Part shown: piece after piece, positions 1 through 64,000 of the stretch
How positions within the stretch are numbered: position 1 is the first letter of the stretch
How the letters are laid out: every line of letters begins with the position of its first letter
Sequence record: NC_019407.1
Length of the DNA: 64,000 nt
Reading direction: 5' to 3' (one strand)
Notes under the pieces: generated by a model
What the model saw: the letters and a program-made list of their open reading frames with translations, nothing else
Told to the model about the DNA's origin: nothing
Databases searched by the model: none
Translations under genes and position numbers: made by a program

Positions 1-601
1 CCAGGGTGTCCTCGGCCGAGGTGTGGAGGATCGAGAAGCCCCCAGCCCGGTTCCAGGCCACGCAGTTGGCGACGCGGTCGTCGATCAGGATTTGGTGGTC
101 GGAGTGCTTGCGGTGCATGAATTCCTGCTTCTTGGCCGAGGTCGTGCAGATGAAGCGGTGGTCCTCGATCCGGATGCGATCGGGCACCATGCCGGCCACG
201 GCCTCGTCCCCGGAGAACATCTTGGCGAACGCCTCGGGCAGAAGCGTCTCCTCGATCCAGCGCCGCTTGCCATAGGCCGCGCCCAGCCAGTAGGGGTGGA
301 TCAGGAAGTCCTCGTCCGTCGCCCCGAACTTGGGTGAGGCGGTCAGGATGATCGGATCGGCCTCGAACACCGCCGTGTAGAGGTCGACGGCGCCGGGCAT
401 GAACGGCAGGGTCTCGAAGAAGTTCGTGCCCTCGATCTTGCGGTACATCCCCTGCTTCCAGAGGTTGGCTTCGTCGTCCATCGCGTGGCTCGACTTGTTG
501 TACTCGGGATCGGGCTCAAACCCGAGCCGGCGGATGCCCTCGTCGAAGTCGGCCAGGACACCGTCCATGTCGAGATAGATGGCGAAGTTCTTCAGGTTCA
601 T
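1..601 (-). CDS. HAD-superfamily 5'(3')-deoxyribonucleotidase-like protein (3' end outside window)
   Basis: Hand translation MNLKNFAIYLDMDGVLADFD...IILTASP...ILIDDRVAN shows HAD motif I (DxDGV) and motif IV (IDD). Absent from the ORF track because its stop lies beyond position 1. Confidence 0.85.
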   Translation of the reverse strand, partial: MNLKNFAIYLDMDGVLADFDEGIRRLGFEPDPEYNKSSHAMDDEANLWKQGMYRKIEGTNFFETLPFMPGAVDLYTAVFEADPIILTASPKFGATDEDFLIHPYWLGAAYGKRRWIEETLLPEAFAKMFSGDEAVAGMVPDRIRIEDHRFICTTSAKKQEFMHRKHSDHQILIDDRVANCVAWNRAGGFSILHTSAEDTL

Positions 602-603
602 GG

Positions 604-801
604 TCACTCCGGAAATTGCGCGTGCAGCCCCATGGCGATGCGCGCCAGTTCGTAGGCGGTCTTGGTCTCCAACTCGCAGGTCGGCGTGCGCTCGATCTTG
701 AGTTGGTCGCTCATCATGTGGATGGCGTGGATGATGTCGCTCTTGCGCCTCTTCTCGTAGTAGCGGTGCGACGCGGTGGCGCGGATTTCGACGATCGCCA
801 T
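604..801 (-). CDS. hypothetical protein
   Basis: Start moved to MAIVEIR, which gives an ATGA overlap with the upstream gene. Confidence 0.7.
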   Translation of the reverse strand: MAIVEIRATASHRYYEKRRKSDIIHAIHMMSDQLKIERTPTCELETKTAYELARIAMGLHAQFPE

Positions 802-1070
802 CAGTCCGCGAACTCCCAGGACAGACACAGTTCGCGAGCCACCGAGAGACCGTCATCGGGCAGGTAGGTCGCGCAGAGCCGTTCGGCGGCGATCTGGGCC
901 TCGGCCTTTTGTTCCAATTCCCTGGAGACGGGCTGCGAGCGTGGCATCCGGATCGTAATCCATCCCGACGCCGTCCCCGTGTCGTAGCGAGACCCCACCG
1001 GCTTGACGCCGGTAATCTCGTGGACGATCGCCCGCGCGCGGGCGCCCTTTTGCCGCTTGGTGAGTTCCAT
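801..1070 (-). CDS. hypothetical protein
   Basis: ORF in the tightly packed minus-strand chain. Confidence 0.75.
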   Translation of the reverse strand: MELTKRQKGARARAIVHEITGVKPVGSRYDTGTASGWITIRMPRSQPVSRELEQKAEAQIAAERLCATYLPDDGLSVARELCLSWEFAD

Positions 1071-1072
1071 GT

Positions 1073-1459
1073 TCAGTCCCCCAGGCCCTGCATGGCGTTG
1101 TCGCGACTGTCCTCGGCGTCGGGCCGAGACGCCAGGGCCGCCAGAAGGTCAACCGAGAGGTGGCGGTTGTAGATCGCCACGCCCTTATATTTGAAAAGCT
1201 CGCTGGCTTCGTGGATCAGAGCCCGCTCAACCGCCGCCCAGGCCGTCTGGACGATCTCGGTGTCGGTGGCGTAGTAGGAGAGCTTCCACTTGCGCCCCTT
1301 CCACATCTCCGGCTCACCGGTGACGGTGTTGACCCCGTCCTTGCAGACGATCTGGAGCCAGACCTCGGTGCGGCTGGTCCCGAGTCGGAACTCGAAGCCA
1401 GGATAGCTCAGGCGGTCGACGATGGTGCGGATCGATTGGGCGCTGCGACGATTCGCCAT
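1073..1459 (-). CDS. hypothetical phage protein
   Basis: 128 aa with a WKGRKWKLS motif, in the packed chain. Confidence 0.8.
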   Translation of the reverse strand: MANRRSAQSIRTIVDRLSYPGFEFRLGTSRTEVWLQIVCKDGVNTVTGEPEMWKGRKWKLSYYATDTEIVQTAWAAVERALIHEASELFKYKGVAIYNRHLSVDLLAALASRPDAEDSRDNAMQGLGD

Positions 1460-1461
1460 GC

Positions 1462-1923
1462 TCAGGGCCTCGACTTGATCAGCTTCTTCTTGCGTCGGGG
1501 CGGGCGCGGCGCGAGCGGGAAGCCGTGATCCGCGTACACGGGTTCGGGCGGCGGGGCGGGGAGGTCCGCCGGGCGTTCCAGGCTAAAGGCGTCCGCGTCG
1601 AGGTCGTAGATCGACACCCGATCGCTGTAGCCGTAGCGGTTGTCATGGTAGGTGATCCCGACGTCTCCCAGGCTGGAGACCATGATCACCCGGCAGGCCT
1701 TGCCCTTGTAGCGGCCGTAGAGCTTCGGCATGAAGCCGGCCTCCTCGATCGCCAGGGTCTCGGTGGCGTTGCCGGCGTTCAGCGCCAGGAAGCCCCGCAC
1801 GATGGCCGGCAGCTTGTAGTCGCAGATCGCGCGGCTGTTGCTGACCTCGTAGGGCATGCCGATCTTGCCCTCCATCAGGGCGCCCAGGACCTCGGCGTCG
1901 CTCAGGGTTTCAGTCTCGGCCAT
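1462..1923 (-). CDS. hypothetical protein
   Basis: 153 aa, GC3-rich, in the packed chain. Confidence 0.8.
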   Translation of the reverse strand: MAETETLSDAEVLGALMEGKIGMPYEVSNSRAICDYKLPAIVRGFLALNAGNATETLAIEEAGFMPKLYGRYKGKACRVIMVSSLGDVGITYHDNRYGYSDRVSIYDLDADAFSLERPADLPAPPPEPVYADHGFPLAPRPPRRKKKLIKSRP

Positions 1924-2179
1924 AGGTGATCCTGTACGGGAGCCCGCCGACGCAGATTTTCCCGCGTCGGCCGTCGGCGGTGGTGAAGCGGAAGCCCTGG
2001 CGGTTCTTGGTGCCGGCGCAGGACCACCATGCGCGGTGGAAGCTGACGACCTCGACGCCGGTGTCGCGCTCGACCAGATGTCGAGCGTGACGCCCCTCCC
2101 AGGTGTAGGCCCAGACCCCGATGGCGAAGAAGACCAGAGTCAGGGAGCCATAGATGGCCCCTTTGACATAGTCCCCCAT
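1910..2179 (-). CDS. small membrane protein
   Basis: N-terminal hydrophobic helix GAIYGSLTLVFFAIGVWAYTW. Confidence 0.75.
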   Translation of the reverse strand: MGDYVKGAIYGSLTLVFFAIGVWAYTWEGRHARHLVERDTGVEVVSFHRAWWSCAGTKNRQGFRFTTADGRRGKICVGGLPYRITYGRD

Positions 2180-2556
2180 CAGGCCGCCACGAGCCCGGTG
2201 ATCACGTCGGTGACGATGCGGCGCTTCTCGGCCGGCATGCCCGCCAGCGCCAGGATCGTCTTGGCGCCGATCTCGGCGACGGCGGTCTCGACGTCGGCCC
2301 GGCCGTCGGTCAGGAACGCCGGATCGTCGACCGGCGGATAGAAGTGCCCGATGTCCTTCTTCAGGAACTGAGCCGCCTCGTAGAGCTTCGAGGACGAGAT
2401 GCGGTTATGCCCGCGCTCGTATTTCTGGACCTGCTGGAAGGTCACGCCGATCGCCTCGGCGAGTTGGCCTTGCGAGAAGCCGGCCGTCTTGCGGGTGTCG
2501 CGCAGCTTGCGCCCCACATAGACGTCGACGGGGTGCGGGGTCTTGTCGTCAGCCAT
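2179..2556 (-). CDS. XRE-family helix-turn-helix transcriptional regulator
   Basis: HPVDVYVGRKLRDTRK..SQGQLAEAIGVTFQQVQKYERGHNRIS, the typical alphaproteobacterial XRE signature; start moved to MADDKT. Confidence 0.93.
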   Translation of the reverse strand: MADDKTPHPVDVYVGRKLRDTRKTAGFSQGQLAEAIGVTFQQVQKYERGHNRISSSKLYEAAQFLKKDIGHFYPPVDDPAFLTDGRADVETAVAEIGAKTILALAGMPAEKRRIVTDVITGLVAA

Positions 2557-3535
2557 GAGCGGCTTCCTCCTTCTGCTTCTTGGACCGCAGGTCGCGGCGG
2601 TGCTTAAAGGCCGCGCGCAGGGCCTGGGTGGTGTCGTCGTGCATGCCCAGGTCCGCCCCATCGGGCGCGACCACGCTGTTCTGGAGGCCGAACCGATAGC
2701 CCTCGGCCGTCAGTTCGTAGACCGCCTGCTCCTCGTGCATCTGGGCGAGGTGGCGATAATATTCGGCCAGCGCCAGTTCGTAGTCGCCCAGGAAGAGGCG
2801 CGCGTTGCGCTCGACGCCGGCGACCTCGGCGCGGAAGGTCAGCAGGAACCGCCCAGGCCCGACATGCGTCAGCTTGTAGCCGTGTTCGGCCAGCACCTCG
2901 TCGACGGTCTTGGTGACCGTGTAGATGTGGAAGGTGTAGACGGCTTCGATGTGGGTGTCGTCGTAGAGATACTCGGACCGGTTTTGATGCTCGCCGATGT
3001 AGGGACCCCACTTGTGGTAGCGCCAGCCGCCGGACGCGGGCTGGTGCTCACGCCGGACTTCCACCATCGAGATGAAGTAGGGCGTGTCCGGATCGTCGAT
3101 CAGGTCGGGGATGCAGGCGAGAAGCTGCTCGGAGCTGTCGCAGACGCCGTAGCTTTCGACCAGATAGGGGATGCGCCTATAGCCCTCGGGGACCGGCGGG
3201 ACCTCGTCCAGGTACTCGGTGTCGAGCACCTCGATCTTGTACTTGTCGTGGAGCAGCTTGATCCGCGCCTCGCGGCGGTCTCCGTCGGCCTTGATCCAGG
3301 CCCGGACCGCAGCGCTGCGTTCCTCCTCGGTCTGCCCGCGTTCGTAGGGCGGACCCCACTTGCTGTCGAGGTCCTCGATCTTTTCGACGATCTCGTACTC
3401 GGGATTCCAGGAGCCCATCGAGTAGACGCCCTGGTGGAGGCGAATGGGCTTGCGGGCGCGGTTGTTCATTTCCGCGATCATCTTGGCGATCGGGTCGACT
3501 TCCGAGGCGGGGCGCAGGGTGATGTCGTAGAGCAT
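2549..3535 (-). CDS. hypothetical phage protein
   Basis: 328 aa from MLYDITLRP (ATGA overlap); contains GGWRYHKWGPYIG. Confidence 0.8.
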   Translation of the reverse strand: MLYDITLRPASEVDPIAKMIAEMNNRARKPIRLHQGVYSMGSWNPEYEIVEKIEDLDSKWGPPYERGQTEEERSAAVRAWIKADGDRREARIKLLHDKYKIEVLDTEYLDEVPPVPEGYRRIPYLVESYGVCDSSEQLLACIPDLIDDPDTPYFISMVEVRREHQPASGGWRYHKWGPYIGEHQNRSEYLYDDTHIEAVYTFHIYTVTKTVDEVLAEHGYKLTHVGPGRFLLTFRAEVAGVERNARLFLGDYELALAEYYRHLAQMHEEQAVYELTAEGYRFGLQNSVVAPDGADLGMHDDTTQALRAAFKHRRDLRSKKQKEEAAHG

Positions 3536-3816
3536 CAGGCGGCGCCCTGGGCGATTTCGTAGGTGATCTTCGAGACGCCGATATCGACCACGAACCGGTC
3601 GGGCGAGCCGTCGAACACGTAGTTGGCCTGACACCCAATCGGCATCATCTTGCCGTTGTCCATCCAGATCGCGTCCGGCGTGGCCTCGACCACGCCGCGC
3701 ACCTGCGCCTGGGCCGGAGAAGGTTGCATCTCCACGCCGCCCACGGTGATCGCCACGGCCGCGAGACGCGCGCCCGGCTGGTTCAACTTGGCGATCAGGT
3801 CCTGGATCGAGTTCAC
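3535..3816 (-). CDS. hypothetical protein
   Basis: GTG start after GGAGG, directly downstream of the class-B promoter. Confidence 0.75.
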   Translation of the reverse strand: MNSIQDLIAKLNQPGARLAAVAITVGGVEMQPSPAQAQVRGVVEATPDAIWMDNGKMMPIGCQANYVFDGSPDRFVVDIGVSKITYEIAQGAA

Positions 3817-3832
3817 GCGGCCTCCTTCTGTC

Positions 3833-3876
3833 GTTGTGTCGACATAAGCTCTAGCCGTGGTTTTCCGGCCTGTCAA
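3833..3876 (-). promoter_or_regulatory. class-B promoter cassette (variant box)
   Basis: TTGACA-N17-TAGAGC-N7-GACACAAC, then GGAGG. Confidence 0.8.
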
Positions 3877-3892
3877 CACACAACCGCCAAGG

Positions 3893-3928
3893 GTCAAAAG
3901 AAAACCGCCGCCCCGAAGGACGGCGGTC
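3893..3928 (-). terminator. Rho-independent terminator
   Basis: ACCGCCGTCC-TTCG-GGGCGGCGGT followed by TTTCTTTT on the minus strand. Confidence 0.88.
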
Positions 3929-3953
3929 ATGACAGAGCATGTCAGGAGGGACG

Positions 3954-6077
3954 TCAGACGTCCAGAGCGAAGGCCGGCGGGGAGACGTCCGGCTTCTGAA
4001 TGATGAATCCCCGATCCAAGAGGGGCGGGAAGACCTGCTTGAGCACGCCGGCCGCGACCCCGGCTTCCTCGGCGATTTCGGCGAACGTGAAGGCCTCGCG
4101 CTGACCGGCGCTGGCGACAAACAGATCGTTGAGCGCCAGGATCACCGCGCCCGCCGGACTGATCTCGTAGGCCATGTCGAAATTCGGGTCTTCCGACAGC
4201 CGCAGCAGGCCTTCCGCCTCCAGGTTCGCGATGAGCGCCTTGAGTTGGTCGACCTTGACCGCGCCAAGATGGGTTTGGATTTCCCAGGGCGCCGCCGGCT
4301 CCTCGGCGCGCACGGCTTGCAGCGTCGCGATCAAGGCGATCGCCGGCATGGCCCGCACGATCATCTCGTCGCCAACCGTCAGGTCCGGGGTGTTGACCAG
4401 CAGGTCATTGATCACCGCGTCGCCGTGGGTCTCGACATAGGTCCGCAGCCGCTTGAGGGCGACCAGGAAATCGTCCTTGGTGATCGGCTCGATGCGGAAG
4501 GTCAGGAGCGGGTCGGTCGGAATCTCCGAGAAGTAGGCCCGACCCCGGTGGCTCCAGCCCTCGACCACATGCAGGAAGAGATCGATCGGCATGGCGACGG
4601 CGCCAAAGCCCAGTCGCGCATCGTCCGTCGCCTCCTCGACCTGCGCCAAGGCGTTGTCGATCGCTTCGAGCGTGAAGCCCCCGACAAGGCCGTTTTCCGC
4701 CGCGTCCAGCACGTTGGCCGCTTCTTCGGTGCCGAGCCCTTCGACGACCATTTCCGAGGCCTCCTGAGCCGTTTCCTGCGGCAGGGCGTCGGCGAGCTTG
4801 CTCATCGCCTCGGCGACGCCGCTCGTGTCGAGTTCCAGCTTCAGGGCCAGCTTCTCGGGACGCGCCGAGTAGGGCACGCCCTGGATCACCACGGCGCCCA
4901 GGTCGCCGACGACGCGCTTGGTCACTTCCAGATAGGCGTAGCGCGAGGCGGCGTTGAGCAGCGACAGCCGTTCGAAGACGATCTGCTGCTCCTGCTCGCG
5001 CGACAGGATGCCCGTCTCCAGGATGAACAGCGGCTCGGAGCCATCCAGCGGGGGCTTGGCCTCGCCGTCGTCTTCCGGAAGGTCCTCGTCGAAATCGGCG
5101 CCGCTGATCGGCTCGCTCTCCGGCGGGGTGAAGCGGATGCCCGGCTCGCGGGGCGGTTCGGCGGGAGTGGCGTCGTCGAGAGGCATGTCGGTCCTTTGAG
5201 GCTTGGAGGTGATGAAGAGCGTGGTGAGATCGACGTCCCAGACCCCGCGCCCGTCGGTGAAGAGCGCCATGAAGGTCCCCAGGCGCGCATCCCAGCGGAT
5301 GGTCTGGATCACGCCGTTGACGTCGCCATAGACGCCGGTCGCCCCCACGAGTTCATCGCGCAGGACCTCCGCATGGTCGTGGCACTCACCAAGCGTCGCC
5401 GGACGCACGGCGTGGAACGGGTATTGCTGATAGGCGCCCGGCGGCGAGACGAGGCGGACATTGACGTAGAGCGGCCCCAGATAGGTGTGGGCGTCGCGCA
5501 GGAAGCCGACCACGGTCTCCCCGTCGTTCTGGGTCGCCACCACGGGCATGCCGGCGCAGTTAGCCGTCAGGACCGCCGGATAGTCCTGGGGATAGGCCAC
5601 GGCGTAAAGGTGGAGATGATCACCCCGACGCTGGGCCTTCCAGTCGGCGACGCGACCGGCCGGCACGCGCGTGGCCCCAAACTCCGGCGTCTCCTCGATC
5701 AAGACGCCGCCGTCCGGAAGGTCCGCCTGCCCGACGTAAGGAACGACCTCGCTATGGCTGACGCTCCAGGCGGGCTTGGGAAATTGCGGGGTGATCATGA
5801 TCTTCTCGGTGAAGGTGAGATTGATGGCGTCGGCGTAGTGGACATACGGGCCGACCGGGGTAGTCCAGGGCGGATCGCCCTTGCGGATGTCCGACAGCGG
5901 CACCGCGACGTGCCTGCCGTTGGGCTGGACGATGTCGGCCAGGATGCGCGGCGGCTGGTGAATCAGGGTCACGACGTGCCCCTCGCCCGCCTCGAAGGTG
6001 CGGCTCTTGGGCCACCAGACCTTGGACCCGGTCCAGTGGATCGACTGGATGACGAGGTCTTGTTCGGTCCCGATCAT
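3954..6077 (-). CDS. large hypothetical protein with a possible C-terminal winged helix
   Basis: 707 aa with an acidic Pro-rich linker; ends FTFAEIAEEAGV...LLDRGFI. Confidence 0.8.
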   Translation of the reverse strand: MIGTEQDLVIQSIHWTGSKVWWPKSRTFEAGEGHVVTLIHQPPRILADIVQPNGRHVAVPLSDIRKGDPPWTTPVGPYVHYADAINLTFTEKIMITPQFPKPAWSVSHSEVVPYVGQADLPDGGVLIEETPEFGATRVPAGRVADWKAQRRGDHLHLYAVAYPQDYPAVLTANCAGMPVVATQNDGETVVGFLRDAHTYLGPLYVNVRLVSPPGAYQQYPFHAVRPATLGECHDHAEVLRDELVGATGVYGDVNGVIQTIRWDARLGTFMALFTDGRGVWDVDLTTLFITSKPQRTDMPLDDATPAEPPREPGIRFTPPESEPISGADFDEDLPEDDGEAKPPLDGSEPLFILETGILSREQEQQIVFERLSLLNAASRYAYLEVTKRVVGDLGAVVIQGVPYSARPEKLALKLELDTSGVAEAMSKLADALPQETAQEASEMVVEGLGTEEAANVLDAAENGLVGGFTLEAIDNALAQVEEATDDARLGFGAVAMPIDLFLHVVEGWSHRGRAYFSEIPTDPLLTFRIEPITKDDFLVALKRLRTYVETHGDAVINDLLVNTPDLTVGDEMIVRAMPAIALIATLQAVRAEEPAAPWEIQTHLGAVKVDQLKALIANLEAEGLLRLSEDPNFDMAYEISPAGAVILALNDLFVASAGQREAFTFAEIAEEAGVAAGVLKQVFPPLLDRGFIIQKPDVSPPAFALDV

Positions 6078-6499
6078 GCGGACGCCGCCGCGCCGGCCGG
6101 CGTCAAGCCGTAGATGGTGGGGCCTCGCGGCGACTTGCCGATCGCGACCACTTCCAGATAGCCCATATTGTTCAAAGCCTTTGCCGTTTCATGATCGGGA
6201 TGGTCGGTGAAGACGTTGAGCCGCCCGCCTTCGCCCATCGCCTGGGCGGCGCGCAGAAGGCTCGCCTCGGCTTCGGTCAGGGTGACCAGGGCGACGTCCT
6301 CCAGCGCCACGTCGATCACGCAGGTCTGACCCTGATGAACGAACTCGATGATCGCCAGCCGGCGATAGGTCCCCGGCAGGACCGCGAGGCAGACGCCTCG
6401 GACCTCGACCTTCTGGCGGGCGGTGATCGGGAGATAGAGGCTCGTCTTGACGGCCTTGCCCTTGAGGGACAGATGCTCGTGCGTCGCCAGCGGGATCAT
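6074..6499 (-). CDS. hypothetical protein
   Basis: ATGA overlap; C-terminal LNNMGYLEVV...YGLTPAG resembles a wHTH wing. Confidence 0.78.
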   Translation of the reverse strand: MIPLATHEHLSLKGKAVKTSLYLPITARQKVEVRGVCLAVLPGTYRRLAIIEFVHQGQTCVIDVALEDVALVTLTEAEASLLRAAQAMGEGGRLNVFTDHPDHETAKALNNMGYLEVVAIGKSPRGPTIYGLTPAGAAASA

Positions 6500-6741
6500 G
6501 GCTCGACCTTCCGGACAGTGTAGGAGAATTCGTCGTGGACGCGACCGTCGAAACTAGCCTCGTAGCCGGGGCCGAGTTCGGCCAGGATGCGCGCCTCGAT
6601 CTCGGCGAAGTCGATTTTCGCCATCGCCTGTTCGGCCGCCCGCATCTGCTGGAGGAAGCCGTCCTTGATCTGGCGCCCCGCCTCGGTGCGGATCGGGATG
6701 TTCTGGATCGGCGGCTCGGATTTCGACAGACGCTCGCCCAT
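6496..6741 (-). CDS. hypothetical protein
   Basis: 81 aa from MGERLSK, with ATGA overlaps at both ends. Confidence 0.7.
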   Translation of the reverse strand: MGERLSKSEPPIQNIPIRTEAGRQIKDGFLQQMRAAEQAMAKIDFAEIEARILAELGPGYEASFDGRVHDEFSYTVRKVEP

Positions 6742-7289
6742 CAGGCCCTCCGGCGATAGACCCGCACCGGGCGGGTGGGGAGGCGTTTCTCGGGCGGCTT
6801 GTAGGCGACCAGAGCATGGCTGATGCAGTAGACGCCCGCCTCGGCGCGGCACCCGCAATGGCCAAAGTCCGGCGAGTTCGGGTCGCCATAGGGCCAGCGG
6901 CACATTCCGCGCTTGAGTTCGGCCGTCGCGAACAGCCGCGCCGGGCGCGGCGGGATGACCGCCGTTCCTTCGGGGACCAGGGCGAGCTTGGGCTTGGCCG
7001 GCGGAGCGGGCTTTTCGACCTTCTTGGGCTTGCGCGCCGTGGCCTTCTTGACCTTGCGGACCTGGATGCCCAGGCCGCGCGTCTTCTTGCGGCGGGCGGT
7101 CGGAGGCGGAACCTTCTCGCCCAGTTCGCCGGCGGCCTTCAGTCGGTCGGCCTTGCCGCAGACGGCGCTCTTGGTGCGCGGCACGCTCAGGCGCTGACCG
7201 ATCTCCTTGGTCCCGACCGGCTCCGCCCAGAGCTTCTTGAGCAGGGCGATGTCCTCGTCCGGCCAGTCGGAATTCCGCTTCTTCACCAC
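6741..7289 (-). CDS. gcrA: GcrA-like cell-cycle transcriptional regulator
   Basis: N-terminal WPDEDIALLKKLW...TKSAVCGKADRL and C-terminal CRWPYGDP...FGHCG...YCISH match the two conserved GcrA domains, joined by a basic Pro-rich linker. Confidence 0.92.
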   Translation of the reverse strand: MVKKRNSDWPDEDIALLKKLWAEPVGTKEIGQRLSVPRTKSAVCGKADRLKAAGELGEKVPPPTARRKKTRGLGIQVRKVKKATARKPKKVEKPAPPAKPKLALVPEGTAVIPPRPARLFATAELKRGMCRWPYGDPNSPDFGHCGCRAEAGVYCISHALVAYKPPEKRLPTRPVRVYRRRA

Positions 7290-7296
7290 GCTTGCA

Positions 7297-7476
7297 CTAC
7301 TCCTTGATCTCGACGCTCTTGGGCGGATTGGGATGAGGAACGAAGACCAGGGCCACGTCCTGACCGCCGGTATAGCGCGTGCGCCGACTGTAGAGCCAGC
7401 CGCCTTCCACCGCCAACCGCTCGGTCACCTGACCATCGGCTTCGTCGATCTTTTCCCACTTGGACTTCTTAGCCAT
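7297..7476 (-). CDS. small hypothetical protein (59 aa, below the ORF-track cutoff)
   Basis: Hand translation MAKKSKWEKIDEADGQVTERLAVEGGWLYSRRTRYTGGQDVALVFVPHPNPPKSVEIKE, preceded by GAGGGG. Confidence 0.78.
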   Translation of the reverse strand: MAKKSKWEKIDEADGQVTERLAVEGGWLYSRRTRYTGGQDVALVFVPHPNPPKSVEIKE

Positions 7477-7497
7477 CTTCCCCTCGAATTTGGCGGC

Positions 7498-7526
7498 ACC
7501 CTAGAGGAGCGTTCGAGTGTTGACAA
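7498..7526 (-). promoter_or_regulatory. leftward sigma70-type promoter for the gcrA cluster
   Basis: TTGTCA-N17-TAGGGT on the minus strand. Confidence 0.65.
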
Positions 7527-7560
7527 GCACCAATGTCGCTGGCTTTCGAGTGTTGACAAG
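7512..7560. repeat. 16-bp direct repeat TTCGAGTGTTGACAAG x2
   Basis: Exact copies at 7512-7527 and 7545-7560. Confidence 0.9.
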
Positions 7561-7597
7561 TCCGGTGCTCGTCTATAGGGGAGACCGGGACGACAAC
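7553..7597 (+). promoter_or_regulatory. class-B promoter cassette
   Basis: TTGACA-N17-TAGGGG-N7-GACGACAAC, then AAGGAG. Confidence 0.8.
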
Positions 7598-7611
7598 GAA
7601 AGGAGCCTGCC

Positions 7612-7920
7612 ATGCGCTATGTGCTCGACTATGCCGACGACCGGGACAAGCCGGTCTACACCGATTTCCAGGCCGGCGACCGCAAGGCGGCCATCGCCAA
7701 GGCCAAGCGCCTGCTCGCCAAGGCGATCAAGACCGTCGATTTCTCGCTCCACGGGGCCTATATCTTCGTCGATCCGACGGGCGTCGCCCGCGACGTCGAC
7801 GACATGATCCCGTTCGGGATGCTGAGCACGATGGCCTACGCCAGCATCATCACCCCGTCGATGATCTCGTTCGACGACCGCGACGCCAAGGCGGCGATCG
7901 CCGCGAGGCTCGCCCAATGA
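7612..7920 (+). CDS. hypothetical protein
   Basis: First gene after the promoter, with SD AGGAG. Confidence 0.85.
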   Translation: MRYVLDYADDRDKPVYTDFQAGDRKAAIAKAKRLLAKAIKTVDFSLHGAYIFVDPTGVARDVDDMIPFGMLSTMAYASIITPSMISFDDRDAKAAIAARLAQ

Positions 7921-8129
7921 TGGATCGTCAGGACGTCAAGCCCGGCTTCATCTATCGCGGCGGCAAGAACGGAACCCTGCGTCAGATCGTGAGCTATGGG
8001 GCGACCGAGGATTTCGTCTGCTGGGCCAATCCCCACGATCGCCTGCCCTACGGCGGCTTCATCTCCACCATCTGCACGTCCAGGACGTCGTTCGCCCGCT
8101 GGGCCGACAAGATCGAGGAAGAGGTCTGA
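7917..8129 (+). CDS. hypothetical protein
   Basis: ATGA overlap chain. Confidence 0.75.
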   Translation: MMDRQDVKPGFIYRGGKNGTLRQIVSYGATEDFVCWANPHDRLPYGGFISTICTSRTSFARWADKIEEEV

Positions 8130-8401
8130 TGAACACCTTCTTCCTCCGGCAGACCAAACGGGATGAGCAGGGTCGACGCTACTTTGAGTTCGTCGATCCT
8201 GACCTGACCCAGCGCCTCTATGTCCGCAAGCCGCCGGACGACTGGTCCGAGGGCTTCCCGATCGTCCTGGAGGACTTCGTCGATGGCAAGCCCGCCGGCT
8301 CCATCATCTGCCCGGCCGGGAAGAAGCGGGGGCACGGCTTCGCGGCCTTCTTCAAGGCCAACCCCAAGGATTTCCGCAAGCTCAAGAAAGGTCGCCTATG
8401 A
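8129..8401 (+). CDS. hypothetical protein
   Basis: TGATG overlap chain. Confidence 0.75.
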   Translation: MNTFFLRQTKRDEQGRRYFEFVDPDLTQRLYVRKPPDDWSEGFPIVLEDFVDGKPAGSIICPAGKKRGHGFAAFFKANPKDFRKLKKGRL

Positions 8402-8655
8402 GGATTCCCCAGCCCGTCGAGTTCACCGTGGCCGACCTCATCGCCCACCTCGCGACCCTGCCCCAGGACGCCAAGGTCGGCGTGCGCGGCGGGTTCGGGG
8501 GCTTCCGGCCGCTCGACGAGATCGCCCCGATCGAACTCGTCACCTTCTACGGCGAGACCGACGTCGACCGCATGACGCTGGCGACCGCCGACCCCATCGC
8601 CATCAACTGGAAGGGCAAGCGCGGCGAGCCCTTCACGGCCATCATTCTCGACTAG
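8398..8655 (+). CDS. hypothetical protein
   Basis: ATGA overlap; TVADLIAHLATLPQD motif. Confidence 0.78.
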   Translation: MRIPQPVEFTVADLIAHLATLPQDAKVGVRGGFGGFRPLDEIAPIELVTFYGETDVDRMTLATADPIAINWKGKRGEPFTAIILD

Positions 8656-8663
8656 GAGGACCC

Positions 8664-8903
8664 ATGACCAACCGTGTCTGGATTGAACTCGAACCGTCCG
8701 CGTCCGAGGGCCACGCCCGCGCCGCCGCCGCGTCGGCCATGCTGAAGCGCCTGGGTGTCGACGTCGGCGTCCACAAGCCGGTGTTCTGGCACGAGCGCAA
8801 TGAGCGCTACTGCTTCACGCTCGACGCCTCGGGCGTCTACGTCGAGGCCGAGGACCACGGCCACTGGTACAACCTCGATTTCCTGGCGGGCGCCGATGTC
8901 TGA
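8664..8903 (+). CDS. hypothetical protein
   Basis: Start moved to MTNRVW after GGAGGA. Confidence 0.78.
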   Translation: MTNRVWIELEPSASEGHARAAAASAMLKRLGVDVGVHKPVFWHERNERYCFTLDASGVYVEAEDHGHWYNLDFLAGADV

Positions 8904-9291
8904 GGTCTTCCCGCCGATCCGCCCCCGCGAGGCCAGGGACGAGGAAATCCACGGCTTCGTCGTCCGCTACGGCTGGTTCTGGAACGTGACCCTGCTGAAC
9001 GGCACGATCCTGGCCTTCGATCCCGACGATGTCGACCCCTGCCGCTACGGCGTGACGGGCAAGGACGACTTCCGCAACCTCGCCGGCGCGCCCGAGACGA
9101 TCGCGTCCTACGAGTGCGTCCAGGGCTGGCACGCCAAGGCCAAGCACCTCTCGGGCTGGACCGAACGTCATGACGACCGGCTCGAAGCCCTGCGGACGGC
9201 CTATCGCCGCCTGGAGGAGCAGCGCGAGCGCAACAGCCGCGCCCTGGAGGAGCACGGCGGCATCTTCAAGTTTCTGGAAGGTCAGGACTGA
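8896..9291 (+). CDS. hypothetical protein
   Basis: Start moved to MSEVFPP; overlap chain. Confidence 0.75.
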   Translation: MSEVFPPIRPREARDEEIHGFVVRYGWFWNVTLLNGTILAFDPDDVDPCRYGVTGKDDFRNLAGAPETIASYECVQGWHAKAKHLSGWTERHDDRLEALRTAYRRLEEQRERNSRALEEHGGIFKFLEGQD

Positions 9292-9533
9292 TGCAGAGGA
9301 CCCTCCATTCGACCGGCCAGGAACTCTCGGTCAAGTTCAAGTTCCCCAATGAAAACCTGACCTTGACCGTGCATGCCGAACAGGACAGCCCGATGGCGTT
9401 CCTCTGGGTCGAAGGTCGCTCGGTCGACTATTTCGAGAAGCTCCTGAGCTTCGAGCCGGCCGATCTCGATCTCTTGATCGCCACCCTGTCCGAGGCGCGC
9501 AAGATGATCCGCGAGCGCGAGCCGCAGGTCTGA
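9291..9533 (+). CDS. hypothetical protein
   Basis: TGATG overlap chain. Confidence 0.75.
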   Translation: MQRTLHSTGQELSVKFKFPNENLTLTVHAEQDSPMAFLWVEGRSVDYFEKLLSFEPADLDLLIATLSEARKMIREREPQV

Positions 9534-9534
9534 C

Positions 9535-9789
9535 ATGCTGACCAAGGACGAGATCACCTTCGCGGGCCTGATCAAGGCCATGGAGGACGCCCGCCGCACC
9601 GCCAAGGCGGCGGGCGATCTCGTCAGCACGGCCGAGATCGACCGCTGGTTCAAGGAACACGCGCCGATCATCCGGGAGGTCCGCGACAAGGCCGAGGCCG
9701 ACGAATTCGACGCTGGCGCGAGAGTGTTGACAACCTCTGAGGAAGGGGCTAAAGACACCCTCGACGACAGCGAAAGGAGCCTGCCTTGA
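9535..9789 (+). CDS. hypothetical protein
   Basis: 84 aa; the 3' end overlaps the next promoter. Confidence 0.7.
   Translation: MLTKDEITFAGLIKAMEDARRTAKAAGDLVSTAEIDRWFKEHAPIIREVRDKAEADEFDAGARVLTTSEEGAKDTLDDSERSLP
9727..9771 (+). promoter_or_regulatory. class-B promoter cassette
   Basis: TTGACA-N17-TAAAGA-N7-GACGACAGC, then AAGGAG. Confidence 0.8.
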
Positions 9790-10805
9790 CCGACTTCCCG
9801 ATCATCCGCGCCGCCATCTCGCCCCGCCGGGCCGCCCAATTCGACGCCGCCCTGGCGAACGTGAAGGCCTTCACCGAGGAAGGCGTCCTGATCAAGGCCG
9901 AGTGGAACGACATCAAGGACACGTTCAGCCGCGCGATCGCCGAGACCTGGGACGCGTTCAAGGACAAGGAATACTACCCCCGCGCCCGCCAGGGCGAGCA
10001 CGAGAACGTCGGCAAGCTCTACTGGGAGCTTCTGAGCCCCTACCCCCATGTCCTGGCCGGCTATCTGAAGAAGGTCCAGAACGCCAAGAACATCGAGCCG
10101 GCGATCCTGCGCGACTTCCCGATCGCCTTCTTCAGCGAGGCCCTGCCGCTCAACGACATGCTGGTCGCCCTGAAGCCGCTGATCGGCAAGCGCGCGCCGA
10201 AGAAGACCAAGGTCCAGATCGAGCGCGAGGGCAAGGAGCGGACCTGTCAGGTCTGCGGTCGCGGCATCCTGGCCGAGAACGGTCGGATCGCCCACCATGG
10301 CTATCAGCGCCCCGGCATGGGCTATCAGACCCCCTCGTGCAGCGGCGCCCTGGAACTGCCCTTCGAGATCAGCCGCGACGCCCTGGGCGCCGACATCGAA
10401 AACCTCAAGGCCTATCGCGCCCGCCGGCAGACCTATCGCTCCGACGTCAACCTGGAACTGGTCAGCCTGCCGGTCAAGTATCAGGTCTCCGAGCAGGACC
10501 CGCGCCGCGCGCCGGGCTTCAAGCACGTGGTCGACAAGATGATCCACGTCACCCGCGCCGACTGGGACGCCCAGAAGGCCGAAACCCCCGAGGCCTTCGC
10601 CGGCAAGTACGGGCCGCGCAAGCCCAACTACACCTACGAGCCCTTCACCTTCGACGCCCTGAAGGCCCAGGTCCTGGGCGTGGTCGACGGCGAGATCGAG
10701 TTCATCACCGGCACGATCCGGGCGCAGCAGAAGCGCTATGACGACTGGAAGCAGACGATGGAGTTCGTCGATGGCCAGTACCGGATGCTGGAGGTCGCGG
10801 CTTGA
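9786..10805 (+). CDS. hypothetical protein with a putative Zn-binding motif
   Basis: 339 aa, TTG start; CQVC...HHG...C motif. Confidence 0.82.
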   Translation: MTDFPIIRAAISPRRAAQFDAALANVKAFTEEGVLIKAEWNDIKDTFSRAIAETWDAFKDKEYYPRARQGEHENVGKLYWELLSPYPHVLAGYLKKVQNAKNIEPAILRDFPIAFFSEALPLNDMLVALKPLIGKRAPKKTKVQIEREGKERTCQVCGRGILAENGRIAHHGYQRPGMGYQTPSCSGALELPFEISRDALGADIENLKAYRARRQTYRSDVNLELVSLPVKYQVSEQDPRRAPGFKHVVDKMIHVTRADWDAQKAETPEAFAGKYGPRKPNYTYEPFTFDALKAQVLGVVDGEIEFITGTIRAQQKRYDDWKQTMEFVDGQYRMLEVAA

Positions 10806-10840
10806 GCGGCGTCGACACCGAAAGCTACAAGGAGGTCCGC

Positions 10841-11002
10841 ATGCTGACGCTTCAGGCCGCCGCGCTTCTCACGCGCCTCGTCGCCGAACGGGACGCGGCC
10901 AGCGGCGCGCATAAGACCGGCATGCGTAAGCTCGTCCTCAAGGCCGAGGAGGCTTACAACGCCTGCTTGAGCATGGAAGAACTCATGGACGGAGCCGTCT
11001 GA
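10841..11002 (+). CDS. small hypothetical protein
   Basis: ATG after AAGGAGG. Confidence 0.7.
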   Translation: MLTLQAAALLTRLVAERDAASGAHKTGMRKLVLKAEEAYNACLSMEELMDGAV

Positions 11003-11397
11003 TGCGCTTCACCTCCCAGACCCAGCCCCACTGCCGCTGCTGCGCCAAGCCGATCAAGAAGCACACCCGCCGGCACTATTTCGGCTCCAGGGAAGCCAAG
11101 GACAACGGTTGGTCGCTCGACCGGATCGAGACCCCGATGTCGGAGGACGAACTGCGCCGGCTGGTGAACGGTCATATCGTCTCGTTCGCCTGGAGCCACG
11201 ACGTCACCTACGACGCCAACTACAAGGCCGTGCGGAAGAAGACCCACATCGCCTGGGCCAACGTCTGGGACGGCGAGACCTACGAGGACGGTTATTTCTG
11301 CACCCTGCGGTGCGCCGCCGCGTTCGGGAGCATGGTCGCCGAGCACTATCCCGATATCCACACCCAGGCCTACGCCGACTTCAAGGACAAGCGATGA
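11002..11397 (+). CDS. hypothetical Cys-rich protein
   Basis: CRCC and CTLRC motifs; overlap chain. Confidence 0.78.
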   Translation: MRFTSQTQPHCRCCAKPIKKHTRRHYFGSREAKDNGWSLDRIETPMSEDELRRLVNGHIVSFAWSHDVTYDANYKAVRKKTHIAWANVWDGETYEDGYFCTLRCAAAFGSMVAEHYPDIHTQAYADFKDKR

Positions 11398-12116
11398 ACG
11401 ACGAGATCAAGAGAACCCACGAGGCCTACGGGATCATCGGCTATAGCCACACCCAGGGCGACACCGATCTGGTCGGCGTCGACTACGCCCAGGGCCACTA
11501 TGTGACCCTGACGATCAAGACGGCCATCGCCTATGAGGGTGAGACCCATGACCGCTTCCACGGCGACAAGTACATCTGCAAGGTGGCGATGAGCGAGGTC
11601 CAGTGGGCCGCCTTCATCGCCAATCCGAACCGGGGTGACGGCGTGCCCTGCACCTTGCAGTTCTATCGCGATCCGCTGACCGGCGAGACCAAGCACCCGA
11701 AGTATCATCGCGAGCAAATGACCCGCGTCGAGCGCACCCGCGAGGCCGTCACCGCCCGCGCCATGGCCCTGTCGACCAAGGTCAAGGAGGCCCAGGCCGA
11801 GCTTCAGCGGCTGATGGACGGCGGCCCGATCAAGAAGGGTGATCTGAAGACGCTCAAGGACCTGCTCTACTTCGCCAACCAGGACATGGAGTCGAACCTC
11901 GGCTACTTCGTCGAGCGGGTGGAGGAGACCATCGACAAGGCGGTGGTCGACGCCAAGGCCCAGGTCGACGCCCATCTCGACTTCGTGGTTCGCGAACTAG
12001 GGGTGCGGGCTCTGGGCGCGCGGCTCCAGGAGGCCATCGACGCGGGCCATGATCCCGGCTCCGTGGGGCAGGCCCTGATCGGGCTCGTGGCGCCGCCGGA
12101 GGCAGACCCGACGTGA
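11394..12116 (+). CDS. hypothetical phage protein
   Basis: Start moved to MNDEIK; GDGVPCTL motif; coiled-coil C-terminal half. Confidence 0.82.
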   Translation: MNDEIKRTHEAYGIIGYSHTQGDTDLVGVDYAQGHYVTLTIKTAIAYEGETHDRFHGDKYICKVAMSEVQWAAFIANPNRGDGVPCTLQFYRDPLTGETKHPKYHREQMTRVERTREAVTARAMALSTKVKEAQAELQRLMDGGPIKKGDLKTLKDLLYFANQDMESNLGYFVERVEETIDKAVVDAKAQVDAHLDFVVRELGVRALGARLQEAIDAGHDPGSVGQALIGLVAPPEADPT

Positions 12117-12358
12117 GCCGCCGGTTCCTCAACCGCTGGGCCGAGGCGGTCGACGGCTCGCCCCAGTCCAAGCCCTTCCGGACCAAGGGCCTGTCGTTCG
12201 CCCATGCCCGCAGGACGGCGCGGGAGACCCAAGGGGTCGTCGCCGTCGAACACCAAGAACCCGTCAGCGACGCCTCGCCCAACTGGGCGGTGATCGAGCG
12301 CTGGGAATTCTATCCCGACGGCCGTGAGCGCCGCACCCTCAAGCTGGAGACCGTCTGA
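12113..12358 (+). CDS. hypothetical protein
   Basis: GTGA overlap. Confidence 0.7.
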   Translation: MSRRFLNRWAEAVDGSPQSKPFRTKGLSFAHARRTARETQGVVAVEHQEPVSDASPNWAVIERWEFYPDGRERRTLKLETV

Positions 12359-12359
12359 C

Positions 12360-12857
12360 ATGACCCGCAGCACCGCCGACATCATCGCCCGCATCAAGGT
12401 CCTGGAGGAGGACCCCACCGACTTCTTCGGCTTCCAGGCCAATGATCTGGTCTGCTACCTGCCGTTCGAGGCCGCCAAGCCTTGGCTGAATGAAAACGCA
12501 ACGCCCGAGGTCTGGACGCCCAACGTCAACACTCCCGAGGCGATCAAGCAGGTCATCCTCGACTACATGGAGTTCGCCTGGGACAAGGCCAACAACCGGC
12601 GCGGCCTGTCGGCCGGGCGCTCGCTCGACCACATGAAGGCGTGGCTCTGGATGCTGGACGAGGACGCGGCCTGGGTCGCGGCCCTGAAGCTCTCCGACTA
12701 CACCCACTACGGCAAGCCGCAGCTTCGCGCGATCTGCAAGCGTTTCGGCTGGGACTGGACCGCCTGGGACGACGGCGCCTGGGGCAACAGCGAACACCGC
12801 GAAATCGACGTCAGGCCCGAGGACGTCCCCGAGGTCGGGATCGTCGAGCCGGCCTGA
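12360..12857 (+). CDS. hypothetical phage protein
   Basis: Start moved to MTRSTAD; YMEFAWDKANNRRGLSAGRS motif. Confidence 0.82.
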   Translation: MTRSTADIIARIKVLEEDPTDFFGFQANDLVCYLPFEAAKPWLNENATPEVWTPNVNTPEAIKQVILDYMEFAWDKANNRRGLSAGRSLDHMKAWLWMLDEDAAWVAALKLSDYTHYGKPQLRAICKRFGWDWTAWDDGAWGNSEHREIDVRPEDVPEVGIVEPA

Positions 12858-12878
12858 ATCTTTCCTGGCGCGAAAGTG

Positions 12879-12924
12879 TTGACAAGGTTCTGGGAACTCC
12901 TCTATACCCACGCTCGACGACAAC
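12879..12924 (+). promoter_or_regulatory. class-B promoter cassette
   Basis: TTGACA-N18-TATACC-N7-GACGACAAC, then GAGGAG. Confidence 0.85.
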
Positions 12925-12937
12925 GAGAGGAGTTCCC

Positions 12938-14698
12938 ATGGCCGAGACCATGTCCCTGAGTTTCCGGATCGAAGGCGCCGCCCTGGTGGAACGGGCGCGC
13001 GATCGCGTCATCGAAGGTAACTGGGAGCACGGCCTGCGCATCCTGGTCGAGGGCCTGCACGGCATGTCCTACGAACTCGCGATCGACATCCTGCTCGGCA
13101 AGCACACCCTGGGCGGCTGGTCCTCGGACCCCGAGGGCGTCTATCTCACCGACCAGGACCCGGAGGACGAGACTTTCAAGCGCTACAAGAAAACCCTCGA
13201 CTACCAGTTCGCCGGCGTCTTCAAGCTGGACGACGGCCGGATCATGCGCCCCTACGCGGTGGTCGACAGCTTCTCCAAGATCGACTTCGACTCTAGGGTC
13301 CGCTTCCTGCGGCTGGCCCAGGGCTCGGACCCGGTGTTCTCGCGCCCCAAGCGCTATCACGACCCCCGCGCCGAGATCAACGGCGAGGAGATCGACTGGG
13401 CCTATCGCGCCCTGCACTACGCCGACGAGCCGACCCAGGACATCGTCCGTCTGGTCCGCATGGAGGGCTTCCACCCCACGATCCGGGCGGCGGTCCTGTT
13501 CAAGGAAGTCCGCGACTACCCCAAGCTCCTGCTCCCGAAGGTCGAGACCGACGCCCAGAAGGCCGTCGACGTGGCGATCAAGGCCCAGCGTGGTCTCTCC
13601 AAGCGCGGGCACGTCTACGAGTATGGCGCTGGTCAGGACTTCGACAAGGAGCACTACAAGACCACCATGGGGATCGATCAGGTCCCCACCGCCTGGACCG
13701 TGCGCAATCCGAAGTACGTCGATCCCGACGCCAAGTTCGTGAAGGACACCCTGGCCGAGATCGACGGCGACAAGCGCCCGGCGCCGGCCGGTGATTACGC
13801 CGGCGCCATGAACCGGATGATCAAGGACGAGATGGACGGCGGCATGGACATCAGCGCGGCCGTCGCCATGACCCAGGCCAAGATGGCGCTGCTGGGCGGC
13901 ATGGCCGAGGACCCCGAGCAGCGCCTGCGGGCGATCAACGACGCCTACGCCGCCAAGTACGAGAAGGCCGAGGGCCGCAGCGTCGAGGAGTACCGCAAGG
14001 CCATCATCGCCCAGGCCGGCGATGATTTCTTCGATCTCGCGTACACGGATGTGAACGGCAAGGACGTCGTCCTGAAGGTCCCGACCGCGCCGTTCGAGCA
14101 GTGGGCGCTCTGGCGCACGGCCGGCTCCCACCTCGCCAAGCCCTGGAAGCGGGTGACCTACACCGGCTTCAAGACGTTCGGCGATGACCCCTATCACACC
14201 GACTGGGTGCTGGGCGCCGGGCTCAATCCCGAGGATTGGCCGATCATCGAGGCCGACAACCCGCCGCTCCACAAGGCCGCCTGGGACAAGCGCTTCCGGC
14301 TGGCCGAGGAGAAGCTGGGCGGCAACATGCGCGTCCTGCTCGGCAAGGGCTTCGTGACCGGCAAGATCGTGATGCTCAAGCCGGGCGAGGCCCTGTCACC
14401 GGGCGAGATCGGTGTGATCCGCAACGCCGGCCCCGACTACGTTCAGGCCGCCCAGAGCGCGATCGAGCACAACACCGCCTTGATCTGCGAGAACGGCGGC
14501 AGCGTCGCCCACCTCGTGGTCGAGTACCTGGACAAGCCCCTGCGCCTGACCCGGATCGAGAACGCGCGCAAGATTTTCAAGGACGGCATGACCGTCTACC
14601 TCGACTTTGACAAGTCGACGCGAGAGATCGCCAAGGGCGGCCTGGGGCCGAGCCCTGCCGATCTTGGCCTCGACACGGAATGGGAGATTTTCGAATGA
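12938..14698 (+). CDS. protein with a C-terminal PEP-utiliser mobile (phosphohistidine swivel) domain
   Basis: 586 aa from MAETMS; C-terminal GFVTGKIV...PGEIGVI...P...ALICENGGSVAH...DGMTVYLD resembles the PEP-utiliser mobile-domain pattern, with the His retained. Confidence 0.75.
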   Translation: MAETMSLSFRIEGAALVERARDRVIEGNWEHGLRILVEGLHGMSYELAIDILLGKHTLGGWSSDPEGVYLTDQDPEDETFKRYKKTLDYQFAGVFKLDDGRIMRPYAVVDSFSKIDFDSRVRFLRLAQGSDPVFSRPKRYHDPRAEINGEEIDWAYRALHYADEPTQDIVRLVRMEGFHPTIRAAVLFKEVRDYPKLLLPKVETDAQKAVDVAIKAQRGLSKRGHVYEYGAGQDFDKEHYKTTMGIDQVPTAWTVRNPKYVDPDAKFVKDTLAEIDGDKRPAPAGDYAGAMNRMIKDEMDGGMDISAAVAMTQAKMALLGGMAEDPEQRLRAINDAYAAKYEKAEGRSVEEYRKAIIAQAGDDFFDLAYTDVNGKDVVLKVPTAPFEQWALWRTAGSHLAKPWKRVTYTGFKTFGDDPYHTDWVLGAGLNPEDWPIIEADNPPLHKAAWDKRFRLAEEKLGGNMRVLLGKGFVTGKIVMLKPGEALSPGEIGVIRNAGPDYVQAAQSAIEHNTALICENGGSVAHLVVEYLDKPLRLTRIENARKIFKDGMTVYLDFDKSTREIAKGGLGPSPADLGLDTEWEIFE

Positions 14699-14991
14699 GC
14701 GAGAAGTGGCAACCGGTGGAGGAAGCCGCCAATAACCTCTCCGGCTGGAACGTGCGCTCGGCCCAGATGGCGGTCGCCGGCGGGACCCTCTATCGGACGA
14801 TCGTCTCGCGCGACAGCCAGGGCGCCGCGCCGGCGGTGAGCACCACCTTCGTCCCGGACGCCGCGCCGCAGTTCACCGTCCAGGTGACCGACGAGGACCT
14901 CCGGAGCCTTGCCGAGTGCAAGGACGTCGCCAGGGCGCGCAGCCTGTTCCGGGGCATCCTGAAGGCCCACGGCCTGGAGATCATCGCCTAG
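14695..14991 (+). CDS. hypothetical protein
   Basis: MAVAGGTLYR...TFVP motif, similar to 7297-7476. Confidence 0.78.
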   Translation: MSEKWQPVEEAANNLSGWNVRSAQMAVAGGTLYRTIVSRDSQGAAPAVSTTFVPDAAPQFTVQVTDEDLRSLAECKDVARARSLFRGILKAHGLEIIA

Positions 14992-15216
14992 ATGCCGGTC
15001 TACGAACTCTCCGTCACCGCGATCCACCGCGACACCGTCACGATCGAGGCCGATAGCGAGGAGGCGGCCCGCGCCCGCATCCTCGAAGAAGGCTATGCCA
15101 ATGGGGACGACATAAAGTCGGTTCACCACGATGTCGATCCGGAGATCGAGATCGGCGACGCGCGCGATGTGACGGACGAGCAGTGGATCATCAGCACCTC
15201 GGACGAGGAGGACTAA
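14992..15216 (+). CDS. small acidic hypothetical protein (DpnD/PcfM-like pattern)
   Basis: VTIEADSEEAARARI pattern. Confidence 0.7.
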   Translation: MPVYELSVTAIHRDTVTIEADSEEAARARILEEGYANGDDIKSVHHDVDPEIEIGDARDVTDEQWIISTSDEED

Positions 15217-15726
15217 ATGGCCGACTTCAGCCGCGCCCGCCGGTCCATGGAGACCGCCGACCTGATCGAACGCCTCAAGGCCCTCTACGACCTGGAGGAC
15301 GCCCGCGATATCCCAGACGAGGAGACCAAGGCCGCCTTGAAGGAGGCGGTGGTCCATCTTGGGAGCCTGCATGCGCAGGTCGAGGCCGAGCGCGCCATGG
15401 TCAAGACGGTCATGGACCAGTCCCAGGGCTACAAGACTCTGCTCCTGACGGCGTCTGAGGACCCGGACTTCAAGCGGGCGGCCTCGCAAATTCGCCTGAT
15501 GGATACCTATCCCCCGCGTCTGCGGGTGGCTGTCAACACCTTCCAGAGGGCGATGGACGAGGCCGGACATCTCTCGGGGCCGGAGGGCCGCAAGATCAAC
15601 GACCTGATCCAGGGCCATCTCCAACATGACCTCGCCGGCGTCATGGGGATGTCGATGAGCTACAATATCCGCGCCGCCGTCGCCGCGCTTCACGGCCTTC
15701 CGACCCCGGAGTCCAAGACCGAATGA
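15217..15726 (+). CDS. hypothetical protein
   Basis: SD GAGGAGG; packed chain. Confidence 0.8.
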   Translation: MADFSRARRSMETADLIERLKALYDLEDARDIPDEETKAALKEAVVHLGSLHAQVEAERAMVKTVMDQSQGYKTLLLTASEDPDFKRAASQIRLMDTYPPRLRVAVNTFQRAMDEAGHLSGPEGRKINDLIQGHLQHDLAGVMGMSMSYNIRAAVAALHGLPTPESKTE

Positions 15727-15935
15727 GCCGTCGCTACACCGGCCCGCGCTTCTGGATCGAGGAGGACGGACGCGTCCACAAAATCCTCGACGGGGTCTCC
15801 GAGGTCGTCACCACCCTGACCGGGGACGAATTGAAGCTCCTGCGGGCCTGTGGCTGGCGGATCGGCTCGTCCACCCGTCGCTACGCCTACAACCCCGCCC
15901 ACCTTCTCCGCAACGCCCTGGGAGCCGCCAAATGA
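15723..15935 (+). CDS. hypothetical protein
   Basis: ATGA overlap. Confidence 0.72.
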   Translation: MSRRYTGPRFWIEEDGRVHKILDGVSEVVTTLTGDELKLLRACGWRIGSSTRRYAYNPAHLLRNALGAAK

Positions 15936-16504
15936 TCGATCCGAAAGCCAAACTCGCCGACCAAGTCGCCGGCCTCGGCCGTGACGGCGCCCGGCTCTGC
16001 GCCGAGGTACAGGAGCGATGCACCAACAACATCGCCGACGCCGTGCTGGAATTCGTCGCCGACGCCGAGACGATTATCGAGCGCCAGCAAAAGCGCGTCG
16101 ATGAACTCCAGGCCTCGACGGGGCGGCGGATGCACGTCGAGCGGGCCTATCTGCGGGTGATCCAGGAGTTCATCGCCGCCAAGCGCCTGCCGAGCCTGTC
16201 GGCGTTCCATGACGCGGTCGGCATGCTCCAGGCCCAGACCGAGCAGATGAACGGCGACATCGAGCGGCTCGCGGCCTACCTCCGCCAACTGGACCGGCGC
16301 GCCATGGACCCCAAGCTGAAGGACCTCGTGGAGCACCTGGACTTCTACATCTTCCACGAGTTGATGCGGAAGATACACTATATCGAGCATTTCGTCCTGC
16401 GAGACGCCCGCCTCGCCCTGGTCAGCCTGACCGAGGCCGACTTCGGGCGGATGGGGCTGGGCGAGCGGCCCGAGCCCCCGGTCAGCCAGGACATGCCGTC
16501 ATGA
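15932..16504 (+). CDS. hypothetical helical protein
   Basis: ATGA overlap. Confidence 0.78.
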   Translation: MIDPKAKLADQVAGLGRDGARLCAEVQERCTNNIADAVLEFVADAETIIERQQKRVDELQASTGRRMHVERAYLRVIQEFIAAKRLPSLSAFHDAVGMLQAQTEQMNGDIERLAAYLRQLDRRAMDPKLKDLVEHLDFYIFHELMRKIHYIEHFVLRDARLALVSLTEADFGRMGLGERPEPPVSQDMPS

Positions 16505-16731
16505 TCGAGCACGTCTGGCGCCGTGATCCGCGCGGTCCCGCCTATGGCTTCCAGCGCCTGGACCTGGACGAGGCCCTGAAGATCGTCGCGGTCGAGAAGC
16601 AGGACTTCCTCCTCCATCTGGTCGCGGTCTTGCACGAGAACAACCTCCTGCGCGACGCCGACGTCATGGAACTGCTCGGCAAGGGCTGGGCGCTCGACTC
16701 CTACGACCTCCATCACATCGACGACGATTAG
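16501..16731 (+). CDS. hypothetical protein
   Basis: ATGA overlap. Confidence 0.75.
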   Translation: MIEHVWRRDPRGPAYGFQRLDLDEALKIVAVEKQDFLLHLVAVLHENNLLRDADVMELLGKGWALDSYDLHHIDDD

Positions 16732-16734
16732 GCG

Positions 16735-16779
16735 TTGACAACACTCTCGCGCCAACATAGAACCGCCCTCGACGACAAC
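16735..16779 (+). promoter_or_regulatory. class-B promoter cassette
   Basis: TTGACA-N17-TAGAAC-N7-GACGACAAC, then GAGGAGG. Confidence 0.88.
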
Positions 16780-16791
16780 GAGGAGGCTTCG

Positions 16792-17175
16792 ATGAAACTC
16801 GCGACCCAAGACCGCACCGATCCGCGCCTGAACGCGCGCTACCGTCTCGCCAAGGCGGTGTTCTATTACGGCGGCCCGCACGAGTACCCGATCCACCTGA
16901 ACGACTGGTGGAACGAGGTGACGCCGGCCGACGTCGAGGACCGCATCTCCGAACTCTGCCGCGAACTGTCCAAGCTGTCGGGCCAGACCCTGGCGCCGGC
17001 GACCTTCTACGAGCGGATGAAGCTGGGCTTCGTCGACCTCCCGGAAGTGAAGGACGAGGACTTCGCCGCCCTGTCGGAGACGACCCGCAACAACCTGCTC
17101 GCCATGCAGGACCGCTTCTCGGTCCACGGGAGCGGCTTCATGCTCTACTGGAACATCGTCAAAGAGGAGGCCTGA
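16792..17175 (+). CDS. hypothetical protein
   Basis: Start moved to MKLATQD after GAGGAGG. Confidence 0.82.
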   Translation: MKLATQDRTDPRLNARYRLAKAVFYYGGPHEYPIHLNDWWNEVTPADVEDRISELCRELSKLSGQTLAPATFYERMKLGFVDLPEVKDEDFAALSETTRNNLLAMQDRFSVHGSGFMLYWNIVKEEA

Positions 17176-17178
17176 GCC

Positions 17179-17538
17179 TTGGATCGCAACGACCCCGCCC
17201 AGCCCATGTGCAAGATCGCCGTCCTGGCCGGCCCCCTGTGGGAGGTCGACACCGACAACTGCGAGACCTTGCTGGTCCCGATCAAGGACGTCCCGCACCC
17301 CTGCGCCGAGAACTTCCAGGACGAGATCGACATGGCCTTCAACATGAGCGGCGAGGCCATGGACTGGCGCCGCGTCGAGGGCTACGCCGCCGTCCTGCGC
17401 GATCCTCGCGGCGCGGACATGTCGCCCGTCGAGGGGCCGTTCGCGACCGCCGAGGAGGCTTTCGCCTACGTCAAGGATCAGTGGAGCGACCGCGTCCCCG
17501 GCTCGATGGGGCTGGCGCCCTACGAGGCCCCGCAATGA
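17179..17538 (+). CDS. hypothetical protein
   Basis: TTG start after GAGGAGG. Confidence 0.75.
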   Translation: MDRNDPAQPMCKIAVLAGPLWEVDTDNCETLLVPIKDVPHPCAENFQDEIDMAFNMSGEAMDWRRVEGYAAVLRDPRGADMSPVEGPFATAEEAFAYVKDQWSDRVPGSMGLAPYEAPQ

Positions 17539-17804
17539 TCAAGGTGACGCGCGGCATGACCTGGGCTGACGCCGGCCGCTGCTCCAAGACCGACTGGACC
17601 GCGTGGCTCATCCCCGCCGGCCCGCTGATCGCGGCGCTGCCCTTCGCCGCCCTGACCGGCGCGTGCCTGTCGATCAAGGACCCGACCCACACCAATCTGG
17701 CCATCGCCTTGCTGCCCGGCGCGGCGATGCTCTTCAACGGCTGGATGGCGACGTTCGCCTTCGACCAGTTCCTGCGTGGACGGGCCGGCGAGGAGGTGCG
17801 CTGA
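17535..17804 (+). CDS. small membrane protein (2 TM)
   Basis: Start at MIKVTRG; two hydrophobic segments. Confidence 0.75.
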   Translation: MIKVTRGMTWADAGRCSKTDWTAWLIPAGPLIAALPFAALTGACLSIKDPTHTNLAIALLPGAAMLFNGWMATFAFDQFLRGRAGEEVR

Positions 17805-17805
17805 C

Positions 17806-18234
17806 ATGAAGCTCTTCATCATCATCCTGGCGGCGATCCTGTGGCTGGGCGACACCGCCCGCGCCCAGTCCCTGCCGTTCCGCCTGACCCAGCCGCTGAA
17901 CTACGGCAGTGATCTCCACTACACCGAGACGCGCGACGCGTCCGCCTCGCGCGAGCCGCTCAAGCGGGTGATCGTCGACCTGTCGCGCTCGTCCACGGTG
18001 GTCATCGAGCGGGCCTGGACCTATGCCGAACTCGCCGGCGCCCAGACGACCTGCGGCGAGATCGTCCTGAACGGCCGTCGTCAGAGATTCGTCCTCCAGG
18101 AAGGCCCCAAGACCGCCGTGATCGGCCCGGCGGTGCCCGCCTACTTCTGGTCGCTCGACGTGCCGGACTACCAGTTCCGCAACGCCGGGTGCCTGCGCGA
18201 CCGCGCCGCCCTGATCATCCCGCCGAGGTTCTGA
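17806..18234 (+). CDS. putative secreted protein
   Basis: MKLFIIILAAILWLGDTARA-Q is a Sec-type signal peptide with an AxA site. Confidence 0.75.
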   Translation: MKLFIIILAAILWLGDTARAQSLPFRLTQPLNYGSDLHYTETRDASASREPLKRVIVDLSRSSTVVIERAWTYAELAGAQTTCGEIVLNGRRQRFVLQEGPKTAVIGPAVPAYFWSLDVPDYQFRNAGCLRDRAALIIPPRF

Positions 18235-18250
18235 TCCTGGCGTTCTTGTG

Positions 18251-18295
18251 TTGACAAGGCCGGCGCCGCTGGCCTAGAACGTCGTGGACGACAAC
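18251..18295 (+). promoter_or_regulatory. class-B promoter cassette
   Basis: TTGACA-N18-TAGAAC-N6-GACGACAAC, then AGGAGGG. Confidence 0.85.
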
Positions 18296-18305
18296 AGGAG
18301 GGACC

Positions 18306-18662
18306 ATGCCGCTCTACGACTTTCCGACCGGACCGACCACGATGGAGGACATCGAGGCGTTCGTCGCCGGCGCCCAGGCGGTGGTGACCGCCCAACTGGC
18401 CAAGGCCTTTCCCGGCGTGTCCGCGCCGGTCCTGGAGATCGCGCCGGTTCACCCGAGCAGCCAGTTCGCCAAGATCGTCGCGGTCGACGCCAGCCAGCGC
18501 TCGGCCTGGGCGTTCGTCCGACTGGAGAACGGCCTGATCTACAAGCCCTCGTCGTGGAAGGTGCCGGCCAAGCATGCGCGTGGCACGATCCACACCGCCG
18601 CGCACGGCGCCGAGTACGTCGACTGGACCGGCCCGCGCTACGTGAAGGACCTGCGTCGATGA
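18306..18662 (+). CDS. hypothetical phage protein
   Basis: GLIYKPSSWKVPAKHARGTI motif. Confidence 0.85.
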   Translation: MPLYDFPTGPTTMEDIEAFVAGAQAVVTAQLAKAFPGVSAPVLEIAPVHPSSQFAKIVAVDASQRSAWAFVRLENGLIYKPSSWKVPAKHARGTIHTAAHGAEYVDWTGPRYVKDLRR

Positions 18663-18925
18663 GGAACTTCTCCGTTCTCCTGTCGCTGCATGACGAGCGC
18701 CGCCTCTACGTGGTCGAGGCGTCGGACCCCGGCAAGGCGGTGGCCTTCGCCAAGCGCGTGGCGGCGGCGCACGACACCGTCGGCTCCAACTGGGAGATGG
18801 AAGTCGTCTTCCACGGCGCTTCCTACCTCGCCATGAAGGGCGCTTCCGTCAAGGTCATCGATCTGCGCTCCAGCGCGCAGGAACAGGAACCGGTGCCGCA
18901 CGCTCAGCGTGGGGGTGGCTGCTGA
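18659..18925 (+). CDS. hypothetical protein
   Basis: Start moved to MRNFSV; ATGA overlap. Confidence 0.72.
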   Translation: MRNFSVLLSLHDERRLYVVEASDPGKAVAFAKRVAAAHDTVGSNWEMEVVFHGASYLAMKGASVKVIDLRSSAQEQEPVPHAQRGGGC

Positions 18926-19338
18926 TGCGCGTCGAGGACGGAAAGGCCATCGTCGATGACGTCTGGGCGGTGGTCAAGGGCCACCTGCCCGGCGCCATCC
19001 ATTTCGTGCGCCTCAACTGGGCCGGTCGCCTGCTGCACGGCGGCGACATGCTCCACTACTGGGGCATCCAACAGCCGACCCAGATTCCCGGCGTCGCCTA
19101 TGTCTGGGACGACGAGACCAATGACGGCCCGCTCGGTGGCTGGATGGGTCCGGAGACCAAGATCATCGCCCGCTTCGCCGACCAGCGCCAGGGCCTGGAC
19201 GTCCTGCGCGCGGCGATGGAGACCAAGGCGCGCTTCGACGCCCTGGTCCGCCAGGGCGAGGACCTGCTGCTCGCCCTCAAGGTCCAGCGTGACCAAGCCC
19301 TGTTCGCGGCCCTGACCCAGGGGGTTTCCGAGGCATGA
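18925..19338 (+). CDS. hypothetical protein
   Basis: TGATG overlap. Confidence 0.78.
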   Translation: MRVEDGKAIVDDVWAVVKGHLPGAIHFVRLNWAGRLLHGGDMLHYWGIQQPTQIPGVAYVWDDETNDGPLGGWMGPETKIIARFADQRQGLDVLRAAMETKARFDALVRQGEDLLLALKVQRDQALFAALTQGVSEA

Positions 19339-19745
19339 GCTTTGCGATCCGCTACTTCCCCGGCCCGCGTCTGGGCTATGGCAAGGTCGTTTCCCGGCAT
19401 GGGATGCACGTCCTCTTTCAGGCCTATGTCGGGAATGAGCCCCAGCCTGGGACCCTGCCCGAGGTCGTTCACTGGGACGACATCATCGAAGGTCGCTTTG
19501 CCTCGGTCGCCAAGGTCATCCTGGCGATCGACGAATCGATGCGCTGGTTCAAGGCCTTGGAAGCCGAACGCGGCGCCGAGCAGTCCGCCGAGGTCCTCAT
19601 GACGCATCTACGGCGCTATGAGCGCGACGACTGCGAGGTTTGCCACGGCGCGCGCGGCGGGGTGCGGGGCAACGAGAACATCGTCGATGGCAAGGTGGTC
19701 TGTGACTACTGCACCATGGACATCCTCGACGCGAGGAAAAGCTGA
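19335..19745 (+). CDS. hypothetical protein with a C-terminal Zn finger
   Basis: CEVC...CDYC. Confidence 0.78.
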   Translation: MSFAIRYFPGPRLGYGKVVSRHGMHVLFQAYVGNEPQPGTLPEVVHWDDIIEGRFASVAKVILAIDESMRWFKALEAERGAEQSAEVLMTHLRRYERDDCEVCHGARGGVRGNENIVDGKVVCDYCTMDILDARKS

Positions 19746-19966
19746 TGGGGGCCTACGCCTACTGCCAGAACCCCGACTGCGGCGCGCCGCAGGATCGCCC
19801 GACGGCCCGCGAGGTCATGGAGCGCGAACGCCGCTGCTACGCCTGCGGCAAGGACGTCCCGGTCTATGACGACTTGGCCGACGTCCTGGAGCGGATGGAG
19901 AGCCGGATCGACGATCTGGAAGCCGAGGTCAAAGCCCTGAAGGGAGAGACCGATGGGCCTGCGTAA
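19745..19966 (+). CDS. small Zn-ribbon protein
   Basis: CQNPDC...CYAC plus a short coiled coil. Confidence 0.78.
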   Translation: MGAYAYCQNPDCGAPQDRPTAREVMERERRCYACGKDVPVYDDLADVLERMESRIDDLEAEVKALKGETDGPA

Positions 19967-20309
19967 AATCCCGCCGCGCTCCTCCTGGTGGATGGGCTAT
20001 GCTCTCAGCACGGCGTTCAAGAAGCCCTCGCACGAGGAGCGGATCGCCCGGCTGCGCGCCGTTCAAGGGCATAGGCTCTCGGGCGCCCAGATGCGCGACC
20101 CACTCATGAAGAAGCTGGTGCGCGAGGGCCTCGTGCGCCTGCATCGCTCGTCGAACGCCGAGCATTACAAGAGCGCCCGAGGCGGCTTCATGAAGTCCAC
20201 CGAGGCCTATCTGACGCCGGCCGGCGAAGCCTATCTGGCGGACCCGACGCCGCATCACGTCCCGAAGTCCGAGCGGACCGAGAAGACCAAGGGGGTGCGG
20301 GGCAAATGA
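19953..20309 (+). CDS. hypothetical protein (wHTH-like)
   Basis: LMKKLVREGLV...YLTPAG. Confidence 0.75.
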   Translation: MGLRKIPPRSSWWMGYALSTAFKKPSHEERIARLRAVQGHRLSGAQMRDPLMKKLVREGLVRLHRSSNAEHYKSARGGFMKSTEAYLTPAGEAYLADPTPHHVPKSERTEKTKGVRGK

Positions 20310-20704
20310 CCGCGACCCGCCAGGAAATCAAGGACGTCCTCGACCGCGTGGCGAACCTGCGCGAGCCCGACCGTGAAGTCGAGCTTGCCGTCTGGAACAT
20401 CGTCAGCACCCAGGGGCGCTGGGCGTGGCACACCCATCATGAGACGATCCACCAGATCGCCAGCGATGGGCGATATGGCTACGGCATCTGCTCGCTGGAG
20501 CGGCTGACCTCGTCGATCAACGACGTGTTGTCGTTCGCCCACTATGCCGATCTCCATTCCCTCGAACTCCTGGAGAAGGGTCTGGCGCGGGTCAAGTTGC
20601 TTCCGCGTCATCTCTACGACCAGGACTACGACGTCCAATTCTTCCTTTGCCGCGACATGCTCATGGTGATCCTGGAGCATTGTCTTGAGAAAGCCAACGC
20701 ATGA
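20306..20704 (+). CDS. hypothetical protein
   Basis: ATGA overlap; PDREVELAVW motif. Confidence 0.78.
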   Translation: MTATRQEIKDVLDRVANLREPDREVELAVWNIVSTQGRWAWHTHHETIHQIASDGRYGYGICSLERLTSSINDVLSFAHYADLHSLELLEKGLARVKLLPRHLYDQDYDVQFFLCRDMLMVILEHCLEKANA

Positions 20705-21090
20705 GCTTCGTCTATCTTGCGATCCCCTACACCTCCCAACTGGAGGACGAGGCCGAAGCCAAGGCCGAGCGCGACGCCCGAATGGTCGAATTCTGGAAGG
20801 CCGCCGCCTTTCTGATCGACCGGGGCGATCACGTCGTCTCGCCCATGACCCTGGAGCCGGCCCTGGTCGCCGTGCCCGACATGCCCTACCGCTGGGAGCA
20901 CTGGAAGGAATACTCGATCAAGATGATCGGGATTTCGTCGAAGCTGGTGGTTCTGCAATTGCCCGGCTGGTCGACCAGCCGGGGTGTCATCGGCGAGATG
21001 CACGCGGCGGGCGAAGCCGGCATCGAGATCGAGTTCCTGACCCTTCAGACGGTCGCGACGTGGTTGAGCACCAGGGAGATTGAAGCGTGA
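20701..21090 (+). CDS. DUF1937-like protein (nucleoside 2-deoxyribosyltransferase-like fold)
   Basis: VYLAIPYT...VVSP...W...LVVLQLPGWSTSRGVIGE pattern. Confidence 0.75.
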   Translation: MSFVYLAIPYTSQLEDEAEAKAERDARMVEFWKAAAFLIDRGDHVVSPMTLEPALVAVPDMPYRWEHWKEYSIKMIGISSKLVVLQLPGWSTSRGVIGEMHAAGEAGIEIEFLTLQTVATWLSTREIEA

Positions 21091-21542
21091 TCCAGTTCCT
21101 CAAGGACATCACGGGCGTCACCGCGCGCGCCGAAGCCCTGGAGCGCGCAAAAGCCAAGGCCCTGCATGCCAATCAGTTGGCCCAGGCGCGCAAGGTCGGG
21201 GAATTTCAGGTGGTGCAGGAAGACCGCAAACTCTTCCACTATCAACTGTTTCTCACCCCCTCCACGCTCGACGGGTCTTGGTTTTACCTGGGGAGCTACG
21301 GCCACATCTGTAGCCGGGTCAACGCCCACTCCTTCTCGTCTCTGGAAGAGGCCAAGGTGGCGGGTGCGGCGGCGGGCGCTCAATGCCGCGAGCGCATCGC
21401 CGGCGAGATGGAGCGCCAGCAGCAGTTCCGCAATATCTACGCCCCGCCGGAGTTCCTGGCCAAATCCGTCAACGCCTTCAAGTCGAGTGAGGACCTGCTG
21501 ATCGAGGTCGCGCGGACGGTGTCCCAGAGGTACCAGCGATGA
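21087..21542 (+). CDS. hypothetical protein
   Basis: GTGA overlap. Confidence 0.75.
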   Translation: MIQFLKDITGVTARAEALERAKAKALHANQLAQARKVGEFQVVQEDRKLFHYQLFLTPSTLDGSWFYLGSYGHICSRVNAHSFSSLEEAKVAGAAAGAQCRERIAGEMERQQQFRNIYAPPEFLAKSVNAFKSSEDLLIEVARTVSQRYQR

Positions 21543-21805
21543 GCGCGGTCGCTCTGAAGTTCGACACGCTCGCCGACGCCGAGATGGCGGTCGCCCAGGC
21601 GCTCTATGAGCACTGGGTGCGGAGCGAGCGCGCGCGCCATGTCACCTGGAACATCCCCGGCTGGGTCGAGCCGCCCGCCTGGGCGGACATGAACTGGACC
21701 GAGCGCACGCACTGGCTGGTCGAGGCCGGCCTCGTCGTCGACTGCCTGCTCGAATTCGTCAAGAACAACCCCGGCGCCTATGGAGAGAGCCATGAACCGT
21801 CGTGA
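21539..21805 (+). CDS. hypothetical protein
   Basis: ATGA overlap. Confidence 0.75.
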   Translation: MSAVALKFDTLADAEMAVAQALYEHWVRSERARHVTWNIPGWVEPPAWADMNWTERTHWLVEAGLVVDCLLEFVKNNPGAYGESHEPS

Positions 21806-22412
21806 ACTGATCCTGGGCGCCGGCGCGGTCGTCGCGGCCTCGGCCCTGCCGAGCGTGGTCGAGGCCGCGCGCATCGAGCCCATTCGACGCTTGCTCCTGG
21901 AAAGCGGCTTCGTCCAGCACGAGACCTTCGCCACCTCTTGGATGGCGATCTGGACGGAAGACTCCCACGCCTCGCGGCATGCCGAGGTCGTCCGGGCCTG
22001 GATCGACGAGACGGTCCAGAGCGGCTATCTCAAGTGTGGCGGCGAGACCTACATCCTCGATAAGCACGTGCGGCTTCCGCAGGTGGACTTCACGATCTCC
22101 CCGGCCGACAAGGTCTGGTCGCACTGGTCGGGCTGGGTCGAGGAGGCAGGGCTGAAGGTCGTCGTGCGCGTGCTCGCGTCCGATCCCCAGGTCGATGCGA
22201 CCTTCGATCCGGTCTATCTGATGAAGACCCGCTGGCAGACCGACGGGACCCAGGCTCCGGAGGAGACTCGCTACCTCGTCCGCCGGCCGCTCCTGCGTTA
22301 CCACGAGGAACGCGAGCTTCGCTACGCCCTCGGGGACACCGCCGGCTACTCGCCGAACTCGTTGATCGAGTTCGACAATAGCTGGCTTCTCGATATGGCG
22401 AAGTCCGCATGA
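21792..22412 (+). CDS. protein with a twin-arginine (Tat)-like signal peptide
   Basis: MNRRELILGAGAVVAASALPSVVEA-A. Confidence 0.72.
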   Translation: MNRRELILGAGAVVAASALPSVVEAARIEPIRRLLLESGFVQHETFATSWMAIWTEDSHASRHAEVVRAWIDETVQSGYLKCGGETYILDKHVRLPQVDFTISPADKVWSHWSGWVEEAGLKVVVRVLASDPQVDATFDPVYLMKTRWQTDGTQAPEETRYLVRRPLLRYHEERELRYALGDTAGYSPNSLIEFDNSWLLDMAKSA

Positions 22413-22912
22413 TCCGCTCGACCGGAGAAGCGCCTGAGACCCGCGCCGGCCGTCTTGCCGAGGGCTATGCCGCGCAGAAAGCCGTGATCAAGAAGCTGCT
22501 GGACAGTCCGCCCGAGGTGGTGAACGCCCATTGGCAGCATCTGAGCGCGATGATCTGGGCGCACTGTGATCTGCGGGTCCTCGGGGAGTGGCAGGAACGG
22601 CCGGTCCGGGGCTGGATCGCCGAGCACATCAACGCCCCGTTCGACATCTGCCTTTCCCAGGACGGGAACGGCCGCACGATCAGCGATACTGATCTGGCGA
22701 TCTCGATGATCTCCAATCTGCTCCCGACGGCCTCGATCGAAATTAGAAAGTGGCCTCCCGGCGGAATCCAGATGCCCTGGGAGTTGAGGCTGGACACGCG
22801 CTTCAGCGCCGGCCGCCACCAGGGCCTTCTCTGGGGTTTCGGTCACAACATCGCCCAGGCCGCTTGGCGCGCCTATTTCAGCTACGTCAACAAGGAGCCC
22901 ACCGATGTCTGA
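22409..22912 (+). CDS. hypothetical protein
   Basis: ATGA overlap. Confidence 0.75.
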   Translation: MIRSTGEAPETRAGRLAEGYAAQKAVIKKLLDSPPEVVNAHWQHLSAMIWAHCDLRVLGEWQERPVRGWIAEHINAPFDICLSQDGNGRTISDTDLAISMISNLLPTASIEIRKWPPGGIQMPWELRLDTRFSAGRHQGLLWGFGHNIAQAAWRAYFSYVNKEPTDV

Positions 22913-23123
22913 CGTCTTCGACGAGGTCGAGCGCCGCCTGAACCGCCGGCGTCCCGGCTTCTGGATTCACAAGGCCGCCATCGCGATCATCGTGGTGATC
23001 GGCCTGTTGGTCGTCGCTGGCGGCGCCATCCAGGTCTTCAATCCGACCCTGGCGGTCCAGTGGCAGGCCAAGCAGGATGCGGCCTATGACCGCGCCTACG
23101 AAGAAGCCCGGCGGGCCGAGTGA
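22905..23123 (+). CDS. small membrane protein
   Basis: Single TM AAIAIIVVIGLLVVAGGAI. Confidence 0.78.
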   Translation: MSDVFDEVERRLNRRRPGFWIHKAAIAIIVVIGLLVVAGGAIQVFNPTLAVQWQAKQDAAYDRAYEEARRAE

Positions 23124-23614
23124 TGGTGATCTTCGCGCCCGAATACACCTGGGAGGAGATCGGCACCGATGTCGCCGTCGGCCTGACCGAGGCGGTGATC
23201 CGGGGCGAGGCCGCGCCGGTCTGCGTCGGCTCCTCGCTGCACGCCATGGAATTCCACGTCATCTGGCGCGGCGATCTCTACCGGGCCTTCACCGGCATGG
23301 GGAGCGATCCCGACTGGACCTGCGCCGAGAAGGGCGTGCGGGTCCCCCATCCGCTGGACGGCAAGAAGATCGACGAGATCGAGAAGGACCGGCATCGCGA
23401 CGAGGAACGCTACCGCCGCGAGATCGAGACCATGCCCGGCCGGCACCTCTACATCTGCCGCAAGACCGATGACCTCCAGGACATCCTCGCCCGCATCCCG
23501 ATGGACCTGCGGATGCGCCACGAGATGTCGAACATGATCACCCTCCTGGCCCGGATGATGCTGGTCCAGAACTCCACCCGCACGCTTTCCCGCTCCAAAC
23601 TCGACCGGTTCTGA
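23120..23614 (+). CDS. hypothetical protein
   Basis: GTGA overlap. Confidence 0.75.
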   Translation: MMVIFAPEYTWEEIGTDVAVGLTEAVIRGEAAPVCVGSSLHAMEFHVIWRGDLYRAFTGMGSDPDWTCAEKGVRVPHPLDGKKIDEIEKDRHRDEERYRREIETMPGRHLYICRKTDDLQDILARIPMDLRMRHEMSNMITLLARMMLVQNSTRTLSRSKLDRF

Positions 23615-23615
23615 C

Positions 23616-24137
23616 ATGACCACCCAACGCCTCGATTTTTCCAGCGACGTCAACTGGCCCCCGAAGGTCGACTTCGATCTCAAGAAGCTGCGCTACGACG
23701 TGGCGGTCGAAATCCTGGAGACCCTGTGGCCCAAGCACCGCCACGACAAGCGCCACGACCTGTCGCTGCTGGGCTCGCTCTGCAAGGTCAAGTTCGGCGC
23801 GGCGGGCTTCAAGGCCGACGACATCAAGGAGCAGACCCTGGCGGTCATGCGCACGCTCGAAGCGGCCAACTTCGTGCGCAACGACGGCGGCGACTGGCAC
23901 CTGACGGCGACCGGGGCGATCTGGGTCCTGGTGGCCCGGACTGCGCCCTCGGGCTGGGCGACCGAGAGCGCCCTGCTCCACCACATCGAACTGGCGACCT
24001 TCCCCGCCGCCGAGATCATCTGGGCGGTCGAGTCCTGCCCCTATTTCCACATCCGCAAGGGAAGCCTGTTCGACGACAAGGTCTTCGATCTCCAGGCCTA
24101 CCAGCAGCCGCTCGATGGGTGGAACGGATGGCGCTGA
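23616..24137 (+). CDS. hypothetical protein (wHTH-like centre)
   Basis: MRTLEAANFV...WHLTATG. Confidence 0.75.
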   Translation: MTTQRLDFSSDVNWPPKVDFDLKKLRYDVAVEILETLWPKHRHDKRHDLSLLGSLCKVKFGAAGFKADDIKEQTLAVMRTLEAANFVRNDGGDWHLTATGAIWVLVARTAPSGWATESALLHHIELATFPAAEIIWAVESCPYFHIRKGSLFDDKVFDLQAYQQPLDGWNGWR

Positions 24138-24664
24138 CCCCCGAGGCCTGGGACAGCCTGATCCTCAACCTGCGGACCGCCGCCGAGGACAAGGACCGCG
24201 AGGCCTGGGACGACGCGATCCAGGCTCTGGAAGCCGCCTTCGATGAGCATGTCGAGGGGCCGCTGGAGAGCCATCCCAACACCCTGGCCTGGAAGAAGAG
24301 CCTCGAAGAGAAGACGCGGTTCCTGGCCGGCTGGCGCCACTGGGGCGGCGGGGCGCGCGACGTCCCCGACGCCTACCGGGGCGACCCGCACTTCAACCGG
24401 GGCCGGTCCGGCGCGGCGATCGCCCAGGACATGAGCGCGGTGAAGGACCTTGACGCGTGTCACCACCCGGTCAAGCATCGGATCGCCGGCGGGGATAATC
24501 AGGTCCTGCCGCGCCACCCGGCCGTCTACGGCTCCTACGCGGTCGAAATCTGCCGCCTCTGCCGGGGGTGGACCCTGGTTCAGCACGGGACGCCCCGGTG
24601 GCGTCCTGGTCCGTACTATGACGCCTACGAGAAGGCGACGCGCGAGGAAGAGGAGCGCTGCTGA
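24128..24664 (+). CDS. hypothetical protein
   Basis: Start moved to MALTPEAW. Confidence 0.75.
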   Translation: MALTPEAWDSLILNLRTAAEDKDREAWDDAIQALEAAFDEHVEGPLESHPNTLAWKKSLEEKTRFLAGWRHWGGGARDVPDAYRGDPHFNRGRSGAAIAQDMSAVKDLDACHHPVKHRIAGGDNQVLPRHPAVYGSYAVEICRLCRGWTLVQHGTPRWRPGPYYDAYEKATREEEERC

Positions 24665-25359
24665 TGCTCTATGTGTTCGGGGATATCCACGGCCGCCTCG
24701 ACCTCCTGGAGAAGGCGCGACACGAAATCCGTGTACGCGGCGACTGCACGCAGATGATCTTCCTCGGGGACTATGTCGATCGCGGTCCCGAGAGCAAGGG
24801 CGTCGTCGAGGCCGTGATGGCGCTTCAGGCCCAGGGCGAGATCGCCCTGATGGGCAACCACGAGGAAATGATGCTGACCGCCTGTCAGATCAAGTCCTAC
24901 AACGCCATGTCCAAGCTCTGGGTGTCGAACGGCGGCAAGCAGACCCTGAAGTCCTACGGGGCCGGCGACAATGCCTGGAACGCCAAATGGGACCTGATCC
25001 CCCAGGAGCACGTCGACTGGCTGGCGCGGCTCAAGCCGATCCACGAGACGCCGGGGCGGGTGTTCGTTCACGCCGGCCTCGCGCCGGGGGTGGCGATCAA
25101 GATGCAGGAGGAGGAACACCTTCTCTGGATCAGGGACAAGTTCCTCAACGCCTCGGCCGCCCAGTTCGAAAAGCACGTCGTCCACGGCCACACCCACACC
25201 CATGCGCGCAAGAAGATCGAAGAGCCCGAGCTTCTCGCGCATCGGACCAACCTCGACACCGGGGCCTTCTACACGGGCGTCCTGGCCGTCGGGGTGTTCG
25301 ACCCGGACGGCTACGGCGGACCCGAGGAGGTGCTGTTGATCCGCGAGGACGACGCATGA
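24664..25359 (+). CDS. calcineurin-like metallophosphoesterase (lambda/PphA-type Ser/Thr phosphatase family)
   Basis: GDIHG, GDYVDRG, GNHE, FVHAG and HGHT motifs. Confidence 0.93.
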   Translation: MLYVFGDIHGRLDLLEKARHEIRVRGDCTQMIFLGDYVDRGPESKGVVEAVMALQAQGEIALMGNHEEMMLTACQIKSYNAMSKLWVSNGGKQTLKSYGAGDNAWNAKWDLIPQEHVDWLARLKPIHETPGRVFVHAGLAPGVAIKMQEEEHLLWIRDKFLNASAAQFEKHVVHGHTHTHARKKIEEPELLAHRTNLDTGAFYTGVLAVGVFDPDGYGGPEEVLLIREDDA

Positions 25360-25940
25360 TCCCCGACTTCGTCCAGAAGGCTCGCAAGCTCCTGGGCCTC
25401 TACGGCGACAAGCCCAAGGTCAAGCCGGTCGATCCCGCCGCGCCGCTGGGTAGGGCGAACGGCGGGCAGGTCTTCGGCTCGCCGGTTCCGCAGGTCGTTT
25501 CCGGAAGCAGTCATGGCTTCATGGGCGGCCCTGGCGGCGGATCGATCCACACCGGCTCGGGTCACGGCGTCATCATGATGGGGGCGGGCGGTGGCGGCTC
25601 GGCTCAAATCCTGGTCTATAACGGCGCGACGACGACGTGGGCGCCAATGCCCGAGGCCGTGGTCAAGACGGTCGAGAAGCCCAAGACGCGGCCCGGCCTG
25701 ACGGCGGGAGAGGACGAGGTCATCACGACCATGGTTCGCTATGGCGATGTCGAACTGGTCCTGGAGCGCGACCGCAGGTTCGCCTTCGTCCGTTTCGGTC
25801 TGGAGCTTGCCTATCCCCGCGTCTCGGGCCGGATGCTCAAGTCCTTGATCAAGAAGGGCTATCTGAAAGCTATCGAGCATGACGAGATGGGCGGGCCGCA
25901 GGTGGTGGTGGTCGTGGCGGGCAAGGTTGCAGTCTGCTGA
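25356..25940 (+). CDS. hypothetical protein with a Gly-rich centre and wHTH-like C-terminus
   Basis: Start moved to MIPDFVQ. Confidence 0.75.
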   Translation: MIPDFVQKARKLLGLYGDKPKVKPVDPAAPLGRANGGQVFGSPVPQVVSGSSHGFMGGPGGGSIHTGSGHGVIMMGAGGGGSAQILVYNGATTTWAPMPEAVVKTVEKPKTRPGLTAGEDEVITTMVRYGDVELVLERDRRFAFVRFGLELAYPRVSGRMLKSLIKKGYLKAIEHDEMGGPQVVVVVAGKVAVC

Positions 25941-25960
25941 ATTTTGTTGGCGTTAGAACG

Positions 25961-26012
25961 TTGACAGCCTCGGCGTGATGTCATAAAAGCCTCCTCGACG
26001 ACAACGAGGAGG
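25961..26012 (+). promoter_or_regulatory. class-B promoter cassette
   Basis: TTGACA-N17-TAAAAG-N7-GACGACAAC; CCTCCTCG/CGAGGAGG inverted repeat. Confidence 0.88.
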
Positions 26013-26017
26013 CCCAC

Positions 26018-26437
26018 ATGGCTTACGCAATTCCGGACCTGAGCACGTTCACGTTCCACGACCCCAAGGTCGAACGGTTCGCCAAGGCGATGATCTCGAC
26101 GATCGAGACTGCTCAGACCATCCTCACGGCCTTCGCCAACGATCTCGCCGACAATCCTCTTCAGGCGTTCGAGCATAGCTACGGCGCCAAGATGGCCGCC
26201 GCCCACAGGGACGTCGCCAAGGGGCTGCTCAACGAGGTTCTCGACGCGCTGCTGCACGGTCAGGACAAGACCTGGGCCTACATCGGCCAGGACCTGCGCG
26301 AGCGGCTGATGTATCGCGTGATCTACGCGGCCTCGAACCCGCCGCGCTCGACCAACGTCGAAGGCAACGACATGGCCCGCTTCGTCCTGCGCGCCGAGGC
26401 CGACATGCTCGACCGCATGACCAAGAGCCGCTTCTGA
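26018..26437 (+). CDS. hypothetical protein
   Basis: SD GAGGAGG. Confidence 0.85.
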   Translation: MAYAIPDLSTFTFHDPKVERFAKAMISTIETAQTILTAFANDLADNPLQAFEHSYGAKMAAAHRDVAKGLLNEVLDALLHGQDKTWAYIGQDLRERLMYRVIYAASNPPRSTNVEGNDMARFVLRAEADMLDRMTKSRF

Positions 26438-26751
26438 TGCGGATCGTCGACTTCGCGACGTTCGTGACGCTTCCGGCTGGGACCCTCTACCAGGAGATCG
26501 ACCAGTACGGGAGCCCCATCAGCGCCCTGGCGATCCGCCACGACGTGCTGTTCGACGGCGATCGCCCGTTCGACTTCATCTACGAGGAAATCCTCTACCA
26601 GACGGCCGACGGCTTCCTGGGCGACCCGCCGAAGCTGGCCGAGTTGGGGACCAAGCGCTGGGGGCTCTTCGATGACGAGACCCTGTTCATCGTCTACGAG
26701 ACGCAGGACCGCGCCCGGCTGGCCAAGATCATCCTGGGAGATGCCGCATGA
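26437..26751 (+). CDS. hypothetical protein
   Basis: TGATG overlap. Confidence 0.78.
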   Translation: MRIVDFATFVTLPAGTLYQEIDQYGSPISALAIRHDVLFDGDRPFDFIYEEILYQTADGFLGDPPKLAELGTKRWGLFDDETLFIVYETQDRARLAKIILGDAA

Positions 26752-27131
26752 AGCCGCTCGACGAACGCATCCGTGACGCGATCGACACCCCGCGCCCGGC
26801 CTGGATCGAGCGCGTCGGGAGCCGCTATCAGGTGATCACCAAGGGCGTGCTGTTCCCGAACACGCGCAACCCGGTCGGCAAGACCTGGGCGCTGCGCTCT
26901 GGCGCCCTGACCTACATCCGTCAGCAGTATCTCACCCTGCTGGAGGGCGACTGCCCGCTGCCGGCCGCGACCCAGGAGCAGCGCGACGCCTACCAGAACG
27001 AAGGGCGCGAGCGCCGCGCCGTCGTCGAGCAGTTGGCGACGGAACTGGATCGGCCCTACACGGACGTCTGGCGCGTGGTCCGCGACCTGGAAGCCCAGGG
27101 CCTGCTCCGCTTCGAGGAGGCCCGCCCATGA
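26748..27131 (+). CDS. hypothetical protein (C-terminal wHTH-like)
   Basis: VWRVVRDLEAQGLL. Confidence 0.78.
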   Translation: MKPLDERIRDAIDTPRPAWIERVGSRYQVITKGVLFPNTRNPVGKTWALRSGALTYIRQQYLTLLEGDCPLPAATQEQRDAYQNEGRERRAVVEQLATELDRPYTDVWRVVRDLEAQGLLRFEEARP

Positions 27132-27349
27132 CGCCGCAGACCCAGAGGACCTTCATCCTGTCCGGCGTGGGCTTCTTCCTCGGCTTCCTGCTGGTGTTTG
27201 GCCTCATGAGCGCCACGCAGGCCTCCTACAACCGAGGCTATCGAGACGCCAAGGCCGACACGCGCCGGGACGAGCCGGCATGCTTCGTCACCGAGCGCTG
27301 CTACCTGGGCCAGGACGCCGACGGGCGGTGGTTCATCGAGCCGAAATAG
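27128..27349 (+). CDS. small membrane protein
   Basis: TM FILSGVGFFLGFLLVFGLM. Confidence 0.78.
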   Translation: MTPQTQRTFILSGVGFFLGFLLVFGLMSATQASYNRGYRDAKADTRRDEPACFVTERCYLGQDADGRWFIEPK

Positions 27350-27363
27350 TTGGCGTTCAAGTG

Positions 27364-27408
27364 TTGCCAAGCCTCTCGGCTTGCGCTACACCCATCGTCG
27401 ACGACAAC
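27364..27408 (+). promoter_or_regulatory. class-B promoter cassette
   Basis: TTGCCA-N17-TACACC-N7-GACGACAAC, then GAGGAGG. Confidence 0.8.
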
Positions 27409-27421
27409 GAGGAGGCCCCCC

Positions 27422-27616
27422 ATGCCACACCTGAGCAAGACGCCGTTCGACTTCGACTTCACCAGTGACGCTTTGGCGGCAACGCTGGAATTCGAGCGCA
27501 ACACCGCCGAGTTCTACCGCTACGAGACAGTCTTCACATCCGGTCGTGCGGCAATCCACGTTCTCGTCATGGAAGAAGACGGGAATTTCGTCGGCTTCGT
27601 CTCGGGTGAAGCCTGA
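27422..27616 (+). CDS. hypothetical protein
   Basis: Start moved to MPHLSK after GAGGAGG. Confidence 0.78.
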   Translation: MPHLSKTPFDFDFTSDALAATLEFERNTAEFYRYETVFTSGRAAIHVLVMEEDGNFVGFVSGEA

Positions 27617-27984
27617 TGCAACACCTCGACCCCCGCATCGGCGTCCTGAACTCGGGCGTCTACTACGCCTTCGTCGACGGCTACGACAAGCCCGAGACGC
27701 GCGGCACGCTCGAAGAGGTCGAGATCGCCCTGGGCCTGCGCGCTGCGAAGCCGACTCCGACCAAGCGCATCGTCGCCGCCCAGCCGGCCGTCAAGTCCTA
27801 CTCGGTCCACATGCGGTTCGAATATCCGGGCTGGAGCTACGTCGACGGCATCACCTACGAGGGCATGCTCGGTCGCACGAAGGCCGAAGCGATCCGCAAC
27901 GCCCGCGCCGAGGCCTTTGCCGACGGTCACCTGGGTGTCGGTCAGGGCCGCGTGTGGTTCAAGGCCACGGAAGAAGACGCCTAA
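27616..27984 (+). CDS. hypothetical protein
   Basis: TGATG overlap. Confidence 0.8.
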   Translation: MQHLDPRIGVLNSGVYYAFVDGYDKPETRGTLEEVEIALGLRAAKPTPTKRIVAAQPAVKSYSVHMRFEYPGWSYVDGITYEGMLGRTKAEAIRNARAEAFADGHLGVGQGRVWFKATEEDA

Positions 27985-27985
27985 G

Positions 27986-28219
27986 ATGAGCCGCATCCGC
28001 GTCATCGACCGCGACGGGTTCATGCAGGGCTGGGTCGACGCCCGCGTCGGCCTGCCGACCTATTCTGGCCCCGTCACCCGCTGGACCGAGAAGGGCTCGT
28101 TCTGGACCACCGGCGCCGACGGTGAAGAACGCCTGTGGAAGGCCGGCAATCACCAGCCCTGCGTCTACAAGAGCAAGCTCCGCAAGAGCGACATCATCCA
28201 CGAACGATCGGAGGGCTAA
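27986..28219 (+). CDS. hypothetical protein
   Basis: Start moved to MSRIRV. Confidence 0.72.
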   Translation: MSRIRVIDRDGFMQGWVDARVGLPTYSGPVTRWTEKGSFWTTGADGEERLWKAGNHQPCVYKSKLRKSDIIHERSEG

Positions 28220-28220
28220 C

Positions 28221-28535
28221 GTGAGTCTGATGACCTATCTGGCCGGCGCGGCAGTCACCGGCGCGGCCCTCTCGGTGTACGTCTTCAAGGTCCGGGCGCC
28301 GGTGGTGAGGGAGACCTACACCCACACCTGGGGCTACGTCAAAACTGACGACGTGGGCGAGACCGGCAACGTGATCATGGCCATCGCCGTCTTCGCGGCG
28401 ATCTGGCCCCTGACGGCCGCCCTTGGGATCGTCATGGGTCTCTGGCATGTCCTGGTCCGCACCGTCGACGGTGCGTGGCGACGCAAGACCGATCGCCGCG
28501 AGACCACCTACGTTGGTCACCACCCCTATCTGTGA
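28221..28535 (+). CDS. small membrane protein (2 TM)
   Basis: GTG or ATG start after GGAGGG; two hydrophobic segments. Confidence 0.72.
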   Translation: MSLMTYLAGAAVTGAALSVYVFKVRAPVVRETYTHTWGYVKTDDVGETGNVIMAIAVFAAIWPLTAALGIVMGLWHVLVRTVDGAWRRKTDRRETTYVGHHPYL

Positions 28536-28564
28536 CCGCCGCCAGCCTCGCTGGCTTCAGTGTG

Positions 28565-28593
28565 TTGACGGCGCGTCGATCGCCCGCTAAGAA
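28565..28593 (+). promoter_or_regulatory. sigma70-type promoter with a degenerate downstream box
   Basis: TGTG-TTGACG-N17-TAAGAA; downstream GACGGTCAC. Confidence 0.65.
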
Positions 28594-28651
28594 GGGCTGA
28601 CGGTCACGCTCTGGCTGCATGAATTTTCAATCCGAAAGGGGCCTTAAGTCC

Positions 28652-30682
28652 ATGGATTTCCACGTCTTTAAGACGGCTGTCGCCAAGCAGTGGGCCGCGA
28701 TGACCAAGGGTGACGCGACCTTGTTCCGCGTCGACGTCGACAAGGACCTCCTGTGGTCGACCTACCTGAAGGCGTTCCCGGCCGGGACCGATCCGATCTT
28801 CCGCGAGCGCTCCGAGCACGACTGCTCGTGCTGCCGCAACTTCATCCGAAACGCCGGCGACGCCGTGGCGGTGGTCAACGGCCAGATCGTCACGATCTGG
28901 GACTGGCCGATCGAGGGCGAGCCGGCCTATCAGCAGGTCTCCCAGACCCTGGCGGCGCTGGTCCGTTCGCGCCCGGTGCGCGACATCTTCCTGCACGACC
29001 AGAAGACCATCGGGACCGACAAGAACGTCGAGACCATGCTGGGCGGCGACGTCACCTGGAACCACTTCTTCGTCAATGTCCCCTCGCGCTTCGTCAAGAA
29101 GGGTAAGGACATCCCGACCGCGCTCCACATCCCGCGCACCGCGCAGGAGACGCTTCTGCGCGCCGTGACCGAGATCACCGACGAGGCGATCGACACGGTG
29201 CTGGACCTGATCGCCCAGAACGCGCTCTATCGCGGGGCCGAACACAAGTCGGCGGTGGTGGCGTTCCAGAAGGCCAAGAAGACCTTCGAGGGCCTGTCGG
29301 CCGCCGACAAGGCGCTGAAGGCCTGGGTCAACGTCGCGAGCGGTGAAATCTGGGGCTCGGTCTCGGGCATCCGGAGCACGGTGATCGGCTCGCTGCTGGT
29401 CGACCTGTCGGCTGACGTCGACCTGGAGGACGCGGTCAAGAAGTTCGAGGCCAAGGTCGCGCCGCACAACTACAAGCGCACGACCGCCCTGGTGACCAAG
29501 AAGCAGATCGAGAACGCCAAGAAGACGATCTCCGACCTGGGCCTGACCTCGGCCCTGGAGCGGCGCTACGCCGTCCTCAAGGACGTGTCGATCAACGACG
29601 TGCTGTTCGCCGACCGCGACGCCAAGTCGGTGATGAACGACGTCTTCGACGATCTGGCCGCCGACGTCGCCGAGAAGACCAAGTCCTACGACAAGGTCGA
29701 GGAGGTCTCGATCGACAAGTTCCTGTCCGACATCCTCCCGAGGGTGTCGAGCGTCGAGGCCCTGGTCGAGAACCGCCTGACGAGCAATTTCGTCAGCCTG
29801 ATCGCGCCGGTCGATCCGACCGCCGGCTCCCTCTTCAAGTGGGGGAACAACTTCTCCTGGTCCTATGCCGGGGAGGTGGCGGACTCGATCAAGGCCCGCG
29901 TCAAGGCGGCCGGCGGCAACGTCACCGGCGATCTCTGCTGCCGTCTGGCGTGGTTCAACTATGACGACCTCGACTTCCACATGAAGGAACCGGGCGGCAA
30001 CCTGATCTACTTCCGCCAGAAGTCCTCGCCCTACACGGGCGGGCGCCTCGACGTCGACATGAACGCCGGCGGGGGCCATACCCGCGAGCCGGTCGAGAAC
30101 ATCTTCTACGGCGATCGCCGGACGATGAAGGAAGGCGTCTACGAACTGATGGTCCATCAGTTCAGCAAGCGCGAGTCCAGCAACGTCGGCTTCGAGGTGG
30201 AGATCGACTACCTGGGCTCGATCACCCGCTATGCCTACACCACCGCCCTGCGCCCGGATCAGGTCGTCAAGGTGGCGCAGTTCAAGTACAGCCACGCGCG
30301 CGGCATCGAGTTCATCTCCTCGCTTCCGGCCTCGTCGGCGAGCAAGGACGTCTGGGGCGTCAAGACCGAGACCTTCCGCAGGGTCAACGTCATCATGCTC
30401 TCGCCCAACCACTGGGAAGGCGAGCCGGGCGTGGGGAACAAGCACTGGTTCTTCATGCTGGACGGGGGCGTCAACGAGGACGGCGCCCGTGGCTTCTACA
30501 ACGAGTTCCTGAAGGACAGCCTCACGCCCCACCGTCGCGTCTTCGAGATGCTGGGGTCCAAGCTGAAGCCCGCGCCGGCGGCGGAACAACTCTCCGGCCT
30601 GGGCTTCTCCTCGACCAAGCGCGACGAACTCGTCGTGCGCGTCAAGGGGGCCTTCACCCGTACCCTCAAGATCAAATTCTAA
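28652..30682 (+). CDS. large phage protein with a C-terminal YfaP/DUF2135-like domain
   Basis: EHDCSCCRNF near the N-terminus; LAWFNYDDLDFHMKEPGG...GGRLDVDMN...PVENI pattern. Confidence 0.8.
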   Translation: MDFHVFKTAVAKQWAAMTKGDATLFRVDVDKDLLWSTYLKAFPAGTDPIFRERSEHDCSCCRNFIRNAGDAVAVVNGQIVTIWDWPIEGEPAYQQVSQTLAALVRSRPVRDIFLHDQKTIGTDKNVETMLGGDVTWNHFFVNVPSRFVKKGKDIPTALHIPRTAQETLLRAVTEITDEAIDTVLDLIAQNALYRGAEHKSAVVAFQKAKKTFEGLSAADKALKAWVNVASGEIWGSVSGIRSTVIGSLLVDLSADVDLEDAVKKFEAKVAPHNYKRTTALVTKKQIENAKKTISDLGLTSALERRYAVLKDVSINDVLFADRDAKSVMNDVFDDLAADVAEKTKSYDKVEEVSIDKFLSDILPRVSSVEALVENRLTSNFVSLIAPVDPTAGSLFKWGNNFSWSYAGEVADSIKARVKAAGGNVTGDLCCRLAWFNYDDLDFHMKEPGGNLIYFRQKSSPYTGGRLDVDMNAGGGHTREPVENIFYGDRRTMKEGVYELMVHQFSKRESSNVGFEVEIDYLGSITRYAYTTALRPDQVVKVAQFKYSHARGIEFISSLPASSASKDVWGVKTETFRRVNVIMLSPNHWEGEPGVGNKHWFFMLDGGVNEDGARGFYNEFLKDSLTPHRRVFEMLGSKLKPAPAAEQLSGLGFSSTKRDELVVRVKGAFTRTLKIKF

Positions 30683-30701
30683 CGGAAGGACCTGAAAGAC
30701 C

Positions 30702-31124
30702 ATGAGCACCGACCTCTTCGAAATCGCCGCGCGCGAGAAGTTCCGCTTCGACAGCCCCAAGGGTCTCCTGGGCGTGGAAGAACTGTTCGACCTGCCGCTG
30801 ACCAGCACCGTCGCCGGCAAGGCCAACCTGAACGACATCGCCGTCGACCTGTTCAAGCAGATCAAGGACCTCGACAACATCTCGTTCGTCACGCCCAAGA
30901 AGGTCGACCCCTCGATCGGTCAGCGCCTGGACATCGTCAAGCGGGTGATCGAGATCAAGCAGGCCGAGAACGCGGCAAAGCTGAAGACCGCCCAGGACAA
31001 GGAGACCCTGCGCATCCTCGACGAGGCGATCGCCGCCAAGAAGTCCGAGAAGATCGCCGGCACCTCGCTGGAAGACCTGGAAGCCCAGCGCGCGGCCCTG
31101 CTCTCGGGCGGCGCCTCGGCCTAA
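30702..31124 (+). CDS. hypothetical phage protein, probable partner of the upstream gene
   Basis: LFEIAAREKFRFDSPKG..VEELFDLPL; coiled-coil C-terminus. Confidence 0.82.
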   Translation: MSTDLFEIAAREKFRFDSPKGLLGVEELFDLPLTSTVAGKANLNDIAVDLFKQIKDLDNISFVTPKKVDPSIGQRLDIVKRVIEIKQAENAAKLKTAQDKETLRILDEAIAAKKSEKIAGTSLEDLEAQRAALLSGGASA

Positions 31125-31150
31125 GCCTCCGGGCAGGCTGACATAGGCGC

Positions 31151-31206
31151 TTGACAACACTCTCGCGCCAACATAGAAGGGCCTCCGACGACAACGCCGG
31201 AGGCCC
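31151..31206 (+). promoter_or_regulatory. class-B promoter cassette
   Basis: TTGACA-N17-TAGAAG-N7-GACGACAAC; GGGCCTCCG/CGGAGGCCC inverted repeat. Confidence 0.88.
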
Positions 31207-31211
31207 TTTTC

Positions 31212-31664
31212 ATGCCTTATCCGATCCAGATCGATCCCATCATCCTCGCCCTCGGCAGCGCCTGGAAGGCGGCCGACGCCTTGGCGCTCGACCTGCGCCA
31301 CAAGTGGTCCTGCGCCACCAATGACCGCAGCGCCTATGAGGCCTGGAAGGTCGCCGACGATGTGCGCAACGCCGCCTTCAAGGCCATGACCTACGCCCTG
31401 CCCGATCCGGGCAAGCCGGTGTTCATCAGCCCGACCGACTGGCTGGCCGACAAGGACAACTGGCGCACCGAGTACGCGCCGGTCCGGGTCTGGAACGGCG
31501 CGGACCACTACAAGGACTGGTACCCGTGCCTGGGCCACTACGAGTTCAACGTTCGCACCGGCGAGCGCTTCTACCGTGGGGCCGAGATGTTCGACCGCTG
31601 CGTCGAGGAGGCCGCCCGGCGCAATGCCGAGTACGCGGCATACTACGCCAAGCAGGCCGCATGA
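31212..31664 (+). CDS. hypothetical protein
   Basis: SD GGAGG. Confidence 0.82.
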   Translation: MPYPIQIDPIILALGSAWKAADALALDLRHKWSCATNDRSAYEAWKVADDVRNAAFKAMTYALPDPGKPVFISPTDWLADKDNWRTEYAPVRVWNGADHYKDWYPCLGHYEFNVRTGERFYRGAEMFDRCVEEAARRNAEYAAYYAKQAA

Positions 31665-31867
31665 CCGTCTCCCCCGAACTCGCCGCGCTCCTGGATGAGC
31701 AGCCCAAGGACAGCCCTCAAGCGGTCACGGCCTGGATGGCGAGGAAACTGGCCGATCGCCTGATCGTGGCCGTCCGGACGATGGACCGCCAGTCGGCCGA
31801 TTACGAAGTCCAAGACGTCGCCGATGACCTGATCAAGCTCGCCAACATCGAAGAGTTCGGCGAATGA
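31661..31867 (+). CDS. hypothetical protein
   Basis: Start moved to MTVSPEL. Confidence 0.72.
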   Translation: MTVSPELAALLDEQPKDSPQAVTAWMARKLADRLIVAVRTMDRQSADYEVQDVADDLIKLANIEEFGE

Positions 31868-32109
31868 AATCCGTTCAGGTCCAGCGCGGCAAGACCACCT
31901 ACCACGTCACCTTCGACGAGGCCGGGCAGGTCTCGTCGATCATCGGCGTCGCGGTGGTCGGCAAGGTCCCGCGCTACAAGGGCGGCACGCGCCGCATCAC
32001 CTATTCCGGCGCCGGCAACGGCTGGCACGCCAGCGCCGGCCGCCCCATCCCCATGCAGCTTCGCCCGATCGCGGACGAGGCGTTCCAGATCAAGGAGGCC
32101 CAGTCTTGA
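31864..32109 (+). CDS. hypothetical protein
   Basis: ATGA overlap. Confidence 0.75.
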   Translation: MKSVQVQRGKTTYHVTFDEAGQVSSIIGVAVVGKVPRYKGGTRRITYSGAGNGWHASAGRPIPMQLRPIADEAFQIKEAQS

Positions 32110-32909
32110 GCGACTTCCAGCTTTCCGCCCAGCACCAGCGGATCGTCAACAACACGATCGACGCGCTGGACTATCTCTTCCGGCGCAACGGCGAGCCGTC
32201 CTCGGGCGGCGAGATGCCGTTCAACCGGCTCGATCTCGGGAGCATCGCCGACAACATCTCGGCCGTCCTGGCGGTGCTCCCCAGCCACGCCGACATCCTG
32301 ACGAAGTACCTCTTCATCGCCCAGGGGCTGCTTCGCGAGATCGCCAACTACCACGCGGCCAAGCCTGACGAACTGCGCCGGATGGCGCAGGCCCTGCGCC
32401 CCTTCTACAAGACCCGCGCCGCCGCTGGTCTGTCGCCGGCGGCCCAGCAGACCCTCGATTTCATGGTCGAAGGCCTGCGCTTCCTGGCCGAGAACGACTG
32501 CGAGCCTCCGTCGGGTGGCGAGCAGATGTACAACCGCATCTCGCTTCTGAGCCGCACCGGCTCGGACGCCAAGCGCCTGCGCCAGGAGGCCCCCAACCTC
32601 GACGTGGTGATCACCCAGGTCGAGGCCCTGTTCATCGACCTCTGGCATTATCGCGCCATCGCCCTGAAGGACGTCCAGGACGCCTTGGAGGTCCTGGAGC
32701 CCTACTATGTTCCGCCCGCCTGGACGGTCGCGCCGGCCCCTGCGCCGGCTAAGCCCGCCGCCCGCATCGTCTCGAAGGCCGAGGCCCTGGAACTCCTCGA
32801 CCACATCGCCACGACGGCCTCCGTCCTGCGGATGCAGATGGGACCGGCCAACGCCGACATCACACTGGAGCGAGTCAAGACGCTCGAAGCCTTCGTCAAT
32901 CAGCAATAG
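32106..32909 (+). CDS. hypothetical protein with an internal tandem duplication
   Basis: EPSSGGEMPFNR...LRPFY and EPPSGGEQMYNR...LEPYY. Confidence 0.8.
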   Translation: MSDFQLSAQHQRIVNNTIDALDYLFRRNGEPSSGGEMPFNRLDLGSIADNISAVLAVLPSHADILTKYLFIAQGLLREIANYHAAKPDELRRMAQALRPFYKTRAAAGLSPAAQQTLDFMVEGLRFLAENDCEPPSGGEQMYNRISLLSRTGSDAKRLRQEAPNLDVVITQVEALFIDLWHYRAIALKDVQDALEVLEPYYVPPAWTVAPAPAPAKPAARIVSKAEALELLDHIATTASVLRMQMGPANADITLERVKTLEAFVNQQ

Positions 32910-32917
32910 GGGCCAGC

Positions 32918-33367
32918 ATGACCACTCCGCTCTGTCTGAATCCGGACGGCGCCGACTTCCAGGCCCAGGCCGTCCTCGCCCTGGTCCGCTTCGTCATCGG
33001 CGACGACTTCGAGCCGTCCTGGAACGCCCAGAAGCAGGTCTTCGAGGGCGAGCCCCAGGTCGCCCGCTTCGATAGCCCGCGCTGCCACGGCTACGTGATC
33101 TGGCTGGTCGATCACCGCGCGGCGGTGTTCGGCGGCGAGGCCCGGCAGATCAACATCACCCTCTACCAACACGGGGTCAGCGACGAGATCGTCATCAACG
33201 CGTGGCTGGGCGAAACCAACCGCTGGATGGTCCCGACCTATCACGACATGCCCGGCCTCGATCTGATGTTCAGGCACGTGACCTTCCGCTGCCTGGACGT
33301 CAAGTCGGCCGCCTACTACGTCGCCGACCTGATGAAGGAGTTCTGGGCCGAGGGCTCGCCGCGATGA
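32918..33367 (+). CDS. hypothetical protein
   Basis: Packed chain. Confidence 0.78.
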   Translation: MTTPLCLNPDGADFQAQAVLALVRFVIGDDFEPSWNAQKQVFEGEPQVARFDSPRCHGYVIWLVDHRAAVFGGEARQINITLYQHGVSDEIVINAWLGETNRWMVPTYHDMPGLDLMFRHVTFRCLDVKSAAYYVADLMKEFWAEGSPR

Positions 33368-33666
33368 GCGACCACGATGCCTGCCTGACCAACTGGGTCC
33401 TCTGCGACGCGCCCGGCGGCGGGCTGGTGGTGATCGGCGAAATCATGGCCGACAAGCGCGGGCGCTGGCCGGACGGGCGGCTCATCCACACCTCGCTCCT
33501 CCAGGTCAAGGCCGAGGCGGTGGCGCCGGGCGCGGTGGTCGCCACGCTCAACTCCCGCTACATCCTGGGGCGCAAGGCCGAGGAGATCACCGTCCGGCAC
33601 TTCGTCGGGGCGATGCTCGCCCGCGTCGCGATCAGACCGCTTGACAACACTCTCGCGCCAACATAG
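33364..33666 (+). CDS. hypothetical protein
   Basis: Start at MSDHDA; G.I..DKRGRWPDG..IHTS...TLNSRY motif. Confidence 0.75.
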   Translation: MSDHDACLTNWVLCDAPGGGLVVIGEIMADKRGRWPDGRLIHTSLLQVKAEAVAPGAVVATLNSRYILGRKAEEITVRHFVGAMLARVAIRPLDNTLAPT

Positions 33667-33685
33667 AAGGTTCCTCGACGACAAC
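33641..33685 (+). promoter_or_regulatory. class-B promoter cassette
   Basis: TTGACA-N17-TAGAAG-N7-GACGACAAC. Confidence 0.88.
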
Positions 33686-33688
33686 GGC

Positions 33689-33718
33689 TGTCCGAAATTT
33701 GTAGACGGATTTCGGACA
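33689..33718 (+). promoter_or_regulatory. leader hairpin or operator
   Basis: Perfect inverted repeat TGTCCGAAAT-N10-ATTTCGGACA between the promoter and the SD. Confidence 0.7.
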
Positions 33719-33733
33719 TAGAGGAGCAACCCG

Positions 33734-34117
33734 ATGGCCCAGCGCCTGAAGATCAAGGAAGTCGTGGTGGCGCAGCAGGACGCTGTCTACCACTGGCGTG
33801 GCGAGGAAGGTGACGAGTATCAGGTCATGAGCCTCGTCCACGTCCAGACCCTGGACGGCCGCTGGTTCCTGATGCCGGCCATGCGCCCCTACACGCGCGC
33901 CGAGGAGGCCGCGTTCGACGAGGCCTGCGGCGAAATCCTGTTTGGGATGAAGACCCGCTACTCGGACCCGCAGGCCTTCGCCGCCATCGTCCGCGCCGCC
34001 GGCTCGATCGATCCTGATCTGTGGGTCGAGTATCAGCCCGACACCCGCACCCTGGAAGAGAAGTTCCACGACGACTGGGTCGAGGAACAGTTCGACCGCC
34101 AACGCTTCGCCGCCTGA
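33734..34117 (+). CDS. hypothetical protein
   Basis: SD GAGGAG. Confidence 0.82.
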   Translation: MAQRLKIKEVVVAQQDAVYHWRGEEGDEYQVMSLVHVQTLDGRWFLMPAMRPYTRAEEAAFDEACGEILFGMKTRYSDPQAFAAIVRAAGSIDPDLWVEYQPDTRTLEEKFHDDWVEEQFDRQRFAA

Positions 34118-34127
34118 GGAGGACCCG

Positions 34128-34595
34128 ATGAGCTACCAACAAGCCCTGATGGACGCCCAGGCCGCGTTCCACGCCCACGAGATGGACGTCAACGACCGCG
34201 CCTGGGAGCGCTGGCTCAAGAAGCTGGAGGACGTCCTCGGCTTCGATGTCGACGCCGACAACTCCAAGGAGGCCAAGGCCTTCCACTGCGACATGGGCTA
34301 CTCGCTCGACGAGACCTTCGAGATGTTCGACAAGGGCATGAGTGTCGAGCAGGCCCGCGTCGCCATCCTGCGCGCGTGCTACGAGGCCGCCGCCCGCGCT
34401 GCTGGCGTGGGCCTGGACGCCCTGGTCGAGGCCGAGGCGCGCGCCGTCGCCACCCGCGACGCCCTGCCTGAAAAGCGCAAGGTGGACCGCGAGCAGTACG
34501 CCCGCTACGCCGAACTGCTGGGCAAGATGATCGCCCGCATCCGCGAGGTCGGCGACGACTCGGGCGCGGCGCTTGAGAAGGCGTTCGGCCAATGA
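34128..34595 (+). CDS. hypothetical protein
   Basis: SD GAGGAGG. Confidence 0.82.
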   Translation: MSYQQALMDAQAAFHAHEMDVNDRAWERWLKKLEDVLGFDVDADNSKEAKAFHCDMGYSLDETFEMFDKGMSVEQARVAILRACYEAAARAAGVGLDALVEAEARAVATRDALPEKRKVDREQYARYAELLGKMIARIREVGDDSGAALEKAFGQ

Positions 34596-34819
34596 GCGGC
34601 GGTCTCCACATGCGCCGGATCGATCACCCGCCGGGCCACGAGCTACATGGCGTCACCGAGCGCGAGTTCGAGTGGTTCGGCAAGTCCTACCACGTGCGCA
34701 AGGAGTCCGGCGCCGTGCGGGTCTGGGTCCGCAAGAAGCGCGGGAGCCACTATCGCTTCCTGGCGCGCGACAGCGTGATCGCCGCCTGCGTCCGCCAAGC
34801 CTCGGGGCTCTTCCAATGA
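34592..34819 (+). CDS. hypothetical basic protein
   Basis: ATGA overlap. Confidence 0.72.
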   Translation: MSGGLHMRRIDHPPGHELHGVTEREFEWFGKSYHVRKESGAVRVWVRKKRGSHYRFLARDSVIAACVRQASGLFQ

Positions 34820-35208
34820 GCCGCCCGTCGATCGCGGTGGTCGCCGCCACGCCGGCCCTGGCGCCCATGCACTGGGAGATCGTCGACCTCCAGGTCTGCG
34901 ACGACAGCCGGGTCAAGCTGAACGGCGATGGGACGATGTTCGCCCGCGCCGCCGATCCGACGGCGCTGGGCTGGATTCCGTTCAAGATCGTCCTGGGCTG
35001 CTTTGAGACCTTCGCCGACGCCTACGAGGCCCGCAACAAGGCCCGGTCGCTCTGGTTCAAAGCGGCCGAAACGGTCGACGCCGCCGCCGAGGCGGTGGTC
35101 GCCGCAGAACAGGCCCTGGCGCGCGCCCGCGCCGTCCAGGCCCAAGCTGAAAGCGCCCAGCGCGCGTCCTGTCGCGAGCCGTTCCTCGGCACGCCCACCG
35201 ACTACTAG
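34816..35208 (+). CDS. hypothetical protein
   Basis: Start moved to MSRPSI. Confidence 0.75.
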   Translation: MSRPSIAVVAATPALAPMHWEIVDLQVCDDSRVKLNGDGTMFARAADPTALGWIPFKIVLGCFETFADAYEARNKARSLWFKAAETVDAAAEAVVAAEQALARARAVQAQAESAQRASCREPFLGTPTDY

Positions 35209-35216
35209 GAGGTCCC

Positions 35217-35594
35217 ATGCGCAAGCCCAAGAAGACCGAGCAGGCCTATATCGTGTCGGGGACGTGGCCGTTTCCGACCGACATGCTGCGCTACGACGAC
35301 GCCCGCCCGGCGACCGAGGGCGACGCCAACCTGATCAAGGCCCTGGAGAGCGAGGACCCCTCGCTTTCAGACCTGCGCAACCGCGTCCAGATCAAGCTGA
35401 TCCGCCCGGCCAACGGCCTGCCCGCCGTCAAGCGCTGGGAGTCCTTCCTCTGGAAGGTCGTGGGCGGCGACGAGGAGGTCGCGGCGGACGTGGCGTGGCG
35501 CGAGGCCCTGGATAACCGCGACGCCCTGCGCAAGTCCGGCCTCGCCAAGCTGACCCCCGCCGAGCGCGCCGCGCTCAATCTCGACATCCGCTAG
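35217..35594 (+). CDS. hypothetical protein
   Basis: SD GGAGG; FPTDMLRYD motif. Confidence 0.82.
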   Translation: MRKPKKTEQAYIVSGTWPFPTDMLRYDDARPATEGDANLIKALESEDPSLSDLRNRVQIKLIRPANGLPAVKRWESFLWKVVGGDEEVAADVAWREALDNRDALRKSGLAKLTPAERAALNLDIR

Positions 35595-35608
35595 GACAAG
35601 GAGGTCCC

Positions 35609-36094
35609 ATGCCCTGCAATTCCGAATATCAACAGCCGAACGCGCGCGAAGCCGAGTCCAAGAAGGTCGCCGGCCTGCTGGTCTATGTCCACGATAAGCT
35701 GGGCCGCACCGATCTTTCGAGCAGCATCCGTACCATCGCCAACATCTATTACGGCGCGCCCGGCCGTTGCGATGAACTGACCGAACGGCTCTGCTCGATG
35801 CTGCGCGACCTGACGGTCGATGAGCAGAACGAGGTCATCTACGACGGCCGCAATCCCAAGGCGCGCGAACTGGCCGACTGGTGGGAGCGCCACCAGGAGC
35901 ATGACCGCAAGCGCGCCGAGGCCGAAGCCCAGGCCGCCAAGCCCACGCTGAAGCAAGCCGTCTCGGCGGTGATCGCCCAACTCGACTATTCGGCCGACGG
36001 CAAGGTGTTCCCGACCGAAGGCGGCGAGGCCCTGCCGCCGAAACTGGCCCAGGCGTTGAACGCCATGACCGACGCCTGGAACGACGGGCGCTGA
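35609..36094 (+). CDS. hypothetical protein
   Basis: SD AAGGAGG; starts MPC; LADWWERHQEHDRKR motif. Confidence 0.82.
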   Translation: MPCNSEYQQPNAREAESKKVAGLLVYVHDKLGRTDLSSSIRTIANIYYGAPGRCDELTERLCSMLRDLTVDEQNEVIYDGRNPKARELADWWERHQEHDRKRAEAEAQAAKPTLKQAVSAVIAQLDYSADGKVFPTEGGEALPPKLAQALNAMTDAWNDGR

Positions 36095-36111
36095 TCGTTG
36101 GCTCCGATGTG

Positions 36112-36157
36112 TTGACAAGAAGCGGCGGCCTCCTGTAGAAGCATCCTCGACGACAAC
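36112..36157 (+). promoter_or_regulatory. class-B promoter cassette
   Basis: TTGACA-N18-TAGAAG-N7-GACGACAAC, then AGGAGG. Confidence 0.85.
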
Positions 36158-36170
36158 AGGAGGCCCCGCC

Positions 36171-36665
36171 TTGACCGACACCATCGCGCCCGGAACCGAG
36201 TTCGAAGACGCCGTCGCCCTCGGCGTCGAGATCATCCAGTCCAAGCCGCCGCACCTGACCGCCCGTGAGGCGGTCGAGAAGTTCCAGCACCAGCCGGACG
36301 AGTTCCGCCTGCTGGTGACCCGCTTCAACAAGGCGACCGCCGCCTTGCCGGCGGTGGTCCACGGCCACCAGTTGCAGTCGACCTGCGCCAAGTGGGTGCT
36401 CGACTCGGCCCAGCGGTTGATCGACCTGCCGTTCGAGACGATCGAGCAGCGCGTGGCGTTCTACGCCAAGCAGATGACGCTCCCGGCCTACGGCTACCTG
36501 ATGGATCGCTACAAGGACCGGCTCGACGCCAAGATCGCCATCATCCGGGCCTGCCTGGAAGACCGCAACCACGTCGGTGCCAGCTACAACCTTGGCATCC
36601 TGGAAGAGGACTTCCAGGAGATGGTCGACCGTCACGACGATCTGGTCTCGGACGGCTACCCTTGA
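36171..36665 (+). CDS. hypothetical protein
   Basis: TTG start after AGGAGG. Confidence 0.8.
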   Translation: MTDTIAPGTEFEDAVALGVEIIQSKPPHLTAREAVEKFQHQPDEFRLLVTRFNKATAALPAVVHGHQLQSTCAKWVLDSAQRLIDLPFETIEQRVAFYAKQMTLPAYGYLMDRYKDRLDAKIAIIRACLEDRNHVGASYNLGILEEDFQEMVDRHDDLVSDGYP

Positions 36666-36672
36666 TGGGCGC

Positions 36673-36701
36673 TTGCAGCCGTCACAACTCCAGCCTAGCT
36701 T
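36673..36701 (+). promoter_or_regulatory. possible sigma70-type promoter
   Basis: TTGCAG-N17-TAGCTT upstream of a two-gene unit. Confidence 0.45.
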
Positions 36702-36737
36702 CCTCGCGCCGCGCTGTTGCGGTCATGAGGATTCGAA

Positions 36738-36998
36738 ATGGACAGGCTGAAAATCAAGCTCTTCGCCAAGGGTGTGCGGACCTCGTCCGAAGCGCTGCTC
36801 GACGCGATCGAGGCGCTTCCGGAGGGGCCGGAGAAGGATGCGGTGGTCGCGGCCGAGAAGCAGTTGCACGCGCGGCTGAACTGGGGCGCGGCGAAGGCCG
36901 GCGAGTTCTTCGGGGACGAGTCGATCTCCAGGCTCGCCACCCAGCGCACCGGCGGCGAGGACAAGCCGGACGCCCCCGAGGTTCCGCCCGGCGGCTGA
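36738..36998 (+). CDS. small protein with a Gly/Pro-rich C-terminal tail
   Basis: SD GAGGA; ends QRTGGEDKPDAPEVPPGG. Confidence 0.75.
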   Translation: MDRLKIKLFAKGVRTSSEALLDAIEALPEGPEKDAVVAAEKQLHARLNWGAAKAGEFFGDESISRLATQRTGGEDKPDAPEVPPGG

Positions 36999-37008
36999 CG
37001 GGTGCGTC

Positions 37009-37533
37009 ATGGGCCTGACGGGCTGCACCTTCGCAGTCCTGACGGCCGGCTCGGTCGCCTATGCGATCGACCGTGGCGGCAAGGCGCTGAAGCTCAGCGC
37101 CTTCCTGCTGCTGGCGTCCTGGGCGTTCTCGGTCACCCTGGGCCAGACCCTCAACGCGGGCATGAAGCCCTATGTCTACGCCTGGGTCGACGCCCTGTTC
37201 GCCGGCGCGATGGGGATATTGATCTCCGCCCGACTTCAGCGCTGGCGGGTCGCCCTCTTCACCCTGGCGATCGCCCAGATGAGCCTCCACCTGATCATGA
37301 TCGGGGTCTGGGATTTCTCGCTGCACGCGCGGCGCCTCCACATCCTGGCCCTCAACCTGACCTACGGCCTGGAACTCTTCGTCCTGACGATCGGGGCGGC
37401 GACCTATCGCGTCGAGGCCGAGGACGACATGCCGGCGGTGATCGAGGTCCAGCACCGCTTGATCGGGACCGACGACGGCCGCGTTCTCGATTGGCTTGAA
37501 TGTGTTGACAAAGCCAGAGAACCCGTCCTATAA
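37009..37533 (+). CDS. multi-pass membrane protein (about 5 TM)
   Basis: Several hydrophobic segments separated by short polar loops. Confidence 0.8.
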   Translation: MGLTGCTFAVLTAGSVAYAIDRGGKALKLSAFLLLASWAFSVTLGQTLNAGMKPYVYAWVDALFAGAMGILISARLQRWRVALFTLAIAQMSLHLIMIGVWDFSLHARRLHILALNLTYGLELFVLTIGAATYRVEAEDDMPAVIEVQHRLIGTDDGRVLDWLECVDKAREPVL

Positions 37534-37550
37534 GCTCCCTCGACGACAAC
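37505..37550 (+). promoter_or_regulatory. class-B promoter cassette
   Basis: TTGACA-N18-TATAAG-N7-GACGACAAC, then GAGGAGG. Confidence 0.88.
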
Positions 37551-37562
37551 GAGGAGGCCCCC

Positions 37563-37994
37563 ATGCCGAAGACAAGTCCCGCGACCCTCTCCCGCGCCCT
37601 GGCCTATCTGGCGATCACCGGCGGGACCTCCTGCCTGACCATCAACACCCGCGTGGCCATGCACCCCTACTACGATCTGGTGCCGCGCGTGGTCAAACTC
37701 GGCGAGACCGAGTTGACCCTGCACGTCTACAAGCTCAACGCCGAGGGCAAGGCCCTGGCCGAGAAGTCCAAGCTCTGGCGCGGTCACCAGAAGCTCCTCG
37801 ACATGGGCTTCCAGTTCAAGAAGAACCGCCGGCGCCAGTCGTCGCGCTTCCTGTCCTACGAGCATGCCGAGCACATGGAGCGCAAGAGCCTGCGCGGCGC
37901 CTTCATCTCCGGCGATCGGGTCTACGCCCAGCCGGCGCCGGGCCAGACGCCCGAGGGCAAGAAGGACTGGGACTACATCGAGGTGACCCTGTGA
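37563..37994 (+). CDS. hypothetical basic protein
   Basis: SD GAGGAGG. Confidence 0.82.
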   Translation: MPKTSPATLSRALAYLAITGGTSCLTINTRVAMHPYYDLVPRVVKLGETELTLHVYKLNAEGKALAEKSKLWRGHQKLLDMGFQFKKNRRRQSSRFLSYEHAEHMERKSLRGAFISGDRVYAQPAPGQTPEGKKDWDYIEVTL

Positions 37995-38350
37995 GCCAAC
38001 GCACCGCGATCGACATCCTCCGCCACGCCGCCGAACTTCTGGAGACGCGCGGCTGGGGCCAGGGCACGGCCATCGTCAATACGGCCGACGCCGGCGGCGC
38101 CCTCTGCGCCAACATCGCGCTGGGTCACGCCTCGGTCCGCATCGATCCTAAGGACTACGCCGCCTACACCGGCACCCAGGTCGCCCTCCTGAAGCATCTG
38201 GGGATCGACCTGGGGCCGGCGCTGCTCCAGAAGACGACCAAGGCCAGCCTGATCATCGAGTGGAACGACGCGCCCGAGCGCACCGCCCGCGAGGTGACCG
38301 ACGCCCTGCGCGGCGCGGCCGACGGCCTTAGCCAAGAGGTGCAGCCTTGA
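37991..38350 (+). CDS. DUF6197-like protein
   Basis: AAELLETRGWGQG...C...WNDAPERTAREVTDALRGAA. Confidence 0.72.
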   Translation: MSQRTAIDILRHAAELLETRGWGQGTAIVNTADAGGALCANIALGHASVRIDPKDYAAYTGTQVALLKHLGIDLGPALLQKTTKASLIIEWNDAPERTAREVTDALRGAADGLSQEVQP

Positions 38351-38721
38351 TCACTCCCGTCCAGCACATCCTCACCCGTGCGGCCTCGATGCTCGAAGAG
38401 CGCGGCTGGGGCCAAGGCAACGACACGATCCGGACGGCCGACCAGGGCGGCGCCATGTGCCTCAACCTCGCCCTGGGCGCGGTGCCCAACGAGGACTTGG
38501 AGACCTTCCGCGCGGCCCAGTACGCCCTCATCAACCATCTGGGCCTGGAGGTGGTCACCGAATATGATCGCTTCGCCGGCCTGATGCGCGAGATGCCGGG
38601 CGTGACCCTGGTCAACTGGAACGACGCGCCGGGGCGCACGGCCCAGGAGGTGATCCACGCCCTGCGCGCGACGGCGCTGTCGGTGGTGGTCGACGCCCTA
38701 GCGGCGGAGGCCCTGGCCTGA
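38347..38721 (+). CDS. DUF6197-like protein (paralogue)
   Basis: AASMLEERGWGQG...C...WNDAPGRTAQEVIHALRATA. Confidence 0.72.
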   Translation: MITPVQHILTRAASMLEERGWGQGNDTIRTADQGGAMCLNLALGAVPNEDLETFRAAQYALINHLGLEVVTEYDRFAGLMREMPGVTLVNWNDAPGRTAQEVIHALRATALSVVVDALAAEALA

Positions 38722-39065
38722 TGCCGCGTCCCGCCCAACGCCGCCATGCCCTCTACCTGCTGGTCGTCAGTTGCGGCCCGCTGGTGATCATGAAGGGGCC
38801 GGAGGCCTTCACCCCCTGGCCGGTCCTGCGCAAGGCGATCCTCAAGACCATGCGCGAGGCGCACGGGCTGAAGGCCTCCGAGGTCTCGGCCGTCGAGGGT
38901 CTCGCCGATCCGCGCAGCGAAGACCCGCAAGACCGCAACGCCGTCGAGAAGTTCGCCGCCGCCTTCGCCGGCTCGGACAACTTCCCGGCCTTCCATCTCT
39001 ACGCCTGGACCGGCGAAGGCTTCGCCCTGGTCCGCGTCCCTCTGGAACAGGAGACCGCCGCCTGA
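38721..39065 (+). CDS. hypothetical protein
   Basis: TGATG overlap. Confidence 0.75.
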   Translation: MPRPAQRRHALYLLVVSCGPLVIMKGPEAFTPWPVLRKAILKTMREAHGLKASEVSAVEGLADPRSEDPQDRNAVEKFAAAFAGSDNFPAFHLYAWTGEGFALVRVPLEQETAA

Positions 39066-39721
39066 TGCCGCTCTACCTGACCCAGTACCCCCTCGACTGG
39101 CCCGGCACGACGGCCAAGGGCAGCGCCAAGACGACGCTGTTCGCCCGCGATTACGTCGAGGCCGAGGCGTTCTGCAAAGCCCGCAAGCTGGGCGAGGTCC
39201 TGATCGATCCCGCCGAGCACATCACCGCCCGCGACGCCTCCGTGCTCAACCACATGCGGCCCGAAATGCCCTCGGACCTCCTGCGGCGCCGGCGCTACAG
39301 CGATGCGCTCCACGCTGGGGCCTTCCTGTCGTTCGTGGGGCTGAAGTCCGGCTATCTTCAGGTCGAGGAACTGCTGGGCGATGTCTCGCCCGTCCACGAA
39401 CTGGCCCACTGGGTGATGTTCCGGGACATGCACGCGGAAAGAGGCGCGGCTTGGCCGCCGCCTTCAGCCAAAGTGCTGATGAGCCATGCCGATCGTCTGG
39501 AGATCATGGAACGGCAGGTCCCCGGCTTCCACCCCCGCTCGGTGTCGTACACCGAACGACGGGGGCTCCCGGTCGAAAGCTGGGAACGCGCCGAGGCGAT
39601 CCGGCAATGGGACCTGGAGAAGCTCGCAGGCTTCGCCGATGACTATCCGCGCCAGCGCCGGATCGTCCAACGTCAACGCAAGAAGCGCGCTGAGAAGATC
39701 GCGCGACTGGAGAACGCATGA
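39065..39721 (+). CDS. hypothetical protein
   Basis: Start moved to MPLYLTQ. Confidence 0.78.
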   Translation: MPLYLTQYPLDWPGTTAKGSAKTTLFARDYVEAEAFCKARKLGEVLIDPAEHITARDASVLNHMRPEMPSDLLRRRRYSDALHAGAFLSFVGLKSGYLQVEELLGDVSPVHELAHWVMFRDMHAERGAAWPPPSAKVLMSHADRLEIMERQVPGFHPRSVSYTERRGLPVESWERAEAIRQWDLEKLAGFADDYPRQRRIVQRQRKKRAEKIARLENA

Positions 39722-40251
39722 CCCCGACCGATGAGCTTTTGAACCGCGCCGCCCAGCGCCTGGAACAGCGCGGCGGGCGAGACGCCTACAGCGCCCTGCT
39801 CGACGTCTCGCAAGGCGGTGAGAGCATCGCCGAGGCCTTGGAGGCGGTGATCCTCCACCTGGGCCTGCCCTATGATCCGACCCGTCGTCTGCGCGGGCCG
39901 GTCCTGCGCTGGTGCCTCGCCGAGGACCGCACCCAGACCCAGGTGCTGGGCGCCCTGCGTGGCGCGGCCCTGTCCATCAAAAAGGCCCGCATGAGGGACC
40001 CCTACGAGATCATCAACGGCTGGTGGTGGCTGAGCTTCGCCGACGACACCGGCTTCCTGGGCGTGGCGGTCCTGCACGCCGAGAGCTTCGACGCGGCGCT
40101 GCGCAAGAGCGGCGCCACCGGGCTCAATCCGGGCGGCTCGGTCCAGGGCGTGCCCCTCCCCGAGGAGTACGTCCCGGCCGAACCCTATCGCAATCGCCTG
40201 CTGAACGCGGCCGAAGCCATCTCCGCCGGCGGGATCAAGGTGAGCGCATGA
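39718..40251 (+). CDS. hypothetical protein with a degenerate DUF6197-like N-terminal half
   Basis: RAAQRLEQRGG...W...EDRTQTQVLGALRGAA. Confidence 0.72.
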   Translation: MTPTDELLNRAAQRLEQRGGRDAYSALLDVSQGGESIAEALEAVILHLGLPYDPTRRLRGPVLRWCLAEDRTQTQVLGALRGAALSIKKARMRDPYEIINGWWWLSFADDTGFLGVAVLHAESFDAALRKSGATGLNPGGSVQGVPLPEEYVPAEPYRNRLLNAAEAISAGGIKVSA

Positions 40252-40727
40252 CCGAGACCCGCATCTACAACGGCGCGGCCGGCGCCATCTTCATCCGCAA
40301 CCCCAAGTACGGGGTGATCGAGACCGACTCCCTGGTGGTGATCGACCGCCCGGACGACCTCGACCATCACGGCCTGATCGGGCGGCTCCACATCCAGCCC
40401 GGCATGGACACGGTGATCGTCAAGGCCGGCGTCGTCCACGTCAACGTCTATCCGTGTCAGGTCCGGCCGCTGAAGCTGGGCGAGCGGATCGGCGACCCCG
40501 AGGCCAACGCCCACCTCAACCAGATCGCCGAGATGGTCGGCGAGGGCGAGGACGTCGGGGCGGCCTGGGAGAGCGTCCAGGCGATCATCACCGAGCGGGA
40601 CAACCTCAAGACGGCGGCCGAGCGCGTGCGTGACTGCCTGCGGTCGGCCAACCTGACCGACTCGGTGCAGGATGTCCGCTACGAGATCGAGACGGCCGCA
40701 AATTTCATCGCCGAGGCCCTGTCATGA
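40248..40727 (+). CDS. hypothetical protein
   Basis: Start moved to MTETRIY. Confidence 0.78.
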   Translation: MTETRIYNGAAGAIFIRNPKYGVIETDSLVVIDRPDDLDHHGLIGRLHIQPGMDTVIVKAGVVHVNVYPCQVRPLKLGERIGDPEANAHLNQIAEMVGEGEDVGAAWESVQAIITERDNLKTAAERVRDCLRSANLTDSVQDVRYEIETAANFIAEALS

Positions 40728-41485
40728 AGGTCCCGCTGAAGCAATGCCCGCCCGGCCCGTTCCTCTATGAGGGCGTCCTGGGCTTCAAGACCGAGTACGG
40801 GGCGATGTCCACGCGCGAGCTTCCGAGCCCGCCGCTGTCGGGACGCCACCAGCGCGAGTGGTACGTCACCGACCACGCCGACGCCTATTGCATGTCGTCC
40901 GGCGAGGCCTTCTGGGCGGGCGCCAAGACGCGCGAGGAGCGGGACGAACTCCTGGTCCAGCCGCTCTACGAGGGCTGGCTGAAGCTCAACCGTCCGAGCG
41001 ATCGCGAGCCCTCCGCCCTGGAACGGGCCTTGGTCGAGTGCATCGCCGTCGCCTCGCTCTATGATAATCCCGCCGGGGTCTACGCCAAAAACATCCTGGA
41101 CGCGATCAAGACGGGCGGCGATGAAGGCCTCAAGGCGCTTGCCTCGCCGCTCTCCGAAGTGGTGCGTGAGCGTGATCGCTTGAAGCAGGCGATCGACACG
41201 GCCCTGGTCCAGATCAGCGGTGGTCTCTGCTACTTCACGGCCGACGCCAAGCACGCCCAGCTTCGTGACGCCGAGAAGACCCTGGAGCGGGCGCTGAATG
41301 GCGACGAGACCCCGTTCGAAAAGCGGGTCTATGGCGAAGAGCCGGCGGCCGACTGGAGCCTGGAGCTTCACGTCTTTCACGCCGCCAACAACCCCGACCT
41401 GCCGCAGGCCACGCGGGAGCTTCTCAAGACCCTGTGGAAGGCCTACTGCGAGATGGAACAACGCTGCGAAGGAGCCTCGACTTGA
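40724..41485 (+). CDS. hypothetical protein
   Basis: CPPGPFLY...GFKTEYG...GEAFWAGA motif. Confidence 0.8.
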   Translation: MKVPLKQCPPGPFLYEGVLGFKTEYGAMSTRELPSPPLSGRHQREWYVTDHADAYCMSSGEAFWAGAKTREERDELLVQPLYEGWLKLNRPSDREPSALERALVECIAVASLYDNPAGVYAKNILDAIKTGGDEGLKALASPLSEVVRERDRLKQAIDTALVQISGGLCYFTADAKHAQLRDAEKTLERALNGDETPFEKRVYGEEPAADWSLELHVFHAANNPDLPQATRELLKTLWKAYCEMEQRCEGAST

Positions 41486-42030
41486 ACATTCTGCAAGACC
41501 TCCTCGCTCACCCCGAGAACATGACGGACGCCTACGCGTCCTGCATCTCGATGCGGATCGGCGACACCCTGGCCAGCCCTCGGCGCCAGGACCTCTTCGA
41601 TCTGGCGACCACCCTGACCTCGATCTCGCACGCCCTGCTGGCCCAGGCCCCGCAGGAGGTGCGCAACGTCCTGATCCACGACAAGGGCGACATGGGCGAT
41701 CCGGTCATGGTCGCCTTCCGCCTCGGGCAATTGTCCATGGCCGGGGAGATCATGGGCTACGAGGCGTCCCGCCGGGCCGATGACGACATCGTCGAGGTGG
41801 TTCGCGCCCATCGCGGGTTCCTCGCCGACATCGCCGCCGGCCGCAACACCCAGCGCGAACTCGCCGCCCAGTTCGGGATGTCGGGTCGGGAGGTCCGCGT
41901 CACCCTGCGGCTCCTCGGGAGCAAGGGCCTCGTCAACACCGTGCTCGGCAAGAAGGTCGGCGAGTTCGAGGCACGGCTGACGCCACTGGCCGAATCGGTG
42001 CTCGACCAGATCAGGAAGGCCGCCGCATGA
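41482..42030 (+). CDS. putative winged-helix DNA-binding protein
   Basis: TQRELAAQFGMSGREVRVTLRLLGSKGLV...ARLTPLA; TTG start. Confidence 0.75.
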   Translation: MNILQDLLAHPENMTDAYASCISMRIGDTLASPRRQDLFDLATTLTSISHALLAQAPQEVRNVLIHDKGDMGDPVMVAFRLGQLSMAGEIMGYEASRRADDDIVEVVRAHRGFLADIAAGRNTQRELAAQFGMSGREVRVTLRLLGSKGLVNTVLGKKVGEFEARLTPLAESVLDQIRKAAA

Positions 42031-42383
42031 GCGAGGGTGCCAAGCGCAAGCGGGCCGCCCGGCGCGCGCCGCAAAAGACGCTGATCGAAAAGCTCGACAC
42101 GATTCTCGACGAGAGCCTCGCCGGGATCGAGCATCCCTCGCAGGTGGCGATCAATGTCTGCGTGCCCCGCGCGGACCTTCAGGAGGCCGTCAGGGGCCTG
42201 AAGCTGCGGGAGGTGTCCACCGGCCTGCCCGAGGACTTCCTGGTCGCCTGGGACGATCTGCGACGGGCGATCACCGCTGTCGAGACCGCCAGCCTCTACT
42301 CGATCGGCGAGGCCGTTCGGTGGCTGGAGGAAGAGCGCATGAAGTTCGACACCAAGGTTCGCGACACGGCAAGGTACGCATGA
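42027..42383 (+). CDS. hypothetical protein
   Basis: ATGA overlap. Confidence 0.75.
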   Translation: MSEGAKRKRAARRAPQKTLIEKLDTILDESLAGIEHPSQVAINVCVPRADLQEAVRGLKLREVSTGLPEDFLVAWDDLRRAITAVETASLYSIGEAVRWLEEERMKFDTKVRDTARYA

Positions 42384-42706
42384 CTCCCAAGACCTTCATC
42401 GACAAGTTGCGGGTCGGCGCTCAGAAGGCGCTCGCTCGCTCCAGGGCCTGGACGCCCGAGGAGAACATCGTGCTCCAGACCCTGGTCTGGGCGCCGGCCA
42501 ACATCCAGCAGCGCTCGGACCTCTATGTGGCGGGCGTCATGCGCGGCATGCTGGCCTTGATCTCGACCATGAGCGGCAAGGTCTCCGAGGAGATCAAGAC
42601 CCTCCTGTGGATGGCCGGCGAGGCAACCGAGACCAACGCGCCCGTGCCGGATGATCAGGTCCTGACGGCGCTGGCGGCCCTCGACGGCCTGCATGCGAGG
42701 GGCTGA
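42380..42706 (+). CDS. hypothetical protein
   Basis: Start moved to MTPKTF. Confidence 0.75.
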   Translation: MTPKTFIDKLRVGAQKALARSRAWTPEENIVLQTLVWAPANIQQRSDLYVAGVMRGMLALISTMSGKVSEEIKTLLWMAGEATETNAPVPDDQVLTALAALDGLHARG

Positions 42707-43101
42707 TGGTCAGCGCCTACCAGCAATCGCTCAACGCCCAGGCCTCGGGTCTGTCGACCCAGGCTGATCCGCTCGCCCGAGGCTATTGGAAGAACGGCCA
42801 GTGGGTGCGCAACTCGCTGCACGATCGCCTCAAGGCCTACATCGCCAGGGTCCCGGACGTGGAGTTCCATCGCTACTCGACGCGCCCGGCCGGCGCGATC
42901 ACCGTCCGGGGCATTTCGCCCAACGCCTATGTCCCGGTCACCGACCAGAGGAGCCCGCCGGCCCCGTTCAGCAAGGACAGGTGGTGCTACATGCCCAAGA
43001 CGATGCGCGCCCTGGTCGAGGAGGGCGTCCTCATGGTCGCCAGCCTCGACGTCCAGATGGACGGCAGCACCAAGGTGGCGATCTACAAGCCGGTGCGCTG
43101 A
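42706..43101 (+). CDS. hypothetical protein (wHTH-like C-terminus)
   Basis: PKTMRALVEEGVL. Confidence 0.75.
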   Translation: MVSAYQQSLNAQASGLSTQADPLARGYWKNGQWVRNSLHDRLKAYIARVPDVEFHRYSTRPAGAITVRGISPNAYVPVTDQRSPPAPFSKDRWCYMPKTMRALVEEGVLMVASLDVQMDGSTKVAIYKPVR

Positions 43102-43379
43102 TGCGACGGTTCATGCGCGCCCCCAGCCTGTCGACCTATCCGATCCCCTACCAGCTTGAGCGCTACCTGCTCAACAACCGCGACGTGCGGCTGGTGCGCT
43201 GCCGTGACGGCTGGCGTCTCCAGGGCCGAACCGGCGTCTTCCATCGATCCCGTGTACCCGGCACCGGGCGCTACTCCTGGCGGTCGGTGGCGATCTGCCT
43301 GGACAGCCTCTGCGTGATCGAGAGCTATGACGAGACCATGCGCCCCGACGTCGTCGGGCTCGCCAAGGACGTGGTGTGA
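43101..43379 (+). CDS. hypothetical protein
   Basis: Start moved to MRRFMR. Confidence 0.7.
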   Translation: MRRFMRAPSLSTYPIPYQLERYLLNNRDVRLVRCRDGWRLQGRTGVFHRSRVPGTGRYSWRSVAICLDSLCVIESYDETMRPDVVGLAKDVV

Positions 43380-43741
43380 TGGTCTGGTGGGACCCTCAGG
43401 CGCGGGTCAAGAGCCACTGGTCCTACGATCCGAAGGACGGCACGCGCCCCTATTACATGTTCGACGGCCGGCGCTACAAGAGCGCCATCGCCGCCGCCAC
43501 CGCCGAGGTGCTGAGCAATCGCCTGTGGGCGCTGTTCGACGTCCTCCCGATCCTGCTGCGCTGCGCCGACGGCTCCTATGTCGTCGACTGCGAACCGATC
43601 GGGAGCGAGCCGCACCTGCCGGCCCCCGACATCCGGGTCTCCAAGCGCATCGCGCTCGGGCTGGTCGAGGCCGGGCTGCTGCTGATCACCGAGTACAACG
43701 AGCGCGGCGTCCCCGACCGCCTGGAGCTTGCCGCCACATGA
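43376..43741 (+). CDS. hypothetical protein (wHTH-like C-terminus)
   Basis: SKRIALGLVEAGLL. Confidence 0.75.
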   Translation: MMVWWDPQARVKSHWSYDPKDGTRPYYMFDGRRYKSAIAAATAEVLSNRLWALFDVLPILLRCADGSYVVDCEPIGSEPHLPAPDIRVSKRIALGLVEAGLLLITEYNERGVPDRLELAAT

Positions 43742-44004
43742 GAGGCCTTCCCAAACCCGCCGAGGTCCAGCTTCGCCACTACCTCCAGGGCGGTCACTTC
43801 AAGCACCTGATCCGGGCCTATCGCGGCTGGCGGCCCTACAATCCCGCCACCGGGACCATCCACGTCGACAAGCGGTTCTCGACCAAGACGGTCCAGCGGG
43901 CCGTCAGCGCCGGCACGCTCGACGTCTACGAGTTCGACGAGGAGGGGCAGGTCCAGGTCTACGCCCTCGGCGCCCAGTTCCTCGGCTGGAAGTCCTCGTC
44001 ATGA
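43738..44004 (+). CDS. hypothetical protein (wHTH-like)
   Basis: FSTKTVQRAVSAGTLDVYEFDEEGQVQ. Confidence 0.75.
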   Translation: MRGLPKPAEVQLRHYLQGGHFKHLIRAYRGWRPYNPATGTIHVDKRFSTKTVQRAVSAGTLDVYEFDEEGQVQVYALGAQFLGWKSSS

Positions 44005-44309
44005 CCCCGCACGAAAAGGCGATGACCAAGTCGGTGATGCGCATCTGCGACGACATCCGCATGGTCGGCGGCGGGACGGGCGAGGCGACCGCGCTCTGGA
44101 AGTTCGTCTATCGCCCGGCGATCGAGCCGGGGCGCGCCGGGCGCTACGCCCTCGTGACGGCCAAGCTCGACGTCCCCTTGCCAATGCGGGTCACCAGGGG
44201 TTATCGTCGCTGCGAGATGGAGGCGGTGGTCGACGTCGGCTATGCGGGGCTGCGCCCCGTGGCCTGGGACGAAACCGGCCGTGTCCTGGAGTATCGGGGT
44301 CGGGCGTGA
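44001..44309 (+). CDS. hypothetical protein
   Basis: Start moved to MTPHEK. Confidence 0.7.
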   Translation: MTPHEKAMTKSVMRICDDIRMVGGGTGEATALWKFVYRPAIEPGRAGRYALVTAKLDVPLPMRVTRGYRRCEMEAVVDVGYAGLRPVAWDETGRVLEYRGRA

Positions 44310-44926
44310 AAGCCGATTGGCGCGAGACATTGGCGGTCGCTTTTGACCGGCCTCTTCCGGCTGCGGACGAGGTCAAGGACCCCTACGCCTTCGATCCCAC
44401 CGCGCCGGCCATCATCCTCGATTTCGCCACCCCGCCCGAGCCACCGCCCGAGAACGAATATCGTTGGCTGGCCCTGGACGCGGCGGGCGAACCGCTGGGG
44501 GAGTTCTGGACCATCCCGCTGGCGGCCGAGGGGCTCGCCCATATCCTCTATCCAGGCCACGCCCAGATCGTGCGGGGCAACGCCACCAGCCGCCTGCGGG
44601 CCAAGCGCCTGTCACGTCTTTGCGAAGCCCAAAACTGGCGCTGCTGCTACTGCTATGGAGTGATGCGCCTGCCGGTCGAGTGCCTGCCCCAGGCGCCGGA
44701 CATGGCGACCCTGGAGCACCTGCACCGCCAGACCGACGGCGGCGGCGGGCGGCTGGACAATCTGGTCGCCGCCTGCGCGTCCTGCAACTCCCATCGGGGC
44801 GGCTTCACGCCGCTGAAGTGGTGGAAGGTCCGCCAGCGCCTGCTCCCGGTCTGGCCCGCCTGCACGACGATGACCGAGGCCGCTCGCTACAACCTGCGCG
44901 GTTATGGTCCGCTGCGAGCCGGCTAG
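44306..44926 (+). CDS. HNH endonuclease
   Basis: CCYC...ATLEHL...NLVAACASCNSHRG. Confidence 0.88.
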   Translation: MKADWRETLAVAFDRPLPAADEVKDPYAFDPTAPAIILDFATPPEPPPENEYRWLALDAAGEPLGEFWTIPLAAEGLAHILYPGHAQIVRGNATSRLRAKRLSRLCEAQNWRCCYCYGVMRLPVECLPQAPDMATLEHLHRQTDGGGGRLDNLVAACASCNSHRGGFTPLKWWKVRQRLLPVWPACTTMTEAARYNLRGYGPLRAG

Positions 44927-44931
44927 GTGGA

Positions 44932-44979
44932 ACAACCGTTTTTGGTTGTATTTCCGGAATACAACCTTTTTCGGTTGTA
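44932..44979. promoter_or_regulatory. tandem palindromic operator
   Basis: ACAACC-N6-GGTTGT at 44932-44949 and 44961-44978. Confidence 0.75.
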
Positions 44980-44990
44980 GCGCGATTGTG

Positions 44991-45020
44991 TTGACAGGGT
45001 TTACAGAACCGGGCTAGACC
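44991..45020 (+). promoter_or_regulatory. sigma70-type promoter (no GACGACAAC box)
   Basis: TGTG-TTGACA-N18-TAGACC, then GGAGG. Confidence 0.72.
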
Positions 45021-45027
45021 GGAGGCC

Positions 45028-45456
45028 ATGATGGCTTCCGCCCCATTCACCCCGATGCTCCTCAAGGTCGGCGCGACCCGCCGGCGCTTGGCCGCCGCGC
45101 CCCAGCGGGTGCGCGACAAGGTCAACGCCCAGGCGGAGTTCTACACCGACGCCAAGGAGAAGGCCCGCCGGCGCCGGGCGTTCGTCCTGACGGCCCTGCT
45201 CGACGAGTTCCTGCATGGCACGGTGGTGTTCGAGCGCAACGCCCACGGGACCTACGACGCCCATTTCATCGGCACCTCGGCGCAGTTCCAGGCCCTGGAT
45301 CGGCCGAGCGCCCATCTCCTGTTGGGCGCGCGGTGGTCGCTCAAGACCCTACGCTATCCCCTGTCGGTGGGCGATCTGGTGGTCGACGCCATGGACGAGA
45401 ACAGGACGCCGCTGCGGCTGATCCAGCCCCCGATCCTTCCGGAGGACGCGGCGTGA
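45028..45456 (+). CDS. hypothetical protein
   Basis: SD GGAGG. Confidence 0.8.
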   Translation: MMASAPFTPMLLKVGATRRRLAAAPQRVRDKVNAQAEFYTDAKEKARRRRAFVLTALLDEFLHGTVVFERNAHGTYDAHFIGTSAQFQALDRPSAHLLLGARWSLKTLRYPLSVGDLVVDAMDENRTPLRLIQPPILPEDAA

Positions 45457-45809
45457 AGCACCAGACCCAGATGGACCTCAACGGGATCACCCGCGCCGAG
45501 GCCGCCTGCGTCGCCGCCTTGATCCACGGCACGCGGCTGAAGTTCGTCGACCGCGCGCCCGACGGCTATTATCGGGTCGTGGCCATGGTGACGCGTGATC
45601 TCACGCACCAGAAGCCCGACGGGCGGGTGCGGCTGAAGTGCTACGAGCGCAAGTTCTCCCGTCCGACCATCGACAAGCTGGTGGCGCGCAGGGCGCTCCA
45701 GGTCGTCCAGATGGACGAGCAGGGCCGCGTCCAGATCGCCGCCTCGGCCGAGATGGTTCACGCCTGCATGGCGCTGCACGGGATCAGGCTGAAGAGACCG
45801 GGCGGATGA
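45453..45809 (+). CDS. hypothetical protein (wHTH-like)
   Basis: FSRPTIDKLVARRALQVVQMDEQGRVQ. Confidence 0.75.
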   Translation: MKHQTQMDLNGITRAEAACVAALIHGTRLKFVDRAPDGYYRVVAMVTRDLTHQKPDGRVRLKCYERKFSRPTIDKLVARRALQVVQMDEQGRVQIAASAEMVHACMALHGIRLKRPGG

Positions 45810-46135
45810 TCCGGCGCCGCGTCACCCGGCGGCAGGCCGAGGCCAAGGCCGCCTATCGCGTCGCCGACGCGGTGGGCTATCTGGGGCCGCACCATCTCCT
45901 GGTCGAGAAGGTCCCCGGCGGCTGGGTGCTGGTCGATCGCCTGGAGGGCACCTACGCCCGCCGCGAGCCGCAGGACTTCATGACCTGCACGACCGACGAT
46001 CTTTCCGAGGCCACGCGCTGGGCCTGGAACTCGATCACCGAGGCCTGCGCCCAGTGCCACCTATCGCTCCAGGCCATCGCCTGGGATCACCTGCTGCGCC
46101 CGGTCCAGTACACCCTCAACAAGGAGCCCCTGTGA
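45806..46135 (+). CDS. hypothetical protein
   Basis: Start moved to MIRRRV. Confidence 0.72.
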   Translation: MIRRRVTRRQAEAKAAYRVADAVGYLGPHHLLVEKVPGGWVLVDRLEGTYARREPQDFMTCTTDDLSEATRWAWNSITEACAQCHLSLQAIAWDHLLRPVQYTLNKEPL

Positions 46136-46464
46136 GCGCCGCCTTCCGCGTCAAGCGCATCCTCGACTACATCGAGGGCCTGCGCGCCATGGGCGATGGC
46201 CGCCCCGCGACGATCCATGTCGACCACATCCGGGGCGACGTCTACCGCCTGCGGGTGATCGAGGCCAACGGCGAGACGTCCTATGGCTTCTACTCGCCGC
46301 GCCACTACTCGGCCGATCTCATCCCCGCCGCGCGCGGCGTCTTCTCGCGCTTCCGCCTGGGCTCGATCCGCGACGGCGTCATGCTCTGGCGCGAGAACGC
46401 GGACCTGGAGATGATCTCCTGCGACCACCGCCAGCGGCCGATCGACTTCGTCGTCCGCGCCTAA
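46132..46464 (+). CDS. hypothetical protein
   Basis: GTG start after AAGGAG. Confidence 0.75.
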   Translation: MSAAFRVKRILDYIEGLRAMGDGRPATIHVDHIRGDVYRLRVIEANGETSYGFYSPRHYSADLIPAARGVFSRFRLGSIRDGVMLWRENADLEMISCDHRQRPIDFVVRA

Positions 46465-46474
46465 AGGACCCCCG

Positions 46475-46864
46475 ATGCGCAAACTCTCCCTCTACCAACT
46501 GGCCTGCTTGGCGGTGGTGAAGATTTCGACCACCATGGCGAACGAGCCCCATTCGGGCGGCCCAGGCTTTTGCACCTTTGAGCGTCTCCCCCAGTCCAGG
46601 TTCTGGGGCTTCTTCCGCGACGGTCAGCCCCTGATGATACGGCAAGATCGCGAGTTCTCCTACCCGTCGATCACCATCAGCCGTGGCCTCTTCGATCCCA
46701 CCCTCTTCCCCCTCGTGAGTGTCAACATGCTCCGGAACGATGACGGATATCACGCGGTCCTCGAACGCCTCGGGGAATGGGACAGCGATCGCTACCAGAT
46801 CATCCCGCCGCCCAATGGGCATCTGACGCTGTCCCGCAAAAGCGGCCTATGTCGCGAACCGTGA
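46475..46864 (+). CDS. hypothetical protein
   Basis: SD AAGGA. Confidence 0.68.
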   Translation: MRKLSLYQLACLAVVKISTTMANEPHSGGPGFCTFERLPQSRFWGFFRDGQPLMIRQDREFSYPSITISRGLFDPTLFPLVSVNMLRNDDGYHAVLERLGEWDSDRYQIIPPPNGHLTLSRKSGLCREP

Positions 46865-46876
46865 CCGTCATGACGC

Positions 46877-46905
46877 TTGACACGCCCGCAGGGCCGCGCT
46901 AACCA
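46877..46905 (+). promoter_or_regulatory. sigma70-type promoter
   Basis: TTGACA-N17-TAACCA. Confidence 0.65.
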
Positions 46906-46924
46906 TTTTCCTTAACGCAACCCA

Positions 46925-47038
46925 TACGAAAATCCTGGTCCAGGGCGCCGCTGAACAGGCTCCCCGGCCGCGCGAAGCCCCGGACCCCAAAAGGGTGTCG
47001 CCCGAGGGCGCCGTAGGCGGACGCCAAATTTTTTCGTA
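46925..47038 (+). ncRNA. candidate structured 5' leader RNA
   Basis: Closing stem TACGAAAA/TTTTCGTA enclosing several short GC hairpins (ACCC-CAAAA-GGGT, CGCC-CGAG-GGCG). Confidence 0.4.
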
Positions 47039-47057
47039 AGAATGAGGAAATACATCC

Positions 47058-48179
47058 ATGCCCCGTGGTCCGCTGGTCGAGAAGTACGTCAAGGGCAAGC
47101 TCTACAGCCAGCGCCAGTTCCGCCGGCTCATCATCGACACCCTGCGGGCCATCCTCGATCTGCCCGGCTACGAGAAGGGCGCGCGCGCCCGCGATATCGC
47201 CGACAAGTTCGGCGATCCCGCCTGGGTCGAGGCCGAGAACCTGCGGCTGATCGCCGTCACCCTGAACAACCTCAAGACCCAGGGGCTGGTCAAGCAGATC
47301 GAGCGCGGGCTCTACAAGGTCAACGAGGCCAAGGTCGATCTGGGCCTGGACCAGATGGAGCAGACCGAGCAGACCATCGCCGAGGTCCTGCGGGCCGAAG
47401 GGGGCTACGCCAAGCGCCGGGTGATCGACCGCGAGCACGACGCCGACAGCCAGTCGACCGACGCCAAGGCCGGCGACATCCAGCGCACCCTCACCCGCGT
47501 GCTGATGAACAGCCAACGAATCCAGAAGGCCTACGGGGGGATGGTCTACGCGTTCTACAACCTCCCCCAGGCCGAATTGTCCCTCCTGCCCCAGATGGGG
47601 AAGTGGCTCCACCTCCAGTCGGCCGCCGCCACCCGCATGCTGACCGGCCAACCCTCCCACGAGGTCTACGGCCTGATCGAGAAAGCCACCCGCCTCCAGT
47701 ACCGCCACATCGGGGCGGTCTTCAAGTTCGTGATCGACCACATCGACGAGGACTTCGCCGACGCCGCGCGCGGCTTTGAGCCCCTGCACGAGGCGATGGC
47801 CGAATTCAACGACGCCTTCTCGGACGTCAACGCCGGCGCCCGGAACAAGATCGAGGACCGGTTCGGCCCCGAAGGCGAAGACCACCGCCAGATGCGCGAG
47901 GCCGGCAAGACCTACACCGAGATCGACGACGCGCGCGAAGCGGCCTTGCGCGCCTACGACGCCGAAGCCCCGCTGCGGCTGATCGACCTCTTCTGCGAGG
48001 GGAACCCCCAGGCCCACGAGCGCGCGCCGCTCTCTTTCTACGAGGCGTTCGCCGACTGGGCGATGCTAGACGCGGCCCAACTCAGCCGGGGCATCCTCGT
48101 CGCCGACTTCACCCGCGCCAAGCGGATCAAGAAGCTCGACGACCGGGAAGACGGCCCGCTGCCCGGCTATGAGGGCTGA
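47058..48179 (+). CDS. putative DNA-binding protein with N-terminal winged-helix domain(s)
   Basis: ARARDIADKF...VTLNNLKTQGLVKQIERGLYKV; SD GAGGA. Confidence 0.78.
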   Translation: MPRGPLVEKYVKGKLYSQRQFRRLIIDTLRAILDLPGYEKGARARDIADKFGDPAWVEAENLRLIAVTLNNLKTQGLVKQIERGLYKVNEAKVDLGLDQMEQTEQTIAEVLRAEGGYAKRRVIDREHDADSQSTDAKAGDIQRTLTRVLMNSQRIQKAYGGMVYAFYNLPQAELSLLPQMGKWLHLQSAAATRMLTGQPSHEVYGLIEKATRLQYRHIGAVFKFVIDHIDEDFADAARGFEPLHEAMAEFNDAFSDVNAGARNKIEDRFGPEGEDHRQMREAGKTYTEIDDAREAALRAYDAEAPLRLIDLFCEGNPQAHERAPLSFYEAFADWAMLDAAQLSRGILVADFTRAKRIKKLDDREDGPLPGYEG

Positions 48180-48224
48180 TCGGCTGGAGGCCCAAAAGGG
48201 CTGGCCGCTCTGGGTTTGTCAACC

Positions 48225-48485
48225 AAAGCCCTACTCCTCTATGGTCCATAAAGGTACACATATTAAATACATTCTTAGTTTACTCTGTATATGTAAACCT
48301 CTCCCTATACTCTCTATACCCTCTAAAAGCTAACCTAATTAAATACATAGTTAGTAATATGTGTGTCTTTCTACCATTTTACTACCCATTTATTTATTAT
48401 AGTTAGTTTTTCTCCTATAGTGTAGGGTAGAGAAGAGAAGAAAGGATGAAAAGTGGACTATCTACTAAATGAATAGATAATAATC
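48225..48485. other. AT-rich island (origin-like)
   Basis: Hand count of 52 G+C in 180 nt (about 29 percent) over 48241-48420, against a GC-rich background; ATTAAATACAT x2, ATAGTTAGT x2, ACACATATTA/TAATATGTGT inverted repeat. Confidence 0.7.
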
Positions 48486-48774
48486 CCTGCCGGGCAGACC
48501 TCGAAATTGGCGTCGAGCAAATCCCGAGCAAATCCTGGTCGCCTCGCCGCCTCGCCGAGGGGATCGACACGGTATGCAGGACCCGGAGGGAGAGCGGAGC
48601 GTGTCCAGGCCGTGTCGGCGAACCCGTCGATCGTCGACCACCTGTCCCGCCCCACCCGTCGACCGTCCTGCCCGTCAACCGTCCTGCCGAGAAACGACCC
48701 GTCATCCAACACGGCGTCCAGGTCCCGGAGGGCAAGAGCCCGATAGGGCGGGTTCGGGCCGTGTCGGCGGGGAG

Positions 48775-48809
48775 TTGACAGTCGTTGATCACGACGCTAG
48801 ACGTCGTGA
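48775..48809 (+). promoter_or_regulatory. promoter with a palindrome centred on the -10
   Basis: TTGACA-N17-TAGACG; TCACGACG-CTAGA-CGTCGTGA. Confidence 0.7.
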
Positions 48810-48831
48810 ATCTTGACATACGCCCGTCTGC

Positions 48832-49596
48832 ATGAGAGACGTGGTTAACGAGATGGGCTGCTCCAAGGCCCCTCGGGAGCCACCCATGCCGACCCCCACC
48901 ACCCTCCGCTCGACCTCGCCGTCCGATCCACGCCCCACCGCCATCGACCCTGACGTCCTGGCCCTGGCGATCGGCAAGGTCCTGCCCGACATCCTGGGCT
49001 GGGCGCGTCTGCGCCAGCCGGGCTTTGGCGAGGCCGATGTCCGCCATGCGGTGGTCGAGGCGCTGCACATCGCCGGCCTGGACGCCTTCCGCCTCGGCGT
49101 GGTCCTGGCCTCGAAGTTCAACTGGTCGGTCGACTACAGCCTCGTGCGCCTGCTCGACAGCGTCATCGAGGCCCTGCCGACCGCCTATCGGGCGGTGACC
49201 GGCCGCTGGGTCGCCCGCACCGGCATCCGCTTTCCGGCCAAGGAAGGCGACACCATCGAGTTCTTCGACGCGGCCGGTCGCCGCCGCGTCGGCAAGGTGG
49301 TCGGGGTCTCGGGCCTGACCGCCACGGCCTATGTCCAGCCCGCCGTCGGCACCGAGTTCACCGACCCGCCGATCGAGATCGCCGCCGAGGCGGTCGCCGC
49401 CAACGTCACCCAGAAGCGCTACCAGCCCGAGCACCCGATCCTGGGCGCACGCTACGATGACGCCCCGAAACTTGGGGCTCTGGCCGAGGCCGAACGCGCC
49501 CGCCGCACTGACGCGGCGGCTTCGCCGAGAACGCCGGCGCCCCACCCGCACCTGACCGACTTCCGCCCGGACCCTGACGGGCCGGCCATCGCCTGA
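48832..49596 (+). CDS. hypothetical protein
   Basis: 254 aa ORF; the exact start is uncertain. Confidence 0.72.
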   Translation: MRDVVNEMGCSKAPREPPMPTPTTLRSTSPSDPRPTAIDPDVLALAIGKVLPDILGWARLRQPGFGEADVRHAVVEALHIAGLDAFRLGVVLASKFNWSVDYSLVRLLDSVIEALPTAYRAVTGRWVARTGIRFPAKEGDTIEFFDAAGRRRVGKVVGVSGLTATAYVQPAVGTEFTDPPIEIAAEAVAANVTQKRYQPEHPILGARYDDAPKLGALAEAERARRTDAAASPRTPAPHPHLTDFRPDPDGPAIA

Positions 49597-49605
49597 GACC
49601 CTCCC

Positions 49606-49779
49606 ATGAGCCTTTCCTTCAACGACGATCCCGAGCAATGCGTGCGTGACGCGCTGGACCTCGACCTGGACGAGGTGGCGGTGGTCTGCCGCGACGCCTC
49701 GGGCGAGGTCTATGTCCTGGCCTCCACCAAGGGCCGGCGCCTGGAACGCCTGCTCGCCGACGGGGTCGACCTGACGTGA
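49606..49779 (+). CDS. small hypothetical protein (57 aa, not in the ORF track)
   Basis: Hand translation MSLSFNDDPEQCVRDALDLDLDEVAVVCRDASGEVYVLASTKGRRLERLLADGVDLT; GTGA overlap with the next gene. Confidence 0.68.
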   Translation: MSLSFNDDPEQCVRDALDLDLDEVAVVCRDASGEVYVLASTKGRRLERLLADGVDLT

Positions 49780-50291
49780 AGATCATCGGCGTCGATCCGG
49801 GCATCGCCGGCGGCGTCGTGCTGCTGGACACCAAGGCCTGCACCCTGGCGGTTCACGACATGCCGACCGAGCCCTCGACCAAGGGCCGGCGGCTGGCGTC
49901 CTCGGCCCTCTTGACCGTCTTCCTGCACGACGTCGCCCCCGATCACATCTTCCTCGAAGAGGTCGGGGTCCGGCCCGGCGAGGGCGCGGTCGGGGCCTTT
50001 TCGTTCGGTCGGGGCATGGGACGTCTGGAGGGCGTGGCGGCTGGCACCCGCACCCCGCTGACCATGGTCACGCCCCAGGAATGGAAGCGCGTCACCAAGA
50101 CCCCGGCCGACAAGAAGCGCGCCATCGCCCGCGCCTACCAACTCTTCCCCCGCTGCGTGAAGCTCTTCCAGGGGCCGCGCGGCGGTGAAAAGGACGGGCG
50201 CGCCGAAGCCGCCCTGATCGCCTTCTACGGGGCGATGAAGCTCGGCGCCGTTCCCTCCTCTCCCATCGACCCGGCGGAGTTTCCGGCTTGA
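49776..50291 (+). CDS. ruvC: RuvC-like Holliday junction resolvase
   Basis: IIGVDPG, FLEEV, FSFGRGMG and DGRAEAALIA motifs. Confidence 0.88.
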   Translation: MKIIGVDPGIAGGVVLLDTKACTLAVHDMPTEPSTKGRRLASSALLTVFLHDVAPDHIFLEEVGVRPGEGAVGAFSFGRGMGRLEGVAAGTRTPLTMVTPQEWKRVTKTPADKKRAIARAYQLFPRCVKLFQGPRGGEKDGRAEAALIAFYGAMKLGAVPSSPIDPAEFPA

Positions 50292-50923
50292 CCCAGCCCC
50301 AGTACCTGACGCGCCAAGCGCTTTTCCGCCGCCGCCATCGCGGCGATATTTGGCCCGTCCATGACGAGATGGATTACGCCGCCAGCGCCACCACCGTCAT
50401 CGACGATCCGCGCGAGCCCAACATCGTCCCGACCGGGGTGCTCGACGCGGCCGGCGAGATGCTGCTGAAGGTCCACATGCCGATCAAGGTCCCGCTGGGC
50501 TTCGCCATCCCGCCGGTCGAACGCGACGACGCCGACGAAGTGGTCTCCTACGTCCCCGAGAGCCAGTTGATCGTTTCCGACATCGGCCTGGGTCGCGGCT
50601 ATGTCACCCCCGAGGAAGCCGACGCCGGCGAGATCGACGGCCATGAGGCCCACGAGGAACATCCCGGTCAGGCCTCGATCCGCATCCCCGCCACCAAGGA
50701 GGTGATCGCCGCCCACGGGGCCATGGGCGAGGCGGCCGAACGGGTCGCCGATCAGGTCACCGCCCTGCATGGCGATCTCACCCCCGAGGGGATCATCGTG
50801 CTGCGCGGTCTGATCGCCGCCCAGGGCGAGGCGCTGATCGCCTTCCTCCAGGCGGCTCACACCGCGCGGGCCGAGGGTGGTGAAGAAGACGAGGACGAGG
50901 ACGATGGCCCCGAAGAAGCCTGA
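50288..50923 (+). CDS. hypothetical acidic protein
   Basis: TTG start overlapping the ruvC stop. Confidence 0.72.
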   Translation: MTQPQYLTRQALFRRRHRGDIWPVHDEMDYAASATTVIDDPREPNIVPTGVLDAAGEMLLKVHMPIKVPLGFAIPPVERDDADEVVSYVPESQLIVSDIGLGRGYVTPEEADAGEIDGHEAHEEHPGQASIRIPATKEVIAAHGAMGEAAERVADQVTALHGDLTPEGIIVLRGLIAAQGEALIAFLQAAHTARAEGGEEDEDEDDGPEEA

Positions 50924-51209
50924 CCTCTCGACCCGGTCGGGCGCGGCCCGCCATAGCGCCGAGCGCGACAAGGCCCTCGACGCGGCGGTCGCCGCCTTCC
51001 ACGAGGCGGTGCGGATGTACACGGGCCTGACCGCCCAGGCCAACCTCAACAAGGTCCGCCCGGCCATCGTCGAGGAGTACCGCTTCGGGGCGATCGCCGC
51101 CTTCGAAGCCCTGCTCGACAACATGAAGACCGCCTCCGACGCCCTGGTGATCCTCAACGCCGTGCGCGGGGCCTCCCCGCCCGACAAGCCCAAACGCACC
51201 GAGCTTTAG
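50904..51209 (+). CDS. hypothetical protein
   Basis: Start moved to MAPKKP after GAGGA. Confidence 0.72.
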   Translation: MAPKKPDLSTRSGAARHSAERDKALDAAVAAFHEAVRMYTGLTAQANLNKVRPAIVEEYRFGAIAAFEALLDNMKTASDALVILNAVRGASPPDKPKRTEL

Positions 51210-51212
51210 ATC

Positions 51213-52088
51213 ATGCCGCGCCTTTCCAACGATCGCCACGAGATGTACGCCCTGATGCGGGCCAAGGGCATGAAGCCCCAGGCCGCCGCCCAAGCCGCCG
51301 GCTTCGTGGCCGGCTCGTCGATCTACGCCGAACTGGAGAAGGACCCCGAGGTCCAGGCGCGCGCCCAGGAACTGCTCGACGAGAACAACCTCAAGCGCGA
51401 GCAGATGCGCACCGCCGCCACCGAGGCGGCCAAGGTCGTCGGTCAGGTCTCGGGCCTGTCCAAGGCCTGGGTGCTTCAGAAGCTGGCCGAGAACGCCCAG
51501 ATGGCGGCCCAGGACGGCGACTACAAGGAGAGCAACGCCGCCCTCAAGCTGATCGGCGACGAGTTCGGCATGTTCAGCGGCGCCTCCTCGGAAGGGACCG
51601 AGGGCCAGAACGGCGAGCGCGTCTACGACCTCGACGGGCTGAGCGCCCTCCTCGTCAAGGGAACCTCGGCGATCCCCGTCCCGCCGCCCAAGGTCGACCC
51701 CTCCGCCGCCTTCGACCTGATCGCCGGCAACGGGGCCGCCGCCCGCCGCGCCCGCGAGAGCCGGGCCTTCTCCGACGGCGAGGAAAGCGACGCGGTGTTC
51801 TCCGAGGACGCCGATATCGACGCGGTCATGGACGGGGCCTGGAGCGGCCCCAGCCCCGACGACTACCTGGAGGCCGAAAATTCGCGCCAGGAGGCCCCTG
51901 AAGCCGCTGACCGACCCGAGCCCCCGGCCGACCCCGTTCCGGCCGCTGGCGACCCCGCGCAGGAGCCGGGAACCTGGGAGCAGATCGATCCCAAGACCTC
52001 CCCCGAAGCGATCATGGCGCGCATCCAAGCCGCCGGCCAATCCCCGACTTCCAGCGATGACCGGCCCAAGCGCCGCTCCTCGCGCTGA
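51213..52088 (+). CDS. terS: terminase small subunit
   Basis: N-terminal HTH (RHEMYA...G.KPQAAAQAAGF) and KAWVLQKL...SNAALKLIG...GMF; directly upstream of terL. Confidence 0.8.
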   Translation: MPRLSNDRHEMYALMRAKGMKPQAAAQAAGFVAGSSIYAELEKDPEVQARAQELLDENNLKREQMRTAATEAAKVVGQVSGLSKAWVLQKLAENAQMAAQDGDYKESNAALKLIGDEFGMFSGASSEGTEGQNGERVYDLDGLSALLVKGTSAIPVPPPKVDPSAAFDLIAGNGAAARRARESRAFSDGEESDAVFSEDADIDAVMDGAWSGPSPDDYLEAENSRQEAPEAADRPEPPADPVPAAGDPAQEPGTWEQIDPKTSPEAIMARIQAAGQSPTSSDDRPKRRSSR

Positions 52089-52100
52089 CCCTAGAACGCC

Positions 52101-54833
52101 GTGAGCTACTATCCGATCGAGGACCGCGCCAAGGCCCGGTCCGTCGTCAAGAACCTGCTGGACCTTCAGCGCGAGGCGGTCAAGGCCTCGCGCGGCGGCC
52201 TGATCCTGCCGCCCGACCAGAAGGCGATCATCACCCAGGTCACCGAGACCGAGGACCCGGCCCGCTGGGTCGATCTGCTGGGTCAGTTCGCCGATCGCGT
52301 CCAGACCGATCACCTCGCCCGGCTCAAGCCCCTGGCCAAGCACGACTTCAACGCCTTCTGCGAATACGTCAATCCCGAGGAGGCCCCGGCCTCCAAGTGG
52401 CACGTCTACCTGACCTCGCTCCTCCAGGAGATCGAGAACAACCACGAGCTTGAGCGCTTCGTGCTCAACTGCCCGCCCGGTCACGCCAAGCCGCTCGACG
52501 TCGACACCGAGGTCCTGATGGCCGACGGGTCCTGGAAGCGCCTGGGCGACATCGAGGTCGGAGAATACGTGGTCGGCGAGAGCGGCGCGCGTTGCAAGGT
52601 CACCGCCGTCCATGAGCAGGGCGATCTCGCCACCCTGAAGATCACCACCGCCCACGGCCGCCAGATCATCGCCGCCCCCGACCACGCCTTCCGGGTCGGC
52701 GCCACCTGGAAGGAGGCGGGCAAGCTGCGGCCGGGCGACGCGCTGTCCGTGGTCGGCGCCGCCAACCTCAACTACGACGCCAGCGGCAAGACCATCGATC
52801 ACTTCGAGCTTGCCGCCTACCTCCAGGCCAAGGGCGGACGCTCCTACTTCCACCGCGTCCACAAGAGCGGGCCGAAGACCTACCGCAACGTCTTCCTGTG
52901 GACCTCCGACCACCGCGAGGCCAGCAAGATCAGCGCCTGCCTCAAGCGCCTGGGGATCGCCTTCAAGGGGCGCCTCGCCAAGCATGAGCAGGTCTGGAAG
53001 ATGCGGCTCGCCACCGAATGGGGCGACGCCCTGGCCGAGGAGTACGGCCTGGACGCGCGGATCGACGCGCGCCGGGTTCCGGCCTTTGTCACGAAAGGTG
53101 ACGAGGAGCAGATCGCCCGCTACCTGTCGACCTACACCTCTCTGGCCGGCGAGGCGCCTGACCGCTACACCATCGCGCGCATCATCCTCTACTTCAAGAA
53201 CCCGGCCTTCGCCCGCGACATCCAGCGCCTGTTCGCCGTGGTCGGCGTCAACGCCCGCATCGAGGGGCGCAAGACCGGCCGCACCCGGCTGATCCTGTCG
53301 GGGCCGGACCTGGAGGCCTACTTCGCCGCCGGCCTGACCTACACCGGTCCCAACGCCGACAAGCTCGACGACAAGCGCGCGGCCTTCCCGACCGCGCCCT
53401 CGCTGCTGGCCGACACCGTCACCTGGATCGAGCCGCACGCCGTGCGCCCCTGCCGCTGCCTGACCGTCGAGGACGAGCACACCTTCATCGCCGAAGGGGT
53501 GGTGGTCCACAACTCGACCTACGCCTCGCGCCTGTTCGTGGCGTGGCGCCTGGGGCGCGATCCGCGCCAGAAGATCATCGGCGGGGGCCACTCCCAGCGC
53601 TTCGTCGAGAACGAGTTCTCCGGCAAGATTCGCAACCTCGTGCGCACCCCGCAATATCGCGACGTCTTCCCCGACGTGGTCATCGACCACGCCACCTCGG
53701 CCAAGGACATGTGGGCGATCGCCGGGCACGGCGGGCAGTACGCCGCCAAGGGCGCGGGGCAGGCCATCCACGGTCTGCGCGCCCACTTCGTCTGCGTCGA
53801 CGACCCCTACCGGTCGATCGAAGTGGCCGAGTCCGCGATCGAGCGCGAGAAGATCAAGACGTGGTTCTTCGGCGACGTTGGCTCGCGTTTGTTGCCGCTC
53901 GCCAAAGTATTCCTCATCATGACGCGCTTCCATGAGGAAGATTTGACCGGGGAGATCATCAAACTCAACCAAGAAGTTCTTACCGGCGCCGACCGTTATC
54001 ACATCGTTGAAGCGCCCGCCCTGTGCTACGACCCCGAGAACGACGTCCTGGGCCGCGCCCTGGGCGAAGTTTTGTGGGACTACTATGACTTGCATTATTT
54101 CAAGCGCAAGCGGTCCGAGTGGAAGTACCAAAGATTTGCTTTGGTTTATCAACAACTTGCCGACGCGGCCTCGGACACCTCCATCGCGTCCAAGTTTCAG
54201 ACCTATGATCACCTGCCGCACCTGGAGCCGAAGGTGCTCAAGGCCCGGCTTGACGCGGGTCACGCCGACGAGCGCGGGCGGCCGATTCCGGACCGCAAGG
54301 AGCACTTCCGGCGGGTGGTGGTCAGCGTCGACTCGGCCAACAAGCCCGGCGCCCGCAACGACTACAGCGTCGCCCAGGTCTGGGGGGAGACCCACGCCCG
54401 CAAGCACTACCTGATCTACCAGGAGCGCAAGAAGGTCGACATCACCGGCCTGACCGAGATGATCGAGCGGGTGGCCAAGCGCTACGAGGTCGACGCCATC
54501 CTGGTCGAAGACAAGGGCAACGGCACCGCCTACATCCAGGCGCGGGGCCAGACCGACAGCCAGCGGCGGCTCGCCCCGGCCCCGATCGAGGCGATCCAGG
54601 TCCCGAGCACCTATTCCAAGGAGTTCCGCTTCAACGAGATCGTCCCGATGATCGAGGCCGGCGAGGTCTTCCTGCCGGGCAAGGCCCCGTGGCTCGACCT
54701 GCTGATCCGCGAAATCGGTCAGTTCCCCGAAGGCGCCCATGACGACCAAGTCGACGCCATGACGCAGTACCTCCGCTGGGCCAAGTCCAAGCGCACGCGG
54801 TTTGGCGCGCGCAAGGTCGGCTCGATGGGCTGA
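52101..54833 (+). CDS. terL: terminase large subunit (intein-containing precursor)
   Basis: Walker A PPGHAK|ST, Walker B VCVDDP, IMTRFHEED, and nuclease motifs SVDSA, LVEDKGNG and HDDQVDA. Confidence 0.95.
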   Translation: MSYYPIEDRAKARSVVKNLLDLQREAVKASRGGLILPPDQKAIITQVTETEDPARWVDLLGQFADRVQTDHLARLKPLAKHDFNAFCEYVNPEEAPASKWHVYLTSLLQEIENNHELERFVLNCPPGHAKPLDVDTEVLMADGSWKRLGDIEVGEYVVGESGARCKVTAVHEQGDLATLKITTAHGRQIIAAPDHAFRVGATWKEAGKLRPGDALSVVGAANLNYDASGKTIDHFELAAYLQAKGGRSYFHRVHKSGPKTYRNVFLWTSDHREASKISACLKRLGIAFKGRLAKHEQVWKMRLATEWGDALAEEYGLDARIDARRVPAFVTKGDEEQIARYLSTYTSLAGEAPDRYTIARIILYFKNPAFARDIQRLFAVVGVNARIEGRKTGRTRLILSGPDLEAYFAAGLTYTGPNADKLDDKRAAFPTAPSLLADTVTWIEPHAVRPCRCLTVEDEHTFIAEGVVVHNSTYASRLFVAWRLGRDPRQKIIGGGHSQRFVENEFSGKIRNLVRTPQYRDVFPDVVIDHATSAKDMWAIAGHGGQYAAKGAGQAIHGLRAHFVCVDDPYRSIEVAESAIEREKIKTWFFGDVGSRLLPLAKVFLIMTRFHEEDLTGEIIKLNQEVLTGADRYHIVEAPALCYDPENDVLGRALGEVLWDYYDLHYFKRKRSEWKYQRFALVYQQLADAASDTSIASKFQTYDHLPHLEPKVLKARLDAGHADERGRPIPDRKEHFRRVVVSVDSANKPGARNDYSVAQVWGETHARKHYLIYQERKKVDITGLTEMIERVAKRYEVDAILVEDKGNGTAYIQARGQTDSQRRLAPAPIEAIQVPSTYSKEFRFNEIVPMIEAGEVFLPGKAPWLDLLIREIGQFPEGAHDDQVDAMTQYLRWAKSKRTRFGARKVGSMG
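52491..53513 (+). mobile_element. intein (341 aa) with a degenerate LAGLIDADG domain
   Basis: Starts PLDVDTEVLMADGSWKRLGDI; block B APDH; block F CRCLTV..EHTF; ends VVHN followed by Ser+1. Confidence 0.92.
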
Positions 54834-54905
54834 CGAGGCCCGTTAACCACGTTTGTTAACCTCCGCCGGGGCCTTAACCCTAACACGGCGAGGGTTAACA
54901 GGCCA

Positions 54906-55066
54906 GGGACCCTTCGAAATTAACCTTTCGGGGACCCTGGGAAATCGTAAGGCGGGGACCCTGGCCATTTTCCGCCTGGGGACCCTCCAAAATTCACCGT
55001 CGGGGACCCTGGGAAATTCATCTTCCGGGGACCCTGGCAAATTCAAAGCCGGGGACCCTGGCGAAT
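54906..55066. repeat. 7-copy tandem array with a 24-25 bp period (core GGGACCCT..AAT)
   Basis: Cores at 54906, 54931, 54955, 54979, 55003, 55028 and 55052. Confidence 0.93.
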
Positions 55067-55067
55067 C

Positions 55068-55271
55068 ATGGAGCCGACGATGGCCGGATTTCTCAACCTG
55101 ATCCCGAACCTCGCGCCGTTCGCGCTTTGGGGAATCCTCCTCTGGATCGCCGCCGAGGTGGTCTGGAGCGTCTGCCTCTGGGTCTATGGCCTGCGAACCC
55201 TGTTCAAGCTGCACCGTGACGATGTGGCCGAGGCCCTGACCCTGGAGCGGGCTCTGGCGCCGTTCGACTGA
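55068..55271 (+). CDS. small membrane protein
   Basis: Hydrophobic FALWGILLWIAAEVVWSVCLWVY. Confidence 0.62.
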   Translation: MEPTMAGFLNLIPNLAPFALWGILLWIAAEVVWSVCLWVYGLRTLFKLHRDDVAEALTLERALAPFD

Positions 55272-55340
55272 CCCAAGTCACGGACTGTAGGTTTCGTGAC
55301 AAGGTGAGATATTCCACAACGATTTCAAAGGCTTACTGCG

Positions 55341-55589
55341 ATGTCGATCCGCACGTTCTTCCACGATCTGGCCGTCCGTTTCGTCGTTTTGGGGTGGATT
55401 TTTGCCCGAAAACCGCTGAAATGGGCTCCAAAAGGGCATAATTTTCAGCCCAAACCGCCGGTCCAGGTCGGCGCCCTGGCGGCCGGCTCGCTCCTCGCCC
55501 TCAGTCTGGCGCTCGGCGGGCTCTGGTTCCGCTTCACGTTTCCGGACAAAAGTCAAGTGGTCTCGCGCCGGCCGCAGGCTATGTCATAG
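55341..55589 (+). CDS. small membrane protein
   Basis: Two hydrophobic segments. Confidence 0.55.
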   Translation: MSIRTFFHDLAVRFVVLGWIFARKPLKWAPKGHNFQPKPPVQVGALAAGSLLALSLALGGLWFRFTFPDKSQVVSRRPQAMS

Positions 55590-55650
55590 ACCGTGGGCTT
55601 CGTGACCAGATCACGCTTCCGTTACCGCTCCAGCCCTTGTGAGGCCTCGG

Positions 55651-55755
55651 ATGTTCGCCTTTCTCCGCCGGCTCAGCCTCGCCGCCGTCCATGGCGTGCT
55701 CTGGGCGATCCTCCTGGCGATGTACGCCGTGGGCGGGCCGCGCCGCGCGCCCTAA
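55651..55755 (+). CDS. 34-aa hydrophobic peptide (not in the ORF track)
   Basis: Hand translation MFAFLRRLSLAAVHGVLWAILLAMYAVGGPRRAP; GAGG upstream. Confidence 0.5.
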   Translation: MFAFLRRLSLAAVHGVLWAILLAMYAVGGPRRAP

Positions 55756-55807
55756 AGCGCCATATCTGACGCCTAAGGCCCCCTAAGGCCTCATCTGTGA
55801 GACATTC

Positions 55808-55843
55808 AACGCCCTCGTGTTCCTCTGAACGCGGGGGCGTTTT
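55808..55843 (+). terminator. Rho-independent terminator
   Basis: AACGCCCTCGTGTTC-CTCT-GAACGCGGGGGCGTT followed by TT. Confidence 0.7.
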
Positions 55844-55951
55844 GACGTCGGCGCATTTTTGACTTGACGCGCGAGCGTTTTGACGCGGGCGCATTTTCGA
55901 TTCGACGCGCGAGCGTTTTGACGTCCGAGCATTTTTCAACTTGACGTCGTT
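55837..55951. repeat. 3 x 38-bp tandem repeat
   Basis: GCGTTTTGACG..GCATTTT..(C/T)T(T/C)GACG units at 55837, 55875 and 55913. Confidence 0.88.
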
Positions 55952-55975
55952 CCATTTACCGGGAGCGCCTTAGGG

Positions 55976-56142
55976 TTAACGCCGGCCGCCGAGCCCTGGG
56001 GCGATTTACCACCGCCACGTTAACCTAACGCCTGTTAACCTATCGGTTGTTAAGGTTAACGCCCCGTTAGGGTTAACGCCCCTTAACCCTGCCCGCGTTA
56101 AGGTTAACGCGCCCGCCGCCCGGCCCTACCCGTTAACCTTAA
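55976..56142. repeat. TTAA/GTTAAC cluster
   Basis: 11 TTAA in 167 bp, including GTTAAGGTTAAC twice and its reverse complement once. Confidence 0.8.
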
Positions 56143-56194
56143 CCGCCAGACCCCCGCGCCCAGGCCCTACCCGGTAGGGCCTGACGGCCCTACC
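56122..56194. repeat. GGCCCTACC x3 with a perfect inverted repeat
   Basis: Copies at 56122, 56163 and 56186; GGCCCTACC-C-GGTAGGGCC at 56163-56181. Confidence 0.75.
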
Positions 56195-56253
56195 GGGTAT
56201 GACCCCGCGCCCCGGCGGAGGCCAGGGACCGCCCCGGCGCTTTTTCGCGCCCG

Positions 56254-56285
56254 TTTACCTTTTGTTAACGTCTGGCCTCTAGGGT
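56254..56285 (+). promoter_or_regulatory. CtrA-box promoter P1
   Basis: TTTA-N7-TTAA-N11-TAGGGT. Confidence 0.75.
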
Positions 56286-56333
56286 CGCCCTTGTCCCCGC
56301 CGCACTCCCGCGCCGGGCAAGGAGCTTCCCGCC

Positions 56334-56519
56334 ATGGTCCCCGACTCGATCATGAACCCCCGCGACCACTTCCACCGCCTGCGCGAGGAAACCGCCCGCG
56401 CTCTGGTCGAGGCCTTCGCCGAAACCGACCCCGGCGAGGATTACCGCGCCGAGGAAAAGGCCGGCGCGTGGGTTGTCGCCTATTACGACGCGGCGGGCGA
56501 ATTCGTCGCCTATCTCTAA
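56334..56519 (+). CDS. small hypothetical protein
   Basis: SD AAGGAG after P1. Confidence 0.75.
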   Translation: MVPDSIMNPRDHFHRLREETARALVEAFAETDPGEDYRAEEKAGAWVVAYYDAAGEFVAYL

Positions 56520-56543
56520 CCGCCTTCGCCCCCTGGCGCCGCG

Positions 56544-56575
56544 TTAACGGTTTGTTAACATGTCGGCGCCAGGGT
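56544..56575 (+). promoter_or_regulatory. CtrA-box promoter P2
   Basis: TTAA-N7-TTAA-N11-CAGGGT. Confidence 0.75.
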
Positions 56576-56618
56576 CGCCCTAGCCCGGCGCGTCGCCGCG
56601 CCTTCGGAGAAAACCGCC

Positions 56619-57422
56619 ATGCTCTACACCCCCGCCGCCCGCCGCCTTCGCGGCTATCGCGAAACCGCCGCGAAGAACGCCGAAATTCACGCCCGCCCGC
56701 ACATGGCCGGCAACGTCGCCGGCTACAACGAGTCGGTGTGGCCGACGACGGCGCTAGGCGTCGCCGCCAAGGCCGGCGCCTTCAAGCGCCCCGAAACCGC
56801 CGGCAACTGGTCGGAGGATCGCAAAGCCTATTACGCCCCCGCGTGGCCGGCCGGCTGGCGCGTGCTGGGCACGGCCGAAGAGGTCTGCCGCAAGGAAGGA
56901 TCGCGCCGGGTGGAACATTCCGGATGGTACACGACGCCCGACGACTACAGCGCCACGCTTTCGGGCTATGTGCTGCAAATCCCCGCCCGCGACGGGGTCG
57001 CCCAATACGTCGCCGGGACCGCCCATAGTGAATGGGACGGGGTGACCCTCTACCCCGCCGACCGCTACGACAACCCGCTTGACGCGGCGAGCGCCGCCGA
57101 CCGTCACGCCGAACGCGACGCCGAAGAGGAACGCGAATATCAAACCGCGTGGCAAGCGGGCCAGCGCTACGCCGAACTCGGCGCCGAAGCCAAGGAGGCC
57201 CGCAAGGAAGCGCTGGCGATCCTCGCCGAACGCCGCAAGGTCAAGGGGCTGGAAACCCCCGCCTTGTGCGGCGCGATCCGGGCGCAGGTCGAGGCCCTGC
57301 TAGGCCGGATCGAAGAGGCGCGCGAGGCCCGCGCCAAGCTCAAGGAAGGCGAGGATTCGCGCCTCATGTTCTACCCCTCCGCCCGCCTCGTCGCGGCCTT
57401 CAATGACGGGGCGGCCGGGTGA
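56619..57422 (+). CDS. hypothetical protein
   Basis: SD GGAG; 267 aa. Confidence 0.82.
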   Translation: MLYTPAARRLRGYRETAAKNAEIHARPHMAGNVAGYNESVWPTTALGVAAKAGAFKRPETAGNWSEDRKAYYAPAWPAGWRVLGTAEEVCRKEGSRRVEHSGWYTTPDDYSATLSGYVLQIPARDGVAQYVAGTAHSEWDGVTLYPADRYDNPLDAASAADRHAERDAEEEREYQTAWQAGQRYAELGAEAKEARKEALAILAERRKVKGLETPALCGAIRAQVEALLGRIEEAREARAKLKEGEDSRLMFYPSARLVAAFNDGAAG

Positions 57423-57628
57423 AGGTCGCCCGCGACGCCTTCGCCGTGTTCTGGACCCTCCCCGCCGGAGGGGTCCAATTTCATGCGGACATGAAACGGG
57501 CGCTCTACCCGACCGCCCGCGACGCCGCCCGCGCTTTTCGCGCCATGTTCCCCCGTGACCGCGTTCGGAGCGTCCGCGACGCCTCCGGCCGCTTCCTGGC
57601 CTTCAAGGAGTCCAACCCGTGCGCCTGA
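57419..57628 (+). CDS. hypothetical protein
   Basis: GTGA overlap. Confidence 0.68.
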   Translation: MKVARDAFAVFWTLPAGGVQFHADMKRALYPTARDAARAFRAMFPRDRVRSVRDASGRFLAFKESNPCA

Positions 57629-57900
57629 CTAGCTACAACGTCAACGGAACCGGCTTTAAGGGCGGCTCCGCCCCGCCCGTCCCCGCCCAAGGCCTGACCG
57701 GGCACGCCGACGGCTTGAACCTTTGGGTTCCCTCGCGCGAGCATATCGCCGCCATGCTCCCGCAACGCTGGCGCCACGCCTTCGCCCACGCGGCGTTTTG
57801 GTATGACGCGCACGACAACAAAAAGCCGTGCCGCGCCGACCTCTACGACTCGCGCGGCCGGTACCTGACTCAGGTCTGGGCGCACCCGGTTTTCAGCTAG
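57619..57900 (+). CDS. hypothetical protein
   Basis: GTG start after AAGGAG. Confidence 0.7.
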   Translation: MRLTSYNVNGTGFKGGSAPPVPAQGLTGHADGLNLWVPSREHIAAMLPQRWRHAFAHAAFWYDAHDNKKPCRADLYDSRGRYLTQVWAHPVFS

Positions 57901-57906
57901 GCCAGG

Positions 57907-57941
57907 ACGCCCCGGAAGATTTTCCGGGGCGTTTACCTTTT
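57907..57941 (+). terminator. Rho-independent terminator overlapping P3
   Basis: ACGCCCCGGAA-GATT-TTCCGGGGCGT followed by TTACCTTTT. Confidence 0.8.
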
Positions 57942-57963
57942 GTTAACTTCTGGCCTCTAGGGT
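57932..57963 (+). promoter_or_regulatory. CtrA-box promoter P3
   Basis: TTTA-N7-TTAA-N11-TAGGGT. Confidence 0.78.
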
Positions 57964-58021
57964 GACTTTCGCCGCCGGGCAATCCCGCCCGCCGGACCCT
58001 CTTTCAAGGATTGCTCCCGTC

Positions 58022-59074
58022 ATGACCTCTCATTCCATGGTCGCGCACCGTTGGGCGCAGGACGACGAGAACGGCCGCACCGCGCGCGGCTTCAACATGT
58101 ATTTCGAGCGCTACGGGCGCGGCGCCGACCGCGTCAACGTGATTTTTTCCTACGGGACTCACTTCCCGGCCGCCGCCTTCGTGACCGACGCGCACGGCCG
58201 CCGCGTGGTCCTCTACACGACGCACCGCCGGAGCGTTTCGACCGCGAAACACCTTTCCCACATCCGCCACGCGATTCCGTCGGGCGTGCCGGTGTTTTCC
58301 GTGCCGAACGTGTCGCGGATGCACAAGCCGGGCGGCGCGGGCGACTTCCACGGGGACAACCTGCGCGCCTATATCGAGAGCGCCGCCGGCCTCGCCGAAA
58401 AGGCCAAGCGCGCCCGCGTCAACGGCCCTTGGCTGCTTAGCCAAGCCCGCGACCAACTCGCCGAAGCGCAACGCTACGCCGACGCCTTCAAGGTCAAGGG
58501 CTTCAAGGTCCCGGCCTTGGAAGACGTCGCCGGCCAATGGGCGAAGATGACGGCCGCCAAGGCGCGGGCCGAAGCCAAGGCCCGCAAGGAAGCCGAAAAG
58601 CGCGCCCGCGAAGCCCGCGAAGCCGAACGGCTCGCCGACGCCGAAGCCTTCGCCGCTTGGATGCGCGGCGAGCGCCAGAGCGCCCCGTTTAGCTACCGGG
58701 TGCGCGATGACGGGACCGTCTATCTTCGCCGCTTCCGGGGCGTGGTCCGCGACCTGCGCAGCCAAGAGCGCGACGGCTCGCGCGTCGATGAACTGCAAAC
58801 CTCGCAAGGCGCGGCCGTGCCGTGGGAACACGCGGTCAAGGCCTTCCGGTTCATCAAGCTTTGCCGCGAACGCGGCGAGAGCTTCCACCGCAACGGCCGG
58901 GTGATTCGCGTCGGACACTTCCAAGTTGACGCGATCAGCCCGAACGGGGACATGACGGCCGGTTGCCACCGGTTCGCGTGGGATGAAATCGAACGCATCG
59001 CCAGGGCCGAAGGGGTTTTCGACCTCCCCGCCGACGCCGGCGCCGTCGAAACCCGGCAAGCCGAACCGGCCTAA
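58022..59074 (+). CDS. hypothetical protein
   Basis: Start moved to MTSHSMV after AAGGA; IFSYGTHFP motif; coiled-coil centre. Confidence 0.82.
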   Translation: MTSHSMVAHRWAQDDENGRTARGFNMYFERYGRGADRVNVIFSYGTHFPAAAFVTDAHGRRVVLYTTHRRSVSTAKHLSHIRHAIPSGVPVFSVPNVSRMHKPGGAGDFHGDNLRAYIESAAGLAEKAKRARVNGPWLLSQARDQLAEAQRYADAFKVKGFKVPALEDVAGQWAKMTAAKARAEAKARKEAEKRAREAREAERLADAEAFAAWMRGERQSAPFSYRVRDDGTVYLRRFRGVVRDLRSQERDGSRVDELQTSQGAAVPWEHAVKAFRFIKLCRERGESFHRNGRVIRVGHFQVDAISPNGDMTAGCHRFAWDEIERIARAEGVFDLPADAGAVETRQAEPA

Positions 59075-59092
59075 GCCTCCCCGCCCCTCTCG

Positions 59093-59119
59093 CGCCCCGG
59101 CTCCCCGCCGGGGCGTTTT
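59093..59119 (+). terminator. Rho-independent terminator
   Basis: CGCCCCGG-N7-CCGGGGCG-TTTT. Confidence 0.82.
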
Positions 59120-59129
59120 CGTGTACGCG

Positions 59130-59161
59130 GTAACCTTTTGTTAACTTCTGGCCTCTAGGGT
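59130..59161 (+). promoter_or_regulatory. CtrA-box promoter P4
   Basis: GTAA-N7-TTAA-N11-TAGGGT. Confidence 0.75.
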
Positions 59162-59209
59162 GACTTTCGCCGCCGGGCAATCCCGCCCGCCGGCCAAGGA
59201 TCGCAGACT

Positions 59210-59509
59210 ATGAATCTTTTCGTTGTCGCCATTGACCCCGCCCTCATCCCTTCGGCCGCCGGCTTTGTGGTCGCCTCCCCCTACGGGTGCGGCAAGTGGC
59301 GCGCGTGCGTCGGGAGCGAGGCGGACATGATCGCGCTTCGCGACAAGATGCGCCGCGCGCACCCGGCCCCGGAAGGCTACAGCGTCCAGCCCCTGGCGTC
59401 GTTCCTGGCCTATCTGGAGACGGTCGGGCAAAGCCCTTATGACCAGTTTCGCGCCCGCGACGCCGCCGCCCGCATCCTTGACACCCTGACAACGCACCTC
59501 GCCGCCTAG
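59210..59509 (+). CDS. hypothetical protein
   Basis: SD AAGGA after P4. Confidence 0.78.
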   Translation: MNLFVVAIDPALIPSAAGFVVASPYGCGKWRACVGSEADMIALRDKMRRAHPAPEGYSVQPLASFLAYLETVGQSPYDQFRARDAAARILDTLTTHLAA

Positions 59510-59518
59510 CCCCGCCTA

Positions 59519-59548
59519 GCCCCCGGCCGCGCGCCGGGGGCGCTTTTC
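59519..59548 (+). terminator. Rho-independent terminator
   Basis: GCCCCCGG-N7-CCGGGGGC followed by GCTTTT. Confidence 0.7.
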
Positions 59549-59568
59549 CCTCGAAAGGATCGCCGACC

Positions 59569-59877
59569 ATGACAACCCGTCTTATCGCCGTTCGCGCGCC
59601 GACCGCCGCCGAACTCGCCGACCCGTCCAGCCGCGCGGGCGGCGCCGAAGTCGTCTTTGTGCGGCGCGACCGCGAAGGCCGCACGCGCCTTGTGTTCGCC
59701 GCGACCTGCTACGGCTCATATCAGCAATGGGGCGAAACCCGCGACGTGCTCGCCGACAACGTCGAGGCGGTCACCGTCTGGGCCGAAGGTATGGCGGCCG
59801 TCGCCGACCTCATCGACGAGGACGACGATTTCGAGGGCGACGACGCCCCGGCCGAAGACGACGACGGGGAGGCGTGA
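59569..59877 (+). CDS. hypothetical protein with an acidic tail
   Basis: SD AAGGA. Confidence 0.78.
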   Translation: MTTRLIAVRAPTAAELADPSSRAGGAEVVFVRRDREGRTRLVFAATCYGSYQQWGETRDVLADNVEAVTVWAEGMAAVADLIDEDDDFEGDDAPAEDDDGEA

Positions 59878-59880
59878 GCC

Positions 59881-60300
59881 ATGCGCACAACCAAGGCTCA
59901 ACGCTTCGCCGCCATCGCCTTTGACGCCCTGGCCAAGGCCCTAAGCGAGCCGCGCCAAGCCGTCGCCCGCGTGACCAAATGGGAGGGCGCGGGTCATAGC
60001 TTCGCCAACCTGCAACGCGATTATGAGCGGTACGGCCCCGGCTCGCGCTCATGGTTCGGCCGGGCTGAAATGCGCTTCTTTGGGACGCGCCTAGAGGCCG
60101 CGCCGCTGGATTTCCCGGCGCTGGGCTGCACCCTCTTTCTGACCTCCGAAACCCCGCCCGGCGCCGGCCGGGTCTGGACCCTTCGCGCCTATGTCTGGGC
60201 TTCGGCCGATATCACCACGCTAACCCATGGCGACGAAACCGACGCGGCGACCGCGCAAGCGGCCTTTGACCTGCTTTGGAGGGTCCTTTCGCAGCGGTAA
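59881..60300 (+). CDS. hypothetical protein
   Basis: SD GGAGG; the stop codon lies in the P5 box. Confidence 0.75.
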   Translation: MRTTKAQRFAAIAFDALAKALSEPRQAVARVTKWEGAGHSFANLQRDYERYGPGSRSWFGRAEMRFFGTRLEAAPLDFPALGCTLFLTSETPPGAGRVWTLRAYVWASADITTLTHGDETDAATAQAAFDLLWRVLSQR

Positions 60301-60328
60301 CCTTTTGTTAACTTCTGCCCGCTAGGGT
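60297..60328 (+). promoter_or_regulatory. CtrA-box promoter P5
   Basis: GTAA-N7-TTAA-N11-TAGGGT. Confidence 0.75.
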
Positions 60329-60376
60329 CTTCTTGCGGCCGGGCAATCCCGCCCGGCCGCCCAAGGATTGGACCGC

Positions 60377-60649
60377 ATGACCCGCGCTCAAGCCCTCGCC
60401 GAAATGAACGCCCTTCCCGGTATCATCGCCTCCTTTGAGCGCGAGACGGGTGAATATCGCGTCACCCTGCGCTTTGGTCCGCTCCCCATGGGGCGCGGCG
60501 CCCAAGAGTGGATGCACGCGCGCCGCGAAGCCGTCGCCAGCTACAGCGACGACAAGGCCGACGCCCTGGCCACCGCCCGCGACATGTCCGCCCGCTGGGA
60601 GGCGATGAGCGCCGAAGAGCGTTCGCGCCTCTATCATAACCCCGCCTAA
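60377..60649 (+). CDS. hypothetical protein
   Basis: ATG 9 nt after AAGGA. Confidence 0.78.
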   Translation: MTRAQALAEMNALPGIIASFERETGEYRVTLRFGPLPMGRGAQEWMHARREAVASYSDDKADALATARDMSARWEAMSAEERSRLYHNPA

Positions 60650-60715
60650 AGCCCCGCGCGCCGCCCTGGCCTTCGCCGGGGCGGCTCCCTCAACCCCTCG
60701 CAAGGATCGCACCCC

Positions 60716-61000
60716 ATGACCGCCCGTAAGCCCCTGACCAAGGAACAAAAGGCCCGCCGCCGCGCGACCCGTCGCGCCGCCCGCCTCAACTGGTCGGATG
60801 AGCGCCGCGCTCGCGAATTCGAGCGTCAAGCCCGCTTCTTCCTGATGATCGCCACCCACGCCCAAGGCGCCGGCCAAGGCCAGGAAGCCGCCCGCCTCGC
60901 CACGGTCGCGCAACGCAAGGTCACAAACTGGCGCATGGCGCAGGCCTGCGCCCGGATTAACGCCCTGGCCGCGCATCCGTTCGCGGCCGTGGTCGCCTAA
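60716..61000 (+). CDS. Arg-rich hypothetical protein
   Basis: SD AAGGA. Confidence 0.75.
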   Translation: MTARKPLTKEQKARRRATRRAARLNWSDERRAREFERQARFFLMIATHAQGAGQGQEAARLATVAQRKVTNWRMAQACARINALAAHPFAAVVA

Positions 61001-61013
61001 GGAGGCCCGCCCG

Positions 61014-61196
61014 ATGACGCACCCTCACGCCCTGGCGCTGATCGCCCTCGCTGAAAAGGTGTTGCCGCTTACCCGGCTGCACCCGCTCGACCAACGCGCC
61101 GCCGCCGTCGATCTAATCGGCGACCTCTACCGCCTCGCCGACGATATCGACGCGACCCCGCAAGCCGCCGCCCTGGCGCAACCGAAGGCCGCCTAA
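61014..61196 (+). CDS. small hypothetical protein
   Basis: SD AAGGAGG. Confidence 0.75.
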   Translation: MTHPHALALIALAEKVLPLTRLHPLDQRAAAVDLIGDLYRLADDIDATPQAAALAQPKAA

Positions 61197-61199
61197 GCC

Positions 61200-61790
61200 A
61201 TGAACCCGAACCGCTACCGCCTCGCGCCCCGCGACCGCTTCAGCCGTGAGCTTTCCGAAACGCTCTATCAGGCGGCCGAAGCCGTCGCCCGCGTGATTCC
61301 GCTCATGCCGGAGTCCGCCCCCGATGAGCGCCGCGCGCTGGGCAAGGTCCGCGCCGACCTTCTAACCCATAGCGCCGGCGCCCTTGTTCCCAAGCCGCCG
61401 GCCGCCGTGCTCGCAACCCTCATTTGGGTTGTCGAGATGGCGCAAGATCGCGCCACAAACGCCGATTTCAACACCGCCCAAGAGGGACTCGACGAACACG
61501 AGTCCCTCGCCTTTGTCGCCGACTGGCTGGAGGCCGAAGGCCTAGACGTGACGCCGATTCGCAACGCGCAACCGTCCGCCGACGCCCTGGCCGAACTCGC
61601 CGCCCGCCGCGACGCCGAACAAGCGGCGCTAGACGCCTTGGAGGCCGAAGCCCTGGCCGAAGCGCCGGGCGACGTGATCACCGACATCTTGCGCCCTTAT
61701 CTGGGCTCCATCCTGGCCGAAACCCACGCCGACGACGTGCTAGACGCCCTCACGCGCGCCGGCTTCCAAATCACCCGCAAGGAGGCCTAA
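61200..61790 (+). CDS. hypothetical helical protein
   Basis: Packed chain. Confidence 0.78.
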   Translation: MNPNRYRLAPRDRFSRELSETLYQAAEAVARVIPLMPESAPDERRALGKVRADLLTHSAGALVPKPPAAVLATLIWVVEMAQDRATNADFNTAQEGLDEHESLAFVADWLEAEGLDVTPIRNAQPSADALAELAARRDAEQAALDALEAEALAEAPGDVITDILRPYLGSILAETHADDVLDALTRAGFQITRKEA

Positions 61791-61795
61791 AGCCC

Positions 61796-62365
61796 ATGAC
61801 CGACTCCGCCAAGATCACCGGCGCGCTCGCGCTACTCGCCGTCGCGGCCGATAATCTCCGCCAAGGCCCGGCCATGTCCAAAGCCGCCGACAACGTCACC
61901 AACGTCTGTAACTACGCCCTGACGCGCGCGGCCATGCTCAAGGCCGCCGACCAAATCGGCGAGGCGCTGGAGGCGCTGGGCGCCCTGCAAGCGGGCGGCT
62001 ATGTGATCGCCCGCCGCCGCGACGTTTTCACCGATGCGGGCGAGAAGCTGGGCGACCTGTTGGCGGCGCTTTATGACGCCGTCCCGAACTACGCCGTAAG
62101 ATCGCAGCGCCTCGCCGACGCCCTGGCCCCGGCGCGAAATTACGTCTATCAGCCCCGGTTCCGGGTCAAGCTGGACGCCGCGCCCGGCGCGCTTTTGACC
62201 GACTGCGACACGGGCGCAACGGTCTATTTCCAGCCGGGCGACGACGCCGACGCCTTCCGGGCCGAATTCGCCCCGTGGGTTCACGCCGCCAACGTGACGG
62301 GCGACGGCGCGGCCCTGGCCTCGATGATGAACCCGACCGCCGAAGAGTATTTCAGCCCCGCCTAA
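61796..62365 (+). CDS. hypothetical protein
   Basis: Start moved to MTDSAK after AAGGAGG. Confidence 0.78.
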   Translation: MTDSAKITGALALLAVAADNLRQGPAMSKAADNVTNVCNYALTRAAMLKAADQIGEALEALGALQAGGYVIARRRDVFTDAGEKLGDLLAALYDAVPNYAVRSQRLADALAPARNYVYQPRFRVKLDAAPGALLTDCDTGATVYFQPGDDADAFRAEFAPWVHAANVTGDGAALASMMNPTAEEYFSPA

Positions 62366-62475
62366 GTCATCATTCCTACCGTCTATGACTTGTCACCGGC
62401 CGAAGTCTTACCCGGTGACAGTCTGGGCAAGTAAAGCTCACTCTGGATTTTATGACTTAGCGCAAAGGATTGAAA

Positions 62476-62550
62476 TTGCTCGAAAAATTCCTAGAAGCTC
62501 ACAAAGTCGTTTTCTGGCTGCTCTTGCTGGCCTGTTTGTGGCGCTTTTAA
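62476..62550 (+). CDS. candidate 24-aa hydrophobic peptide
   Basis: TTG start 6 nt after AAAGGA; MLEKFLEAHKVVFWLLLLACLWRF; atypical AT-rich codons. Confidence 0.35.
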   Translation: MLEKFLEAHKVVFWLLLLACLWRF

Positions 62551-62579
62551 CGGTTTGTTAACCCCTGGCCCTCTAGGGT
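62547..62579 (+). promoter_or_regulatory. CtrA-box promoter P6
   Basis: TTAA-N7-TTAA-N12-TAGGGT. Confidence 0.8.
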
Positions 62580-62633
62580 CGAATTCCCGGCGCGGCAATC
62601 CCGCCGCCCGGCCTTCCTTCGGAGCTTCTGATC

Positions 62634-63080
62634 ATGTTCGCTTCCGTGACCCTTCCCGCCCATGACGCCCAAGGCCTGAGCCTCGAAACCGTCCACATGG
62701 TTTTCGCCCGTGAACTGGCGCAACACTTCGAGCACGTAATTTCCGCCCCCGTGATCGAAAGCTGGACCGACGAGGAAACCGGCGCCGTGCAAGAGCAAGC
62801 CGCCGTTTGCTTCACCGTTTCGGCGACCCCGGCCGCGTGGGAAGCCAAGGGCGGCCGGCTCGCGCGCCGGCTGGAAAACCTCGCCGCGCGCTATGCCGCC
62901 GACTGCGACGCCCCGGCCCTGACTGTCACCCATTGCGACGGGCAAACGGTCTATGTCGGCGCTCTGGAAGCCCTGGCGCGCCCCGCCCCGGTGCAAGGCC
63001 CGACCCGCGCGGCGGACCCGGCTTTCCTCCCCCGCCAGCGTGAAGACAAGGCCGCCCGCTTCGATCGCCTGACCGCCTAG
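62634..63080 (+). CDS. hypothetical protein
   Basis: SD GGAG after P6. Confidence 0.78.
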   Translation: MFASVTLPAHDAQGLSLETVHMVFARELAQHFEHVISAPVIESWTDEETGAVQEQAAVCFTVSATPAAWEAKGGRLARRLENLAARYAADCDAPALTVTHCDGQTVYVGALEALARPAPVQGPTRAADPAFLPRQREDKAARFDRLTA

Positions 63081-63098
63081 CCCCTGGCCTCCCCCTAG

Positions 63099-63129
63099 CG
63101 CACCGCCCCTAGAAAGGCGGTGCGCTTTT
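63099..63129 (+). terminator. Rho-independent terminator
   Basis: GCACCGCC-N8-GGCGGTGC followed by GCTTTT. Confidence 0.78.
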
Positions 63130-63138
63130 CTGTGTCTG

Positions 63139-63171
63139 TTTACTTGTTGTTAAGGAATAGCCTGCTAGTGT
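63139..63171 (+). promoter_or_regulatory. CtrA-box promoter P7
   Basis: TTTA-N7-TTAA-N12-TAGTGT. Confidence 0.72.
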
Positions 63172-63222
63172 CTCCTTGTCGGCGGACGCATCCCGCGCCC
63201 GCCCCTTTCTGGATCGCTTCCC

Positions 63223-63615
63223 ATGGCTCGCCCCTCTGACCTGCTCAACGTCAACGCCGCCCGCGTCCTGGCTTGCCTTGAGCCTATCGCCGCCGCCGCT
63301 AAGACGGCCCCGGCCGCCGACCGCGCCGCCCTTTCCTACCTGCTCGACGCTGGCGAGTATGTCGCCGCGTGGCGCCGCAACCTCACGGAAACCGACCGCC
63401 GCAAGGCCTATGGCGCGGCCTGCGCCGCCGAAGCCCTGGCGCTCGCCAACGCCTATCAGCCCGCCACCCTGCAAGGCGGCGCCGTCCGCCGCGCTCTGGG
63501 CGCCTATGCCGCCGCCCTTAAGGTCCTGCTAGACGGGGAGCCGGTTAAGGCGGTCCGCGCCGCCGAAGGCGCGGCGCTTTCGGTCCGCGCTCGCTACGCC
63601 AACACCCGCCTTTAA
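63223..63615 (+). CDS. Ala-rich hypothetical protein
   Basis: ORF after P7; the stop codon lies in the P8 box. Confidence 0.75.
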   Translation: MARPSDLLNVNAARVLACLEPIAAAAKTAPAADRAALSYLLDAGEYVAAWRRNLTETDRRKAYGAACAAEALALANAYQPATLQGGAVRRALGAYAAALKVLLDGEPVKAVRAAEGAALSVRARYANTRL

Positions 63616-63643
63616 CCTCTTGTTAAGACCTCCCGGCTATGGT
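63612..63643 (+). promoter_or_regulatory. CtrA-box promoter P8
   Basis: TTAA-N7-TTAA-N11-TATGGT. Confidence 0.78.
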
Positions 63644-63669
63644 CGGGAGGTCGCAAGGAGACACCCGAC

Positions 63670-63864
63670 ATGACCCGCCCCGGCCCCGCCTCGCTCTTGA
63701 CCCCGCAAGCCCGTTTCTCGTCGCCGCGCGTCCTGATCCTTCCGGGCGCGGCTCCCATGCCGATTCGCCAGCCGCGCGGCCTTTGCGCCGTCGAGTGCGT
63801 CGCCCTTGGCGTGACGCTGGGCGCGGCGCTCTACCTCGCCGCCCGCGTGTTCGGTCTGGTCTGA
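63670..63864 (+). CDS. small protein with a C-terminal TM helix
   Basis: SD AAGGAG; VALGVTLGAALYLAARVFGLV. Confidence 0.7.
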   Translation: MTRPGPASLLTPQARFSSPRVLILPGAAPMPIRQPRGLCAVECVALGVTLGAALYLAARVFGLV

Positions 63865-63927
63865 CCAGACCCCCGCCCCGCCCCCGGTCGGACCGGTCGG
63901 GGGTGTGTCCCATAATGACACACCCCC
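63854..63927. repeat. cluster of perfect palindromes
   Basis: GTCTGGTC-T-GACCAGAC, CCGGTC-G-GACCGG and GGGGGTGTGTC-CCATAAT-GACACACCCCC. Confidence 0.8.
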
Positions 63928-64000
63928 CGCCACCTAGTATCTTTTTTGATTCGGAGGGACCCAAAGGCCCCCTACGTTAACCATTTTTGGCGGCGCCCCC

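Follow-up and report, generated by a model that had tools for sequence, protein, structure and literature searches.

The last 64,000 nt (right end) of the genome of Caulobacter virus Magneto, a phiCbK-like phage that relies on host RNA polymerase, constitute the window analyzed here (100% identity to positions 154930-218929 of JX100812.1), and the phage appears to run three or more promoter types side by side rather than as a two-step cascade, an explanation to which, taken as a whole, we assign a probability of roughly 0.55. Two repeated promoter types, classes A and B, had been described in the initial annotation, and both are real, occupy separate territories in the window and have distinct 5' ends; what lacked support was the interpretation of the two classes as a cascade in which class B follows class A with the possible assistance of a phage GcrA. 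Throughout, every +1, including those implied by the terms "5'-terminal" and "initial transcribed", is a prediction set by the distance from the predicted -10 element.

All class A promoters are located inside the terminal repeat, an identical copy of the left end of the genome, and this region also contains 48 of the 51 TTAAC/GTTAA words of the window.

54055..64000, plus strand: right-hand direct terminal repeat, 9,946 bp (repeat_region annotation of JX100812.1; table in Gill 2012)
55965..56145, no strand assigned: array of ~11 TTAAC-type CtrA half-sites, adjoining the first class A promoter on its upstream side
56254..56317, plus strand: class A unit 1, box TTTACCTTTTGTTAAC, -10 TAGGGT at 56280-56285, hairpin at 56296-56317 with loop ACUCCC, gp332 (56334)
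56544..56602, plus strand: class A unit 2, perfect TTAA-N7-TTAA box, -10 CAGGGT, no UCCC-loop hairpin, gp333 (56619)
57932..57995, plus strand: class A unit 3, -10 TAGGGT at 57958-57963, hairpin at 57972-57995 with loop AAUCCC, gp336
59130..59194, plus strand: class A unit 4, TAGGGT at 59156-59161, hairpin at 59169-59194, gp337 (59210)
60297..60360, plus strand: class A unit 5, TAGGGT at 60323-60328, perfect 10-bp hairpin at 60335-60360, gp340 (60377)
62547..62611, plus strand: class A unit 6, perfect box, TAGGGT at 62574-62579, hairpin at 62587-62611, gp345 (62634)
63139..63203, plus strand: class A unit 7, TAGTGT at 63166-63171, hairpin at 63181-63203 with loop AUCCC, gp346 (63223)
63612..63669, plus strand: class A unit 8, perfect box, TATGGT at 63638-63643, no 5' hairpin, gp347 (63670)

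The eight plus-strand class A copies, confined to the terminal repeat (boxes at 56254, 56544, 57932, 59130, 60297, 62547, 63139 and 63612), include three perfect TTAA-N7-TTAA boxes (56544, 62547 and 63612; 0.00 expected from 100 shuffles), an arrangement that genome-wide occurs in the terminal repeat only; the remaining five boxes deviate by a single letter in the first half-site. The hexamer (TAGGGT, TAGTGT, TATGGT or CAGGGT) lies 10-11 nt 3' of the box, a distance that is constant across 63 copies in six phages. Taking TAGGGT as the -10 element, the 5' base of the box is at ~-38, so that class A matches the full CtrA motif of the host at its activating position, where the 5' base of the motif is at about -39 (Zhou 2015). 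Terminators directly precede four of the eight copies: a terminator-like hairpin at 56236-56251 just upstream of unit 1, a 13-bp terminator at 57905-57934 that overlaps the start of the unit 3 box, and terminators at 59092-59116 (unit 4) and 63097-63126 (unit 7). In gp336, an ATG at 58022, 5' of the annotated start at 58037, has a better-placed Shine-Dalgarno (SD) sequence.

Units 56544 and 62547 are orthologues of the phiCbK gp005 and gp018 promoters, respectively; for these phiCbK promoters, gel shifts show binding of CtrA~P, and activity falls >29-fold and 5-fold in a ctrA(ts) background (Mascolo 2022). Thus, the CtrA dependence proposed for class A is true for the orthologues of these two units, but had already been published. 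The further claim that class A is active solely in swarmer cells with high CtrA~P is not supported by the behavior of host full-motif promoters, which track CtrA in predivisional cells; in host swarmers, CtrA-activated genes are silenced by SciP, and deferred rather than immediate expression has been proposed (Mascolo 2022). In line with what is shown in relatives, the eight class A promoters would each drive a short transcription unit within the repeat, with a terminator insulating about half of these units, and would fire only with CtrA~P available because the full CtrA box at the activating position replaces the -35 region.

The GC hairpin reported after the hexamer is indeed present in six of the eight class A copies (56254, 57932, 59130, 60297, 62547 and 63139), and so is its loop, although the 8-letter "loop" originally given takes in the closing pair: according to RNAfold, the loop is AAUCCC, ACUCCC or AUCCC, closed by C-G. 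The significance lies in the structure and not in the word CAATCCCG, which by itself is not enriched (7 copies vs 3.4 expected). The hairpin is backed by covariation: paired cells make up 80.7% of the hairpin alignment compared with 65.3% in shuffles (0 of 500 as high), 7 of 10 pairs have changed on both sides, and the covariation score is 0.354 vs 0.131, with slid pairs reaching 0.157 at most. A covariance model yielded 31 matches with E <0.01 in 308 kb, all in terminal repeats, on the plus strand and just 3' of a class A -10 element; elsewhere in the genome, outside the terminal repeat, the hairpin was not found. The top match was unit 5 (45.6 bits; -27 kcal/mol over 40 nt), and unit 1 scored 30.1 bits. 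Among 49 distinct 5' ends of class A transcripts predicted in six phages, 34 combine a helix beginning no more than 6 nt in with a folding energy of -12 kcal/mol or lower, compared with 0 of 37 in class B and 6 of 25 in class C (see below). In the distant phage Colossus, the promoter-plus-hairpin module is kept but the stem and loop letters differ. In unit 8, the place of the 5' hairpin is taken by an inverted repeat that flanks the -10 element, with compensatory changes between its orthologues in phiCbK, Swift, Rogue and BL10.

Class B is represented in the window by 12 copies (11 on the plus strand and one on the minus strand), in agreement with the number and the start coordinate originally given.

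3817..3876, minus strand: class B variant, TTGACA at 3876-3871, TAGAGC, GACACAACGACAG at 3840-3828, heads gp225-gp224-gp223
7553..7611, plus strand: class B, -35 at 7553-7558, 9-mer at 7589-7597, 23-nt leader, gp231 (7612)
9727..9785, plus strand: class B, 9-mer variant GACGACAGC at 9763-9771, gp239 (9786)
12879..12937, plus strand: class B, 9-mer at 12916-12924, gp245 (12938)
16735..16791, plus strand: class B, 9-mer at 16771-16779, gp252 (16792)
18251..18305, plus strand: class B, 9-mer at 18287-18295, gp256 (18306)
25961..26017, plus strand: class B, 9-mer at 25997-26005, gp274 (26018)
27364..27421, plus strand: class B, -35 TTGCCA, 9-mer at 27400-27408, gp278 (27422)
31151..31211, plus strand: class B, 9-mer at 31187-31195, gp284 (31212)
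33641..33733, plus strand: class B, 9-mer at 33677-33685, gp290 (33734)
36112..36170, plus strand: class B, 9-mer at 36149-36157, gp296 (36171)
37505..37562, plus strand: class B, 9-mer at 37542-37550, gp299 (37563)

The architecture consists of TTGACA, a spacer of 17±1 nt, a TAnAAn-type -10 element without the final T (T is the last base in 4 of 37 copies from Magneto and Rogue) and GACGACAAC at ~+1, with additional conserved TGGC and GTG blocks upstream. The 9-mer GACGACAAC occurs in 10 copies, exclusively on the plus strand (0.43 expected), and the variant GACGACAGC once, at 9763. In a position-weight scan, the 11 plus-strand copies score 49-72 and all else <=7. A standard sigma-70 scan with an E. 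coli-type consensus that requires the final T detects no class B promoter at 20-39 kb. The leaders (21-28 nt) are almost U-free and unstructured, folding worse than shuffles (median z +0.79), and end in a strong SD at annotated start codons. Several copies have individual features: the spacer at 12879 is complementary to the SD region over 11 bp, the 9-mer is flanked by a perfect 8-bp inverted repeat at 25961 and by an 8-bp inverted repeat followed by TTTT at 31151, and at 33641 an additional 40-nt hairpin is inserted 5' of the gp290 SD. The classes A and B do not overlap in the window, but class B is not limited to 3.8-37.5 kb: genome-wide, the two strands together carry 22 copies or more, each oriented with the genes, and the series extends leftwards on the minus strand (113-159 kb of the record). 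The portion of Rogue analyzed (50 kb) contains 17-18 copies with the 9-mer unchanged and differing spacers, at least 8 of which can be paired with Magneto copies via the downstream genes.

Both the GcrA homologue and the XRE/HTH_3 protein noted in the initial annotation are present according to Pfam.

2179..2556, minus strand: gp223, XRE-family regulator (HTH_3, E 3e-12)
6741..7289, minus strand: gp229, phage GcrA homologue (GcrA, E 5e-25)
7498..7526, minus strand: putative promoter of the gp230-gp226 (GcrA) operon, TTGTCA at 7526-7521, 17 nt, TAGGGT at 7503-7498
48803..48850, plus strand: sole class C promoter of the window, GTCGT, GAATC at 48808-48812, TTGACA at 48813-48818, GGTTAAC ~25 nt downstream

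Neither sequence features nor timing support the switching on of class B by class A. Class B promoters have full -35 and -10 elements and, judging by sequence, need no class A product; furthermore, the variant copy (3876-3817) is the predicted promoter of the tgrL operon, an operon published as early (highly expressed, with a peak at or before 15 min, "early" here being the first sample, at 15 min). Magneto gp223 is identical to phiCbK TgrL (CbK gp216) in 125 of 125 residues, and the operon promoter is letter-identical in the two phages. Because one copy heads this early operon, class B is best read as a set of strong, activator-independent sigma-73 early promoters, which would fire once the DNA meets holoenzyme and would head blocks of small early genes, the tgrL operon among them. 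Against activator independence, the -10 element lacks the final T needed by the E. coli-type consensus, the reference used for this comparison, and the conserved TGGC, GTG and 9-mer blocks may just as well be recognized by a phage factor. As for GcrA, no sequence feature appears to link the phage protein to class B: the 22 regions of 90 nt contain 4 GANTC sites (2.8 expected) at no fixed position. The putative promoter of the gp230-gp226 operon, as read from its sequence, has no CtrA box, 9-mer or GANTC.

A better candidate client of phage GcrA is likely to be class C, a third promoter type (~20 copies) in which GAATC abuts TTGACA, often with a CtrA half-site; the GANTC-tagged promoters belong to this class. 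Of the 72 TTGACA hexamers, 14 have GANTC immediately 5' of them (0.1 expected); in the surroundings of these promoters, TTAAC words show a 20- to 40-fold enrichment, and Rogue retains the motif at each of 5 sites. The single copy in the window, with its CcrM-type GANTC site at 48808-48812, is upstream of gp322 and terminase genes; it falls within the coordinates originally given. The alignment of gp229 with host GcrA spans both domains (7ye1, 5yix and 5yiu); the DNA-reading residues differ between the phage and host proteins, and Magneto and Rogue share the letters of the recognition helix. Several observations argue against the link. The class C GANTC is at ~-41 to -37, compared with positions near -20 and +2 to +30 for host GcrA sites, and its context, TGAATCT/AGATTCA, is the lowest-ranked for host GcrA. 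Phage GcrA has D and H at the positions of the G129D and F132A changes that abolish sigma binding of host GcrA. Finally, class C heads replication, structural, lysis and packaging genes, and so both "early" replication and "middle/late" structural genes.

For both 5' elements, we infer a function, by which they may contribute a post-transcriptional layer as initially suggested. Class A RNAs would start with a stable GC stem-loop 0-5 nt from the predicted start, which may act as a 5'-terminal protective hairpin that lengthens the life of the transcript. The recurrent UCCC loop possibly serves as a recognition site as well. It is invariant throughout the phiCbK and Rogue group, and such invariance, which a mere stabilizer would not need, counts against a purely stabilizing role. 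Class B RNAs would start at or beside the invariant GACGACAAC, with a leader apparently built for immediate translation. Since these 9 letters are strictly invariant and tied in position to the -10 element, not to the SD, they suggest that one common factor reads them, most simply for a joint shut-off of early expression. Class A is the already published CtrA-dependent set, and class B seems to be a previously undescribed one.

At least three promoter classes have to be distinguished in the genome of this phage: class A, in which a CtrA box precedes a TAGGGT-type hexamer; class B, in which a TTGACA promoter is followed by a 9-mer (GACGACAAC) at about +1; and class C, in which GAATC directly abuts TTGACA. 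The initial annotation described the first two classes and interpreted them as a cascade in which CtrA gates class A and class B follows, possibly assisted by the phage GcrA homolog; the gating of class A stands and is already published, whereas neither the order of firing nor the assistance of class B by GcrA could be upheld. The two 5'-end elements that it singled out, the class A hairpin and the class B 9-mer, are real, and no description of either was found in the literature searched.

In a megablast search, window positions 55700-63900 showed 100% identity to Caulobacter virus Magneto (JX100812.1), with 25 further Caulobacter phage records also matching this segment. On the annotated record, the window corresponds to positions 154930-218929, i.e., the final 64 kb; genes at window positions 1-7476, including those for the HTH protein gp223 and the GcrA-like gp229, point leftward, and all genes from 7612 on point rightward. 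The locations of all motifs were checked over the whole Magneto genome and not in the window alone. Two features delimit the discussion that follows:

54055-64000, right copy of the 9,946-bp direct terminal repeat (record annotation; Gill 2012)
48803-48850, the only class C promoter in the window, with GAATC at 48808, upstream of the terminase genes

Several other elements of this part of the genome were recorded. The large terminase gene (52101-54833) carries an annotated intein and contains the left boundary of the terminal repeat (record annotation; Gill 2012). The 700-nt non-coding gap between gp321 and gp322 includes an AT-rich island (48190-48500; GC content 0.34 in a 66% GC genome) that lies immediately upstream of the class C promoter and has no Rfam match; searched at the gathering threshold, the whole window contains no Rfam family. 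Positions 54906-55062, some 0.9 kb away from the left physical end of the repeat, hold about seven copies of GGGGACCCTGG at intervals of approximately 24 nt, which might serve as a signal for packaging or replication. A unit of about 38 nt containing GCGTTTTGACG and GCATTTTT is directly repeated four to five times at 55829-55957. The gene gp336 probably starts 15 nt earlier than annotated, at an in-frame ATG at 58022 that has a well-placed Shine-Dalgarno (SD) sequence, AAGGAUUG, and precedes the annotated start at 58037.

All eight class A promoters reported initially were recovered on the plus strand, between 56254 and 63669. Three of them contain a perfect full CtrA motif, TTAA-N7-TTAA (0.00 expected), and the other five deviate by a single letter in the first half-site (TTTAC or GTAAC); in a scan of the complete Magneto genome, perfect motifs were confined to the terminal repeat. 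The distance between the box and the TAGGGT-type hexamer is constant at 10-11 nt in all 63 class A copies from six phages, which, if this hexamer is the -10 element, corresponds to a box beginning at about -38 relative to the predicted start. The 5' base of the full motif in its activating position in the host is located at about -39 (Zhou 2015, PMC4287350). Strong terminator-like hairpins directly precede four of the eight copies, so that the repeat appears to be divided into short, separately driven units. The products of the genes headed by class A promoters have no recognizable function in Pfam or PHROGs.

The dependence of class A on CtrA is supported through two orthologs. According to Mascolo et al. 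(2022, PMC9437464), the predicted full CtrA sites of phiCbK-like phages cluster in the terminal repeats, where they precede small genes without a known function; CtrA~P shifts fragments carrying the phiCbK gp005 and gp018 promoters in gel assays, and reporter activity in a ctrA(ts) strain drops more than 29-fold for gp005 and 5-fold for gp018. By position and sequence, the class A copies at 56544 and 62547 are the orthologs of these two promoters, so the proposed CtrA gating is both supported and previously published. The elements are the same as those of class A; that paper deals with binding sites and their distribution, and the portion of its text that we examined mentions neither a TAGGGT-type -10 at a fixed 10-11 nt from the box nor insulating terminators nor a covarying stem-loop at the 5' end. 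As in the full-motif CtrA promoters of the host, where TTAA-N7-TTAA with its 5' base near -38/-39 replaces the -35 hexamer (Zhou 2015, PMC4287350), the box would take the place of a -35 element; the phage copies, however, are far more uniform than the host promoters, five of the eight have a degenerate first half-site, and a counterpart of the 5' hairpin is undescribed for host CtrA targets.

CtrA half-sites (TTAAC/GTTAAC) form dense arrays at 55965-56145 and 54842-54920; about 11 of these words are packed into 165 nt immediately before the first class A promoter, and the terminal repeat contains 48 of the 51 in the window. Two loose CtrA-type boxes are located beyond both the repeat and the window, at record positions 18064 (minus strand) and 80539 (plus strand), one of them directly upstream of gp039, which encodes a transglutaminase-like peptidase. 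In the promoter of gp347 (the 63612 copy), an inverted repeat at 63628-63652 brackets the -10 hexamer; its letters differ in a compensatory manner between Magneto, phiCbK and Swift, Rogue, and BL10, for which we have no explanation.

The hairpin noted initially in six class A copies was confirmed as a GC stem closed by a C-G pair under an AAUCCC, ACUCCC or AUCCC loop. Because the region is GC-rich, z-scores of the single sequences are modest (-1.1 to -2.3), and the alignment of 15 distinct versions from Magneto, phiCbK, Rogue and BL10 is more informative: 80.7% of the cells are paired compared to 65.3% in shuffled alignments (none of 500 shuffles reached the observed value), two-sided changes occur at 7 of the 10 pairs, and the covariation score is 0.354 versus 0.131, or at most 0.157 when the pairs are slid. 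The loop positions U16, C18 and C19 and the closing C-G pair are invariant or nearly so in these 15 sequences, and the stem covaries. When 308 kb were searched with a covariance model built from them, 31 sites scored an E below 0.01; all are on the plus strand of a terminal repeat, directly after a class A -10. Among the first 40 nt of distinct predicted transcripts (+1 predicted from the -10), a helix starting within 6 nt with a fold of -12 kcal/mol or better was found in 34 of 49 class A leaders, compared to 0 of 37 for class B and 6 of 25 for class C. The distant phage Colossus, which lacks GcrA, possesses about 18 class A promoters of the same build with three different stem/loop families. 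Taken together, the covariation, the leader folds and the Colossus families indicate that the conserved entity is a stem-loop at the very 5' end of the predicted class A RNA. A search of the terminal repeat against Rfam returned no match to the hairpin even at an E-value of 1.

Stem-loops of the ompA type at the 5' terminus protect bacterial mRNAs from decay that depends on the 5' end. The class A hairpin resembles these in being stable, in lying a few nucleotides from the predicted 5' end and in tolerating changes of letters as long as pairing is kept, and a protective 5' hairpin is the reading that we prefer on the basis of the sequence comparison. Unlike the ompA-type stabilizers, which require no fixed loop, the class A loop is fixed within the phiCbK/Rogue group, and the constant UCCC may leave room for a specific partner.

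Class B was likewise confirmed, and it proved to be more widespread than first described. The 9-mer GACGACAAC occurs 10 times in the window, always on the plus strand, against 0.43 expected; adding GACGACAGC (9763) and the divergent copy on the minus strand (3876-3817) gives the 12 class B promoters of the initial annotation. TTGACA is present in 11 of the 12 and TTGCCA in one, and the distance of 35-38 nt from the -35 element to the 9-mer implies a spacer of 17±1 nt, followed by a hexamer starting with TA, 6-7 nt that mostly end in CCTC, and the 9-mer. On the plus strand, a leader of 21-28 nt headed by the 9-mer runs to the annotated start codon. Only at 33677 does an additional 40-nt hairpin separate the 9-mer from the SD, which ties the 9-mer to the promoter rather than to the ribosome-binding site. 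The conservation extends further in the 37 copies collected from Magneto and Rogue: TGGC is located 10-13 nt upstream of TTGACA (about -48) in 27-32 copies, approximately three quarters, GTG precedes TTGACA in 28-32, and the 9-mer is found in 35-37, although these copies were chosen by the 9-mer and the -35 element, so that the invariance is partly by construction. The last base of the -10 is T in only 4 of the 37, with A common at position 2, and the first 17 positions of the predicted transcripts contain 8 T in 629 cells. A scan of 20-39 kb with an E. coli-type consensus detected no sites, which may be normal for sigma-73, the primary sigma factor of the Caulobacter host. Class B leaders fold worse than their shuffles.

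Across the genome, about 22 class B copies were found at record positions 113-192 kb, always oriented with the genes: those as far as 159 kb are on the minus strand and point leftward, and those from 162.5 kb onward point rightward. The left repeat boundary has a weak variant just inside it. In the 50 kb examined from Rogue, which belongs to a different genus with approximately 78% DNA identity, 17-18 copies were identified, and 16 of 17 retain the 9-mer with about half of the spacer changed. The conservation profile between orthologous copies comprises four pairs of equal geometry at sites selected by motif and was given little weight. Among the matches listed in an IMG/VR scan for TTGACA-N22-27-GACGACAAC, only single, scattered chance hits in unrelated contigs were seen, and in full-text literature searches the 9-mer and the class C word GAATCTTGACA appeared only in primer tables and unrelated papers. 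Pairing of the 9-mer with ribosomal RNA was considered and set aside, since a match of nine letters somewhere within 1.5 kb would carry little weight.

A complement of 8-13 bp to the SD region is present upstream of the predicted start in about one third of all class B copies (12879-12937, 25961-26017, 31151-31211 and 36112-36170 in the window, and the Rogue orthologs). The energy of these pairings is -18.9 kcal/mol for own pairs versus -16.9 kcal/mol for cross pairs, none of 5000 permutations was as good, and the Magneto and Rogue orthologs show compensatory differences. At 31187, the stem is followed by TTTT, in a terminator-like arrangement. A stem of this kind could form only in read-through RNA and otherwise defies explanation.

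Timing can be read from the divergent minus-strand class B copy. It heads gp225-gp224-gp223, and its sequence is, letter for letter, that of the promoter of the phiCbK genes gp218-gp217-gp216, the last of which is tgrL, encoding a regulator 100% identical to gp223. According to McLaughlin et al. (2023), tgrL is highly expressed with a maximum at 15 min, the first sample, and the early expression group comprises approximately 41% of phiCbK genes, which is roughly the share of genes located behind class B promoters. On these two grounds, class B can be read as an early, activator-independent set; no further transcription work on phiCbK was found in the literature searched. The claim that class B follows class A thus lacks support, its tgrL variant being maximal at the first time point, and the notion that class A fires first in the swarmer cell runs opposite to the published model. 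Mascolo et al. (2022, PMC9437464) propose deferred firing of class A-type promoters in the predivisional cell ('lytic deferment'), a model that fits the behavior of host full-motif CtrA promoters, which peak in predivisional cells and are silenced in swarmers by SciP, the repressor of CtrA-activated genes (Zhou 2015, PMC4287350). The GcrA operon has a plain putative promoter of its own, TTGTCA-17-TAGGGT, that belongs to neither class A nor class B.

We infer the functions of both 5' elements, with start sites that are themselves predicted, and these functions have to be weighed against two alternatives. The class A hairpin might chiefly serve as a recognition site for a protein or RNA instead of a passive stabilizer, as the near-invariant loop letters and closing pair above a covarying stem would suggest; we regard this possibility as doubtful because Colossus retains the hairpin with three different loop families. 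One form of it could be a boxB-like antitermination site that allows read-through of the repeat terminators, which do lie between class A units, and a fixed loop as in lambda-type nut/boxB sites is present; however, no boxA-like or other conserved linear partner adjoins the hairpin, there is no Rfam family, and the repeat proteins include neither a recognizable domain nor a recognized N-like protein. The other form could be a translational operator in which the UCCC loop pairs with the downstream GGA(U/G) of the SD. Complementarity of 4-6 nt is seen at 57932, 59130, 60297 and 63139, and the ACUCCC loop at 56254 matches a GGAG SD, but GGAU-type SDs are found throughout the repeat, including hairpin-less genes (59569, 60716), and the AAUCCC loop is kept in copies with a GGAG SD (62547; Rogue 8873 and 4150). 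Loop and SD accordingly do not covary, and loop-to-SD pairing, although attractive in four copies, was rejected. Very unlikely, in our estimate, is the more general alternative that the 5' elements have no function of their own and are merely carried along by copied promoter-leader cassettes or are leftovers of overlapping terminators of upstream operons. Three class B copies with an identical spacer (16771, 31187 and 33677), the near identity of class A copies 57932 and 59130, the SD-upstream pairing in about a third of class B copies and the terminator-like TTTT at 31187 all point in this direction. Against it, most class B copies keep the 9-mer although their spacers, their flanks and the segment preceding the start vary freely, and so do the Rogue copies with their altered spacers; the compensatory changes at 7 of 10 hairpin pairs point to selection for pairing and not to recent copying; and the module persists in Colossus with different letters.

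The reading of class B as an early set without need of an activator likewise has its competitors. Early promoters of the T4/T5 type are strong primary-sigma promoters that need no phage protein. Class B resembles these sets in its dozens of copies, in conservation beyond both hexamers and in its location among small early genes; unlike them, it has nine invariant nucleotides at the predicted start and a -10 without the final T. Its membership is by analogy only. These same deviations, along with the conserved TGGC and GTG, might mean that a phage-encoded factor or phage-modified polymerase reads class B through the TGGC, GTG, CCTC stretch and 9-mer, which would make it a class under phage control, induced or shut down by that factor. 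Among the phage genes are several for HTH proteins and one for a T5 A1-like protein that is said to associate with polymerase, and early RNAs fall after 15 min, so some shut-off exists; nevertheless, this possibility seems unlikely given the primary-sigma geometry of a perfect TTGACA 17±1 nt from a hexamer starting with TA, the activity of the tgrL unit at the earliest sampled time, the lack of a candidate factor to point to, and a choice of copies by 9-mer and -35 that partly builds in the invariance. Quite unlikely, too, is the cascade envisaged initially, in which CtrA~P in the fresh swarmer fires class A, the products of which, or the later phage GcrA, enable class B. In phage T5, which has similarly long repeats, the repeat genes are expressed first. 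Magneto shares with the T5-type pre-early system a long direct terminal repeat with promoters of its own, present at both physical ends of the DNA; the T5 parallel was drawn by Gill (2012), CtrA~P is present in swarmer cells, class A is CtrA-dependent in the two orthologs assayed, and the atypical class B -10 makes a helper conceivable. Nonetheless, the counterpart of the T5 A1-type gene is located outside the repeat (record 97.6-99.3 kb), the class B variant at tgrL is already at its maximum in the first sample, and the perfect -35 of class B requires no activator site. Furthermore, GANTC is not enriched in class B, the promoter of the GcrA operon is a plain one outside both classes, host full-box promoters peak predivisionally and are SciP-silenced in swarmers, and the authors who tested the promoters propose deferred rather than immediate firing (Mascolo 2022).

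The suggestion that phage GcrA assists class B is unsupported in particular because the 22 segments of 90 nt contain 4 GANTC sites at scattered positions, versus 2.8 expected, and nothing ties class B to GcrA. Class C differs in this respect. A whole-genome census of 11-mers revealed about 20 copies of GAATCTTGACA, usually preceded by GTCGT and oriented with the genes, and GANTC directly precedes TTGACA in 14 of the 72 hexamers in the genome, against 0.1 expected; GAATC is a CcrM-type GANTC site. Apart from the copy at 48808, which stands upstream of packaging (terminase) genes, class C promoters occupy record positions 18346-114460, outside the window, upstream of portal, capsid, tail, lysis, nucleotide-metabolism and replication genes. 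Within 110 nt of them, TTAAC half-sites are enriched 20- to 40-fold, and a GTTAACCA-type CtrA half-site is often nearby. In Rogue, all five class C sites examined are conserved. The Colossus equivalents keep TTGACA and the downstream GTTAACCATG, with GANTC in only 3 of about 8. GANTC as such is depleted in the phages that encode GcrA: its observed-to-expected (O/E) ratio is 0.44 for Magneto and 0.29 for Rogue, and none of the other words among the 24 with this composition is as rare in Rogue. There is no depletion in the Rogue terminal repeat (O/E 1.03) or in Colossus (0.84-0.96), which lacks GcrA. The annotated 'DNA methylase' gp125 had no match in Pfam.

The phage GcrA homolog gp229 (6741-7289, minus strand) matches the Pfam GcrA family with an E-value of 5e-25, aligns to the full-length host GcrA and to each of its domains, and keeps the fold of both, the zinc ligands and the equivalents of W120, F130, Y142 and Y151. 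At the base-reading and methyl-pocket residues R33, N34, I37 and H41 of the host protein, gp229 has K, S, C and D, and at the sigma-contact positions G129 and F132 it has D and H. The recognition helix and the four substitutions K, S, C and D are identical in the GcrA of Rogue, which is 67% identical overall. The 26 records in which GcrA homologs were detected all belong to Caulobacter phages of the phiCbK or Rogue type; Colossus is not among them.

Taken together, the GANTC tag of class C, the conserved divergent residues, the contrast with Colossus and the depletion of GANTC make class C, rather than class B, the candidate client of phage GcrA. Like the GcrA/CcrM promoters of the host, e.g., ctrA P1, in which GANTC is combined with a repressing CtrA half-site (Haakonsen 2015, PMC4647560; Zhou 2015), class C combines GANTC, a sigma-73-type promoter and a nearby TTAAC, and the phage GcrA has both domains. 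A GcrA-dependent methylated promoter would be expected to carry GANTC no more than about 40 bp from its start, in a high-ranked YGAKTCK context. Three observations speak against the link: the class C GANTC, at about -41 to -37 from the predicted start and thus at the edge of the ~40-bp range, is farther upstream than host GcrA sites, which are found near -20 or past the start; the phage protein departs from the host GcrA at two sigma-contact positions; and the genes behind class C promoters include 'early' replication genes as well as 'middle/late' structural ones. The TGAATCT/AGATTCA context is the lowest-ranked of 32 for host GcrA (Haakonsen 2015, PMC4647560). A further scenario, to which we assign a probability of about 0.3, is that the phage uses a promoter code of three parts, connected to all three cell-cycle inputs of the host. 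Under this scenario, CtrA~P would switch on class A, the bare sigma-73 holoenzyme would read class B, and class C, tagged by a CcrM-type GAATC abutting the -35 and often accompanied by a CtrA half-site, would be served by the phage GcrA, which, with residues conserved in two phage genera, may have evolved to read the TGAATCT context that the host protein ranks lowest. The depletion of GANTC elsewhere in the GcrA-encoding phages (O/E 0.29-0.44), as opposed to Colossus, fits such a code.

Temporal promoter classes and borrowed host regulators are familiar phage themes, and the most cell-cycle-linked part of the present picture has already been published. Nevertheless, phiCbK-type phages are standard tools of Caulobacter cell-cycle research, and in the literature searched CtrA sites are the only transcription signals described for them. 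A coordinate map of three promoter classes would make the existing infection time course readable by class and not gene by gene, and 'lytic deferment' gains defined transcription units built of box, -10, 5' hairpin and terminator. Compact cis-elements that recur as the covarying 5' hairpin and the invariant 9-nt start do usually mark a shared regulator. The purpose of the phage GcrA, a question since 2012, acquires a concrete and testable set of targets; if the three-part code is real, it would provide the phage with a switch of its own, sensitive to methylation or replication, for the genes of replication and of the virion.

Follow-up and report, generated by a model that had tools for sequence, protein, structure and literature searches.

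Promoter-early stem-loops (PeSLs) are known from T4-like phages (Arbiol et al. 2010, PMC2839356; Comeau et al. 2014, PMC4122927), and a set of intergenic cassettes in Caulobacter phage Magneto resembles them in several respects. Both are repeated cassettes of ~60-100 nt that lie among small genes without known function, both carry an early sigma70 promoter close to consensus that is preceded by a conserved element, and both end with a Shine-Dalgarno sequence (SD) and a start codon. In both, a stem-loop may overlap the promoter and halt upstream transcription, and some cassettes are found at homology breakpoints between near relatives. The Magneto cassettes differ from PeSLs in that their stem-loop is optional and unspecific for its cognate arms, and in that their defining element is a 9-nt initial transcribed sequence, referred to here as the box, that is absent from PeSLs. 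In addition, no complementary small RNA has been described for PeSLs.

Trans-acting small RNAs have been described from phages, including VpdS from vibriophage VP882 and PreS from lambda (PMC12197685; bioRxiv 10.1101/2024.10.31.621285). In the former, a review, a search by terms turned up neither a Caulobacter phage nor a shared-leader target. VpdS and PreS are short phage-encoded RNAs with their own promoter and terminator that use seed pairing with mRNAs, and the RNA predicted for Magneto would share these features. The examples that literature searches brought up belong to temperate phages or to prophages (VP882, lambda, EHEC prophages), whereas Magneto is virulent, and the predicted Magneto targets are the phage's own early mRNAs, ~20 units with one common 5'-terminal sequence.

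The immunity RNAs of P4 (CI RNA with seqA/seqC) and P1/P7 (c4 RNA with the ant sites) pair with short repeated leader targets of the phage's own operon and shut it down. The RNA and its targets must match, which results in lineage-specific immunity types. These RNAs belong to temperate elements, act on one operon through one or two sites and are processed from the same transcript. The predicted Magneto RNA is likewise a small phage RNA directed at short repeated leader targets with lineage-specific matching; however, its targets are spread over ~20 promoters and it has a separate gene beside the tRNA cluster. In T4, the RegB endoribonuclease and the RegA translational repressor provide a global post-transcriptional shut-off of early mRNAs via a short shared sequence at or near the SD. 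A comparable shut-off is proposed for Magneto, except that the T4 agents are proteins, whereas for Magneto an RNA is proposed, with a 5'-terminal leader as the shared mark.

The DNA analysed here, referred to as the window, is the final 64 kb of the 219-kb genome of Magneto, a phiCbK-like phage (NC_019407.1). With a probability of about 0.65, the box serves a phage small RNA as a common target; the pairing would extend over the ribosome-binding site and probably repress early mRNAs. The presence of the complement of the box in a putative small-RNA gene, together with the co-change of both in related phages, suggests that the early genes are all under the control of a single small RNA. If this is true, ~20 early transcription units are addressed via one common 5'-terminal sequence.

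Promoter cassettes and the box

The cassettes have a TGGC element 13 nt before the -35 and continue through GTG-TTGACA, a spacer of 17-18 nt and a CTAnAnn -10 to the box and an SD. They are sigma70-type promoters, as the earlier note had described them. The Caulobacter housekeeping (sigma73) consensus, reportedly set out by Malakooti and colleagues in 1995, is TTGACGS - 10-14 nt - GCTANAWC. The cassettes fit this consensus with their -35 TTGACA, their -10 CTAnAnn and a T to T distance of 23-24 nt, and they look like early promoters for the host RNA polymerase. They differ in the upstream TGGC element, whose distance from the -35 is constant (13 nt), and in the conserved box at +1 to +9, neither of which, to our knowledge, belongs to the host consensus.

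There are 10 copies of GACGACAAC in the window, all on the plus strand, compared with 0.43 expected and a maximum of 2 in shuffled sequences, and two variant boxes make up the eleventh and twelfth copies. Seven of the exact copies lie in cassettes with the TGGC element, those of gp231 (7540-7614; TGGC 7540, -35 T 7553, box 7589-7597, SD 7601, ATG 7612), gp245 (12866-12940; TGGC 12866, -35 T 12879, 18-nt spacer, box 12916-12924, ATG 12938), gp256 (18238-18308; TGGC 18238, -35 T 18251, box 18287-18295 at 6 nt past the -10, ATG 18306), gp274 (25948-26020; TGGC 25948, -35 T 25961, box 25997-26005, ATG 26018) and gp278 (27351-27424; TGGC 27351, -35 TTGCCA 27364, box 27400-27408, ATG 27422), and two more at 36099-36173 (TGGC 36099, -35 T 36112, box 36149-36157, TTG start 36171) and 37492-37565 (TGGC 37492, -35 T 37505, box 37542-37550, ATG 37563). 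The other three belong to subfamily B: gp252 (16735-16794; without TGGC, spacer ACACTCTCGCGCCAACA 16741-16757, box 16771-16779, ATG 16792), gp284 (31151-31214; box 31187-31195, ATG 31212) and gp290 (33641-33736; box 33677-33685, SD 33721, ATG 33734). The gp239 cassette (9714-9788; TGGC 9714, -35 T 9727, TTG start 9786) features the variant GACGACAGC at 9763-9771. The cassette of gp225-gp224-gp223 is on the minus strand (3814-3889; TGGC 3889-3886, -35 TTGACA 3876-3871, -10 TAGAGC, GTG 3816) and features the variant GACACAAC at 3840-3833, followed by an SD. In this operon gp223 is the orthologue of tgrL; the tgrL primer from PMC10688885 matches window position 2556 on the minus strand, and tgrL is an early gene in published RNA-seq.

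The box had been proposed to sit at a fixed distance from the promoter, and all 12 window copies bear this out, with 36 or 37 nt from the first T of the -35 to the box G; the coordinates given for the copies in the earlier note (7553, 9727 ... 3876) are those of this T. A motif search across the whole Magneto genome, which that note had recommended, found 19 exact copies of GACGACAAC, 18 of them inside TTGACA cassettes. With variant boxes included, the genome has 22 cassettes, in which the -35 is 35-37 nt and the -10 is 6-8 nt from the box. The SD directly follows the box: for 10 of the 11 plus-strand copies it starts 0-4 nt downstream, and the minus-strand copy likewise has it within a few nt. 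The exception is the copy at 33677, where the SD is 35 nt and the ATG 48 nt past the box, so that the box keeps to the promoter despite the distant ATG. This cassette has an extra leader hairpin (33690-33717) between box and SD, and its layout recurs in Karma, Rogue and BL10.

The base at -1 is C or T and the base at +1 is G. Together with the -10 lying 6-8 nt before the box, this agrees with the earlier placement of +1 at about the box G. Since the box follows a Caulobacter-type -10 at this distance and is itself followed by the SD, transcripts should begin at the box G, and some 22 early mRNAs would carry the box at approximately +1 to +9. The corresponding ~22 Magneto transcription units should have the common predicted 5' end GACGACAAC(G) directly upstream of the ribosome-binding site. 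The position is conserved in relatives. In Rogue, which belongs to a different genus, GACGAC is found at the place of the box in 13 of 14 promoters chosen by -35/-10 alone, and 12 of the 14 have exact GACGACAAC, while spacers and discriminators have diverged.

A putative small-RNA gene and its co-variation with the box

The sole exact copy of GACGACAAC outside the Magneto cassettes is antisense and lies 45 nt into a promoter-plus-terminator unit without an annotated gene. This unit, a putative small-RNA gene of ~100 nt, is located outside the window between the tRNA cluster and phoH, at 51,698-51,797 in Magneto (NC_019407.1) and at about 52,957-53,057 in phiCbK (NC_019405.1). It features a boxless cassette-type promoter of its own, a 5' hairpin, the unpaired linker CGUUGUCGUC followed by a degenerate anti-SD, and an intrinsic terminator that is annotated in phiCbK, Karma and Swift. 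The folding of the unit gives z=-4.9. Among Magneto, phiCbK, BL57, BL10 and Rogue, CGTTGTCGTCAG is invariant, the promoter spacer is replaced, helix 1 has compensatory changes and the indels are not multiples of three. In four of five RNAs the probability of being unpaired is 0.5-0.7 for the seed versus 0.27-0.39 for the whole RNA. A covariance model of the phiCbK type reaches the loci of other lineages marginally (E=0.049 to 2.8). One exact copy of the 9-mer is expected by chance per 219 kb, as scaled from the window shuffles, and the match between RNA and box in the phiCbK type is on its own a post hoc find, so the weight rests on Colossus and on the Brevundimonas phages.

Colossus infects the same host as the phiCbK types, and most of its cassettes feature (T)GACGATCA, which is exact in 8 of ~13, while two more have GACGATCT. 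The linker of the syntenic Colossus RNA, CCUCCUGAUCGUCAAG, includes UGAUCGUCA, the exact complement of the Colossus box. This test was set beforehand, and the probability of the match by chance is ~0.002, based on the 8-mer frequency. The CcrPW linker is identical to that of Colossus. Of the Brevundimonas phages, Bajun keeps only GACGAC in its boxes and has the seed CGUCGUC, and Marchewka has GACGAC(G) boxes and the seed CCUCCGUCGUC. Gurke has a weak cassette box (TGACA..), and general matching to its linker is confined to the anti-SD part. In the parts of CcrSC that were examined, four promoters have no box and an RNA unit was not evident at the syntenic site.

Specificity was assessed by counting promoters that contain 7 nt or more of perfect complementarity to the linker of their own phage versus two foreign linkers. 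The counts were 16 of 22 versus 2 and 1 for Magneto, 14 of 14 versus 0 and 3 for Rogue, and 10 of 15 versus 3 and 3 for Colossus; in Bajun 1 of 6 promoters matched. Any anti-SD can pair with the SD, so raw duplex energies do not separate the lineages: a Magneto leader with the Colossus RNA reaches -33.9 kcal/mol. The seeds of related phages are inherited, which leaves approximately two independent co-variation events, AAC with GUU and UCA with UGA. From these comparisons we infer that the linker can be read, in every lineage examined, as a prototype leader (box, spacer and SD) in reverse complement. Phages that share a host differ in their box, and the RNA linker of each lineage has its exact complement, which makes an RNA partner more likely than a protein partner.

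The co-variation points to the shared early-mRNA leader as the target of the ~100-nt RNA. The RNA would pair with the leader at +1 to +10 and extend to the SD, which would block 30S binding and probably promote decay. An RNA expressed from an early-type promoter would accumulate and switch the early mRNAs off. The direction of the effect is probably repression, with protection as the alternative.

Alternative explanations and inverted repeats

Three options for the box had been put forward in the earlier note. A conserved initial transcribed sequence fits best, whereas a protein regulator and an SD-sequestering hairpin were unsupported as general features. A DNA operator is unlikely, yet several observations favour it. 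A phage protein (XRE, HTH, TrmB-like, GcrA-like or T5 A1-like) or a host protein bound over +1, the classic repressor position, would switch early promoters on or off, and the copy in the small-RNA gene would be one more site. The phage encodes many DNA-binding proteins, and deletion of host XRE factors lowers the phiCbK burst size. The PWM of RtrB, a host paralogue of phage TgrL, has its best site at one fixed box register in 16 of 22 cassettes and scores at or above the genome's 99.9th percentile in half of them. Drift in protein specificity would also make all genomic copies co-vary, with boxes that differ within one host. However, the box lacks symmetry and its orientation at promoters never varies, and the distant relatives keep ACGAC and not ACAAC, which resembles an XRE half-site. 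The published PWM of TgrL, an XRE factor of the phage, does not favour the box: it prefers C or T at a position that is G in the box, and it reaches the 99.9th percentile in only 2 of 22 cassettes at scattered offsets. The copy in the RNA gene is reversed, at +45 and in an unpaired linker, and in every lineage it is flanked by an anti-SD that tracks the SD flavour (GUCCUCC/GGAGGAC, CUCCUU/AAGGAG), which a DNA site would not need. A role in cis only, with no partner encoded by the phage, is improbable. The box would be an initial transcribed sequence tuned for start choice or promoter escape of the host RNA polymerase, or an unstructured C/A-rich leader that aids ribosome loading, and its position at +1 to +9 after a pyrimidine at -1, with a strong SD adjoining, fits this explanation. 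GACAAC resembles the Caulobacter -10 TANAWC, which makes a sigma-dependent proximal pause conceivable, and the boxless CcrSC leaders are likewise C/A-rich. Preferences of host polymerase or ribosome alone do not predict GACGACAAC in phiCbK types versus GACGATCA in Colossus, and a cis role leaves the complementary, co-varying sequence in the RNA gene unexplained. In addition, several promoters of the same architecture wholly lack the box (record positions 51663 and 112013; window position 44991).

Recombination or gene conversion between cassettes that act as PeSL-like shuffling linkers could also keep the box uniform without selection on its function, and this is hardly credible as the sole cause. 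Magneto homology with Karma, Ccr5, Ccr10, Ccr2, Ccr29 and RBC57 starts at window position 31148, the edge of the cassette at 31151, the phiCbK homology break at 27434-27626 features an indel that starts 12 nt after the start codon behind the cassette at 27400, and three cassettes have an identical 17-nt spacer. Most breakpoints relative to phiCbK are nonetheless away from cassettes. Outside subfamily B, spacers and discriminators are wholly different between copies and only the box is exact, and homogenisation would not pick out 9 nt. Shuffling may be an added property of the cassettes instead of an alternative. It is very improbable that the box serves mainly as the loop of a stem between discriminator and SD, a stem that would hide the SD or end transcription and whose loop a protein might recognise. 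Such a stem can form in ~11 of 22 cassettes, and T4-type PeSLs show that a terminator overlapping a promoter is workable, but the box is equally conserved in the copies without a stem. The arms had been thought to change together, but this does not hold across the cassettes: exchanging 5' and 3' arms between cassettes leaves pairing at the native level (p=0.36, or p=0.63 when the 31187 type is left out), and a value of p=0.007 was traced to two identical copies of one hairpin. RNAalifold gave no consensus helix across cassettes, and pairing exceeded neither shuffles in a fixed register (51.3% paired versus 49.9%) nor slid controls. With +1 at about the box G, the 5' arm is mostly not in the local transcript, as had been suggested. 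In some copies a flanking inverted repeat occurs as a secondary trait, possible only in read-through RNA.

The inverted repeats described earlier are present. The minus-strand copy features TGTCG/CGACA. In the gp274 cassette the box lies inside the loop of the 8-bp repeat GCCTCCTC/GAGGAGGC (25989-26013; -17.5 kcal/mol). The gp284 cassette overlaps a terminator-like hairpin, GGGCCTCCG..CGGAGGCCC followed by TTTT (31179-31210; -25.4 kcal/mol), with its 5' arm in the untranscribed discriminator. This is the only specific hairpin among the cassettes (arm-swap rank 1 of 21), and the phiCbK annotation lists the orthologous hairpin as a rho-independent terminator. The type, found at 31187 and 132256, features a 9-bp GC stem, and in Karma and Rogue a C-to-T change in the 5' arm preserves pairing, as G-U, in the sense strand alone. 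At cassettes of the 31187 type, the hairpin would terminate upstream transcription while the local promoter fires inside its loop.

Promoter cassettes and the box at the predicted transcription start

The window is 99.9% identical to the final 64 kb of Magneto (NC_019407.1), a phiCbK-like siphophage of 218,929 bp. Window positions are record positions minus 154,929, so the right half of the "early" region falls within the window, as does the right terminal repeat, beginning at window 54,055. The window contains 10 exact copies of the 9-nt box GACGACAAC, all on the plus strand, against 0.43 expected and a maximum of 2 in shuffled sequences. The variants GACGACAGC, at 9763, and GACACAAC, at minus-strand position 3840, bring the total to 12 copies. 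The earlier note, whose coordinates are the first T of the -35, had placed the box at a fixed distance from that T, and the distance is indeed 36 or 37 nt from the first T of TTGACA in 12/12 copies. The whole Magneto genome has 19 exact copies, 18 of them in promoter cassettes spread over both strands from 113 to 192 kb; with box variants the genome has 22 cassettes. The box is a real feature and is far beyond chance.

Each cassette features a TTGACA-like -35 and a -10 of the form TAnAnn, 16–18 nt apart and upstream of a gene (12/12 copies in the window, 22/22 in the genome), and the SD and start codon downstream agree with the gene annotation. In the eight plus-strand window cassettes of subfamily A, a TGGC element is located exactly 13 nt upstream of the -35 in 8/8 and is followed by GTG-TTGACA, a spacer of 17 or 18 nt with unrelated sequences, and a -10 CTAnAnn. 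This -10 fits the reported Caulobacter housekeeping consensus GCTANAWC. A C/T-rich discriminator of 6–8 nt, ending in a pyrimidine, separates the -10 from the box. From this geometry, with a pyrimidine at -1 and G at +1, transcription is predicted to start at the G of the box, in agreement with the earlier placement of the box at the start site. An SD was said to follow the box directly in most copies, and this holds: the SD begins 0–4 nt and the start codon 10–16 nt past the box, except for the copy at 33677, where the ATG is 48 nt past the box. That layout is kept in the phages Karma, Rogue, and BL10, and the separation of box and ATG indicates that the box stays with the promoter. The leader of gp290 also has a hairpin, GTCCGAAAT..ATTTCGGAC, at window 33690-33717 between box and SD; it is conserved in Rogue and BL10, with differences in the loop and the 3' arm.

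Subfamily B consists of the plus-strand cassettes with the -35 T at 16735, 31151, and 33641, which lack TGGC and share an identical spacer, ACACTCTCGCGCCAACA (window 16741-16757, 31157-31173, and 33647-33663). The same spacer is kept in cassettes of Karma, Rogue, and BL10, and its conservation suggests a further binding site or recent copying.

The upstream element, TGGC(G/T), is found 13 nt before the -35 T at window 7540, 9714, 12866, 18238, 25948, 27351, 36099, and 37492 on the plus strand and at 3889-3886 on the minus strand. It also occurs at the promoter of the putative small RNA described below and at box-less promoters such as that of rIIA, and both Rogue and the Brevundimonas phage Bajun have kept it. 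Its spacing is unsuitable for a sigma54 element, and it may serve as an UP-like element or as a site for an activator. A further cassette-like promoter without a box, GTG-TTGACA-18-TAGACC, is located at window 44991-45033 with an ATG 7 nt on, and would produce a leaderless mRNA.

Conservation of the box in related phages

Rogue proteins are ~65% identical to those of Magneto. Among 14 Rogue promoters chosen by their -35 and -10 alone, 13 have GACGAC at the same place, 12 of these with an exact GACGACAAC, despite diverged spacers and discriminators. The same cassette recurs in Bajun together with the upstream CTTGGCGCGAGAGTG, and the Bajun boxes agree only in GACGAC. A scan of IMG/VR for TTGACA-N30/31-GACGACAAC was dominated by chance hits among the matches listed, of which the phiCbK-like phages Karma, Rogue, and BL10 were identifiable and the others were isolated single matches.

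Inverted repeats and hairpins

About 11 of the 22 cassettes can adopt a fold in which discriminator and SD make a stem with the box as its loop. The earlier note had described arms that change together and had offered an SD-sequestering hairpin as one explanation. These proposals were examined by MFE of native and swapped arms, by RNAalifold with fixed-register pair counts, and by duplex swaps with the duplicate copy removed. RNAalifold found no consensus helix among 57 distinct cassettes from six genomes, and 51.3% of cells were paired in the fixed register vs 49.9% in shuffles. Swapping 5' and 3' arms between cassettes left pairing equally good (p=0.36), and the apparent preference for native arms by MFE (p=0.007) is owed to two identical hairpin copies. 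Co-varying arms are rejected for the family, and the sequestering hairpin does not survive as a general idea, since the stem is confined to about half of the copies and foreign arms serve as well. Foldability of the cassettes is a property of two consensus sequences, CCTC and GAGG, and not of individual copies.

The hairpin at 31179-31210 and its twin at record 132,256 feature a 9-bp GC stem, GGGCCTCCG/CGGAGGCCC, followed by TTTT. It has an energy of -25.4 kcal/mol and ranks first against all arm swaps. This is the sole cassette type with the GC-rich stem and T-run of an intrinsic terminator, and its orthologue is annotated as a terminator in phiCbK. For this type the suggestion that the 5' arm lies outside the local transcript appears correct, as the arm sits in the discriminator. 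The hairpin would form in read-through RNA only and should stop upstream transcripts, with the local promoter firing inside the loop.

A putative small-RNA unit containing the complement of the box

The only exact box copy outside cassettes is located at record 51,750 on the minus strand, where the plus strand reads GTTGTCGTC. This complement, the anti-box or seed, lies ~45 nt downstream of a box-less cassette-type promoter. A long hairpin with a U-run follows directly, and the annotations of phiCbK, Karma, and Swift list it as a terminator. The unit (record 51,698-51,797; in phiCbK about 52,957-53,057 of NC_019405.1, plus strand) has no annotated gene and is flanked by the last tRNA gene on one side and the genes ahead of phoH on the other. 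As about one chance copy of this 9-mer is expected per genome, the phiCbK-type match alone is weak.

The Magneto 99-nt RNA folds with z=-4.9. In an alignment of Magneto, phiCbK, BL57, BL10, and Rogue, CGTTGTCGTCAG is invariant while the promoter spacer is replaced, and helix 1 changes compensatorily from GGACC/GGUCC to GGGGCC/GGCCCC. The indels are not multiples of three and would break any reading frame, in line with a stand-alone non-coding unit. The consensus fold places the anti-box in a linker between a 5' domain and the terminator. The seed has a P(unpaired) of 0.51–0.70 vs 0.27–0.39 overall in four RNAs, with a weaker difference in Marchewka (0.36 vs 0.27), and both this accessibility and the linker position are those of a base-pairing sRNA.

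The arrangement of promoter, structured RNA of 95–115 nt, and terminator occurs in all five aligned phages and also in Colossus, PW, Bajun, Marchewka, and Gurke. A seed-agnostic pattern scan found only Karma, Rogue, and BL10, and a phiCbK-type covariance model recovered the loci of other lineages only marginally (E=0.049 to 2.8) and no copy in the window. No Rfam family matches the RNA.

Directly after the small-RNA terminator, all lineages examined conserve a GAATC-TTGACT promoter upstream of the first pre-phoH gene, with GTCGGGGAC(G/C)(A/G)AG in its leader. It is located at about 51,825-51,917 of the Magneto record (L003 1925-2017), at 29620-29720 of the Colossus locus L137, and in the Marchewka and Gurke loci L143 and L145.

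Co-variation of seed and box across lineages

Colossus, which belongs to a different genus and infects the same host, was used for a test planned beforehand, in which its syntenic site was inspected before its promoters. The site features a promoter, an annotated terminator, and a ~113-nt structured RNA (z=-4.1) with the linker CCUCCUGAUCGUCAAG. In the Colossus early region the cassettes have a different box at the same position: 8 of ~13 promoters carry (T)GACGATCA and another 2 carry GACGATCT. The sequence UGAUCGUCA in the linker is the exact complement of the Colossus box. The chance of finding that 8-mer in a 25-nt linker is ~0.002, based on its frequency in Colossus DNA. The CcrPW RNA is the same as that of Colossus. 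The Bajun RNA has CCGUCGUCAG without the phiCbK-type GUU, matching Bajun boxes that have lost AAC, and the Marchewka RNA has CCUCCGUCGUCAAG with cassettes carrying GACGACG or GACGACA. The box/seed pairs are GACGACAACG with CGUUGUCGUC, (U)GACGAUCA with UGAUCGUCA, and GACGAC(G) with CGUCGUC. Complementarity of seed and target has been kept through divergence, with Gurke ambiguous: its cassettes have only a weak TGACA box, and the general linker match is limited to the anti-SD part. In CcrSC no box was found at four promoters and no evident promoter-plus-RNA unit at the syntenic site (43 kb examined).

Specificity was measured as the number of promoters that match a linker perfectly over 7 nt or more. 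Magneto promoters match their own linker in 16/22 cases and foreign linkers in 2 and 1; the corresponding values are 14/14 vs 0 and 3 for Rogue and 10/15 vs 3 and 3 for Colossus, and the Bajun numbers are small. The linker of each lineage reads as the reverse complement of an entire prototype leader, consisting of box, short spacer, and SD, and the anti-SD follows the local SD flavour, with GUCCUCC facing GGAGGAC in Marchewka and Gurke and CUCCUU facing AAGGAG in Bajun. Raw duplex energies fail to distinguish own pairs from foreign ones because SD/anti-SD pairing dominates, and duplex energy was rejected as a measure of specificity.

Proposed mechanism and alternative explanations

At the level of sequence, these genomes establish a promoter class with a fixed segment at the predicted +1 to +9 and a conserved, putatively non-coding unit with a co-varying complement. 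The most likely partner of the box would be an RNA encoded outside the window, and this candidate fits a trans-acting base-pairing sRNA on every feature that can be tested in sequence. The small RNA would pair with the first 8–10 nt of the early mRNAs and reach the SD, thereby blocking initiation and probably hastening decay. With a promoter of the early type, the RNA would accumulate and the early set would be turned down. According to PMC10688885, 41% of phiCbK genes are classed early by RNA-seq, early expression peaks at 15 min and then declines, and tgrL is an early, highly expressed gene; the proposed turn-down would be consistent with that time course. The tgrL cloning primer in PMC10688885 matches window 2556 on the minus strand, which identifies Magneto gp223 as the tgrL orthologue, and gp223 lies two genes behind the minus-strand cassette. 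The whole reading, to which we give a probability of roughly 0.4, is that one small RNA sets the timing of the entire early programme in a virulent giant phage, through a code private to each lineage. Every early mRNA would start with a common short "address," and the accumulating RNA would pair with address and ribosome-binding site and silence all of them. The divergence of address and seed together between phages of the same host, the phiCbK types and Colossus, would make the code private to the lineage.

The same pairing could act in the opposite direction, with the small RNA protecting the 5' ends of early mRNAs, which is a possibility. A rival is a DNA-binding protein that recognises the box, for which all copies in one genome would also co-vary; it leaves unexplained the reversed orientation of the copy in the RNA gene, its unpaired position, and the neighbouring anti-SD. 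An XRE/TgrL operator is a weak version of this idea. ChIP-seq-derived XRE PWMs from a published S2 table were scanned over the genome, and the RtrB PWM aligns to the box with a moderate fit of ~10 bits of a maximum 18.8, while those of TgrL, RtrA, and CdxA do not single it out and the published TgrL PWM misfits; the scan over TgrL, RtrA, RtrB, CdxA, and CdxB did not reveal the box as an operator. Two different boxes among phages that share a host are difficult to reconcile with a purely cis-acting element read by the host polymerase or ribosome. Two resemblances, of GACAAC to the Caulobacter -10 TANAWC as a sigma-dependent pause and of GACGACAG to a conserved 16S rRNA stretch, were given no weight as evidence; both are after-the-fact comparisons, and distant relatives keep ACGAC and not AAC.

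Relation to known systems and significance

The terminator overlapping a promoter at 31179-31210 has a parallel in the PeSLs (promoter-early stem-loops) of T4-like phages. The cassettes resemble PeSLs in layout and perhaps in shuffling. Homology of the window with Karma and five other phages begins at 31148, at cassette 31151, and an indel relative to phiCbK lies just behind cassette 27400, at window 27434; these are the two clear cases of cassettes at homology boundaries, and other phiCbK breakpoints are away from cassettes. The cassettes differ from PeSLs in that a stem is present in ~11/22 and a consensus helix is lacking. The P4 CI and P1 c4 immunity RNAs are nearest in logic to the proposed small RNA, but each involves a single operon. 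No earlier description of the box, the cassettes, or the small RNA was found in the literature searched, including a search with the box sequence. The phiCbK literature searched describes neither early promoters nor any non-coding RNA, and the phiCbK-like genome papers searched do not describe the promoters. Phage sRNAs in the literature searched come from temperate phages or prophages, and a term search of the review PMC12197685 turned up neither a Caulobacter phage nor a shared-leader target.

Work on the Caulobacter cell cycle uses phiCbK as its standard phage. If the reading is true, the early promoters of phiCbK-like phages would form a defined class, with ~22 units in Magneto that share an upstream element and a leader, both fixed. 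There would also be a regulon-wide post-transcriptional switch, encoded by ~100 nt in a virulent phage. Early shut-off in a large phage would become directly testable by compensatory mutants of seed and box. The pairs would also be a natural case of orthogonal RNA "codes" evolving among phages of the same host, and the code could decide whether a resident phage silences a superinfecting relative. For Caulobacter genetics, leader and sRNA would form a compact, portable control pair. Should the RNA prove silent, models of early transcription in these phages would still be constrained by the cassette catalogue and by the lineage-specific +1 box.

Other elements of the window

A second promoter class, TGTC(G/A)T-GAATC-TTGACA, features a CcrM methylation site (GANTC) abutting the -35. 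There are 19 copies, one at window 48808-48818 and 18 elsewhere in Magneto (record 18,346 to 114,460), mostly in the structural and replication modules and often with GTTAACCA after them. The GAATC-TTGACA promoters may be GcrA-dependent, since a gene for a GcrA homologue is present in the phage at window 6741-7289 on the minus strand.

The right terminal repeat contains, at window 56252-63181, a family of 45–67 nt repeats, CGTTTACCTTTTGTTAAC..CTCTAGGGT, that include TTAA-N7-TTAAC-like CtrA boxes and lie upstream of small genes. Clustered CtrA sites and CtrA-activated promoters in the terminal repeats of phiCbK-like phages have been published (PMC9437464). At least six GGGGACCCTGG iterons, ~24 nt apart, lie close to the terminal-repeat boundary (window 54055) on its inner side, and further in are three tandem 38-nt repeats, ACGCG.GAGCGTTTTGACG..GCATTTTT; these iterons and tandem repeats, at window 54906-55062 and 55829-55942, could be origin, packaging, or end-recognition elements. 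A 112-nt direct repeat with 71% identity, located at window 38013-38124 and 38366-38477 in neighbouring small genes, is probably a tandem gene duplication.
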